From Felis catus (Eukaryota), in NCBI RefSeq assembly GCF_018350175.1, contig NC_058368.1, positions 40,488,001-40,552,000 of the forward strand: DNA of 64,000 bases, given 5' to 3'. Of the stretch, positions 1-64,000 are shown in pieces. The notes beneath the pieces are model-generated. The model saw only the letters and a program-made list of their open reading frames with translations, was not told the origin of the DNA and searched no databases. Every line of letters begins with the position of its first letter. The first letter of the stretch is position 1. A program made the position numbers and the translations under genes.

Positions 1-169
1 ATTTAGTGTTCTGAAAATATATTTTCTTAATCTTGACTTAGTCTGTGCTGTCTTTTTCAATTTTTTTTATGGGAATATGTGGTGTTTAAATTAACTTACA
101 TAAGTTTCCCATTATATAACTTTTTATTATGTATAGTTACTACATTTTTAATTTAATTCCCATTTATAT

Positions 170-199
170 ATTAACAAATATTTTTCTTGAGAGAGAGAG

Positions 200-239
<40 letters not shown>

Positions 240-406
240 CGCGCACGTGCAGGGAAGAGGCAGAGGGACAGGGAAAGAGAATCTCAAGCAAGCTCCATGC
301 TCAGCACTGAGTCCCATGCAGGTCTTGATCTCACAACTGAGAAATCATGACCTGAGCCAAGATTAAGAGTTAGACTCTTAACTGATTGGGCCACCCTAGG
401 TGCTCC
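170..406 (-). mobile_element. Can-SINE (SINEC) with (GA)n(GT)n(GC)n tail
   Basis: Reverse-complement head ...ccaccctaggtgctcc, core tcatgacctgagcc, microsatellite tail. Confidence 0.85.
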
Positions 407-2133
407 TGAATAACTCTTTTTCATAGTATTATTTGACTTGTTGACTTTATGTCATACTTAGCCCAACTCAGTATCGCTGTGAAAATATCCAGGAATAGAT
501 GACGCGGAACCATATACAGAAAATCTTCCATAAAATACAACTGTTAGAATAACGATTCACAAATGAAACTAATTAGAACAGGAAAATTTTCAAAAGTTAG
601 TAGGACATGACAACAGTATGCCAAATGTAAAGAGAGACACTATCTCTTTCAGACAGAAGCTGTGGGGGGAAAATTGGTTGGGGAATGTTCATTGGGCAGA
701 AAAGAGGAGGGGGATAAAGGCAACACACTTTTTAACTGTGCCCTGTCGGTCTGTCAAGTCCCATGGCCTCTATTTTATGTTCTGTGTCTCATTTTCTAAC
801 AACTTGAAGCTCAAAAGAGGGAAAGTCAAGGAGTTTAAATTGAGGAAGAAAGATAGCAGTGCATTTAGGTTTCACTTTGGCTTTTTCACCTCCAATTTGC
901 AATGCTCCAGTGCGGGGAAAGGAGAAGAATTGTACATTTCGCTGGGAGGTTGGAAGCCTGGTCTTAACAGGCTTAACAGTATAGGAGGGTTAGAATGTTA
1001 AACGTATCAAAATTGTCTTATTAAACATAATTTTATATCAGGCTATTTTGTGTATTGTAACCATGCAACTTCACTGAGTAGAAGTAGACATAAATAGACG
1101 GGTTTGCCACTACATGTACTGTGTTGTGAATGGAAGTAGGAAAAACCTTCTGGGAACCAAAATACTTGAATAAAATTGATGGATGTCACATTCAATATTT
1201 AATTGTTTATTAAATAACACATTTGGAGTATTCGTCATGAATGTGTTATAGCCTATAAACTTTAACATGAAGTAACTGATCTTTCTTAATGCTTAGAACG
1301 GGTATAAATGTATTTTTAAAAGGGCAATTAATAGTTATATCTACATTAAAATAAATTATGTCCGTTTTAATGAATGTGTTGGCTGTTGTTGAGGACATAG
1401 CACATTTTACACAAGGAAAATCAAAAGTATGTATAGCAGCACAATCTGAAATTTACAATTTTACAGCTTAATTATGAGCAGATTGACACCACTTGAGAAA
1501 GGGAGAAGAGGTGAAGGTGACCTAATAGCAAAACTAGGCACAATTTTATAGTAAAAACCTTAACTACCCAAGGAACATTAATAATGCAATGCCAATAAAT
1601 ACTGCAATAAATATTGGACTTATTAATTTGAATTCATTACAAATGTTATTTAAGGAACTAAGTTTACACGCTCAGAGAAAAAAAAAACTGAAAAAGAATT
1701 TGGCACAGAGCAGGAGTTTGTACTCTGCTTTGATAGCTGATTGAGTGTATAGCTTAGTTTTGATATTACTTGGGGCACAGTATAGTGTGTCAGAAACTTT
1801 CTCATATTAAATTGTCAATATCAATTCAGAAATTCATTATTTAATCAATTTTTTTCACAGAAGGAACAAAGCACATAATCAAAAATGTGTATGCCCTTGA
1901 TTTGTTTTCAGACAAGCAATAATCCCAACCACTCCTGCAAAATTCTGTTTGCTGATTTTCTATGACAATTTACATTTAAAATTGTAAACATTTAAATAAT
2001 ATGCAATTAAGTGGTTGGGGATTTGTTTAAATAACTGTATAATAGTGGATTTTAAAGGTGAATGCATTATTGTTTTATATCCCTTCAAATGTTTTATTCC
2101 TTCTCTCTGAAACACTCCATGACACTACTTGAA

Positions 2134-2629
2134 TTTTTTAAATGTTTATTTAGTTTTTTTGGGGGGAAGGGGGAGAGAGGGAGAGAGACAGAGACAGAGA
2201 CAGAGAGACAGAGTGTGAGCAATGTGAGGGGCAGAGAAAGAGGGACATACAGAATCTGAAGCAGGCTCCAGGCTCTGAGCTGTCAGCACAGAGCCCGACG
2301 CAGGGCTTGAACTCACAAACCGTGAGATCATGACGTGAGCCACAGTCAGACACTTTTTTAAAATTTTTTACTGTTTATTTATTTTTGAAAGAATGAGAGA
2401 GAGAGAGAGAGAGCGAGAGAGCAGGAGAGGGTCAGAGGGGGGGGGGGGAGATACAGAATCCAAAGCAGTCTCCAGTCTCTGAGCTATCAGCACAGAGCCC
2501 AACGTGGGGTTCAAACTCATGAATGGTGAGATCAGACCTGGGCCAAAGTCAGACGCTTAACCAACTGAACCACCCAGGTGCCCCAAGCCCAAGTCAGACA
2601 CTTAACTGAGTGAGCCACCCAGGTACCCC
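2134..2629 (-). mobile_element. Felid Can-SINE, interrupted by a second SINE
   Basis: SINEC_Fc-type body gcaggctccaggctctgagctgtcagcac; 17-bp TSD tccatgacactacttga (2116-2132) / tctatgccactacttga (2630-2646). Confidence 0.92.
2354..2584 (-). mobile_element. Felid Can-SINE nested inside another SINE
   Basis: Complete SINE from poly-T to ...ccaggtgcccc; flanked by duplicated agcc(ac/ca)agtcagacac. Confidence 0.9.
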
Positions 2630-4125
2630 TCTATGCCACTACTTGAGTACTAGGTCCTTTTTCTCTTTAGGACTGATCTATAATATTGCTTTCTCCAAGG
2701 AACCCTCATGAGCCATTTAGTTTAAAACAATCCAATCCCATTTGTTTAACATGGTTTTACCAAGGCAGTTTGGTAAATCGTATTCTTAGTGCCTAGCATA
2801 TGATCAAAACTCAATAAATATTAATTATTGAAGAAGGAATGATAGCCTGCAAGCATTTTGTAAGTCAGGCAGAAGGGAATTTTCTTGTATAGGAGGGATA
2901 AACACGAAAAAAAGTACTGAGTATTGAGTTGAAAGATGGCTTGACAGGACAGTTGAACAAGAAATGTCCTTCCTTGAGATTACCAGATTCTCAGACTGGT
3001 TGTTCCATATTCAGATACTGGCACAGGCTGATGACAGTTCAAAGTCCCGGGCATTGGAAGACAAGACTAAAGTTGGTCAAATCAAATGGCAGGTTGTTTG
3101 TTGGTACAAAAAGCTAATACTTTATAAAGACACAGAATGGAGTTTGGAAGTCAATATCTGGCCTTATTATAGGAAAATCATGGAGGTATTTGTAAGTCAT
3201 ACTTAAGTCATATTGAAAAGGGTGATTCCTTGCAGTATGCCATTTCTTGGAATGCAAGAGGGTGGGAGGATTTCTTAACCTTTGCTGCTTTCTAAGAGCA
3301 CAGGGCTCATGTAAGGTATAACACTGCCAAAAGGAATAATTGAATACATGTTTGTTATAGTATATTTAATGTGATGTATATGTATATGAATCTACATATC
3401 TAACTATAGATTTATGCTTTAATTTTGATACTGTCATGGCTATTTTTATATATCTACATAAGTAAGAGCTGATCACTGATTCTTAATGTGTCTAATTGTA
3501 CAAGACTAACTGGTGTATTATTGGGTATCATCCTTGGCTTGTGACCACTATATGCCTTAATGTTTATGACAGTTAAAAAGAACCCTACCCATACTTTCAA
3601 ATGCCGCTTAGCAGAGCAGTCCCTATTCCAGTTGAGAGTCATTGGGATGCAGATGTCATCATGTTATAGATTGCAAATACTAATGCTACATTTCAATAAT
3701 ATTCTTTATTTTCACATGCATATTTGTTGTTAAGCTGCATTTGTTAAATATGTAAATAACAGAAAATACTTGTTCGATCCCATGTGATCCATTCCACCAT
3801 AAGCAATTCATCTAAGCCAATAATGGGGCAAAAATTCTGTTGAAAGCTATTGGCATTCTCGGCAAATTTGACCACAGGAAAGTTTTCTGAGAAGTTTTTG
3901 CAAATGGATTCCCAGCTTAGCAAAAAAGACAAATAAACAGATGATAACTTAGCTATACCTGGACATTTTCAAAAGTGAATATAAAGTGTGACCAAACTAG
4001 TTCATGGGAGAAGTCATACTCTAAGGAATTCTAAAGATGAGTGTGAGAACTCTGATAAATCATGCTATAGTTAGCCTTTCTTCTCAACACCTTTTCATAT
4101 AAGTAAACAACTTTGTTTATTGTTT

Positions 4126-5426
4126 TTTTTAATATGAAATTTTTTGTCAAATTGGTTTCCATACAACACCCAGTGCTCATCCCAACACGTGCCCTCCTCA
4201 ACGCCCATCACCCACTTTCCCCTCCCTCTTACCTCCCATCAACCCTCAGTTTGTTCTCAGTTTTTAAGAGTCTGTTATGTTTTGGTTCCCTTCCTCTCTA
4301 ACCTCTTCTTTTGATTTCTTCCCCTCCCCCATGGTCTTCTGTTAAGTTTCTCAGAATCCACATTAGCATAAAAACATGCGGTATCTGTCTTTGTATGACT
4401 TATTTCACTTAGCATAACACTCTCCAGTTCCAACCACGTTGCTACAAAAGGCCATGTTTCATTCTTTCTTATTGCCAAGTAGTATTCCATTGTGTATATA
4501 AACCACAATTTCTTTGTCCACTCATCAGTTGATGGACATTTAGGCTCTTTCCATACTTTGGCTATTGTTGAAAGTGTTGCTATAAACATTGGGGTACAAA
4601 TGCCCCTATGCATCAGCACTCCTGTATCCCTTGGGTAAATTCCTAGCAGTGCTATTGCTCGGTCATAGGGTAGATATAGTTTTAATTTTTTGAGGAACCT
4701 CCACACTGATTTCCAGAGCAGCTGCACCAGTTTGCATTCCCACCAACAGTGCAAGAGGGTTCCCGTTTCTCCACATCCTCTCCAGCATCAATAGTCTACT
4801 GATTTGTTCATTTTAGCCACTCTGACAGGTGTGAGGTGGTATCTCATTGTGGTTTTGATTTGTATTTCCCTGATGAGGAGTGACGTTGAGCATCTTTTCA
4901 TGTGCCTGTTGGCCCTCTGGATGTCTTCTTTAGAGAAGTGTCTATTCATGTCTTCTGCCCATTTCTTCACTGGATTATTTGTTTTTTGGGTGTGGAGCTG
5001 GGTGAGATCTTTATAGATTTTGAATACTAGCCCTTTGTCCGATATGTCATTTGCAAATATCTTTTCCCATTACGTCAGTTGCCTTTTAGTTTTGTTGATT
5101 GTTTCCTTTGCAGTGCAGAAGCTTTTTATCTGGATGAGGTCCCAATAGTTCATTTTTGCTTTTAATTCCCTTGCCTTTGGAGATGTGTCAAATAAGAAAT
5201 TGCTGCGGCTGAGGTCAGAGAGGTTTTTTTTTCCTGCTTTCTCCTCTAGGGTTTTGATGGTTTCCTGTCTCACATTCAGGTCTTTTATCCATTTTGAGTT
5301 TATTTTTGTGAATGCTGTAAGAAAGTGGTCCAGTTTCATTCTTCTGCATGCTGCTTTCCAGTTCTCCCAGCACCGTTTGTTAAAGAGACTGTCTTTTCCA
5401 TTGGATATGCTTTCCTGCTTTGTCAA
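4126..5426 (-). mobile_element. 5'-truncated LINE-1 (felid-type 3' UTR and ORF2 C-terminal remnant)
   Basis: Minus ORFs give L1 ORF2 motifs ([44 protein letters not shown]). TSD caactttgtttattgttt at 4108-4125 and 5424-5441. Confidence 0.97.
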
Positions 5427-6329
5427 CTTTGTTTATTGTTTAAGCAAGTCTGAGTTGGTGATTTTGTTACTAGAAGTCAAAAAGCATCTTATGTGATATA
5501 CTATATTAATACTAAAATCTAATAAAATATAAAGAAGTGATCTTTTCGACTATTTCTAAAAACTTTTAAACATGTTATAAGCTCTCTTTCCCAAATTAAA
5601 GATTAAGTGTCTCTTAAGAATAATGGTACAGATTTATAAATTAAAAAAAAAATGTTGTGTTACTAAAAACATCCCTGATGAGAAAATTAAAGATGTGTCT
5701 ACTTATTGATAAGAGTTGGTGAAAAGTATTTTTTTAGCCATGTTTGTAAGTCAATACTGGGTGCACATTTAATGAACACGGAACTATTATAATGGAAAAT
5801 ATTACATATAAACTATTAGTCATTCCTTTGTGTTACACCTAAGTATGCTCTTATTGTATGCATATGTGGAAAAAGTAACAATAGTGAATTTTTGTTAAGT
5901 ATTTCCCCAAATAAACTTGCATACCAAGAAATATTAAGAGAGCAGAACAAGTAACAGGCTACATTTGATGAGAGAGAGGATGGAGGGTAAATTAAGAATT
6001 ATCAGGTGCTGTAATCACTGCCTGGCTGACAGTAACTGTACCTTGTTTAACTGCCCGATAGAAAAACGAAACCTGAGTATCTGAAAAAGCTGATAAGTAC
6101 TAGAGAATTAGTTACATGGGATAAGAGATACTAAGATGGAAACATCAAATTATTCAATCAAGAAAATGTCCTGAAAACCTAACATGTTCCAGGTAGTGTT
6201 ACGTATCCTGGGGATATAATAATTAAAAAAAAAGTTGAATGTTAGTTATTCTTTTATGGAATATACATTCTGTGAGGATAAAAGTCAATAAACAACATGT
6301 TTTCATAGCAGTTATGTCTACACGCACGT

Positions 6330-7030
6330 AAAGAAATAATGGCAGGATAGGGATGATTGTAAATAGAATGGTTAGGAAGAAAATATTCTCTGAAGGATGA
6401 TGGTTTTGTTGGGTTCTGAAAAACAAGCCTAGACTAGTTAGGGAAATTTCTTCTGGAAGCAGTTGCTGGCCGAAGGAGTCACAATTACAAAGACCCTCAT
6501 GCTTAGACCGAGTTTTCCATGGAAGCCAAAAGCAACAAGGCCAACATGCCTCAGGTACTTTGAGCAGGTAAGTTTGTGGATCTAGATGGGATTGGAGATA
6601 AATATGGGAGTGTGATTGGAAAGAACTTTATAATAAGGAGTTTGGGTAATATTTAAATTGCAAAGGAAAAGCTACTGGAGAGTTATTAATGGTAAAGTGA
6701 CATATTTTTCAAAGACTAAGATTGGTGCTTAACTGGGAATCATCAGAAAGAGGTAATATAAAAAACTAAAGTAACCAGTTAAAAGATTATTGCTAAACAA
6801 TTGCTAAAATCATTTGAACTATAGAACAGAAAGTAAACAAATTCAGGATATCTTTTGGAAAAGATATCAAAGCATTTTTCAAGGAGCTGGACTTGGAGGA
6901 AGGGAAGGGAAGAGAAGAAACAAAAATGACTTTTTTTTTCATTGAATAACTAGATGTATGTAGTTGCCATTTACTAAATGGAAACAAAAAACACCCACAA
7001 AAATCTAGCATACTAGAAGTATCTTCATTA
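6330..7030 (-). mobile_element. Degraded L2 LINE fragment
   Basis: Purine-rich sequence resembling L2 minus strand (gttgccatttactaaatggaaa); boundaries approximate. Confidence 0.5.
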
Positions 7031-7209
7031 CTCTTTACTTTGAGTGTATTCGTTTCTACATGTGTAGTATAGATATATCATTCTCTTTTCAGGAAAGTCT
7101 ATGGTGAAGATCACTGATATATAAAAAACAATCAAACAAACAAACAAAACAAAAAACAAAACAAACTTTCACCACACGATAATCATTATCAACTCACTAA
7201 TCCTAACAT

Positions 7210-7662
7210 GGGGCAAAGTATTTTAATTATCCCTAGCATTCATCTATTCTTTTTTTGTCTTAGTAATAAAATTCCCCAGATCATCGGGGTACATTGTTGC
7301 CTACCTAAGGAAGAGTTTATAATCTTCCCTTACAGTAACATGTGAAACTTCTGGACCATCTCCTTAAAGATCAAGTCACATATCCTGCATTGCATTCCTC
7401 AGCGCCCCCCCCCCCCCCCATCCTGCTGGTTAAGAGATAGCAACACTGATGCCTTGGACTCAGAGGGAGACAAAATTTGGGGGAAATCAGAGCTAATCTG
7501 CCAGCTTGGCTCACTTGATGGACTTAACCTGAAATCCAGAAATCTCTTCTGTAGTTAATGATGTGAAAGAAAAGTAAACTTCTCTGTTACTTAAACCATA
7601 GCATTTTGGAGAATGTGTTAGTCTAGCTTGTACTCTTTTACTAGCTTGTACTAGTAAATACA
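7210..7662 (+). mobile_element. MLT1-like MaLR LTR relic
   Basis: 3' end ttaaaccatagcattttgg...ctagtaaataca resembles MLT1 terminus; boundaries approximate. Confidence 0.5.
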
Positions 7663-7948
7663 TTATTTCCTAGAAAATAATACTTATGAGGAACATTTGT
7701 GAATTTTTAACAAGCATGGAAAGATGGGCATTGGATTGTGTGTGTGTGTGCGTGCTAGCACTTACATGCATGCGCATGCACACCCATGAGTGCAAGTGCT
7801 GAAATAATATGAGCCCAACAACTGAAGAATAGAGTGGGAAAATAATTTTATCTACCTTTACAAATGGGAAAAATTGAGACTGTCTATATTTCTGAGTAAG
7901 AAGGAATGTGAAACAATATTCTTGTTCTGTAAGAATCATTTCTGTATT

Positions 7949-8195
7949 GGGGTACCTGGGGGGCTTAGTTGGTTAAGTGACCAACTCTTGATTTTGGCCC
8001 AGGTCATGATCTCACAGTTCCTGAGTTCGAGCATTGCCTGGAGCTCTGCAAATGGAGCTTGCTTGGAATTCCCCCTCTCTCCCTCTGTCCTCCCTCTCTT
8101 CCCCTCCCCTGCTCATGCGCATATACCTCCCATGAGAGTGGCATACTCCTTCTATCTCTCTCAAAAAAATAAATAAACTTTAAAATTTTTTTAAA
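7949..8195 (+). mobile_element. Can-SINE
   Basis: Head ggggtacctggggggcttagttggttaag, core caggtcatgatctc, (CT) tail, aataaa/poly-A. Confidence 0.9.
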
Positions 8196-9109
8196 AGGAA
8201 TCATTGCTTCTTATAATAAATCTGGGATGGGAGAGTGGTACTCTATATGCAGCGTATTTTCAAATGTTTGAATTAGAAATAAATGTCATAGTAAATCAGT
8301 CAGGAGATAAATGAGAACTTGGGAAAAACTCAATTAGGTATTGGCATTTCTCTGCATGCTACAGAACTCACAAAACTTTTGTCAGAATTCTGTTGCAAAA
8401 TACTTGAGAGGTATTATGCTTTCTAGTGACATAAGTAAAGATAGAAAAGTCTAGAATAACTTCTTCCTGCAAGTCGGATATCCTGCGAATTCTTTAATCC
8501 TATACATAATTCTGAAAATGGGCATTTTACTTGCTTTTTCACAGTAGCCAGATAGGAAGTGTGTTTGAAGAAGCAAATTAAAAAAAATGTATTCAGACTA
8601 TATCCTTTCAAAGAAAATGAATGAAGCAGATGCAATATGTCCTCCTTGTTTCACAAAAATAAATAGCAATCAACAAAACTTCCATCTCATATTCAAAAAG
8701 TTTAATCAAGGTCATAGTTTTCAACTTTATTTCCAACACATTCAATTAGTAAGAAATCAATAATTTATATACACTGCGACAAAGAATAATGTGAAGAGGA
8801 TCAATTTAGTTGAATAATGAGAAATGTAGCTTAAACATTTTATTTGCATTGTACTTCAGTTAAACCTTGATACGATAAATGTGCCCTGGTGCTTTCTTGA
8901 TGTGGAAATAAAAACTGACCACCAAAGATTTGGGCCTTCCTTCCTTAATGTAAAATAATTTCTAAAAGTTGGCTGTGCAGTGTCTGCATTTTCCAAGCCT
9001 TTGTCAGAAATGTAATGATTAATTACACAGTTAAGTTAGTCAAAGGGAACATGCAAAAGGAAGCAAACAATTTGAATGCTACAAATTGGAGAGGATATTG
9101 AAATAGCAA

Positions 9110-9260
9110 TACTTAAATTTAATAATATTTTAATTTATTTTAGTTATCTAATTTAATATTTTAATTTAATACTTAATTTAATTTAAATATAATAATTTAA
9201 TTTAATAGTAATTTTAAATTAAAAATTAATAATTTAATAGTAATATTTTAATATTTAAAT
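9110..9260. repeat. AT-rich low-complexity tract
   Basis: Degenerate ttaa/aattt repeats, almost no G/C. Confidence 0.8.
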
Positions 9261-12200
9261 GAGAAAAGCTCACATGAGCTTTTGCCTAGATTATCTGATT
9301 CATTATATATAGTTTATAAAGAAAGGATGAAAGGAGAGAGATAAGGACAGAGGTAAGGAAAGATGGGAAGAGGTAGAGGGAAAAGAAAACAAATAAAACT
9401 TTCCTTTGTAAATATCACATCATCTGTAATTTCATTCTCGTTACTAGAAATTGGAATGATCAGACTACATTGTTTCAGGTAAGAAACTTAGCTAGTTTGA
9501 GCCAGTAGTTCTGTCTTGAATGTTTAAGTTGTGGCTTTGAAACAAGGCTTACAGAAGAAAAAAACTGGAATTCAGATCTTAATACTTGAACATTCCTTCC
9601 TATTCCACTTCCCTCAAACAACAATAACAACAACAACACCTTTTAAATTTTTCTTCTCAATTTTCAAGTAAATCCTCAAACTACCCTGTATACCCTCACA
9701 CTAGTTCAAGTCCCATCTAGTTCTTTGTTAGTGCCCGGGCAGAGAAAAATCAGTGGCAGATTCTCCTCCTTTATGGGATGGGCAAGAACCTGGAGAACCA
9801 GTTTAGAGCTCTCCAGTGAAGACCAACAATGTAGCAGATTCTAGACAAGATAGGGGCTGAGAGATCTGTGGACTCTCTCAGAGGAATGATCCTTGTAAGT
9901 TCTCATTGAAACTATACTGCTATTGGAGGAAAGACAGTAATTAAATCAATGGAAAAAATTTCCCTGATCTGAGTTGGGAAACTAAGTTGGCAGACTAAGA
10001 ATCCACAGTATTCCAGGTCAGAATAATAATAAGAGATAAAGTTACTCATAAATATCTTGGTAACATCAATTAAGGGAAAACTTACAACCTTCATGTTGAC
10101 AAAACAAAATAAAACTTGGCATCTGCAAGGGAAAATACATACATACACCAAAAAAGCCTACCTGACATTTTATTTTTTATTTTATTTTTAGAACACTGAA
10201 AACAACAACAAAAAATGAAATAAGTAAATAAATAGTCTGTATGTCCATATGTACAGTTGCCAAGAAGTGGGCTCTGTGACTTTTCTGAAATGAGCTACAT
10301 TTTGGAGAACAAACTTGAAAAATTGAAAAACTTGGTATGAATCTCTGGGATAAAAGGAACACTGTCTTCATCATCATCTCCTCTGATGGGTTGTTTTAAT
10401 TACCAGTACAACCTAGCTTTGATCTTTTTTGATTCTGGCCAGTATTTCAGATTTCCCCCCTTCCTTTGTAATCAGTATACAGATAGTAAACCCAATCTAT
10501 TTTCTGTATCAAAATTAAAAAGAATTTGAATAGCCCTCTGTATAAACCGATTATTTCCCTCATTTCTCAGGCAAGTTAATTTAGTATTAGGAGATGTTAG
10601 TTACAGATTTTGTTAACACCACAGGTTTTTTGTATTCCTGTTTTTCTCACTTTGCAATCAATAAGTACAATTAAAAGTTTTCATTTTCTAGTATCTTAGA
10701 TCTTATCCTCTAAAATACAAGTAACTGTACATACATGCCTTTCTTTCTTTTTAGCATATTTACCCAATTTTTTGAAAGTCACGGTTTGAATATAGAATAA
10801 TCTCTTCAGGGTTGATATATTACATTTCTAATTATAACCTTAAACTGTTTAAAGAATCTGATAATTCAGTGAGAAATCAGATACCGACAGGTTTTAAACC
10901 AAAAGTATTTTGAAATATTTTATCTCATCTATGAACACGTTTCTTGCCACTTATCCCACAGTCTGCAGAGTGCTATTTTTCTTACTTTCATTTTTTGACA
11001 GTTTCTGTATTTACCCAATGAAATTCAACAAGGTTGAGATAGAAAAAAAATCTGTTATCATATTAGCTAGCAATTTTTCCAAGCAGAAAAAAAAGAGACA
11101 GAATTGTGCTTTAAACGTCAGCTAGTAATAAAACATGCTTGTTATGCATATATAAGACTCAGGAAACAGAACATCACTTGATAATTTTTAAAAATACATA
11201 TCATTAATAAAAATAAGTGAATTGATTAGATATAAAATAATATTTGAAACATTACGAAGTTACCCATGTGCTCTGTGCAATTTTGTAATATGTGATTGTA
11301 TCATTAATGTTATAACTTATTGCAGGTAAAGCCTTGTGATGGTACCCATATATCTAGGTAACTCTAATTTAAAGTAGAAGAGAAGCAATAAAAGTATTAA
11401 GGGAAAGAAACAATTTTTGAAATAGCAATTTATTTTCTAGATGAAAAATATAAACTTCAGTCCTATATTTGACATGAGTATATATCAAAATCTTTCCTCA
11501 AATGTGGACTGAAGCCTGAGTTGTTACTTGCAGGCCTGATTATAGTGCAAGGAAAACCCAATAAAATTGTGACACTATACTTTTTTATAGCTCTTTTCTC
11601 TAATAAATATTGATTTTGAGATATTGGTAAAGATTACAGCTTGTAGGTAAGAAACTGTTGATCCAAATATGGTACAAGTATTTTTTTTTTTCTGAATGAC
11701 TCTGTTAGCTTTAATTTGGTAAAGTGATTTAACATGATTAATGAAATTAGAAGTAGCATTGATTCCTGGTTATTGTTATACTTGACATATTAAAAATAGT
11801 TTAAAACGGTGGAAAATATATGTGTGTTCAAGGAGAATGAATTTTGGCACATAAAGTTTATTAAAATCGAGGCAATTTTTGTCACAGCATTGTACATGCC
11901 TAGGTCAATTTACAAACACCAAGTCTCTGTTAGTATATTGATGTAATTCATACAAGTGATTTTTCCTACTTTTTTAGCTGCTTTAAACAGAATATATTCA
12001 AAAGGTCAAATAGGACATTAAATCCAAAGGAATCTTCACTGCCAGTGTTACAATGAAATTATTAAAGGGGAAATATTTTAGTAAGTAATGCACCTATTCT
12101 TTTTATAATCTCAAGTGATCTCTACTGAATTGCTATGTTGTGTATAGTTGACAAGTAGGATATGAAAAAAATACTTATTATATTACTATAATTTTTCTAA

Positions 12201-12478
12201 GAAATAAAATGAAAATACTTATTTAAATTTAAATAAGTAATAAAGCACCAATTATTATGCATATGTGTCCCAAAAACAGCAAATAAATTTACTAAGATAA
12301 TTTTTTTAACTTTGCTATGTAGTATTACATTATATTAAATTATATTAAATATATTTAATTACATTAAACAGCACCTGCATGATACAAAGAACATTTTTGC
12401 AAAAATTTGAAGTCCGACTAGCTGTTCCATGTGGGACAAAGGGCATGTGCAAAGACCTTGGACTAAAAATAAGTTTGA

Positions 12479-12702
12479 GGGGTGCCTGGGTGTCTCAGTG
12501 GGTTAAGCGTCCCACTTCAGCTCAGGTCAGGATCTCACGGTTGGTGAGTTCGAGCCCTACACTGGGCTGTATTTTGACAGCTCAGGGCCTGGAGCCTGCT
12601 TCAAATTCTATGTCTCCCTCTCTGCCCCTCCCCAGTCACACACTGTTTCTCTCTTTCTCAAAGTAAACATTAAAACATTTTTTAAAAAATTAAAAAAAAT
12701 AG
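12479..12702 (+). mobile_element. Felid Can-SINE
   Basis: Head ggggtgcctgggtgtctcag; TSD aaataagtttga (12467-12478 / 12703-12714). Confidence 0.92.
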
Positions 12703-13034
12703 AAATAAGTTTGATGTAATCCAGTAGCATCAAGAAAGTCAGTTTGAGTGGAATATTGTGAGCAAGTGGAGGGCATAAATAGAAGACTTGCAGGGAATTC
12801 ATGGGATACAATAAGGAGTTTGACTATTATTATAGAAAGTTGTATCCTTTGGAAAAATTTGAACAATAAATGTCATGAATTCTTTTTTCTTAGAAAAAGT
12901 GATTTATTGTCTTACTACAGATTCTGGGAAGAACAGAATAAATGGGGGGGGTCCCCATGAGCAGTCCAACTTTTTTTACAAAGCGTATGAACTGAGAATT
13001 GTTTTTATATTTTTAAATGTCTACTATAGAAGTG

Positions 13035-13920
13035 CAGTCAATCCCCGTTATTCACAGATTCTGTATTTGCAAATTTCTCCTCATCAAAATGCATTTGTAA
13101 CCCCAAATCAATAATCAAGGCACTTGAATAGTCATCTGCACATGTGCACATGTACAGAGCAATGGAAGACGTAAGTCACCTGATAAACATGTTCTCAGCT
13201 GAAGTTGAACAAGGCCATAACCTGCCGTCTTGAATCAGGTCTTCTTACATTGTAAACAAGTGTCTTTTTATAGGTTTACTTAGTGCTGCATTTTTCAGAT
13301 TTTTGTGCATTTTTTTTGGTGATCTCACTATTTAAAATGGTCCCAAGAGTAGTGCTAATGTGTTATTTAGTGTTCCAAAGTACAAGAAGGCTGTGATGTT
13401 TATAGAGAAAACATGTGTTTCAGATAAGATTTTTTCAGGCATGAATTATAGTGCTGTTGGCTGTGAGTTTAATGTTAATGAATCAAAAAATGTGTAATCA
13501 ATAAGGTGTCTTTACACAGAAACACATGAGGTGCCTGTGTGGCTCAGTTGGTTGAGCATCCTACTCTTCATTTCAGCATGGATCATGATCTCACAGTTCT
13601 TGAGATTGAGCTCCGCATCAGACTATGTGCTGACAGCATGGAGCCTACTCGGGATTCTCTCCACACCTCTCTCTCTCTGCCCTTTCCCTACTGTGTGCAC
13701 TTGCTCTCTTCCTCTTTCTCTCTCAAAATAAATAAACATTAAAAAAAAAAACAGAAACACATAAAAAAAAGTAAACATGGAATGATTGATAAAAATGTGA
13801 TCAGAGGCTCACAGGCACATAACCTTGTATTTCCCCTAGGAGCATGGTTCAGTATTTGTTAATTTAGTGTTTATGGAGACTGGATAGAACATAACCAATT
13901 CAGATCACAGGAATTATCTG
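13035..13920 (+). mobile_element. MER82-like TcMar-Tigger non-autonomous element
   Basis: Starts cagtcaatccccgttattcacagattctgtatttgc, ends ...gaattatctg followed by TA; ~650 bp after removing the internal SINE. Confidence 0.75.
13528..13750 (+). mobile_element. Can-SINE inside the Tigger element
   Basis: TSD acagaaacacat (13516-13527 / 13751-13762). Confidence 0.92.
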
Positions 13921-14161
13921 TATGTACATAATACTTTCAATTTTGTCTCTTGACCAGCAAAGCTTAAAATATTTACTATTTGTCCCTTTACAAATAATTT
14001 TGCCAACTTCTGACTTAAGTGATATGAGGCAGCAGTAAAAAACATGCTGGCTTAAACCAGAGTGGTAGATGTGGAGATTGTGAGAAGCTTTCATATATGT
14101 TATGTATTTCAGTTTAGAGTCTGTAAAATGTTGGAAAAATATATATGATACACAAAGATAA

Positions 14162-14232
14162 ATATATATATATATATATATATATACAGTATATATACAC
14201 TATATATACACTATATATATAGTATATATAAT
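14162..14232. repeat. Interrupted (TA)n microsatellite
   Basis: Direct reading. Confidence 0.9.
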
Positions 14233-16270
14233 ATATTGATATTAATAACTACTTTTTTGTTCACATTGCCTAATTCATTAGATATTGCTATGTTAATGAT
14301 TCTTATAATAATTGTATTTCAGACTAATTCTACCTACATTTTTTATGCTGTGGCTTATTACTGGTTTTGAGGATAGTTTATCAGCCATGTAAGTGTTCCC
14401 AAATATCATTGAAGAAACATAGTTTGCTGACTGCTTTACAGTTACAATAGTCATTTTGTCACCTGGAAGAGGTTTAAATTTGCATACTGTTACTCTGATC
14501 ACTTTTCTCTGATTTTAAGTTGCTAACTCTCACTATCTTTGGCAAGAAAAAACAAAATCCTTTGAAGGTCATTCAGTCACTTCTGCTTCAGAAGGAAGCT
14601 GTAGGATGAGTCCTGGCACCAGAAGATGGTGCAATGAATTAGTATGCTAGTAGTGGTGATGATAGGTTGCTAGAATGATATTTGAAAGGAAGTTTTTATG
14701 GGACTTTATTATTTGCATTTGAGGTACAAAGAGTAAAATATTACAGATAGCTTTTATTTTTTCTGAAATGAAAACTAAATATAAATGAAAATTGCTTTCT
14801 CTATGCAAATTTAGAGGAACTTACATAATATACATTTTTATGCACGTTTCTGTCTGATATAAGGTTAATATATTTGCCCAAAGTTTAAGAGACAGTTTTA
14901 AGAAGGAGAAATTTGAAAGATTAGAAATATATATGACCATTGACCTTTGAAAATTTATAGGATCATCCAAAGAGTGGAAGAGAGAGAACTTTGAGTCAAA
15001 CACTATAAACCAATATTTAAGGAATTGCGAAGTATATTTCCTACAGAGAAGGTGTCAGAGTACAGTGAAGGAAATGACTTAGGATGCAGGTAGTAATTGA
15101 TAAATCTGAAGAATTTACTTGAATTAAAAATACATATTTCTTGTTGACTTTGGATAGAGGATTTTTTTAATTGACAAGTTTGTAAATAAACTTTAACGTA
15201 TTCAGAAGTAAGTGAATGCTGAGAAGTGACATATTTGTTGCTTTGAGTGAAAGGACCGGGAAGGTTCAACACACCTGTCCTTATTGGTGTGTCCAACAGT
15301 ATGAGACCCACCTGTTACAGGTGGTCAGTTGGCCCTATGCTCTAACAGAGGCACATGGAAGAAAGAATTGCAAATTAAGTGTCCCAGAGAGCTACAAAAC
15401 CATACTTTTAACAAACGTATTTAACCCAGTATGGTAAACCTATCTGTCTCTGAAAGAGAAATAAGAGAGCATGATGGGTGTATGATAACATGGTGACAAT
15501 GTTTTAACATTTTATGAAGTAAAGCATCTTCCATTTGCCTGTGGCTACACTATTAAATCATCGCACCTTGCTGCCCCATTTCCTCACATGTGTCCTGACC
15601 TGGTGGGTTAGAAAAATTCACTCATTCATGTGTTTATAGAGTTGTCATTGTGTACTCACTCTGCTGCGGAAACAATGACCTGAGTTAAGGAAGCGCAGCT
15701 GAAAAGATTTGTGATCTCTACCTTTGTGAATCAGCTGAATCCCTCAAATACTTGCCACATCACTAGTCTGTGCTCCCAGAATGGAGAATGAAGAGGCTAA
15801 ACACACCTGCATGCTTCCAATACAAGGCTTCAGCAAGTAATATCAGAAATAATATATGCTAAACAGCATCTTTTCCATAAAATGTATCCACTAGTTTTAG
15901 AATGCTGTTTTTTTCTTGAAATCCACGTGCTCAAGAAAGTATATGAAGTGTGTGATAGCCAAACTAATAGCCTCTCTTTCCACAATCCAGTTCAGAACAT
16001 CTTGGCAGCATTTAAAATTCTAAAAGTGCCCTGATTTTTGTTGTTCCTCAACATTCATGCTCATCTTTATTTTTAGCATATGTTGTTATCCTAGTCAACA
16101 AGATAATCAAAATGCTTTACGGTATTTAGTAAAAGATGCAGCGTGCGTTTGTGCCACAAGTAGAACAGACTGAGCAGGACAAATGCCTCTTGTGTTACGT
16201 CCGTGTCACTTTGTTTGCTCATTTTTTATCATGTCAAATAACCTGACATCAATTCAGTCTTTCAAACCGT

Positions 16271-16271
<1 letters not shown>

Positions 16272-16317
<46 letters not shown>
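16272..16317. repeat. (CA)n microsatellite, ~23 units
   Basis: Direct reading. Confidence 0.95.
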
Positions 16318-16320
<3 letters not shown>

Positions 16321-16861
16321 TTTGATGAGACAGAGTGAATGGATCTGAGGGAAAGAGGTTGAGCTCACAATAGGCAAGAAAGAGGACACACAGTGTGGAA
16401 GCAAGAGCATTCAGTTGATACTGAATGACAAACTTTTTATGTTATTGTTGATTAATGAGTAAACTTTCAAAAGCTTTTTTTGTTCCTTGTAATATGTCTA
16501 GTTTTATACTGAAATTTAGATCTATTATCCAGTAATTCCAATAATTACTTTCTAAGCATTTAGCAATTCATCACAATGTTCTATGTGTTCCCTCCTAAAT
16601 TCACTCATTATGAGTCTGATTTTGCTTAATTTATCCTCTAACATTTCATTAAAATAAATTAAATTACTATGTTCTCATTAAAATGAAATGAGAAATGTTA
16701 TCATGAGATTTATAAAAGAACATTTTCTAATTTCTGAAACAGTTTTATTTATTAATATTTCCATGCCATTTTCCTTAATGCTATTATTTTTACTAAAAGT
16801 ATGTATCTTTTTTCATTACTTCATAATATCTTATCATATATAGTTATAAAAATGCACTTAC

Positions 16862-16906
16862 CGCTCGTTTCACTTTCTTTTAATGTTTTTCATCAGACAT
16901 TCAACT
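16862..16906 (-). other. Candidate 45-nt non-coding exon
   Basis: Minus strand: ...cctattttgaatttttag|AGTTGAATG...GAAACGAGCG|gtaagt; stops in all three frames. Confidence 0.2.
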
Positions 16907-17564
16907 CTAAAAATTCAAAATAGGCTCTTTGATCAACAGAAAACAATAATGCAATCTATCATGTTTATTAAAGAAACTCTCTCTTGGTTTAATTTGATCA
17001 TATCTTTAGCATTAGATTCACATCCTAATTCATTCATTGCACATGTTCTAAAAACTAGAGGAAAAGTGCATCTCCTATTAGGATTTTAAGGAGTTGTAAT
17101 CACTTCCAAAGTATAAAAAGTATTATGTGTGTATAGGTATGAATAGGTAACAAAGCCTCAGCAACGTAAAAGCGTTATATTTAAAAACAGGAAGAGATTG
17201 AAAGCAAAAAAAATTCTATTTTACTAAAATACAGTCATTTCAGACTGACCACTATTACCTTGTTTCATCTTTTATGTAAAAAAGAATTGGGGATGGATTT
17301 GGGGAATAGTAAGAGAAGATACACCAATGAAAATTGAATCAGAAATAAATGTAAACTTTTTTAGATAAGGAAGAGTAATAACATACATGAGACTTTTATT
17401 CCATACTTTTTACTTGGTTTAAGGAAAATTTACTTAAGATAATTTTAGAGACAGTACTTCTTTGACTAATTTTAATGTCCAGTGTATTCAAATAATTTTT
17501 GCATAATATTTTATGAAAGACATCTTAAAGTAATCTGTGCAACCTCTCTCCTTAATAATTTTAC

Positions 17565-17609
17565 TTTTTTATTTTTTAACTTATTTTTTATTTTTTAAAG
17601 TTTATTTGT

Positions 17610-17651
<42 letters not shown>

Positions 17652-17810
17652 TGAGTGGGATAGAGGAGAGAGAGGAAGAGAGAATCCCAAGCAGGCTCTG
17701 CACTGTCAGCACAGAGCCCAACATGGGGCTCGAACTCACAAACCATGAGATCATGACCTGAGCTGAAATTAAGAGTCAGAGGCTTAACCAACTGAGCCAT
17801 CCAGATGCCC
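17565..17810 (-). mobile_element. Can-SINE
   Basis: Poly-T, (GA)n, core gagatcatgacctgagctgaa, head ...ccagatgccc. Confidence 0.92.
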
Positions 17811-18299
17811 TAGTGACTTTACTTTTAAAGTTTGATTTGTATTATAATGGTTGATGGTGTTCTTTGAATTCCATCAACCATACTCTTTAATATTAGTATA
17901 TTTTGATAAAAAGTCACTAGATGCATTTAGATATCTGTTAATTTTATCACAGACTACACTGTTCGACAAACTTCATATTTTGCTGACTGCTTTTCCACTG
18001 CAGTATTCATTTGTCATTGGGAATATGTATAATTTTACACGGTGCTATACTGATTTCATTTTTTCTAACTCATCTGAGCAAGTTTAATAGCCCTCATACT
18101 ATCTATTTCAGGGGAGTAAAATGCTGTTTTAAGATAAGTCACTTGTGGTTAACTGCTTTTAAATAAGTGATTAGTCAATTCTAGATTCAAATTCAAATGT
18201 TCTAACGGTAAACTTTCTATTTGGGATATTCTGACTCCTTCCCTTCTTCTAATTTTACTTATGTCGTAGGCAGTCTAAACTTGAGAATGTCTACTTGAT

Positions 18300-19252
18300 A
18301 CCATTGTATTGAAAAAAATACTTGTCTGGCTTTTTACTGACTTTACTGACTTCTGATCTAAGTGTCATCCATAATGCCTATTCTCAGGTTCCTATTTTCT
18401 TTATTCTACTTTATTGAAAGCCACCCCAACCCAATTTTCTTATGTACCTTACTTTAAAAATTCTTGTGTATCAACAGATGGCTACAAATGTAAAATATAC
18501 CAACTCACATTAATGCTAAATCTTTTTTTTTTTTAAGTTTTAATTTATTTTTGGCAGAGAGAGCATGAGTTGGGGAGGGACAGAGAGAGGGAGACACAGA
18601 ATCTGAAGCAGGCTCCAGGTTCTGAGCTGTCAGCACAGAGCCTGATGAGGGGCTCAGACTCACGGACTGCGAGATCATGACCTGAGCTGAAGTCAGACGC
18701 TCAACCAACTGAACCACCCAGGTGCCCCAATGCTAAATCTTTTTAATGACTTACCATTGCATCAAAAATAAAAGCCCTTACTATGGTCTGCAAAGCATTT
18801 TAATGAAATGTCCCTGCTTTTGCCAATATTCTGCCTTTCTCCCTCTGATTTAATCTTCTATTTTTAGCTATACTGGTTTTCTTTAAAATCCTTAAACAGA
18901 TCTCAATCTTTGAGTCTCTAGACATTATTTCTTTTTCAAATGCCTTTTCACCTACACTTCAACAATACTCCCCGTGTAGACCTCAGAGCAAATATCAGTT
19001 TTTCAGGCCAGTGTCCCTGGCCTTATCTGTAATAAATATGTATTTTCCCATTATTTTCTGCATCCTCCCATTTCTTATTATGTTAAAATAATTTATTACA
19101 GCCACTACTTATTTTACTCATGGTCCATGTATTTGCCATCTTCAACATCTTTTCTAGAATGTATGCTCAGTGAGAAAGTGTTTATTATTGCATTTCCATC
19201 AGCTCTGACATGTCTAGCATTCATCAGAAAGCCAGTATTTGTTGAATGAAAG
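18300..19252 (+). mobile_element. L2 3' fragment (interrupted by SINE)
   Basis: L2-like pyrimidine-rich body ending in tatttgttgaatgaa; boundaries approximate. Confidence 0.55.
18528..18728 (-). mobile_element. Felid Can-SINE
   Basis: Perfect TSD aatgctaaatcttttt (18512-18527 / 18729-18744). Confidence 0.95.
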
Positions 19253-19799
19253 AAAAATAATTTATATTCCATGAACAAAGTAAAAGAAAGTTTCAGCAGC
19301 TGAAAATAAGAAGAGAGAGGGGTTGGGGACTGCTGGAAAAGTTGTAAGTCGGAAAAATGTTTAAGGATGGCATGACATGTTTTTATACATTCAAATACTG
19401 TAGTTCTTATTTAACAAGAAATGGGAGGATGTAGAGAATAAAGATTTTAGAATACTGAGGTTTGAGAGTGATATGTTCACAATAGACCTTTAAGAATCTT
19501 AGCACTGTGATTATTTTCAGTGAACAATTTCTGGGTGTTTTGTTTTTGTTTTTAGTAGATGTAGTGTAGAATAAAAGATCATATGAAATAATCATGCATC
19601 AATATTAAGAAAGTTAAGTAATAGATATATTTTTTTCACTCTATCAAAGTGTTCTCAGTACTTTTTATGAACCATGTCTTCTGCTAGGTCTGGAGAAACT
19701 AAAACAAAAGAAACTAAGGTATCCCATATAGAAATTTCAAGTATATTAGGGGAAACTTTGTGCAATCAACATTTTATAGTTGTCTATATCCATATCTAA

Positions 19800-20312
19800 A
19801 AACAATATTTTAATGTAGAAAGTTGGTGGCCACATTTGGTGGCCAACCCAATAGTCATTTCTACTTGTTTCCATAGGAACAGAACTCGAGATTGGTTCAT
19901 GCTTGGTGCTCCAAGACAATGTCATTTCTCCCATCTCTAGTGCACAGCTTACTCTTCTTTGATAGAAGTAAATTCAATGGTATATGTATGATGCACACCT
20001 ATGGTAAAATGACACAGGAAGATGATGCTGTGGGACATCCAGAAAAGGTTTTAAGTATATAATACAGATAAAGAAAAAGATCCCTTTTTTCATGTCTTTG
20101 GGACCAAACAAACTTAAAGCTGTGGCAGCCATTTTAAATACAGAGAGAGAAATTTGAGGACAAAAGTCAAGATTCTGAGAACAGAAGAGTGGACTGATGC
20201 AACGTTGCCTAATTTCAAAAATTTGTAATAAATAAATATACTTTGTGCTCATTATCTAAGTGCATGTATTTAAGTGTTGGTTATTTTCAGACAAAGTATC
20301 TTGACTGATAAG
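19800..20312 (+). mobile_element. MLT1-like MaLR LTR relic
   Basis: gctgtggcagccatttt core and ...aaagtatcttgactgata terminus resemble MLT1; boundaries approximate. Confidence 0.5.
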
Positions 20313-20758
20313 TATAGTGTGCAAGCATTCTTTCTTCTCTTCTCCCAAAATGTTAATAGCATTAGGTATTGCTTCCAATTCTACAAGTTCTATCAATAAC
20401 TCTGGGATTTAGAGACATGAAAGCAGTAACTCCTTTTTCAGAGACATTTTCAATGCTTAGTTTAAGCACCAGCTGACCAACATAATGGGTAAATTATACC
20501 CCATGGAACTTTTGATTCAAAATAATTATAGTTTTCTAGGTCAAACGAGAGGTAATCATTACCTCTCACTTCCCCCAAATTTAATTGGAAATATGAACAT
20601 TTAATGCTGTTAATTATAATGACTAGGTTAAAATTCTCTAGTTTGTATTAATATCTTTTAGCCTAAAATTTGACCTTTTATTAATTTCTTCTCTCATGAG
20701 CTAATAAGTACATTGAATTCACACAGTTTGCAAAATGCTTGAATGTTTAAAGCCATGG

Positions 20759-20788
20759 TTTTTTTAAGTTTATTTTTTTTATTTTGAC

Positions 20789-20821
<33 letters not shown>

Positions 20822-21000
20822 CAGAGAGACAGAGAGGAGCAGGGGAGGGGCAAAGAGAGAGGGAGAGAGAATCCCAAGCAGGCTCCACTGACAGCACAGA
20901 GCTCAGCTGACATGGGGCTTGATCCCACAAATTGCGAGATCATGACTTGAGCTGAAACCAAGAGTCAGACACTTAACTGACTGAGCCACCCAGGTGCCCC
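20759..21000 (-). mobile_element. Can-SINE
   Basis: Head ...ccaggtgcccc; near-TSD taaagccatggtttt / taaaggcatgttttt. Confidence 0.92.
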
Positions 21001-21199
21001 TAAAGGCATGTTTTTTTTTAAAAAATACATTAATATGAATGTACATTTTTACATTGTAAATTCAAAGTGATAACATGCAGCTCATCATAAATCTGAGTAA
21101 TATGGCAAGTAGACTTACATGTGATCAAGAATGTCTTCACCTTGATGTCACAAAAGTGCTTTCATCTAAAAAGTCTTTGTTCCACAAATCCCATTTCTC

Positions 21200-21970
21200 T
21201 TTCTTTGTTCTTTGCCCTTGTGAATAACATCTCCATTTGCCCAGTCATCAGCTCCAAAAAAGGAAAAGTGAATCCAAATATGATTTACTCTGTCAGTCAC
21301 AAACCCCCTAATGAATCAGTCAAGTTCAACACGTCTTACCTTCTTTCTTACATCCTTCCTCCCTTTCTCTTCCCATGAAAGCAGTTACTTCATGTATATC
21401 TTACTTCTCATGTGTATTATTGCAATAGCCTCCCAAGTTATCTCCCTATTTCCAGTGTATTTTTTCTCAAGCCTATCTCCTAAATAATGCTGTGTGATTC
21501 TTCTAAAATGTTAATTTGACCATGACACTCTTTTGCTTAAAATACACTAATAACTTTGGGAATAAATTTTGAATACCTTATCTTAGCAATTAATGGTTTT
21601 CAGAGTCTGGTCTTTAGCTACATTTTGCCCTGTTCTTCTACACTGCACTTCAGTGATAGGCAACTGCTGAACTCCCAACCTTCATTAGGATATTTTATAT
21701 TATCAAGAATTTGTCATTCTGTTTTCTCTGCTCTGAATGATTTTCTATCCTATGTAAATAGCTGTCTCCTTCTGATACTTCATGACTGAGTTCCAAAAAA
21801 CTGTTTCTGTGAACTTTTCCCTGACCTCTCAATAGGGTAGCATATTTATTGTATGTTACCATAACAACTTGTGTGCATAATTCTTTACATTATTCAACTT
21901 TTATGCCTGCTGTCCAGCACAGTACTCAGAATATAGAAAGCACAAAATAAATGCATGTTGAATACATAAC
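21200..21970 (+). mobile_element. L2 3' fragment
   Basis: tattattgcaatagcctccc and terminal ataaatgcatgttgaat are typical of L2. Confidence 0.6.
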
Positions 21971-23639
21971 AATAGGGATGAACTGTTTACTTCCTTGATT
22001 TATTCTTATCTTTTGTGTGTGTCATAGATGCTTCTATTTTAAAAAGCAGTTTACAGATCCTGCTTTCATACACCTGTCATTCAGATTTATTCATATGGGA
22101 ATATATTTGCCAATCTGTGTTGAAGGTAAATACAGAATAAAACAAATGACGCTGCAAGTATGAAAATACACATTTTGCAATTTTGACTACTTTCAGACAT
22201 ACTTCATAGCTTTCCTTTTCTGTTATAAAAAATATTTCTATCTTTGTACAATGTCAAAATGTTTATTGTTTCTAAAAGCATAGTACATCTTCCTAATAAG
22301 CAAATTATTCTTTACTGTGCACATATTTTAAATCGGTTTCAAGTGTGTGCGAAAGAAATAGTTATGCTAAAACACTACTTTTAAGAATATATTCATATTT
22401 CATATTTAGTATCAAAGGCCAATAAGGAAGAAGCTTATTATGTGACTTATGACCACATGTCTCCAGTCTTAATAAGACAAATGATGTACACATGAGGGAA
22501 ATATTTTTTTCTTTTACTGTCAATTACTATCCTTGATCTAAAAATATAAGTTATGAAGAGAAAGCTTAAATTTTGATGGCTTAGATTTGTCCTCTAAATA
22601 TTAACATGACAACTTATTACACCAAAATTAATTTCAAATAAATGCTTAAAACTATTGTGGAGAAAACATAATCTTACTAAGTCTATGAGGACTAATCCTT
22701 AACATATTTTCATCAATTTAGTATATATCCTATTCTCAATGTTACTATAGATCACACAATTAATACATCCTTACCCTGAAGAGCTTTATATTTGCATTTT
22801 CTTATTAATAATCAGGGTCTATTCTTTTCATCATATTTCTTAGTGATAAGCATACATTCTCAAATTTGTATATGGTGGAAAATAAGGTTGATTAGAATCT
22901 ATAATCGTTTTCTATATGAAAATCAAATTTCATATTTATAAAATAAATATCATGAACAAAAGTACTTAAGTCATTATGCAGTTTCAACATGACAAGTGAA
23001 AATTGATAGAATTCAGGAGCGAAATATAATTTATACATGACATGAAAAAAATAGAAAGGTCAAAGTAGAATAGCAATTTGCTTTCAACACAGTAAAGAAA
23101 AAAATGTAATATTGTAGAAGAAAATTATCGTTTTATAGTCATGAAAAAAATGACCTTTGTGACATTTCAAAGATTTGACACTAATCTTCCTGAATCATTC
23201 TTCATTAGTCAAAAGCATACAAATGTGCTTCATCTGGGCTTTAGTAACATTCTTTAAAAATGCACTTGAGCATATGGACACCAAAAAGTTTAAAGTAGTA
23301 GTCAATAGAATTGTGAAGAATGAAAAATAGGAGTTAGCATAGAATTAAAAAAAAATTAAAATATTGTGTGTGGGTTTTTGGTTTGTGTGTTTCTTGTAAA
23401 TATGAGCTTTCACCATAGCTACTCTCCATTTTCATGTAAACAAACAATACAGAATTAAAGAAGGAAATAATTTGGCTGGACATCATACAGATTGTTATTT
23501 TCATTTCTACATTATAAAAATGTTAGAAAAGAAGAAGAGAAGTTATCAAAGATCTGTTTCTGATAACCTGCAGGGAAAATACAGATATTTCTTTTGGATG
23601 ACCTTCCTTATTTAAAAGAGAGACCTATCTTTCATTAAA

Positions 23640-24500
23640 AAACACATACAAATTGATTTTCAGTCATGTGTTGACAAGTCTTTTAGGCTATAGAAATAAA
23701 AAGACATGGTTTCTGATGTTAAGATGATTACGATTTATTGAAATATTACAATACAGGATAATAGTTGGTTTAATGACCATGTGTCTAAAAATGTCTTGAA
23801 AGAACAGAAGCCTCTAAATCTCATTGAACTCTTTAGAAAAGGCCTTGCAAATGGAAAAGGCCTTGCAAACGAGATGAAGCTTCAGCCAACTTTAAAGAAG
23901 CACAGAAATGATCTATGAGAAAGGAAATCGTTGTGGAGCAAGTGACTACTGCTACATGCAAAATTAACAGTTGGTTTTGGCACGTTTAAAGATTGTTTGC
24001 AGTATTTTATTATGGTGGCACTCGGAATGCAAATGACAGGTAGTAATAAAGAGGCTGGAAAGCTTGAATTGGGCCACATCTGGAATAGGCAGTTACACAA
24101 TTCAGGACACTTTGGATTTTATCCAATAATGTTTAGGAGCCATTAGCTTGTTTTAGACCATGATATTACATGGAAGTTTTTGCCATCCAGAAACATAACT
24201 TTGACCTTGGGACACATGAAATGAAAAGGATGTAGGGGCAGAGGAACAATGAAGAAGCTATTGTAGTAAAACTAGTGAAGGAATTAACTGATGGTTGAAT
24301 CTAAGACAACAGGGTCAGAAATAAAAATAGAAGAGGGCACTAGGGAGAGTTAAGAAGTAGATTTTACCACTTTACTAAAAAGATTACTAAAAGATAAAAG
24401 TTATATTAAAATACTATAATATAGAGACTATCTTCTAAATTATCTATAGTGTCTAGATTACATGCTATAATTGGAGAAGGGACTATGATTGGAAAATATG
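23640..24500 (-). mobile_element. Degraded L2 fragment
   Basis: tttggattttatcc...ggagccatt and gaagctattgtagtaa are L2 minus-strand-like; boundaries approximate. Confidence 0.5.
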
Positions 24501-24542
24501 GAAGACTGGGGGTGGCAATGTTAAACTGCAACAACCCTAAGA

Positions 24543-25148
24543 TGTTAGAACACAATGACTGTTAAATTCCTGCACCCTTTTGTGTTCTGGGAAAATGGCT
24601 TACTGCAAAGAACCACCAATTTCTCTGCGGTTTAAATAAGACTAATGGATGTCCCCTGCCCTGCCCTTTATTTACTTATGACAAGATCAGATACAGGCCC
24701 TTCAAATTCCCATTCTTTGCCTCATAAATTGTTAACTGAACTTTTTGTCTTTACCGATCCATTGGGAAAAATTGTTCACTAATGATTTGACCAAACTTTA
24801 GTCAGACTTCTCTTCTTCCAGGCCCCTCAACTTTGGCCCACACTCAGTCTGAGCAAAGAGGAAACGTAGAACATGGCCCCTTTCTAGAAGAGGCAGACAC
24901 AAAGAAAGACATCTGTTGATCTTTGTCTGAGACAGGTTCTTTCTAGCCTTGTTTACTGCTCCCTATAAAAGAAGAACCCTGGGGCACCTGGGTGGCTCAG
25001 TTGGTTTAGCATCGACTTCGGCTCAGGTCATTATTTCACAGTTTGTGGTTTCAAGCCCCACGATGGGCTCTGTACTGACAGCTCAGAGCCTGGAGCCTGC
25101 TTCAGATTCTGTGTCTACCTCTCTCTATGTCCCTTGCCTGCTACCCTG

Positions 25149-25187
<39 letters not shown>

Positions 25188-25360
25188 AATAAACAATAAA
25201 TAATTAAAAAAAAAAGAACGTTTCCTGCTTGACCTTTGAGATAATTGTAGAACTCATGGTCAGATTGCATAGCATCTCTCTCCTTTTTGCAATAATCCTG
25301 CAATCTTGCAATAGTAAGGTCTCTCCTTACCTAAGTCTGGATTTTTTTTTTTTTTTGACA
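24543..25360 (+). mobile_element. Solo ERV LTR interrupted by a SINE
   Basis: TG...CA termini (tgttagaa...ttttgaca), 5-bp TSD taaga on both sides, TATAAAA at 24964, AGTAAG polyA-like signal near 25313. Confidence 0.8.
24981..25214 (+). mobile_element. Felid Can-SINE inside the LTR
   Basis: ggggcacctgggtggctcag head, (CT)n, poly-A. Confidence 0.93.
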
Positions 25361-25941
25361 TAAGAAAAATAGAGAATTCTTATTGGGGAATTTATGTCTA
25401 TAAATTAACTTTATGTATAATTTATTCCCCATTAGGAGTATCATTATTAACATCTTAAGTTAACATTATGGAGATAGGGAAAGCAAAGAAACACTCATCT
25501 ATACATATGGTTTTAATTGTACTATATTAGATACAATTGAATATATGGACAATCATTTTAAATGTCAGTGTAAACATATATGGCCAAAGAACCTAACAAG
25601 ATTATTTCTTGGACATTCCCAGTTGTTTCTGAGTCATCTCCTGATTTAGATTCAGATTCAAATGGTAGAAACAGATTCAACAAGGTGATAATTCTCTTTT
25701 CTTCCCTGGGGCAAAATCCAGTTAGCCTGGCCTGACTACCTAACCAGGTGTGAATCCTCACTGAGGTGCAAATTCATTTCTGTACAGTAGAATGGCTACC
25801 AACTCACCCCTGGGTAAGCAGCAACTGATCAAGAGTAAACTGTTTGAATTCAGGTTTTAAAACACATAATTTAAAAATTTTCAGAAATAAAGAAATATCA
25901 ACTTGAAATGTTTAGTGACATCTAGAAGTCCAGTTCAGTGT

Positions 25942-26308
25942 ATATTAGATTTATTGCCTGCTCTTTGTGTCTCTTACAAATGCCTTTTTTGATTGGTCAC
26001 TATTGCATTTTGAATAATTTTGTCAATTTTAATATTGATTTATTATTAGATTATTTATTTATTTTATTTATTTATTTATATTTATTATTATATATATAAT
26101 ATATATATTATATAATATATATATATTATATATATATATTGTATATATATATATTTATTATTATTTATTTATAAATAATTATTTATTTATTTATTAATTA
26201 TTTATTATTAGATATTAATATTAGATTTATTGCCTGCTCTTTGTGTCTCTTACAAATGCCTTTTTTGATTGGTCACTATTGCATTTTGAATAATTTTGTC
26301 AATTTTAA
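25942..26308 (+). repeat. Perfect 91-bp direct repeat (25942-26032, 26218-26308) around a 185-bp A/T patchwork
   Basis: atattagatttattgcctgctctttgtgtc...ttttgtcaattttaa occurs twice. Confidence 0.95.
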
Positions 26309-26309
26309 A

Positions 26310-27200
26310 TGCTAGTTCATTAAAAAAATTCCTCTGTGTCTAAAGTAATGTGTTATCCATCATCTGAGTTATTAATTTCAGTACTACATTTCCAGATCCT
26401 TCAATTCTTTTTTGAGATCTGCTGCTAAATTTTATAATACTTAATACCTATAAAAATGAAATTTTAAAGCATTATCTATTTTCCACTCCTTTTTATTTCT
26501 TTAAATAATATTTAAACATACTGTATTTGTATTGTATTGTTTCTGAACATGCCAGTATTAAAAACATGTATGCCATCTGATTATACTCTCTCCTGTCTTC
26601 CTTTCCTGTGAATTCTGTTTCTGATTTTTGTTTTAGAACTTATTTTATTCAAAATATTATCTGAGTTGAAGGTACATACAAAAGAAGATTCTCATTTGTT
26701 TCAGCCATGTAACTATAGATTACCAAAAACAAAATTTCAGTTTGAGGTTATTTAGACCATATTGGTAGTGGGAATTTAGGCTTCAAAAATGTAGACAGGC
26801 TGGCTTGTGGTAATGATTTTCAGAGTTTTTGTTTTTGTTTTTCCTATGATTGAGCAACACGTTTGAAACTTACAAGGTTTTTCATGCCCAGGTCATTCTA
26901 ATAATAGACCCAGTTGATTCCAGATTTATACTGAGGATTGATTCAAATGGCCCAACTTGGGTGAGCACTGGGTTTTGTCATTTTTCCCTGCACCTTGTCC
27001 ATAAGTAATAGAATCTCAGTATCACCAGGGCTGGTGCATGCCTCTGGGGCCAACATTGGTTTAAATCTTTGTTTGCCTCCTTAGATTAATACTTCACTTC
27101 ATATTTGGCCCTAAGGTTTTCTTGCTTTCTGGTTTTCTCAGTGTTTCAATAAAAAAGATTTTGCGATACATTTTACCACTACTTTTAGTTAGTTGGTGAA
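26310..27200 (-). mobile_element. Ancient L1M/HAL1-like relic
   Basis: ctgtgtctaa...catctgagttattaatttcagt resembles the antisense ORF1 region of old L1s; heavily degraded. Confidence 0.35.
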
Positions 27201-27959
27201 AGGTATACTCAGGGGACTTGATGCAAGATGGGTGCAGCAGCAATTCCTTGCACACACATGATAACTTGCAAAGAAAATCCCTGTAATTTTAAATATTACA
27301 ACTCTCCAGTTTTTATAAAAGAACTCATGAAAAATACAATTTTTAATTGAATCTGTTTCTAGGCCCTATGGAATCTCATGAAAATTAGAAAAAAATAACT
27401 AAACAATTTAGAATGTTCCAGGCTTATAGATACACATGTGCAAGATATGACCTTCTTTAAATGAGTTTTTTAAAAAGTAGCCCTTCTTTGTGGATGTGAC
27501 ATCATATAATTTCACAAGCAGACCTATTACTAAACCTTTTGGCTGGCAATCCTTGCACAGAACACAGTATATACACCTTGTACCTGTTGTTCACTCTTTG
27601 CACCATCAAGTACAATCAAAGGATACTTGTATGTACATCATAGCTAATTTGGTAAAATCTTTAGATTTCCTAAAATATGTTATAAATTGATATTTATACA
27701 AAACATAATAATTTTTAACAGTGACACCTATTTATGATAATTTTTAAACTTAGATATCCTATTTTTAAGAAGAAATGCACACTTTTAGTGAATTACTGAC
27801 CTTAACAAATAGTTCAGAGATTATCTTATGCTTAGTTACTTATATAGAAACACTGAAAACTAATTTAAGATATCATGGACATTTCAAAATATTTCATTCC
27901 CCTTAGGAAGACATGAGATAATTATACATTATATTTTTTATGGAGTTAGTATGTATTTT

Positions 27960-29541
27960 TGTTATTTTTTTTAAGTAATTAATTTATTTTTTAAATTACA
28001 TCCAAGTTAGTTAGCATATAGTGCAACAATGATTTCAGGAGTAAATTCCTTAATGCCCCTTACCCATTTAGCCCATCCCCCCTCCCACAACCCCTCCAGC
28101 AACCCTCTATCTCTTCTCTATCTTTGAGAGTCTTTTATGTTTTGTCCTCCTCCCTGTTTTTATATTATTTTTGCTTCCCTTCCCTTATGCTTATCTGTTT
28201 TGTATCTTAAATTCCTCATATGAGTTAAGTCATATGATTTTTGTCTTCCTCTGACTAATTTCACTTAGCCTAATACCCTCTAGTTCCATCCACGTAGTTG
28301 CAAATGGCAAGATTTCATTTTTTTTGATTGCTATGTAATACTCCATTGTGTGTGTATGTATATACATAACACATCTTCTTTATCCATTCATCCATTGATG
28401 GACATTTGGGCTCTTTACATGCTTTGGCTATTGTCAATAGCACTGCTATAATCATTGGGGTGCATGTGCCCCTTTGAAACAACACACATGTATCCCTTGG
28501 ATAAATACCTAGTAGTGCAATTGCTGGGTCGTAGGGTAGTTCTATTTTTAATTTTTGAGGAACCTCCATACTGTTCTCCAGAGTGGCTGCACCAGTTTGC
28601 ATTACCACCAGCAGTGCAGAGATCCTCTTTCTTTGCATCCTCACCAACATCTGTTGTTGTCTAGGTCGTAAATGTTAGCCATTCTGACTGGTGTGAGGTG
28701 GTATCTCATTGTGGTTTTGATTTGTATTTCCCTGATGATGAGTGATGTGGAGCATTTTTTCATGTGTCTCGCAGCCATCTGGATGTCTTCTTTGGAGAAG
28801 TGTCTATTCATGCCTTTTGCCCATTTCTTTACTGGATTATTTGTTTTTTGGGTGTTGAGTTTGATAAGTTCTTTATCGATTTTGGATACTTACCCTTTAT
28901 CTGATATGTCATTGGCAAATATCTTCTCCTATTCTGTCAGTTGCCTTTTAGTTTTGCTGATTGTTTCCTTCGCTGTGCAGAACTTTTTATTTTGATGAGT
29001 TCCCAGTAGTTCATTTTTGCTTTTGCTTCCCTTGCCTCCGGAGACGTGTTGAGTAAGAAGTTGCTGCGGCCAAGATCAAAGAGGTTTTTGCCTGCTTTCT
29101 CCTCTAAGATTTTGATGGCTTCTTGTCTTACATTGAGGTCTTTCATCCATTTTGAGTTTATATTTGTGTATGGTGTAAGAAAAGGTCCAGGTTCATTTTT
29201 CTGCATGTCATTGTCTAGTTCTCCCAGCACCATTTGTTGAAAAGACTGTCTTTATTCCATTGGATATTCTTTCCTGCTTTGTCAAAGATTAGTTTGCCAT
29301 ATGTTTGTAGGTTCTCTATTCTGTTCCATTGACCTGAGTGTTTTTGTGCCAGTACCATATTGTCTTGATGACTACAGCTTTGTAATACATCTTGGAAGTC
29401 CAGGATTGTGATGCCTCCAGCTTTGGTTTTCTTTTTCAAGATTTTTTTGGCTATTTGGGGTCTTTTCTGGTTCCATACATATTTTAGGATTGTTTGTTCT
29501 AGCTCTGTGAAGAATGCTGGTGTTATTTTGATAGGGATTGC
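27960..29541 (-). mobile_element. 5'-truncated LINE-1 (second carnivore subfamily)
   Basis: ORF2 motifs [43 protein letters not shown]; 3' UTR differs from the L1 at 4126; several frameshifts. Confidence 0.96.
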
Positions 29542-30359
29542 TGTGATACCTTATCGTATTATACCTATCATCATATTATATCTATTTAGTATAATTATTA
29601 TAGTGTAACATGTAACAGTTGTGTCACCTAGAGAGATTTTATAAATTCTGTGGACCTTAGATTTTCTATCCATAAAGTAAAGTTCTAATTATGCCTCATA
29701 TTGTGATTTTGAGAACTAAGTGTTAAGTATTGAATTTAAATGATCTATGATAATGTGGTACATAGAACTTAAAATTTTATTTTTCCATTTTTCATTTTTA
29801 TTTATGTTGCCACCTTTCATTACAGTGGAGGAAAAAGAAGGATTTTTAAATGTGCATTGATTCTCATACATTTCTTCAAACATGGGCTACATTTTTAGGG
29901 ACAGCATAAAATAATTTACCTTAGCCATTGGGAATTGAGCCTAGGAGCATACTATCTCCCTCCTAAGAGCTGGTCTATTTTATATGCAAAAACTATATGA
30001 CCTGGGGCCAAAATGAACTTTTTGGCATATAGCCTCTTGGATATAGCTAGTGCTGGAAAAAGCAGCAACGACAGGTTTTTGGAGTGAGAAGGTACAACAG
30101 AGTCGGTCTCCCAAGCCCATTAAAAAAAAAAAAAAGGAAGTTAATGCAAGGGAAGAATCAAGTTCTATGTTAGAAGCAAAATTGTATTGAATAGTTGAAA
30201 TTGTTAACTTTGGAAGATAGGATTAACTAAGTTCGTTCTTACTGATCTTTGAGTTGTAAGCGTTGCTGAGGATTAAAAGCTTCTGTCATTTTATATGAAA
30301 TTAACTCAAGAGACGTATGAAAATTCTTTAGTCTTTTTAAAAGAGCTACAAGTGTTTTT

Positions 30360-30464
30360 GAGATGCCTAGGTCGTGATCTTGCATTTGTGGGACTGAGCC
30401 CCATGACAGGCTCTGAGTGCGAAGCCTGCTTAAGATACACTCTTTCTCTGTCTGCCCCTTGCCT

Positions 30465-30511
<47 letters not shown>

Positions 30512-30545
30512 AAAAATAAATAAATAAATAAGTTTTAAAAAATTA
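30360..30545 (+). mobile_element. Can-SINE with deleted head segment
   Basis: gatgcctag joins directly to gtcgtgatct; (CT)n and aataaa tail. Confidence 0.8.
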
Positions 30546-30712
30546 TTTAAAAATACGTTTTTATAGTTTCTCTAGACTTGATTTTAGAAAATTAATGTGC
30601 ATATGTGTTAAGTGTAAATATAAATTCTTTGATTCTCAGTACTAGGAAAATGTTTATTTTACTAGACAGAAAAATAATTCTGATTATTGATTGATTGAAT
30701 CAAAATAATTCA

Positions 30713-30919
30713 TTTTTTTAAGTTTGTTTATTTGGAAAGAGAGGGAGAGCATGAGTGAGGGAGGGGCAGAGAGAGAGAGAGAGAGGGAGAGAGAAAATTC
30801 CAAGTAGGCTCTGTGCTGACTGCACAGAGATGTGGAGCTCTATCCCACCAGCCATGAGATCATGACCTGACCCAAAACCAAGAGTTGGCCACTTATCCAA
30901 CTGAACTACCAGGCACCCC
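30713..30919 (-). mobile_element. Can-SINE
   Basis: Core gagatcatgacctga, head ...ccaggcacccc. Confidence 0.9.
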
Positions 30920-31171
30920 AACATTTGCTAATTCTTTACTATAACATTTATGATGTTGCTTCATATGTTATTCTAATTTATAACTGATTGGTTGTGACTG
31001 AATATAATCCTTAGAGTTTTGATCCAGTAATCTAATTGTAAACAAATGTTAGAAGTAAATTTCAGGAAAATCTAAAAATAATTTTACACTGGTGGGAAAA
31101 AAAAGTTAAACATTTTTTCATGGGGACTGCAGGAGGAACAGCCTTGCCAGTGAAAAACTATATATATACAT

Positions 31172-31174
<3 letters not shown>

Positions 31175-31208
<34 letters not shown>
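31175..31208. repeat. (CA)n microsatellite
   Basis: Direct reading. Confidence 0.9.
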
Positions 31209-31209
<1 letters not shown>

Positions 31210-31697
31210 TCAACTTTATTAATAAAATAACACATGTAACTTTAATAGCAATGTGAAATACATACATAATTTAACTTTAGTAGTAATAGATTCAATATTC
31301 AACAATATTTAATGATGATTATTGTTCAAACCTTCACCATATTTTACTGTAAAGAAACTATACAATTTACCTCTCCTTTCCACTCTTGCTTCAGATTTAG
31401 ACTGTTACCAATTTCCCCAAAGGAGATATTGCTGGAATTGTTGTTTTATATATTTCTTCTCTTTTCTCCTTTTTCCTTTCCTTCCTTCCTTTTATTTTTG
31501 TATTTTAGTAATTTGCCTCAAGTTAAATTCATAAACATATTATTTAAGTGCTGGGAAATACTAATAGTAGTCATTATCTTTCTTAGGTAATCATTGTATT
31601 GTTTAACATAAGATATCTTAAAGGAATATAAAACCTTATATGACAATTGGGCTTACAGGACCATGGAGTCAGGTAATGTAGTACTATCCAACATCTT

Positions 31698-31729
31698 TTC
31701 CTTTTTTTTTAAGTTTATTTATTTTTGAA

Positions 31730-31762
<33 letters not shown>

Positions 31763-31938
31763 TAGAGTTGAGTGGGGGAGGAGAAGAGAGAGAGGGAGAC
31801 AGAATCTGAAGCAGGCTCCAGGCTCTGAGCTGTCAGCACAGAGCCCATTGCTCCTCTTGAAGCCATGAGCTGAACCGTGAGATCATGACCTGAGCTGAAG
31901 TTGGATGCTCACAACTGACTGAGCCACCCAGGTGCCCC
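31698..31938 (-). mobile_element. Felid Can-SINE
   Basis: TSD agta(c/a)tatccaacatctt (31680-31697 / 31939-31956). Confidence 0.93.
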
Positions 31939-32331
31939 AGTAATATCCAACATCTTGATGTCATCTAAATTTATTACAAACCAGGTGATACCCTACCATT
32001 TTAAGATAACAGATACCTTACCAGATATAACAAACAATCCCTCGTACCACTGACCTAATCATAATTTTGATTACAAATAGATATTTATATCATTTTATAT
32101 ACAGCCTAAGGTATAATATTTCTAGGAAAGAAATGATATTGCCTAGAATTCAAGAAAGTGAATATTTGTATATTAAGCCTGTTGTTAATCATAATACATT
32201 GTTAGGCACTATGGACTTTACAGATATTTAATGGTTAATATTTTTAGAAAACTTGTTTTGTGTACTTAGAACTTCCTCCCAAAGGCTTTTAGCTTTTCAA
32301 AAATGGTTTCAGATTTAGAATACATATCTTT

Positions 32332-32519
32332 GGGGGCACTTGGGTGACTCAGTGGGTTGAGTGGCCGACTTCAGCTCAGGTCATGATCTCATGGTTCATG
32401 GGTTCCAGCCCTGCGTTGGATTCTGTGCTGACAGCTTGGAGCCTGGAGCTTGCTTTCGATTCTGTGTCTCCCTCTCTCTGCCCTCCCCCACTCAAAAATA
32501 AATAAAACATTAAAAAAAA
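32332..32519 (+). mobile_element. Felid Can-SINE
   Basis: TSD ttagaatacatatct (32315-32329 / 32520-32534). Confidence 0.93.
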
Positions 32520-34132
32520 TTAGAATACATATCTGTGTCTAACGTAGGGGGCCTTACCTTTACAATCTTCATTGTGTAACAAATTATTAATTTTGTCAAC
32601 TCATCCTCATTAGTCTTTATGTGTTGAGATACTTGAAAAAGTTAATAAGCAGTTTTCTAAATCTGCTCCACTGTTTTCTGTACCACAGCTAATCATCACA
32701 TTTCACCATAATTTGTGGTTATGATATGGTTATTTCATCATAAGTTGTCAGGTCTCAGATATAATTATTGTTAAATTTCATAATTTTAATATGTTAAAAA
32801 TTAAATCCATTCAGGTTTAAATAATGAATGCATTTACAGGTTATAGTTTACCTTCTAGGAATATCCTTCCATAATCTTTGCTTTTTCAGTTACAGGGATT
32901 AACTTCTGCTTTGCAGAAGATAATAATTAAATAATGGTATAAAATAAAGAGTGCTCTAAGGTCTGATTGAAAACATTTAAATCCATGCCTGTCCCCCTGC
33001 TCCACCCTCCCCCAGTCCCCATCCAACCAATATGTAGTGTCTTCTTTAAGATAAAGGGATCAAGTGGTCCCAGATTCTTTCCTCCCATTCTAAAATTGAA
33101 TATTGCACAATAAATATACTATTATTTTTACAAAAGTATAATATATAAAATATAGTATTTATTTTTTAAGTACATGAAAGGTGATAACATTACATAATTT
33201 TTAAAGTTAGGTATTTTTAGGCCCAAAGTTTATGGTGGTGTCAATGTCTGCCGAGTTGTAATCCAACACTCTTTTGATTAGATCGCACTACTCTGTGCAT
33301 ACTGAATTCTGCAAATGAAGATTCAGTTTGCAGATCTGAATGCATACAAGTAACCTTTTCTATCACAGCAGCATTTTACCTTCATATACATTTTACTGGA
33401 ATCTCTATTTTCTTTTAAGAAAATAATGTAAAATGTGATGACTTCTCTCAAAGTTATAAATTCTTGACTAATTTGTTCGGACAACATGGCACCACTGGAT
33501 AGTGGGATATTGATCATTATCTAGCTTTTATTGAATTCTAGCTATAAGCAAGATGCTTAATAGTGTGTTATTATATCTCTAAAGGAAACAGTTCTCTAAA
33601 TTAGAACACGTTAATATAGTTAAGCCTTTAAATTCTCTTGATAATCAAAAATAATTTTGATTAAGTATCTACTTGTGCCTGTTTTCTTGTTCTTTTAATG
33701 AGGTAAAATCAAATTTCAAATGTTTTTTCCTAACAATATGTTTAATATATTTAATATATATAGTATACATCATATATACGTATATATACTTTTTAAAGTA
33801 CCACGTATCTTTGATAATACTTGTTACTCATTTAATTTTATAAATATTTTGCAACTCATATGTTTTTATACTTTGCACTGCATGTGATCACTGCACAAAA
33901 TAATTTTCAAAAACAAAACACTTTTTCAAAGAGAAGGTAATGTAAAGGCTTTGTATCAATATGGATTAATATAAATATTTGAGACCTGCTTTATTAAGAT
34001 GAATTTCTATGCAAATTCTTACAAGAGTAGACTCTCTTTGCAGCTGTAAAAATGAATACATAAAGAAATGACAAGACAGACAGCCTGTCACAGCAGCAGC
34101 TGCTACAGTCTATACAAGAGATGTGAAAGAGA

Positions 34133-34178
34133 ATGAACAGCCTGTCTGTTTTCTTGCTGCTCTGTGTAGAATGCGCTG
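34133..34178 (+). CDS. Candidate signal-peptide-like first coding exon (MNSLSVFLLLCVECA + phase-1 donor)
   Basis: ATG with A at -3, hydrophobic core, CTG|GTAAGG donor, unique sequence with CpGs retained nearby; no downstream exon found. Confidence 0.25.
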
Positions 34179-34570
34179 GTAAGGGGATCATGGCCTTAGG
34201 CTTGTCTGCACGTATGCCGCGTAATTGGAAAGTGAAATATGTGAATTTTCCTAAGTTAACAAAGAATTCCAAATGATAGCCTTATTGTTGAACATGCATA
34301 TTTGCTCCTTAATTTATCTTTGAAGATTATTTGGTTTAATTGATTTTATCTATAAAAATCCCCCATTGATATAATTTGAATATTAATTGAATAAAATTTT
34401 ATAAATGAGTCAATTCATAACAAACTCCTGCATATTTACTCTTTCCAGAGCTTCCTAGTTTCCTTACAACATTTAAAAGTATCAAGCATAAGTTGTGTTT
34501 TTAAAACACATCAAATTGTGTTGAAAGTCTTTAGTTACACATATTCATTGATTCAAACCAAAATGAATTA

Positions 34571-34797
34571 GGGGCACCTGGGTGGCTCAGTCGGTTAAAT
34601 GTCTGACTTCAGCTCAGGTCATGATCTCACGGTTCATGAGTTTGAGCCCCACTTAGGGCTCTGTGCTGACAGCTCAGAGCCTGGAGCCTGCTTCAGATTC
34701 TGTGTCTCCCTTTCTGTCTGCCCCTCCCCTGCTGACACTCTGTCTCTCTTTCTCACTTTCTCTCTCAAAAATAAATAAACATTAAAAAAAATAATAA
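34571..34797 (+). mobile_element. Felid Can-SINE
   Basis: Near-consensus SINEC_Fc-type body; TSD aaaa(t/g)gaatta. Confidence 0.95.
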
Positions 34798-34811
34798 AAG
34801 GAATTAACATC

Positions 34812-35023
34812 AGGGCATCTGGGTGGCTTAGTTAGTTGAGAGTCCAACTCTTGATTTAGGCTCAGGTCATGATCTCAGTTTTGTGAGTTCAAGCCCTGCG
34901 TCAGGCTTTGCACTGACAGTGTGGGGCCTGCTTGAGATTCTTCCTTTCTCTCTCTCTGCCTCTTCCCCACTTTCACTCTCTCTTTCTCTTTCAAAATAAA
35001 TAAATGAACAAAAAAGTTTTAAA
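34812..35023 (+). mobile_element. Can-SINE (older-looking type), head-to-tail with the previous SINE
   Basis: Head agggcatctgggtggcttag, actcttgattt segment, poly-A. Confidence 0.92.
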
Positions 35024-35421
35024 ATATGAATTACTATCTCTGTTACATATAATACATGGAGCAAGGATGTCTAGGAATTATATTAGGGAATTAATAATAA
35101 TTAAATCTGGAATTCAGGCTGGTTAGAGAGGTAGGAGAGAAAGAAAACGTTGTTAGATCAACAGACTATAGGTAAAGAGCAAGGATTATTGAGATTGTTT
35201 CTAGAATGTGTGAGCTTGAAAGATAGGAGGTAGTGGCTTTAGAATGAGATACTTTAAATCTATTTTATATGTGAAGTCAAATTACTGTGCTTGTAATGAC
35301 AATGCCTTATGTAGGCCCATGGGGAAGATGAGTGGCTAAAGTGGTGTGAAAACAAGCTTATTACAAAGGAACTTATGGACAACGTGAATAAAATAACAGG
35401 CAATGTGTACAGGAATGATGT

Positions 35422-35725
35422 TGTAGTAGAGTCCCCTCCCTAAAGAGAAAAACAAAAAACAAAAAACTTAAGGCAACCTGGCTATACACGAACATGACAA
35501 CATTCCTCTAAGCCTTGTAATATGAGACCACTTAATCAGACTGCGTTTGTGTGTTACCATATATGGGAGACAAAGAAATAAAAATTGTATAAAAATCTAT
35601 GCCGCATGGCGTTTGGGGCTCCGTTCTTCCTTAGGAACCCAAGTGAGCAGCGCCAGCACGAGTAAAGTTCTTCCTAGAAAGAAAAGCCTTGGTGTCATGA
35701 CTCTCTGTGTGAGAATCCTGCTACA
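35422..35725 (+). mobile_element. Short solo ERV LTR (~304 bp)
   Basis: Inverted termini TGTAG...CTACA, near 4-bp TSD atgt/ttgt, TATAAAAA at ~35588, AGTAAA at 35661, CpGs retained. Confidence 0.75.
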
Positions 35726-36147
35726 TTGTGTGTTACAGAAAGTGAAAATGATCCTAGAGCTAAAACCTTCAAAAGATAAAGTAGGACTGAGATCTGTTGA
35801 TTACTGCAAAACGGAGGGAAAGTGGTAGGACAAGACTAATTATGTGTTAGGTTGGTAGGGAAGACAAGAAGAGAATGGTCTAAGATAAAAACTACAGTCC
35901 TACTGGTGTAAAGTGTTATGGAAACAAAAGAGGCCACCACATAAAGTAATTAATGGAAAGCAGTATCTTCTAAAAAGATCCGCTCTTTAGGACAGGAAAG
36001 TAAAGGGAATATTGAGAGAAGAACTTCAGGAAGGAGAAAGTTTTTCAGTGACTGAACAGGAATTCTAGTGTACAGTTTTGTAGCTAATAGTAGGTAAGCT
36101 CAGTAGTTATGGAGAGGGGAAAGTGGGATTAGAAAAGGAAGTCTATT

Positions 36148-36347
36148 GGGGCGCCTGGGTGGCTCAGTCGGTTGAGCTTCCAACTTCGGCTCAGGTCATG
36201 ATCTCTCAGTTCGTGAGTTTGAGCCCTGTGTCAGGCTCTGTGCTGAGAGCTCAGAGCCTGGAGCCTGCTTCAGATTCTGTGCCTACCCTTGTCTCTGCCC
36301 CTTCCCCACTCATGCTCTGTCTCTCTCTGTCTCTCAAAAATGTTTTT
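36148..36347 (+). mobile_element. Felid Can-SINE
   Basis: TSD ttagaaaaggaagtct (36129-36144 / 36348-36363). Confidence 0.95.
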
Positions 36348-36741
36348 TTAGAAAAGGAAGTCTGGAAACTTTTATAGGAATTAGAACTGGGGGATAGGAA
36401 AGGAGCCCTAAAATTAAGTTTTAAACATGATTTATAATAAGAGATTACTACTAGTGTCCACAGTGCAGATCATACAGGGAAATTTGTTAGTGCAAGGTGG
36501 GGGGAGAGGAGTGGTGGTCATTCAAGGTGGGGAAATTATGAGGCTCAGAAAACACTCATATTGGTTATTGTGGAGTCTAGCTAACTAGTAGTTGACTCTT
36601 AGCTTGTTCTCCATTTGAAGTAGTTTCTATCTCCCTTGATTCAGTCAAAGAAAGCATAGAAGCCAAGAGAGGACTTACCTTACTTCAAGCTTGTGGGATT
36701 CTCACGTGAACCCTGACAGTGGAGGCCAACAGACAAGGTAT

Positions 36742-37965
36742 TAGGTGCTGGCTACATAATTCACAGGGCTCAGTGCAAAATGAAGATGTTGGACCCCTTG
36801 TTCAAAAAGTAGGAAAAAATACTGTTAAAAGTACTACAATTTGAAGTGCTTTACTTTTTTTTTCTTTTTTTTTTTTTATGTCTCTCACAACTGGTTCGTT
36901 TGTTGTTTAATAATCTAATTAAACAGGGGTGTCTGGATGGCTCAGTTGGTTAAGTGTCCAATTTCAGCTCAGGTCATGGTCTCATGGTTCCTGAGTTTGA
37001 GCCCCATGTGGGGCTCTGTGCTGATAGAGCCTTAATCCTGCTTCAGATTCTGTGTGTGTCTCTCTCTGGTGTCCCCCTGCTTACATTCTGTCTCTCTCAA
37101 AAATAAGTAAAAATTTAAAAAAATTGAAAAAAATAATCTGAGGAAAAAATAAAATTTTTAATATTTCAGCATAAATTTTACCATTTATCTTTATGATGTA
37201 TAATTCTGGTTTAAAATTCCAATGAAAGACTATGTAAATTATATATGAAATTACACAATTTGTTTTTTTATATTGCATACATGGTTTTGTATTTTGTTCT
37301 TAACAGATGGCGGAACTGTAAAACTATCTCAGTGGATTTTTTTCTTTTTGACTTGTGCACGTAATACCAACACTCTCTACATGTTGCTTACTGATGATAA
37401 GGACTGAAAGGAAAAGGAAATATGGGTTGCCTTATATTTCCTTTTCCTTCTGGGTCATAATTTTCTATATAAGTGGTTGGATAATACAAGGAGTAATAAA
37501 ATAAATAAATGATATGATAGGGTTTTTTGAGTGTTTATGTTTTATAGAACACGAATGACATTTTATTTCTGCATTTGAAGCAAGTGCAAAACTGAAAGTT
37601 GCATCCTCTTAAAGCTGTCATTGCCTGAATTTAATCAATAGTCAATTTTAACAAGCTTCCTTTGCACTTGCTTTGAGTCTCATTGAACCTAGATGCATCA
37701 TGAGTGTTCTGTAATTCTATGTCCTTGGGACATTGTACGTGCTCTGTTTGAATAGGGCAGCCGAAAACAGCAACAGACACATAATGCGTGTATCTTCTGT
37801 CTTGTCACACATGCTCCATTGTCTCATTGGACATGCAGCACAGAAGTGCAAAGATAAAATTATTAAGAATTCCAAGAAGACAGCAGAACATTAGACGAGC
37901 AGTATCTTTCAGAGCATAAATCCCTGTACCCCTGCACAGGTCTGATGCTCATGAAGCCAGCCCTG
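36742..37965 (-). mobile_element. MER45-like hAT-Tip100 element with internal SINE
   Basis: Termini taggtgctggctacataattcacagggctcagtgcaaaatg and catgaagccagccctg match recalled MER45 ends; ~1 kb without the SINE. Confidence 0.75.
36926..37132 (+). mobile_element. Can-SINE inside the MER45-like element
   Basis: ggggtgtctggatggctcag head; aataatct on both flanks. Confidence 0.9.
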
Positions 37966-40691
37966 CAGGAGGTCTAATAAAAACTAAAGCATATTTGAAT
38001 CTATATTCTTCAAATTTAACATGATTCCAATTGCCTAGACAAATGTTTGTACCAGTAAAATTTTATTTTTGAATTGTATTCTTTCTTATGTAGATATACA
38101 GAAGGTTAAAACAAATTATTTTAAGAAAGTTAACTTAGAGGGATGTTGTGTACTATATAAATTAATTTGGTGCATTTAACATGAAAGTTATTTCTGACAA
38201 CTTTTGTTGGGGGATGTCATGGAAACTAATGTGAGTGAAGTATTCTCTTGGTTATTTATACTCAAGTATCTTTATGGCAAATCCATATTTGTTCTACATT
38301 TCCTGACCAAGGAAATACTCTGTGACTTGATGGACGCTTCTTGGGTTTCTGTTACTGCTTTAGTCTTTTAATCTTCTTTGTTCTCTGCCCCCATTACATG
38401 ATTTTGAAAAAGTAGGAATCCATAGGTCTATGCAAGATATTTCCAATTATGTTGGATGCATGAAGCAGGTTTGAATTATAGGAGTTTCTTGGAATAAAGA
38501 TGTTAATTGCTTTCCCACATGTTAATCTTCTAAAGCTATTTGCTTAAGGAAAGAATCTCTTTTTCAATATATGCAAGCCTTCTGTAAAACCTCTGTAAAA
38601 GTGCAAAACCTGTCTGCATTTGTAAAGCATTTTTACAAAAAGTATAACTAATTAGTAAATATAGATACAAGTCCTCTCAGATACTTAATATAAAATGTAA
38701 AGTTATTATGAGGCAAGAATTTGCCATAAATATACAATAATAATCTTCAGTTCTTTTGTTGCTGTGGTTATAATTGTCTACAAATTTATGTACTTGCCTC
38801 ATTTATATTATTAACTGCATTTTATGTAAGTTTAAAGACTATTTCCTCCTGTTCTTCCTTGACCTGTGCTTTTGGAGCAAAATTCTATTTTTAGATTCAC
38901 CTTGGAGGGGGGAGAAAAACAAAGAACATCTTTCCTTAATGTAAGTTCACATTCATCAATTTAGATGGGAATTTCATTGGAAATCAATAAACAGAGAACA
39001 CAAAAAATTTCAAAGCTTGTCAACTAAATGGTTTGTGAAGCTAGGGAGTTTAGAAAAATCACCCAATTTATGATCACTGGATTAAGGGAATGAACTGTAG
39101 TATGATCAATTCCAAATATATCTTACATGTGATACTTGTCTAACCATTTGTTCTGCTTTTCCATTCTATTATCCTCTGCACATGATCTTTTCATTTTCTA
39201 TCAAATAATAGATAATAGTATCAGGGGTTTTAGAAACAAATTTCATATCAGTTCCTCTGGTAAAATAACACAATGGTAAATTTGAAAAATACATCACATT
39301 CATTTCATCATCCAGTCATCAGTATTTGAAGAAGAATTCGTTCAAGAGTATACTACAGAGAGACAAAGGAACTAATAGTGATAGGTCAGGAACATTTGTC
39401 TTTTGTCATAAAAACAGTAACAAAATTATCTTTAAATCTAAACTGGAAAGAATTAGGATGGTTTTAATTTTATTTGTCCATAGTACATATTCAATAAAAA
39501 TTGGAATTGATGAATAAATCAGTCCGTAGAATTTTTTGTTTTATTTGAGAAAGAAGCAAAGACATATGAATCACTGATTTATGAAATGTGGAAGTATCAT
39601 CCAAAGTAATTTAGAGTGGTTCTTTCAAAAACATAGATTCATTTAAACACTTTAGGTAAATATTTTGCTTGTGAATTATAAACTTGGATTTGGATTATAC
39701 TCTTAAAAATTTTTTTTATACAAGGGGGGGCACTTAAGGGATAAGCAAGGATATACACACACATACACACACATATGAAATCACATATCAAGTTTATTGT
39801 AGGGAAAAGGGAAAATATAAAAATCAGATATATTTACCCACTTAGCCCATAGACTTATTGGTAGTATAGTCATATATAAATTCCAAGATTTTTTCATGAT
39901 GCTAATAAGCACATTGAATGTGTGTTTTCTCTTAGTCTTTACGTCATTTATTCTCTTAACACATGCCCTAACGCCTAACATAGTTTCACTTACTTTTATT
40001 ATTTCTCCGATTTTTATGGATGCCAATTTACTCTACTGGAGGAAAATAGATGACTCTGAAGTATCATAAGCATTAAGTCAAAGTATTTTTCCTCAAAGGT
40101 ATTGTGCTAAATTACATTTAGGCTGTGTTTAATGCACTGAATGTGTATTTATTGAATAATCATCACCATTAAGCATATGATAAAGTTTAAAGTAGAGTAA
40201 GGAAATCATTTCCATTTGTCACCAGCTTTCCCCAAAAAATATATACATGGACCCACAAACATGTATTCACCCCAGTCGCATTGATTAGGGTTAGCAGCCA
40301 TTCTTTTTAACTTTTATCTCTTAGTGGACACCATAATTCAGTATTATCAACTGACTTAAATCTGAAAGAAAATGAATGTATTGCTACATAATTTGAGGAT
40401 CCTTAATCCATTTAGTTTATTTGTGTATAGCCTACTTTATCCAAGAAAAGATGTAAGATTAACACATCATTGCCTTTCAATACAATGACCTAAAATTTGA
40501 GATATATAAATACCAATAATACATTTAGTGTTCTGAAAATATATTTTCTTAATCTTGACTTAGTCTGTGCTGTCTTTTTCAATTTTTTTTATGGGAATAT
40601 GTGGTGTTTAAATTAACTTACATAAGTTTCCCATTATATAACTTTTTATTATGTATAGTTACTACATTTTTAATTTAATTCCCATTTATAT

Positions 40692-40721
40692 ATTAACAAA
40701 TATTTTTCTTGAGAGAGAGAG

Positions 40722-40761
<40 letters not shown>

Positions 40762-40928
40762 CGCGCACGTGCAGGGAAGAGGCAGAGGGACAGGGAAAGA
40801 GAATCTCAAGCAAGCTCCATGCTCAGCACTGAGTCCCATGCAGGTCTTGATCTCACAACTGAGAAATCATGACCTGAGCCAAGATTAAGAGTTAGACTCT
40901 TAACTGATTGGGCCACCCTAGGTGCTCC
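40692..40928 (-). mobile_element. Can-SINE (copy of 170-406)
   Basis: Duplicate in copy B. Confidence 0.85.
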
Positions 40929-42655
40929 TGAATAACTCTTTTTCATAGTATTATTTGACTTGTTGACTTTATGTCATACTTAGCCCAACTCAGTATCGCT
41001 GTGAAAATATCCAGGAATAGATGACGCGGAACCATATACAGAAAATCTTCCATAAAATACAACTGTTAGAATAACGATTCACAAATGAAACTAATTAGAA
41101 CAGGAAAATTTTCAAAAGTTAGTAGGACATGACAACAGTATGCCAAATGTAAAGAGAGACACTATCTCTTTCAGACAGAAGCTGTGGGGGGAAAATTGGT
41201 TGGGGAATGTTCATTGGGCAGAAAAGAGGAGGGGGATAAAGGCAACACACTTTTTAACTGTGCCCTGTCGGTCTGTCAAGTCCCATGGCCTCTATTTTAT
41301 GTTCTGTGTCTCATTTTCTAACAACTTGAAGCTCAAAAGAGGGAAAGTCAAGGAGTTTAAATTGAGGAAGAAAGATAGCAGTGCATTTAGGTTTCACTTT
41401 GGCTTTTTCACCTCCAATTTGCAATGCTCCAGTGCGGGGAAAGGAGAAGAATTGTACATTTCGCTGGGAGGTTGGAAGCCTGGTCTTAACAGGCTTAACA
41501 GTATAGGAGGGTTAGAATGTTAAACGTATCAAAATTGTCTTATTAAACATAATTTTATATCAGGCTATTTTGTGTATTGTAACCATGCAACTTCACTGAG
41601 TAGAAGTAGACATAAATAGACGGGTTTGCCACTACATGTACTGTGTTGTGAATGGAAGTAGGAAAAACCTTCTGGGAACCAAAATACTTGAATAAAATTG
41701 ATGGATGTCACATTCAATATTTAATTGTTTATTAAATAACACATTTGGAGTATTCGTCATGAATGTGTTATAGCCTATAAACTTTAACATGAAGTAACTG
41801 ATCTTTCTTAATGCTTAGAACGGGTATAAATGTATTTTTAAAAGGGCAATTAATAGTTATATCTACATTAAAATAAATTATGTCCGTTTTAATGAATGTG
41901 TTGGCTGTTGTTGAGGACATAGCACATTTTACACAAGGAAAATCAAAAGTATGTATAGCAGCACAATCTGAAATTTACAATTTTACAGCTTAATTATGAG
42001 CAGATTGACACCACTTGAGAAAGGGAGAAGAGGTGAAGGTGACCTAATAGCAAAACTAGGCACAATTTTATAGTAAAAACCTTAACTACCCAAGGAACAT
42101 TAATAATGCAATGCCAATAAATACTGCAATAAATATTGGACTTATTAATTTGAATTCATTACAAATGTTATTTAAGGAACTAAGTTTACACGCTCAGAGA
42201 AAAAAAAAACTGAAAAAGAATTTGGCACAGAGCAGGAGTTTGTACTCTGCTTTGATAGCTGATTGAGTGTATAGCTTAGTTTTGATATTACTTGGGGCAC
42301 AGTATAGTGTGTCAGAAACTTTCTCATATTAAATTGTCAATATCAATTCAGAAATTCATTATTTAATCAATTTTTTTCACAGAAGGAACAAAGCACATAA
42401 TCAAAAATGTGTATGCCCTTGATTTGTTTTCAGACAAGCAATAATCCCAACCACTCCTGCAAAATTCTGTTTGCTGATTTTCTATGACAATTTACATTTA
42501 AAATTGTAAACATTTAAATAATATGCAATTAAGTGGTTGGGGATTTGTTTAAATAACTGTATAATAGTGGATTTTAAAGGTGAATGCATTATTGTTTTAT
42601 ATCCCTTCAAATGTTTTATTCCTTCTCTCTGAAACACTCCATGACACTACTTGAA

Positions 42656-43152
42656 TTTTTTAAATGTTTATTTAGTTTTTTTGGGGGGAAGGGGGAGAGA
42701 GGGAGAGAGACAGAGACAGAGACAGAGAGACAGAGTGTGAGCAATGTGAGGGGCAGAGAAAGAGGGACATACAGAATCTGAAGCAGGCTCCAGGCTCTGA
42801 GCTGTCAGCACAGAGCCCGACGCAGGGCTTGAACTCACAAACCGTGAGATCATGACGTGAGCCACAGTCAGACACTTTTTTAAAATTTTTTACTGTTTAT
42901 TTATTTTTGAAAGAATGAGAGAGAGAGAGAGAGAGCGAGAGAGCAGGAGAGGGTCAGAGGGGGGGGGGGGGAGATACAGAATCCAAAGCAGTCTCCAGTC
43001 TCTGAGCTATCAGCACAGAGCCCAACGTGGGGTTCAAACTCATGAATGGTGAGATCAGACCTGGGCCAAAGTCAGACGCTTAACCAACTGAACCACCCAG
43101 GTGCCCCAAGCCCAAGTCAGACACTTAACTGAGTGAGCCACCCAGGTACCCC
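42656..43152 (-). mobile_element. Nested Can-SINE pair (copy of 2134-2629)
   Basis: Duplicate; poly-G is one base longer. Confidence 0.92.
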
Positions 43153-44648
43153 TCTATGCCACTACTTGAGTACTAGGTCCTTTTTCTCTTTAGGACTGAT
43201 CTATAATATTGCTTTCTCCAAGGAACCCTCATGAGCCATTTAGTTTAAAACAATCCAATCCCATTTGTTTAACATGGTTTTACCAAGGCAGTTTGGTAAA
43301 TCGTATTCTTAGTGCCTAGCATATGATCAAAACTCAATAAATATTAATTATTGAAGAAGGAATGATAGCCTGCAAGCATTTTGTAAGTCAGGCAGAAGGG
43401 AATTTTCTTGTATAGGAGGGATAAACACGAAAAAAAGTACTGAGTATTGAGTTGAAAGATGGCTTGACAGGACAGTTGAACAAGAAATGTCCTTCCTTGA
43501 GATTACCAGATTCTCAGACTGGTTGTTCCATATTCAGATACTGGCACAGGCTGATGACAGTTCAAAGTCCCGGGCATTGGAAGACAAGACTAAAGTTGGT
43601 CAAATCAAATGGCAGGTTGTTTGTTGGTACAAAAAGCTAATACTTTATAAAGACACAGAATGGAGTTTGGAAGTCAATATCTGGCCTTATTATAGGAAAA
43701 TCATGGAGGTATTTGTAAGTCATACTTAAGTCATATTGAAAAGGGTGATTCCTTGCAGTATGCCATTTCTTGGAATGCAAGAGGGTGGGAGGATTTCTTA
43801 ACCTTTGCTGCTTTCTAAGAGCACAGGGCTCATGTAAGGTATAACACTGCCAAAAGGAATAATTGAATACATGTTTGTTATAGTATATTTAATGTGATGT
43901 ATATGTATATGAATCTACATATCTAACTATAGATTTATGCTTTAATTTTGATACTGTCATGGCTATTTTTATATATCTACATAAGTAAGAGCTGATCACT
44001 GATTCTTAATGTGTCTAATTGTACAAGACTAACTGGTGTATTATTGGGTATCATCCTTGGCTTGTGACCACTATATGCCTTAATGTTTATGACAGTTAAA
44101 AAGAACCCTACCCATACTTTCAAATGCCGCTTAGCAGAGCAGTCCCTATTCCAGTTGAGAGTCATTGGGATGCAGATGTCATCATGTTATAGATTGCAAA
44201 TACTAATGCTACATTTCAATAATATTCTTTATTTTCACATGCATATTTGTTGTTAAGCTGCATTTGTTAAATATGTAAATAACAGAAAATACTTGTTCGA
44301 TCCCATGTGATCCATTCCACCATAAGCAATTCATCTAAGCCAATAATGGGGCAAAAATTCTGTTGAAAGCTATTGGCATTCTCGGCAAATTTGACCACAG
44401 GAAAGTTTTCTGAGAAGTTTTTGCAAATGGATTCCCAGCTTAGCAAAAAAGACAAATAAACAGATGATAACTTAGCTATACCTGGACATTTTCAAAAGTG
44501 AATATAAAGTGTGACCAAACTAGTTCATGGGAGAAGTCATACTCTAAGGAATTCTAAAGATGAGTGTGAGAACTCTGATAAATCATGCTATAGTTAGCCT
44601 TTCTTCTCAACACCTTTTCATATAAGTAAACAACTTTGTTTATTGTTT

Positions 44649-45949
44649 TTTTTAATATGAAATTTTTTGTCAAATTGGTTTCCATACAACACCCAGTGCT
44701 CATCCCAACACGTGCCCTCCTCAACGCCCATCACCCACTTTCCCCTCCCTCTTACCTCCCATCAACCCTCAGTTTGTTCTCAGTTTTTAAGAGTCTGTTA
44801 TGTTTTGGTTCCCTTCCTCTCTAACCTCTTCTTTTGATTTCTTCCCCTCCCCCATGGTCTTCTGTTAAGTTTCTCAGAATCCACATTAGCATAAAAACAT
44901 GCGGTATCTGTCTTTGTATGACTTATTTCACTTAGCATAACACTCTCCAGTTCCAACCACGTTGCTACAAAAGGCCATGTTTCATTCTTTCTTATTGCCA
45001 AGTAGTATTCCATTGTGTATATAAACCACAATTTCTTTGTCCACTCATCAGTTGATGGACATTTAGGCTCTTTCCATACTTTGGCTATTGTTGAAAGTGT
45101 TGCTATAAACATTGGGGTACAAATGCCCCTATGCATCAGCACTCCTGTATCCCTTGGGTAAATTCCTAGCAGTGCTATTGCTCGGTCATAGGGTAGATAT
45201 AGTTTTAATTTTTTGAGGAACCTCCACACTGATTTCCAGAGCAGCTGCACCAGTTTGCATTCCCACCAACAGTGCAAGAGGGTTCCCGTTTCTCCACATC
45301 CTCTCCAGCATCAATAGTCTACTGATTTGTTCATTTTAGCCACTCTGACAGGTGTGAGGTGGTATCTCATTGTGGTTTTGATTTGTATTTCCCTGATGAG
45401 GAGTGACGTTGAGCATCTTTTCATGTGCCTGTTGGCCCTCTGGATGTCTTCTTTAGAGAAGTGTCTATTCATGTCTTCTGCCCATTTCTTCACTGGATTA
45501 TTTGTTTTTTGGGTGTGGAGCTGGGTGAGATCTTTATAGATTTTGAATACTAGCCCTTTGTCCGATATGTCATTTGCAAATATCTTTTCCCATTACGTCA
45601 GTTGCCTTTTAGTTTTGTTGATTGTTTCCTTTGCAGTGCAGAAGCTTTTTATCTGGATGAGGTCCCAATAGTTCATTTTTGCTTTTAATTCCCTTGCCTT
45701 TGGAGATGTGTCAAATAAGAAATTGCTGCGGCTGAGGTCAGAGAGGTTTTTTTTTCCTGCTTTCTCCTCTAGGGTTTTGATGGTTTCCTGTCTCACATTC
45801 AGGTCTTTTATCCATTTTGAGTTTATTTTTGTGAATGCTGTAAGAAAGTGGTCCAGTTTCATTCTTCTGCATGCTGCTTTCCAGTTCTCCCAGCACCGTT
45901 TGTTAAAGAGACTGTCTTTTCCATTGGATATGCTTTCCTGCTTTGTCAA
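44649..45949 (-). mobile_element. 5'-truncated LINE-1 (copy of 4126-5426)
   Basis: Identical ORF2 remnants and TSD. Confidence 0.97.
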
Positions 45950-46852
45950 CTTTGTTTATTGTTTAAGCAAGTCTGAGTTGGTGATTTTGTTACTAGAAGT
46001 CAAAAAGCATCTTATGTGATATACTATATTAATACTAAAATCTAATAAAATATAAAGAAGTGATCTTTTCGACTATTTCTAAAAACTTTTAAACATGTTA
46101 TAAGCTCTCTTTCCCAAATTAAAGATTAAGTGTCTCTTAAGAATAATGGTACAGATTTATAAATTAAAAAAAAAATGTTGTGTTACTAAAAACATCCCTG
46201 ATGAGAAAATTAAAGATGTGTCTACTTATTGATAAGAGTTGGTGAAAAGTATTTTTTTAGCCATGTTTGTAAGTCAATACTGGGTGCACATTTAATGAAC
46301 ACGGAACTATTATAATGGAAAATATTACATATAAACTATTAGTCATTCCTTTGTGTTACACCTAAGTATGCTCTTATTGTATGCATATGTGGAAAAAGTA
46401 ACAATAGTGAATTTTTGTTAAGTATTTCCCCAAATAAACTTGCATACCAAGAAATATTAAGAGAGCAGAACAAGTAACAGGCTACATTTGATGAGAGAGA
46501 GGATGGAGGGTAAATTAAGAATTATCAGGTGCTGTAATCACTGCCTGGCTGACAGTAACTGTACCTTGTTTAACTGCCCGATAGAAAAACGAAACCTGAG
46601 TATCTGAAAAAGCTGATAAGTACTAGAGAATTAGTTACATGGGATAAGAGATACTAAGATGGAAACATCAAATTATTCAATCAAGAAAATGTCCTGAAAA
46701 CCTAACATGTTCCAGGTAGTGTTACGTATCCTGGGGATATAATAATTAAAAAAAAAGTTGAATGTTAGTTATTCTTTTATGGAATATACATTCTGTGAGG
46801 ATAAAAGTCAATAAACAACATGTTTTCATAGCAGTTATGTCTACACGCACGT

Positions 46853-47553
46853 AAAGAAATAATGGCAGGATAGGGATGATTGTAAATAGAATGGTTAGGA
46901 AGAAAATATTCTCTGAAGGATGATGGTTTTGTTGGGTTCTGAAAAACAAGCCTAGACTAGTTAGGGAAATTTCTTCTGGAAGCAGTTGCTGGCCGAAGGA
47001 GTCACAATTACAAAGACCCTCATGCTTAGACCGAGTTTTCCATGGAAGCCAAAAGCAACAAGGCCAACATGCCTCAGGTACTTTGAGCAGGTAAGTTTGT
47101 GGATCTAGATGGGATTGGAGATAAATATGGGAGTGTGATTGGAAAGAACTTTATAATAAGGAGTTTGGGTAATATTTAAATTGCAAAGGAAAAGCTACTG
47201 GAGAGTTATTAATGGTAAAGTGACATATTTTTCAAAGACTAAGATTGGTGCTTAACTGGGAATCATCAGAAAGAGGTAATATAAAAAACTAAAGTAACCA
47301 GTTAAAAGATTATTGCTAAACAATTGCTAAAATCATTTGAACTATAGAACAGAAAGTAAACAAATTCAGGATATCTTTTGGAAAAGATATCAAAGCATTT
47401 TTCAAGGAGCTGGACTTGGAGGAAGGGAAGGGAAGAGAAGAAACAAAAATGACTTTTTTTTTCATTGAATAACTAGATGTATGTAGTTGCCATTTACTAA
47501 ATGGAAACAAAAAACACCCACAAAAATCTAGCATACTAGAAGTATCTTCATTA
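46853..47553 (-). mobile_element. L2 fragment (copy of 6330-7030)
   Basis: Duplicate in copy B. Confidence 0.5.
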
Positions 47554-47732
47554 CTCTTTACTTTGAGTGTATTCGTTTCTACATGTGTAGTATAGATATA
47601 TCATTCTCTTTTCAGGAAAGTCTATGGTGAAGATCACTGATATATAAAAAACAATCAAACAAACAAACAAAACAAAAAACAAAACAAACTTTCACCACAC
47701 GATAATCATTATCAACTCACTAATCCTAACAT

Positions 47733-48183
47733 GGGGCAAAGTATTTTAATTATCCCTAGCATTCATCTATTCTTTTTTTGTCTTAGTAATAAAATTCCCC
47801 AGATCATCGGGGTACATTGTTGCCTACCTAAGGAAGAGTTTATAATCTTCCCTTACAGTAACATGTGAAACTTCTGGACCATCTCCTTAAAGATCAAGTC
47901 ACATATCCTGCATTGCATTCCTCAGCGCCCCCCCCCCCCCATCCTGCTGGTTAAGAGATAGCAACACTGATGCCTTGGACTCAGAGGGAGACAAAATTTG
48001 GGGGAAATCAGAGCTAATCTGCCAGCTTGGCTCACTTGATGGACTTAACCTGAAATCCAGAAATCTCTTCTGTAGTTAATGATGTGAAAGAAAAGTAAAC
48101 TTCTCTGTTACTTAAACCATAGCATTTTGGAGAATGTGTTAGTCTAGCTTGTACTCTTTTACTAGCTTGTACTAGTAAATACA
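47733..48183 (+). mobile_element. MLT1-like relic (copy of 7210-7662)
   Basis: Duplicate; poly-C is two bases shorter. Confidence 0.5.
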
Positions 48184-48469
48184 TTATTTCCTAGAAAATA
48201 ATACTTATGAGGAACATTTGTGAATTTTTAACAAGCATGGAAAGATGGGCATTGGATTGTGTGTGTGTGTGCGTGCTAGCACTTACATGCATGCGCATGC
48301 ACACCCATGAGTGCAAGTGCTGAAATAATATGAGCCCAACAACTGAAGAATAGAGTGGGAAAATAATTTTATCTACCTTTACAAATGGGAAAAATTGAGA
48401 CTGTCTATATTTCTGAGTAAGAAGGAATGTGAAACAATATTCTTGTTCTGTAAGAATCATTTCTGTATT

Positions 48470-48716
48470 GGGGTACCTGGGGGGCTTAGTTGGTTAAGTG
48501 ACCAACTCTTGATTTTGGCCCAGGTCATGATCTCACAGTTCCTGAGTTCGAGCATTGCCTGGAGCTCTGCAAATGGAGCTTGCTTGGAATTCCCCCTCTC
48601 TCCCTCTGTCCTCCCTCTCTTCCCCTCCCCTGCTCATGCGCATATACCTCCCATGAGAGTGGCATACTCCTTCTATCTCTCTCAAAAAAATAAATAAACT
48701 TTAAAATTTTTTTAAA
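48470..48716 (+). mobile_element. Can-SINE (copy of 7949-8195)
   Basis: Duplicate in copy B. Confidence 0.9.
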
Positions 48717-49630
48717 AGGAATCATTGCTTCTTATAATAAATCTGGGATGGGAGAGTGGTACTCTATATGCAGCGTATTTTCAAATGTTTGAATTAGAAA
48801 TAAATGTCATAGTAAATCAGTCAGGAGATAAATGAGAACTTGGGAAAAACTCAATTAGGTATTGGCATTTCTCTGCATGCTACAGAACTCACAAAACTTT
48901 TGTCAGAATTCTGTTGCAAAATACTTGAGAGGTATTATGCTTTCTAGTGACATAAGTAAAGATAGAAAAGTCTAGAATAACTTCTTCCTGCAAGTCGGAT
49001 ATCCTGCGAATTCTTTAATCCTATACATAATTCTGAAAATGGGCATTTTACTTGCTTTTTCACAGTAGCCAGATAGGAAGTGTGTTTGAAGAAGCAAATT
49101 AAAAAAAATGTATTCAGACTATATCCTTTCAAAGAAAATGAATGAAGCAGATGCAATATGTCCTCCTTGTTTCACAAAAATAAATAGCAATCAACAAAAC
49201 TTCCATCTCATATTCAAAAAGTTTAATCAAGGTCATAGTTTTCAACTTTATTTCCAACACATTCAATTAGTAAGAAATCAATAATTTATATACACTGCGA
49301 CAAAGAATAATGTGAAGAGGATCAATTTAGTTGAATAATGAGAAATGTAGCTTAAACATTTTATTTGCATTGTACTTCAGTTAAACCTTGATACGATAAA
49401 TGTGCCCTGGTGCTTTCTTGATGTGGAAATAAAAACTGACCACCAAAGATTTGGGCCTTCCTTCCTTAATGTAAAATAATTTCTAAAAGTTGGCTGTGCA
49501 GTGTCTGCATTTTCCAAGCCTTTGTCAGAAATGTAATGATTAATTACACAGTTAAGTTAGTCAAAGGGAACATGCAAAAGGAAGCAAACAATTTGAATGC
49601 TACAAATTGGAGAGGATATTGAAATAGCAA

Positions 49631-49781
49631 TACTTAAATTTAATAATATTTTAATTTATTTTAGTTATCTAATTTAATATTTTAATTTAATACTTAATTT
49701 AATTTAAATATAATAATTTAATTTAATAGTAATTTTAAATTAAAAATTAATAATTTAATAGTAATATTTTAATATTTAAAT
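49631..49781. repeat. AT-rich low-complexity tract (copy of 9110-9260)
   Basis: Duplicate in copy B. Confidence 0.8.
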
Positions 49782-52700
49782 GAGAAAAGCTCACATGAGC
49801 TTTTGCCTAGATTATCTGATTCATTATATATAGTTTATAAAGAAAGGATGAAAGGAGAGAGATAAGGACAGAGGTAAGGAAAGATGGGAAGAGGTAGAGG
49901 GAAAAGAAAACAAATAAAACTTTCCTTTGTAAATATCACATCATCTGTAATTTCATTCTCGTTACTAGAAATTGGAATGATCAGACTACATTGTTTCAGG
50001 TAAGAAACTTAGCTAGTTTGAGCCAGTAGTTCTGTCTTGAATGTTTAAGTTGTGGCTTTGAAACAAGGCTTACAGAAGAAAAAAACTGGAATTCAGATCT
50101 TAATACTTGAACATTCCTTCCTATTCCACTTCCCTCAAACAACAATAACAACAACAACACCTTTTAAATTTTTCTTCTCAATTTTCAAGTAAATCCTCAA
50201 ACTACCCTGTATACCCTCACACTAGTTCAAGTCCCATCTAGTTCTTTGTTAGTGCCCGGGCAGAGAAAAATCAGTGGCAGATTCTCCTCCTTTATGGGAT
50301 GGGCAAGAACCTGGAGAACCAGTTTAGAGCTCTCCAGTGAAGACCAACAATGTAGCAGATTCTAGACAAGATAGGGGCTGAGAGATCTGTGGACTCTCTC
50401 AGAGGAATGATCCTTGTAAGTTCTCATTGAAACTATACTGCTATTGGAGGAAAGACAGTAATTAAATCAATGGAAAAAATTTCCCTGATCTGAGTTGGGA
50501 AACTAAGTTGGCAGACTAAGAATCCACAGTATTCCAGGTCAGAATAATAATAAGAGATAAAGTTACTCATAAATATCTTGGTAACATCAATTAAGGGAAA
50601 ACTTACAACCTTCATGTTGACAAAACAAAATAAAACTTGGCATCTGCAAGGGAAAATACATACATACACCAAAAAAGCCTACCTGACATTTTATTTTTTA
50701 TTTTATTTTTAGAACACTGAAAACAACAACAAAAAATGAAATAAGTAAATAAATAGTCTGTATGTCCATATGTACAGTTGCCAAGAAGTGGGCTCTGTGA
50801 CTTTTCTGAAATGAGCTACATTTTGGAGAACAAACTTGAAAAATTGAAAAACTTGGTATGAATCTCTGGGATAAAAGGAACACTGTCTTCATCATCATCT
50901 CCTCTGATGGGTTGTTTTAATTACCAGTACAACCTAGCTTTGATCTTTTTTGATTCTGGCCAGTATTTCAGATTTCCCCCCTTCCTTTGTAATCAGTATA
51001 CAGATAGTAAACCCAATCTATTTTCTGTATCAAAATTAAAAAGAATTTGAATAGCCCTCTGTATAAACCGATTATTTCCCTCATTTCTCAGGCAAGTTAA
51101 TTTAGTATTAGGAGATGTTAGTTACAGATTTTGTTAACACCACAGGTTTTTTGTATTCCTGTTTTTCTCACTTTGCAATCAATAAGTACAATTAAAAGTT
51201 TTCATTTTCTAGTATCTTAGATCTTATCCTCTAAAATACAAGTAACTGTACATACATGCCTTTCTTTCTTTTTAGCATATTTACCCAATTTTTTGAAAGT
51301 CACGGTTTGAATATAGAATAATCTCTTCAGGGTTGATATATTACATTTCTAATTATAACCTTAAACTGTTTAAAGAATCTGATAATTCAGTGAGAAATCA
51401 GATACCGACAGGTTTTAAACCAAAAGTATTTTGAAATATTTTATCTCATCTATGAACACGTTTCTTGCCACTTATCCCACAGTCTGCAGAGTGCTATTTT
51501 TCTTACTTTCATTTTTTGACAGTTTCTGTATTTACCCAATGAAATTCAACAAGGTTGAGATAGAAAAAAAATCTGTTATCATATTAGCTAGCAATTTTTC
51601 CAAGCAGAAAAAAAAGAGACAGAATTGTGCTTTAAACGTCAGCTAGTAATAAAACATGCTTGTTATGCATATATAAGACTCAGGAAACAGAACATCACTT
51701 GATAATTTTTAAAAATACATATCATTAATAAAAATAAGTGAATTGATTAGATATAAAATAATATTTGAAACATTACGAAGTTACCCATGTGCTCTGTGCA
51801 ATTTTGTAATATGTGATTGTATCATTAATGTTATAACTTATTGCAGGTAAAGCCTTGTGATGGTACCCATATATCTAGGTAACTCTAATTTAAAGTAGAA
51901 GAGAAGCAATAAAAGTATTAAGGGAAAGAAACAATTTTTGAAATAGCAATTTATTTTCTAGATGAAAAATATAAACTTCAGTCCTATATTTGACATGAGT
52001 ATATATCAAAATCTTTCCTCAAATGTGGACTGAAGCCTGAGTTGTTACTTGCAGGCCTGATTATAGTGCAAGGAAAACCCAATAAAATTGTGACACTATA
52101 CTTTTTTATAGCTCTTTTCTCTAATAAATATTGATTTTGAGATATTGGTAAAGATTACAGCTTGTAGGTAAGAAACTGTTGATCCAAATATGGTACAAGT
52201 ATTTTTTTTTTTCTGAATGACTCTGTTAGCTTTAATTTGGTAAAGTGATTTAACATGATTAATGAAATTAGAAGTAGCATTGATTCCTGGTTATTGTTAT
52301 ACTTGACATATTAAAAATAGTTTAAAACGGTGGAAAATATATGTGTGTTCAAGGAGAATGAATTTTGGCACATAAAGTTTATTAAAATCGAGGCAATTTT
52401 TGTCACAGCATTGTACATGCCTAGGTCAATTTACAAACACCAAGTCTCTGTTAGTATATTGATGTAATTCATACAAGTGATTTTTCCTACTTTTTTAGCT
52501 GCTTTAAACAGAATATATTCAAAAGGTCAAATAGGACATTAAATCCAAAGGAATCTTCACTGCCAGTGTTACAATGAAATTATTAAAGGGGAAATATTTT
52601 AGTAAGTAATGCACCTATTCTTTTTATAATCTCAAGTGATCTCTACTGAATTGCTATGTTGTGTATAGTTGACAAGTAGGATATGAAAAAAATACTTATT

Positions 52701-52999
52701 ATATTACTATAATTTTTCTAAGAAATAAAATGAAAATACTTATTTAAATTTAAATAAGTAATAAAGCACCAATTATTATGCATATGTGTCCCAAAAACAG
52801 CAAATAAATTTACTAAGATAATTTTTTTAACTTTGCTATGTAGTATTACATTATATTAAATTATATTAAATATATTTAATTACATTAAACAGCACCTGCA
52901 TGATACAAAGAACATTTTTGCAAAAATTTGAAGTCCGACTAGCTGTTCCATGTGGGACAAAGGGCATGTGCAAAGACCTTGGACTAAAAATAAGTTTGA

Positions 53000-53223
53000 G
53001 GGGTGCCTGGGTGTCTCAGTGGGTTAAGCGTCCCACTTCAGCTCAGGTCAGGATCTCACGGTTGGTGAGTTCGAGCCCTACACTGGGCTGTATTTTGACA
53101 GCTCAGGGCCTGGAGCCTGCTTCAAATTCTATGTCTCCCTCTCTGCCCCTCCCCAGTCACACACTGTTTCTCTCTTTCTCAAAGTAAACATTAAAACATT
53201 TTTTAAAAAATTAAAAAAAATAG
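53000..53223 (+). mobile_element. Can-SINE (copy of 12479-12702)
   Basis: Duplicate in copy B. Confidence 0.92.
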
Positions 53224-53470
53224 AAATAAGTTTGATGTAATCCAGTAGCATCAAGAAAGTCAGTTTGAGTGGAATATTGTGAGCAAGTGGAGGGCATAAA
53301 TAGAAGACTTGCAGGGAATTCATGGGATACAATAAGGAGTTTGACTATTATTATAGAAAGTTGTATCCTTTGGAAAAATTTGAACAATAAATGTCATGAA
53401 TTCTTTTTTCTTAGAAAAAGTGATTTATTGTCTTACTACAGATTCTGGGAAGAACAGAATAAATGGGGGG

Positions 53471-54533
53471 GGTCCCCATGAGCAGTCCAACTTTTTTTAC
53501 AAAGCGTATGAACTGAGAATTGTTTTTATATTTTTAAATGTCTACTATAGAAGTGCAGTCAATCCCCGTTATTCACAGATTCTGTATTTGCAAATTTCTC
53601 CTCATCAAAATGCATTTGTAACCCCAAATCAATAATCAAGGCACTTGAATAGTCATCTGCACATGTGCACATGTACAGAGCAATGGAAGACGTAAGTCAC
53701 CTGATAAACATGTTCTCAGCTGAAGTTGAACAAGGCCATAACCTGCCGTCTTGAATCAGGTCTTCTTACATTGTAAACAAGTGTCTTTTTATAGGTTTAC
53801 TTAGTGCTGCATTTTTCAGATTTTTGTGCATTTTTTTTGGTGATCTCACTATTTAAAATGGTCCCAAGAGTAGTGCTAATGTGTTATTTAGTGTTCCAAA
53901 GTACAAGAAGGCTGTGATGTTTATAGAGAAAACATGTGTTTCAGATAAGATTTTTTCAGGCATGAATTATAGTGCTGTTGGCTGTGAGTTTAATGTTAAT
54001 GAATCAAAAAATGTGTAATCAATAAGGTGTCTTTACACAGAAACACATGAGGTGCCTGTGTGGCTCAGTTGGTTGAGCATCCTACTCTTCATTTCAGCAT
54101 GGATCATGATCTCACAGTTCTTGAGATTGAGCTCCGCATCAGACTATGTGCTGACAGCATGGAGCCTACTCGGGATTCTCTCCACACCTCTCTCTCTCTG
54201 CCCTTTCCCTACTGTGTGCACTTGCTCTCTTCCTCTTTCTCTCTCAAAATAAATAAACATTAAAAAAAAAAACAGAAACACATAAAAAAAAGTAAACATG
54301 GAATGATTGATAAAAATGTGATCAGAGGCTCACAGGCACATAACCTTGTATTTCCCCTAGGAGCATGGTTCAGTATTTGTTAATTTAGTGTTTATGGAGA
54401 CTGGATAGAACATAACCAATTCAGATCACAGGAATTATCTGTATGTACATAATACTTTCAATTTTGTCTCTTGACCAGCAAAGCTTAAAATATTTACTAT
54501 TTGTCCCTTTACAAATAATTTTGCCAACTTCTG
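53471..54533 (+). mobile_element. MER58/MER82/SINE nest (copy of 12950-14012)
   Basis: Duplicate; Tigger element 53556-54441, SINE 54049-54271. Confidence 0.75.
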
Positions 54534-56791
54534 ACTTAAGTGATATGAGGCAGCAGTAAAAAACATGCTGGCTTAAACCAGAGTGGTAGATGTGGAGATT
54601 GTGAGAAGCTTTCATATATGTTATGTATTTCAGTTTAGAGTCTGTAAAATGTTGGAAAAATATATATGATACACAAAGATAAATATATATATATATATAT
54701 ATATATACAGTATATATACACTATATATACACTATATATATAGTATATATAATATATTGATATTAATAACTACTTTTTTGTTCACATTGCCTAATTCATT
54801 AGATATTGCTATGTTAATGATTCTTATAATAATTGTATTTCAGACTAATTCTACCTACATTTTTTATGCTGTGGCTTATTACTGGTTTTGAGGATAGTTT
54901 ATCAGCCATGTAAGTGTTCCCAAATATCATTGAAGAAACATAGTTTGCTGACTGCTTTACAGTTACAATAGTCATTTTGTCACCTGGAAGAGGTTTAAAT
55001 TTGCATACTGTTACTCTGATCACTTTTCTCTGATTTTAAGTTGCTAACTCTCACTATCTTTGGCAAGAAAAAACAAAATCCTTTGAAGGTCATTCAGTCA
55101 CTTCTGCTTCAGAAGGAAGCTGTAGGATGAGTCCTGGCACCAGAAGATGGTGCAATGAATTAGTATGCTAGTAGTGGTGATGATAGGTTGCTAGAATGAT
55201 ATTTGAAAGGAAGTTTTTATGGGACTTTATTATTTGCATTTGAGGTACAAAGAGTAAAATATTACAGATAGCTTTTATTTTTTCTGAAATGAAAACTAAA
55301 TATAAATGAAAATTGCTTTCTCTATGCAAATTTAGAGGAACTTACATAATATACATTTTTATGCACGTTTCTGTCTGATATAAGGTTAATATATTTGCCC
55401 AAAGTTTAAGAGACAGTTTTAAGAAGGAGAAATTTGAAAGATTAGAAATATATATGACCATTGACCTTTGAAAATTTATAGGATCATCCAAAGAGTGGAA
55501 GAGAGAGAACTTTGAGTCAAACACTATAAACCAATATTTAAGGAATTGCGAAGTATATTTCCTACAGAGAAGGTGTCAGAGTACAGTGAAGGAAATGACT
55601 TAGGATGCAGGTAGTAATTGATAAATCTGAAGAATTTACTTGAATTAAAAATACATATTTCTTGTTGACTTTGGATAGAGGATTTTTTTAATTGACAAGT
55701 TTGTAAATAAACTTTAACGTATTCAGAAGTAAGTGAATGCTGAGAAGTGACATATTTGTTGCTTTGAGTGAAAGGACCGGGAAGGTTCAACACACCTGTC
55801 CTTATTGGTGTGTCCAACAGTATGAGACCCACCTGTTACAGGTGGTCAGTTGGCCCTATGCTCTAACAGAGGCACATGGAAGAAAGAATTGCAAATTAAG
55901 TGTCCCAGAGAGCTACAAAACCATACTTTTAACAAACGTATTTAACCCAGTATGGTAAACCTATCTGTCTCTGAAAGAGAAATAAGAGAGCATGATGGGT
56001 GTATGATAACATGGTGACAATGTTTTAACATTTTATGAAGTAAAGCATCTTCCATTTGCCTGTGGCTACACTATTAAATCATCGCACCTTGCTGCCCCAT
56101 TTCCTCACATGTGTCCTGACCTGGTGGGTTAGAAAAATTCACTCATTCATGTGTTTATAGAGTTGTCATTGTGTACTCACTCTGCTGCGGAAACAATGAC
56201 CTGAGTTAAGGAAGCGCAGCTGAAAAGATTTGTGATCTCTACCTTTGTGAATCAGCTGAATCCCTCAAATACTTGCCACATCACTAGTCTGTGCTCCCAG
56301 AATGGAGAATGAAGAGGCTAAACACACCTGCATGCTTCCAATACAAGGCTTCAGCAAGTAATATCAGAAATAATATATGCTAAACAGCATCTTTTCCATA
56401 AAATGTATCCACTAGTTTTAGAATGCTGTTTTTTTCTTGAAATCCACGTGCTCAAGAAAGTATATGAAGTGTGTGATAGCCAAACTAATAGCCTCTCTTT
56501 CCACAATCCAGTTCAGAACATCTTGGCAGCATTTAAAATTCTAAAAGTGCCCTGATTTTTGTTGTTCCTCAACATTCATGCTCATCTTTATTTTTAGCAT
56601 ATGTTGTTATCCTAGTCAACAAGATAATCAAAATGCTTTACGGTATTTAGTAAAAGATGCAGCGTGCGTTTGTGCCACAAGTAGAACAGACTGAGCAGGA
56701 CAAATGCCTCTTGTGTTACGTCCGTGTCACTTTGTTTGCTCATTTTTTATCATGTCAAATAACCTGACATCAATTCAGTCTTTCAAACCGT

Positions 56792-56792
<1 letters not shown>

Positions 56793-56838
<46 letters not shown>
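56793..56838. repeat. (CA)n microsatellite (copy of 16272-16317)
   Basis: Same length as in copy A. Confidence 0.95.
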
Positions 56839-56841
<3 letters not shown>

Positions 56842-58085
56842 TTTGATGAGACAGAGTGAATGGATCTGAGGGAAAGAGGTTGAGCTCACAATAGGCAAGA
56901 AAGAGGACACACAGTGTGGAAGCAAGAGCATTCAGTTGATACTGAATGACAAACTTTTTATGTTATTGTTGATTAATGAGTAAACTTTCAAAAGCTTTTT
57001 TTGTTCCTTGTAATATGTCTAGTTTTATACTGAAATTTAGATCTATTATCCAGTAATTCCAATAATTACTTTCTAAGCATTTAGCAATTCATCACAATGT
57101 TCTATGTGTTCCCTCCTAAATTCACTCATTATGAGTCTGATTTTGCTTAATTTATCCTCTAACATTTCATTAAAATAAATTAAATTACTATGTTCTCATT
57201 AAAATGAAATGAGAAATGTTATCATGAGATTTATAAAAGAACATTTTCTAATTTCTGAAACAGTTTTATTTATTAATATTTCCATGCCATTTTCCTTAAT
57301 GCTATTATTTTTACTAAAAGTATGTATCTTTTTTCATTACTTCATAATATCTTATCATATATAGTTATAAAAATGCACTTACCGCTCGTTTCACTTTCTT
57401 TTAATGTTTTTCATCAGACATTCAACTCTAAAAATTCAAAATAGGCTCTTTGATCAACAGAAAACAATAATGCAATCTATCATGTTTATTAAAGAAACTC
57501 TCTCTTGGTTTAATTTGATCATATCTTTAGCATTAGATTCACATCCTAATTCATTCATTGCACATGTTCTAAAAACTAGAGGAAAAGTGCATCTCCTATT
57601 AGGATTTTAAGGAGTTGTAATCACTTCCAAAGTATAAAAAGTATTATGTGTGTATAGGTATGAATAGGTAACAAAGCCTCAGCAACGTAAAAGCGTTATA
57701 TTTAAAAACAGGAAGAGATTGAAAGCAAAAAAAATTCTATTTTACTAAAATACAGTCATTTCAGACTGACCACTATTACCTTGTTTCATCTTTTATGTAA
57801 AAAAGAATTGGGGATGGATTTGGGGAATAGTAAGAGAAGATACACCAATGAAAATTGAATCAGAAATAAATGTAAACTTTTTTAGATAAGGAAGAGTAAT
57901 AACATACATGAGACTTTTATTCCATACTTTTTACTTGGTTTAAGGAAAATTTACTTAAGATAATTTTAGAGACAGTACTTCTTTGACTAATTTTAATGTC
58001 CAGTGTATTCAAATAATTTTTGCATAATATTTTATGAAAGACATCTTAAAGTAATCTGTGCAACCTCTCTCCTTAATAATTTTAC

Positions 58086-58130
58086 TTTTTTATTTTTTAA
58101 CTTATTTTTTATTTTTTAAAGTTTATTTGT

Positions 58131-58170
<40 letters not shown>

Positions 58171-58329
58171 TGAGTGGGATAGAGGAGAGAGAGGAAGAGA
58201 GAATCCCAAGCAGGCTCTGCACTGTCAGCACAGAGCCCAACATGGGGCTCGAACTCACAAACCATGAGATCATGACCTGAGCTGAAATTAAGAGTCAGAG
58301 GCTTAACCAACTGAGCCATCCAGATGCCC
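58086..58329 (-). mobile_element. Can-SINE (copy of 17565-17810)
   Basis: Duplicate; one GA unit shorter. Confidence 0.92.
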
Positions 58330-58818
58330 TAGTGACTTTACTTTTAAAGTTTGATTTGTATTATAATGGTTGATGGTGTTCTTTGAATTCCATCAACCAT
58401 ACTCTTTAATATTAGTATATTTTGATAAAAAGTCACTAGATGCATTTAGATATCTGTTAATTTTATCACAGACTACACTGTTCGACAAACTTCATATTTT
58501 GCTGACTGCTTTTCCACTGCAGTATTCATTTGTCATTGGGAATATGTATAATTTTACACGGTGCTATACTGATTTCATTTTTTCTAACTCATCTGAGCAA
58601 GTTTAATAGCCCTCATACTATCTATTTCAGGGGAGTAAAATGCTGTTTTAAGATAAGTCACTTGTGGTTAACTGCTTTTAAATAAGTGATTAGTCAATTC
58701 TAGATTCAAATTCAAATGTTCTAACGGTAAACTTTCTATTTGGGATATTCTGACTCCTTCCCTTCTTCTAATTTTACTTATGTCGTAGGCAGTCTAAACT
58801 TGAGAATGTCTACTTGAT

Positions 58819-59771
58819 ACCATTGTATTGAAAAAAATACTTGTCTGGCTTTTTACTGACTTTACTGACTTCTGATCTAAGTGTCATCCATAATGCCTAT
58901 TCTCAGGTTCCTATTTTCTTTATTCTACTTTATTGAAAGCCACCCCAACCCAATTTTCTTATGTACCTTACTTTAAAAATTCTTGTGTATCAACAGATGG
59001 CTACAAATGTAAAATATACCAACTCACATTAATGCTAAATCTTTTTTTTTTTTAAGTTTTAATTTATTTTTGGCAGAGAGAGCATGAGTTGGGGAGGGAC
59101 AGAGAGAGGGAGACACAGAATCTGAAGCAGGCTCCAGGTTCTGAGCTGTCAGCACAGAGCCTGATGAGGGGCTCAGACTCACGGACTGCGAGATCATGAC
59201 CTGAGCTGAAGTCAGACGCTCAACCAACTGAACCACCCAGGTGCCCCAATGCTAAATCTTTTTAATGACTTACCATTGCATCAAAAATAAAAGCCCTTAC
59301 TATGGTCTGCAAAGCATTTTAATGAAATGTCCCTGCTTTTGCCAATATTCTGCCTTTCTCCCTCTGATTTAATCTTCTATTTTTAGCTATACTGGTTTTC
59401 TTTAAAATCCTTAAACAGATCTCAATCTTTGAGTCTCTAGACATTATTTCTTTTTCAAATGCCTTTTCACCTACACTTCAACAATACTCCCCGTGTAGAC
59501 CTCAGAGCAAATATCAGTTTTTCAGGCCAGTGTCCCTGGCCTTATCTGTAATAAATATGTATTTTCCCATTATTTTCTGCATCCTCCCATTTCTTATTAT
59601 GTTAAAATAATTTATTACAGCCACTACTTATTTTACTCATGGTCCATGTATTTGCCATCTTCAACATCTTTTCTAGAATGTATGCTCAGTGAGAAAGTGT
59701 TTATTATTGCATTTCCATCAGCTCTGACATGTCTAGCATTCATCAGAAAGCCAGTATTTGTTGAATGAAAG
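58819..59771 (+). mobile_element. L2 fragment (copy of 18300-19252)
   Basis: Duplicate in copy B. Confidence 0.55.
59047..59247 (-). mobile_element. Can-SINE (copy of 18528-18728)
   Basis: Duplicate in copy B. Confidence 0.95.
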
Positions 59772-60318
59772 AAAAATAATTTATATTCCATGAACAAAGT
59801 AAAAGAAAGTTTCAGCAGCTGAAAATAAGAAGAGAGAGGGGTTGGGGACTGCTGGAAAAGTTGTAAGTCGGAAAAATGTTTAAGGATGGCATGACATGTT
59901 TTTATACATTCAAATACTGTAGTTCTTATTTAACAAGAAATGGGAGGATGTAGAGAATAAAGATTTTAGAATACTGAGGTTTGAGAGTGATATGTTCACA
60001 ATAGACCTTTAAGAATCTTAGCACTGTGATTATTTTCAGTGAACAATTTCTGGGTGTTTTGTTTTTGTTTTTAGTAGATGTAGTGTAGAATAAAAGATCA
60101 TATGAAATAATCATGCATCAATATTAAGAAAGTTAAGTAATAGATATATTTTTTTCACTCTATCAAAGTGTTCTCAGTACTTTTTATGAACCATGTCTTC
60201 TGCTAGGTCTGGAGAAACTAAAACAAAAGAAACTAAGGTATCCCATATAGAAATTTCAAGTATATTAGGGGAAACTTTGTGCAATCAACATTTTATAGTT
60301 GTCTATATCCATATCTAA

Positions 60319-60831
60319 AAACAATATTTTAATGTAGAAAGTTGGTGGCCACATTTGGTGGCCAACCCAATAGTCATTTCTACTTGTTTCCATAGGAACA
60401 GAACTCGAGATTGGTTCATGCTTGGTGCTCCAAGACAATGTCATTTCTCCCATCTCTAGTGCACAGCTTACTCTTCTTTGATAGAAGTAAATTCAATGGT
60501 ATATGTATGATGCACACCTATGGTAAAATGACACAGGAAGATGATGCTGTGGGACATCCAGAAAAGGTTTTAAGTATATAATACAGATAAAGAAAAAGAT
60601 CCCTTTTTTCATGTCTTTGGGACCAAACAAACTTAAAGCTGTGGCAGCCATTTTAAATACAGAGAGAGAAATTTGAGGACAAAAGTCAAGATTCTGAGAA
60701 CAGAAGAGTGGACTGATGCAACGTTGCCTAATTTCAAAAATTTGTAATAAATAAATATACTTTGTGCTCATTATCTAAGTGCATGTATTTAAGTGTTGGT
60801 TATTTTCAGACAAAGTATCTTGACTGATAAG
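60319..60831 (+). mobile_element. MLT1-like relic (copy of 19800-20312)
   Basis: Duplicate in copy B. Confidence 0.5.
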
Positions 60832-61277
60832 TATAGTGTGCAAGCATTCTTTCTTCTCTTCTCCCAAAATGTTAATAGCATTAGGTATTGCTTCCAATTC
60901 TACAAGTTCTATCAATAACTCTGGGATTTAGAGACATGAAAGCAGTAACTCCTTTTTCAGAGACATTTTCAATGCTTAGTTTAAGCACCAGCTGACCAAC
61001 ATAATGGGTAAATTATACCCCATGGAACTTTTGATTCAAAATAATTATAGTTTTCTAGGTCAAACGAGAGGTAATCATTACCTCTCACTTCCCCCAAATT
61101 TAATTGGAAATATGAACATTTAATGCTGTTAATTATAATGACTAGGTTAAAATTCTCTAGTTTGTATTAATATCTTTTAGCCTAAAATTTGACCTTTTAT
61201 TAATTTCTTCTCTCATGAGCTAATAAGTACATTGAATTCACACAGTTTGCAAAATGCTTGAATGTTTAAAGCCATGG

Positions 61278-61307
61278 TTTTTTTAAGTTTATTTTTTTTA
61301 TTTTGAC

Positions 61308-61340
<33 letters not shown>

Positions 61341-61519
61341 CAGAGAGACAGAGAGGAGCAGGGGAGGGGCAAAGAGAGAGGGAGAGAGAATCCCAAGCAG
61401 GCTCCACTGACAGCACAGAGCTCAGCTGACATGGGGCTTGATCCCACAAATTGCGAGATCATGACTTGAGCTGAAACCAAGAGTCAGACACTTAACTGAC
61501 TGAGCCACCCAGGTGCCCC
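61278..61519 (-). mobile_element. Can-SINE (copy of 20759-21000)
   Basis: Duplicate in copy B. Confidence 0.92.
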
Positions 61520-61718
61520 TAAAGGCATGTTTTTTTTTAAAAAATACATTAATATGAATGTACATTTTTACATTGTAAATTCAAAGTGATAACATGCAGC
61601 TCATCATAAATCTGAGTAATATGGCAAGTAGACTTACATGTGATCAAGAATGTCTTCACCTTGATGTCACAAAAGTGCTTTCATCTAAAAAGTCTTTGTT
61701 CCACAAATCCCATTTCTC

Positions 61719-62489
61719 TTTCTTTGTTCTTTGCCCTTGTGAATAACATCTCCATTTGCCCAGTCATCAGCTCCAAAAAAGGAAAAGTGAATCCAAATAT
61801 GATTTACTCTGTCAGTCACAAACCCCCTAATGAATCAGTCAAGTTCAACACGTCTTACCTTCTTTCTTACATCCTTCCTCCCTTTCTCTTCCCATGAAAG
61901 CAGTTACTTCATGTATATCTTACTTCTCATGTGTATTATTGCAATAGCCTCCCAAGTTATCTCCCTATTTCCAGTGTATTTTTTCTCAAGCCTATCTCCT
62001 AAATAATGCTGTGTGATTCTTCTAAAATGTTAATTTGACCATGACACTCTTTTGCTTAAAATACACTAATAACTTTGGGAATAAATTTTGAATACCTTAT
62101 CTTAGCAATTAATGGTTTTCAGAGTCTGGTCTTTAGCTACATTTTGCCCTGTTCTTCTACACTGCACTTCAGTGATAGGCAACTGCTGAACTCCCAACCT
62201 TCATTAGGATATTTTATATTATCAAGAATTTGTCATTCTGTTTTCTCTGCTCTGAATGATTTTCTATCCTATGTAAATAGCTGTCTCCTTCTGATACTTC
62301 ATGACTGAGTTCCAAAAAACTGTTTCTGTGAACTTTTCCCTGACCTCTCAATAGGGTAGCATATTTATTGTATGTTACCATAACAACTTGTGTGCATAAT
62401 TCTTTACATTATTCAACTTTTATGCCTGCTGTCCAGCACAGTACTCAGAATATAGAAAGCACAAAATAAATGCATGTTGAATACATAAC
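61719..62489 (+). mobile_element. L2 fragment (copy of 21200-21970)
   Basis: Duplicate in copy B. Confidence 0.6.
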
Positions 62490-64000
62490 AATAGGGATGA
62501 ACTGTTTACTTCCTTGATTTATTCTTATCTTTTGTGTGTGTCATAGATGCTTCTATTTTAAAAAGCAGTTTACAGATCCTGCTTTCATACACCTGTCATT
62601 CAGATTTATTCATATGGGAATATATTTGCCAATCTGTGTTGAAGGTAAATACAGAATAAAACAAATGACGCTGCAAGTATGAAAATACACATTTTGCAAT
62701 TTTGACTACTTTCAGACATACTTCATAGCTTTCCTTTTCTGTTATAAAAAATATTTCTATCTTTGTACAATGTCAAAATGTTTATTGTTTCTAAAAGCAT
62801 AGTACATCTTCCTAATAAGCAAATTATTCTTTACTGTGCACATATTTTAAATCGGTTTCAAGTGTGTGCGAAAGAAATAGTTATGCTAAAACACTACTTT
62901 TAAGAATATATTCATATTTCATATTTAGTATCAAAGGCCAATAAGGAAGAAGCTTATTATGTGACTTATGACCACATGTCTCCAGTCTTAATAAGACAAA
63001 TGATGTACACATGAGGGAAATATTTTTTTCTTTTACTGTCAATTACTATCCTTGATCTAAAAATATAAGTTATGAAGAGAAAGCTTAAATTTTGATGGCT
63101 TAGATTTGTCCTCTAAATATTAACATGACAACTTATTACACCAAAATTAATTTCAAATAAATGCTTAAAACTATTGTGGAGAAAACATAATCTTACTAAG
63201 TCTATGAGGACTAATCCTTAACATATTTTCATCAATTTAGTATATATCCTATTCTCAATGTTACTATAGATCACACAATTAATACATCCTTACCCTGAAG
63301 AGCTTTATATTTGCATTTTCTTATTAATAATCAGGGTCTATTCTTTTCATCATATTTCTTAGTGATAAGCATACATTCTCAAATTTGTATATGGTGGAAA
63401 ATAAGGTTGATTAGAATCTATAATCGTTTTCTATATGAAAATCAAATTTCATATTTATAAAATAAATATCATGAACAAAAGTACTTAAGTCATTATGCAG
63501 TTTCAACATGACAAGTGAAAATTGATAGAATTCAGGAGCGAAATATAATTTATACATGACATGAAAAAAATAGAAAGGTCAAAGTAGAATAGCAATTTGC
63601 TTTCAACACAGTAAAGAAAAAAATGTAATATTGTAGAAGAAAATTATCGTTTTATAGTCATGAAAAAAATGACCTTTGTGACATTTCAAAGATTTGACAC
63701 TAATCTTCCTGAATCATTCTTCATTAGTCAAAAGCATACAAATGTGCTTCATCTGGGCTTTAGTAACATTCTTTAAAAATGCACTTGAGCATATGGACAC
63801 CAAAAAGTTTAAAGTAGTAGTCAATAGAATTGTGAAGAATGAAAAATAGGAGTTAGCATAGAATTAAAAAAAAATTAAAATATTGTGTGTGGGTTTTTGG
63901 TTTGTGTGTTTCTTGTAAATATGAGCTTTCACCATAGCTACTCTCCATTTTCATGTAAACAAACAATACAGAATTAAAGAAGGAAATAATTTGGCTGGAC

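What the first reader, a model, noticed from the sequence alone, without database searches (positions are those of the whole stretch)
1..64000. At least 23.5 kb duplicated in direct orientation at a ~40.5 kb offset, virtually identical
Seen: 1-23481 recurs at 40523-64000, including all SINEs, L1s and TSDs, and the match runs off both window edges. Inference: the simplest model is a head-to-tail tandem duplication with a ~40.52 kb unit. That would be a very young CNV that also duplicates any enhancer or exon in the unit. The alternative is a false duplication in the assembly.
Basis: partly seen in the sequence, partly recalled or inferred. Interest (0 to 1): 0.75.

Follow-up and report, generated by a model that had tools for sequence, protein, structure and literature searches.

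The report
Very recent 40-kb cat tandem duplication
A 40-kb stretch of gene-free DNA in a cat genome appears twice in a row with almost no differences, which is either an ordinary, very young copy-number variant or an assembly error, and in both cases a known kind of thing.

Summary
Observation confirmed: 1-23,481 recurs at 40,523-64,000 with 0 substitutions and 3 length differences (G12/13, C15/13, (GA)17/16), and the match runs off both edges. The window has no N.

The sequence is cat-like. Scan notes and a published gene order place it at roughly 40-41.6 Mb of chromosome A1, in gene-poor DNA about 2 Mb from the PCDH9 start. No exon or RNA family was found.

Other cats differ from this region by up to about 0.2%. 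Two ordinary alleles should therefore show tens of SNPs, so both copies come from one recent template.

Best reading (0.58): a real head-to-tail duplication with a unit of about 40.52 kb, younger than about 7,400 generations, probably neutral, germline or cell-culture in origin. The absence of a gap favours it. An assembly false duplication remains possible (0.35), because all three differences sit in error-prone runs.

The junction must lie in the window (23,482-40,522 if two copies) but was not located; no reads were aligned. The scan's notes show no earlier report of this on other DNA. Ordinary; low interest.

The parts
1..23481 (+). First copy, as far as the window shows both copies; it continues off the left edge
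40523..64000 (+). Second copy, same orientation; it continues off the right edge
23482..40522 (.). Part of the period seen once in the window; it must hold the new junction if there are two copies. No N, junction not located
   Evidence: geometry; sequence
2437..2448 (+). Difference 1: G12 here, G13 at 42,959
7405..7419 (+). Difference 2: C15 here, C13 at 47,928
17613..17646 (+). Difference 3: (GA)17 here, (GA)16 at 58,134
25942..26308 (+). Junction candidate A: an exact 91-bp direct repeat (25,942-26,032 and 26,218-26,308) around a 185-bp filler with only 4 G/C bases; may equally be an independent small repair scar
   Evidence: the only hit of 60 bases or more at 93% identity or more that starts in the middle interval
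27970..29590 (-). Junction candidate B: 5'-truncated L1 (ORF2 from about residue 826) with no target-site duplication scoring above 8, followed by a short scrambled AT-rich patch
30360..30921 (.). Junction candidate C (weak): two older SINEs without a clear target-site duplication (scores 5 and 7)
4108..5441 (-). 5'-truncated L1 with a perfect 18-bp target-site duplication, carried in both copies

Best explanation
A real, very recent head-to-tail duplication of a roughly 40.52-kb unit of non-coding DNA in the gene-poor interval between PCDH20 and PCDH9 on cat chromosome A1. Shown: the two copies, their near-identity, the lack of a gap and of coding content. Inferred: one non-recurrent event made it, by a template switch at a stalled fork or by break repair (microhomology-mediated replication or end joining), joining the end of the unit to its own start and leaving one new junction in 23,482-40,522. 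The three differences are consensus errors or slippage in long runs. It is most likely a neutral rare or private variant (germline about 0.48, clone in cultured cells about 0.10).
For: No N anywhere in the window, although a junction must lie in it. Ko et al. [quoted passage not shown] A gap-free direct join within a contig normally needs reads that cross the junction (inference). 0 substitutions in 23,478 bases, against about 12-47 expected at 0.05-0.2% heterozygosity; the 20 best public holders share only 92-94% of the 31-mers of 30,600-40,500, up to about 0.2-0.27% difference. This argues against the commonest artefact, two alleles laid side by side. The copies are not a literal string copy, since 3 sites differ. 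Li and Durbin (PMC10462168, passages) note that duplications from the last thousands of years stay identical over tens of kb. Cats carry CNVs of this size (PMC6288940 supplements; PMC7581003 section 11).
Against: No junction was found and no read, depth or second assembly was examined. All 3 differences fall in homopolymer or dinucleotide runs, where assembly errors concentrate (PMC13456413, passages), so the copies may be the same DNA assembled twice. An exact 40-kb repeat is not resolved by accurate long reads alone, and false duplications arise at contig ends. Ko et al. also describe false pairs joined without a gap by wrong gap filling. No gain near this position appears among the A1 rows I saw in the cat CNV catalogue, so it is not shown to exist in any other cat.
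Confidence: 0.58

Rival explanations
1. Homotype false duplication: one locus was assembled twice from two read sets or two overlapping contig ends, and the join was closed without N by gap filling or patching.
For: 0 substitutions, and 3 of 3 differences in error-prone runs, about Q40; both G/C runs of 12 or more differ while 10 of 10 A/T runs agree. This class exists in long-read assemblies, up to about 0.1% of sequence.
Against: No gap. Homotype duplications were the minor class in all three long-read assemblies of that study. Long G/C runs also slip fast in vivo (recalled), so the error pattern does not discriminate.
Confidence: 0.25
2. Heterotype false duplication inside a run of homozygosity: both parental alleles were placed in tandem, and they differ only at fast-mutating runs because they are identical by descent.
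For: Breed cats carry multi-megabase homozygous runs on A1 (PMC10969784 Table 2). Length differences limited to short repeats fit recent common descent.
Against: Heterotype duplications form where alleles are more divergent, and mostly with a gap. The chance of 0 SNPs is 0.009 at 0.02% heterozygosity and 8e-6 at 0.05%, so it needs true homozygosity. It is impossible if the assembly is single-haplotype (not known).
Confidence: 0.1
3. An older or multi-copy array (three or more units, or two copies around a unique spacer) kept identical by gene conversion or unequal crossing-over.
For: The match runs off both edges, so copy number and true ends are not seen. Scan notes describe conversion tracts of 2.4-5 kb between L1 copies in this genome (unchecked).
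Against: Identity is uniform over all 23.5 kb with no patchwork. Nothing in the unit suggests a satellite or a gene array.
Confidence: 0.05

Closest known systems
Non-recurrent tandem duplication CNVs of mammals (FoSTeS/MMBIR or polymerase-theta end joining; junction features in PMC6258378, passages)
   Same: Tens of kb, direct orientation, near-zero divergence, no long flanking repeat seen; candidate scars with templated or AT-rich filler lie in the interval where the junction must be.
   Different: The junction is not located, so microhomology or an insertion at it is not shown; existence in DNA is not shown.
Cat CNV regions (Genova et al. 2018, PMC6288940; Buckley et al. 2020, PMC7581003)
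   Same: Same size class. A 46-kb singleton loss with no annotated gene is listed at A1:42.69-42.74 Mb of an older assembly.
   Different: That event is a loss of another size, in other coordinates. No A1 gain between 38 and 43 Mb in the rows seen (part 1 of 4 of supplement 1; all of supplement 2). Buckley's call table could not be read.
False duplications in assemblies, homotype and heterotype (Ko et al. 2022, PMC9516828)
   Same: Adjacent copies on one scaffold; differences that look like sequence error.
   Different: No assembly gap between the copies and no allelic SNPs; depth and read-pair criteria not tested.

Membership tests
True recent tandem duplication CNV | Two copies in direct orientation at very high identity | tested here: met
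   99.979% over 23,482 columns
True recent tandem duplication CNV | Copies abut head to tail with one new junction absent from the ancestral allele | tested here: inconclusive
   Three candidates from sequence alone; none confirmed; no single-copy allele was available for comparison
True recent tandem duplication CNV | Junction-crossing reads and raised depth in the source animal | not tested
True recent tandem duplication CNV | Present in other individuals or inherited | not tested
   One search shows the region in other cats but cannot see a junction, which removes at most 0.3% of the words
False duplication (Ko et al. 2022) | Assembly gap between the copies | tested here: not met
   0 N in 64,000 bases; the paper allows a read-depth gap instead
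False duplication (Ko et al. 2022) | Haploid-level depth and discordant read pairs | not tested
   Needs the source animal's reads
Heterotype false duplication | Allelic differences between the copies at or above the local heterozygosity | tested here: not met
   0 substitutions against about 12-47 expected at 0.05-0.2%; does not exclude a homozygous run
Homotype false duplication | Differences are sequence errors, with no true single-copy k-mers | tested here: inconclusive
   3 of 3 differences lie in runs prone to both error and slippage
SINE- or L1-mediated unequal crossing-over | A hybrid repeat without matching target-site duplication at the junction | tested here: inconclusive
   6 of 9 SINE regions in 23,482-40,522 score 8 or more, as do 6 of 8 in 1-23,481 and 43 of 300 random pairs; the middle L1 has none above 8. 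Missing duplications are not special to the middle interval

The most novel reading that the evidence does not exclude
The duplication is real, segregates in cats, and doubles a long-range enhancer acting on PCDH9 or PCDH20, with an effect on expression or phenotype; its junction is the 91-bp repeat with AT filler at 25,942-26,308, a fresh templated-insertion scar. Breed selection signals were reported at A1 40.0-41.2 Mb (PMC10969784 Table 3), the same broad interval, but nothing here links them to this duplication.
Probability: 0.04. Interest if true: 0.45.

Novelty: new member of a known kind. Interest (0 to 1): 0.15.

Why it matters
If real, it is one more rare or private cat CNV in gene-poor DNA: useful as a marker and as a clean junction to read a repair mechanism from, and of wider interest only if it doubles a PCDH9 or PCDH20 enhancer. 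If false, it is a 40-kb assembly error that halves depth and removes mapping quality at this locus and should be fixed. Neither outcome changes a general question.

Tried and rejected
Coding content: 26 stop-to-stop frames of 90 aa or more in 1-41,000 and 67 ORFs of 45 aa or more in 23,482-40,522. I gave 43 of these to Pfam (24 of the first 26, 19 of the second 67): 2 weak hits, both under the curated cut-off. Short exons could be missed. Two frames are L1 ORF2. Rfam: 0 hits.

Locating the junction from target-site duplications: inconclusive. Exact look-up of 10 ORFs from the middle interval, four of them across candidate junctions: 0 of 10 in the protein collection, which says nothing either way.

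Scan notes: nothing near, no look-alike windows, no match by words.

Literature: searches for a cat false duplication or an A1 duplication gave 0 papers; the PCDH9/A1 search gave 1 paper and the felid segmental duplication search 1 paper, and the passages I read in them do not describe this duplication. The library is limited to open papers, and Buckley's structural variant table, which could list it, was too large to read.

Rejected: a literal copy made by the scan's windowing (3 sites differ); a satellite array (longest arrays are microsatellites and AT patches); an inverted or palindromic structure; two ordinary outbred alleles.

Full report
Observation. Self-comparison shows 1-23,481 matching 40,523-64,000 at 99.979% over 23,482 columns, with 0 mismatches and 3 gap sites, from the first base of the window to the last. 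The offset is 40,519-40,523. The differences are G12/G13, C15/C13 and (GA)17/(GA)16. Ten of 10 A/T runs of 9 or more bases and 3 of 4 long perfect dinucleotide arrays, including (AC)23, are equal in both copies; 2 of 3 G/C runs of 8 or more differ. The window is 34% G+C with no N.

Content. The unit is AT-rich DNA with 17 SINE regions found with the window's own copies as queries (the carnivore SINE label is recalled, not from a call) and two truncated L1s whose frames match L1 ORF2. Rfam gave 0 hits in 1-41,000 and 0 of 43 ORFs reached a Pfam cut-off. Short exons and enhancers cannot be excluded.

Location. The window's genome was not available, so this rests on unchecked scan notes. They place RNF17 40.03 Mb, STOML3 23.06 Mb, ATP7B 20.91 Mb and SUGT1 10.88 Mb before the window, and a promoter 42 kb upstream of PCDH9 2.12 Mb and LMO7 9.63 Mb after it. 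The order STOML3, ATP7B, SUGT1 agrees with cat A1 in PMC10969784 Table 2 (section read), which puts STOML3 before 18.54 Mb. The window therefore starts at about 40.0-41.6 Mb of A1 if the coordinates are comparable. With PCDH9 about 0.9-1 Mb long and pointing towards the window (length recalled from human), the window lies about 1.1-1.2 Mb past its 3' end, in the gene-poor interval towards PCDH20 (recalled). Twenty of 24 listed public runs, under three organism codes and 11 studies, hold 92-94% of the sampled words of 30,600-40,500; the other 4 are not indexed. So the region itself is ordinary cat-type DNA.

Age and template. A 92-94% word share implies up to 0.20-0.27% difference from other cats, an upper estimate because contigs lose words for other reasons. 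At 0.05-0.2% heterozygosity two alleles should differ at about 12-47 sites in 23.5 kb; the chance of none is 8e-6 or less, and 0.009 at 0.02%. The copies therefore come from one recent template. With 0.86e-8 mutations per base per generation at a mean parental age of 3.8 years (PMC9290555, abstract and passages), the 95% upper bound is about 7,400 generations, about 28,000 years. Zero generations, meaning an artefact or a culture clone, fits equally.

The junction. The window spans more than one period, so a new junction must lie inside it: in 23,482-40,522 with two copies, possibly in the repeated part with three or more. Three candidates appear. First, an exact 91-bp repeat around a 185-bp filler with 4 G/C bases (25,942-26,308), which resembles the templated and non-templated insertions described at rearrangement junctions (PMC6258378, passages); a scan note describes a similar small scar elsewhere in this genome, so it may be unrelated. 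Second, the L1 ending at 29,543, with no target-site duplication above score 8, against a perfect 18-bp one for the other L1. Third, two older SINEs at 30,360-30,921 with scores 5 and 7; but 2 of 8 SINE regions in the repeated part also score below 8. Most junctions carry only a few bases of microhomology (median 2 in that paper) and would be invisible without the single-copy allele. No reads or contigs were aligned, so the junction stays open.

Real or false. [quoted passage not shown] For false: all three differences lie in homopolymer or dinucleotide runs, where errors concentrate (PMC13456413, passages), at about Q40; exact repeats of this length need ultra-long reads, and contig ends breed false duplications; wrong gap filling can hide the gap; cats have long homozygous runs on A1. 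I put real at 0.58, homotype false at 0.25, heterotype false in a homozygous run at 0.10 and an older or multi-copy array at 0.05. These are judgements, not computed values.

Mechanism if real (inferred). One non-recurrent template switch or break-repair event joined the unit's end to its start; SINE- or L1-mediated unequal crossing-over is the lesser option and was not excluded. With no exon in the unit the likely effect is none.

Comparison and novelty. Cat catalogues list CNVs of this size: 154 regions, 19 of them gains (PMC6288940, passages), and duplications averaging 7.5 kb (PMC7581003, section 11). In the rows I saw (part 1 of 4 of supplement 1; all of supplement 2) there is no A1 gain at 38-43 Mb; the nearest event is a 46-kb loss at 42.69 Mb in older coordinates. 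Buckley's call table could not be read and may list this variant. Searches found no report of it; PMC13047762 (passages) had nothing relevant. It is a new member of a known kind at best. Interest 0.15.

Noticed in passing
window 25,942-26,308: Exact 91-bp direct repeat around a 185-bp filler of almost pure A/T with short pieces echoing the repeat's start; a young repair-type scar, whether or not it is the large junction.
   Followed up: partly
window 9,111-9,260 (and its copy near 49,630-49,780): A second AT-only island without a long flanking repeat; identical in both copies.
   Followed up: partly
window 27,970-29,590: 5'-truncated L1 without a clear target-site duplication, followed by a short imperfect 17-base tandem patch (29,553-29,585).
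   Followed up: partly
window 2,134-2,630: Nested SINEs: one antisense SINE inserted near the 5' end of another, leaving a 45-base imperfect repeat at 2,542-2,629.
   Followed up: no
window 34,560-35,035: Two SINEs in tandem that by eye share one target-site duplication.
   Followed up: no
window about 24,500-25,340: LTR-like stretch by eye (recalled resemblance, not tested) with a SINE inserted at 24,980-25,215.
   Followed up: no
window about 16,100-16,420, 33,200-33,500 and 34,040-34,230: Non-repetitive stretches that look like possible conserved or regulatory elements by eye; the first has the second-highest CpG ratio bin of the unit (0.26 in 16,001-18,000). Untested.
   Followed up: no
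cat A1 40.0-41.2 Mb (PMC10969784 Table 3): Four selection-signal markers in a cat breed fall in the same broad interval as this window's inferred position; no link shown.
   Followed up: no
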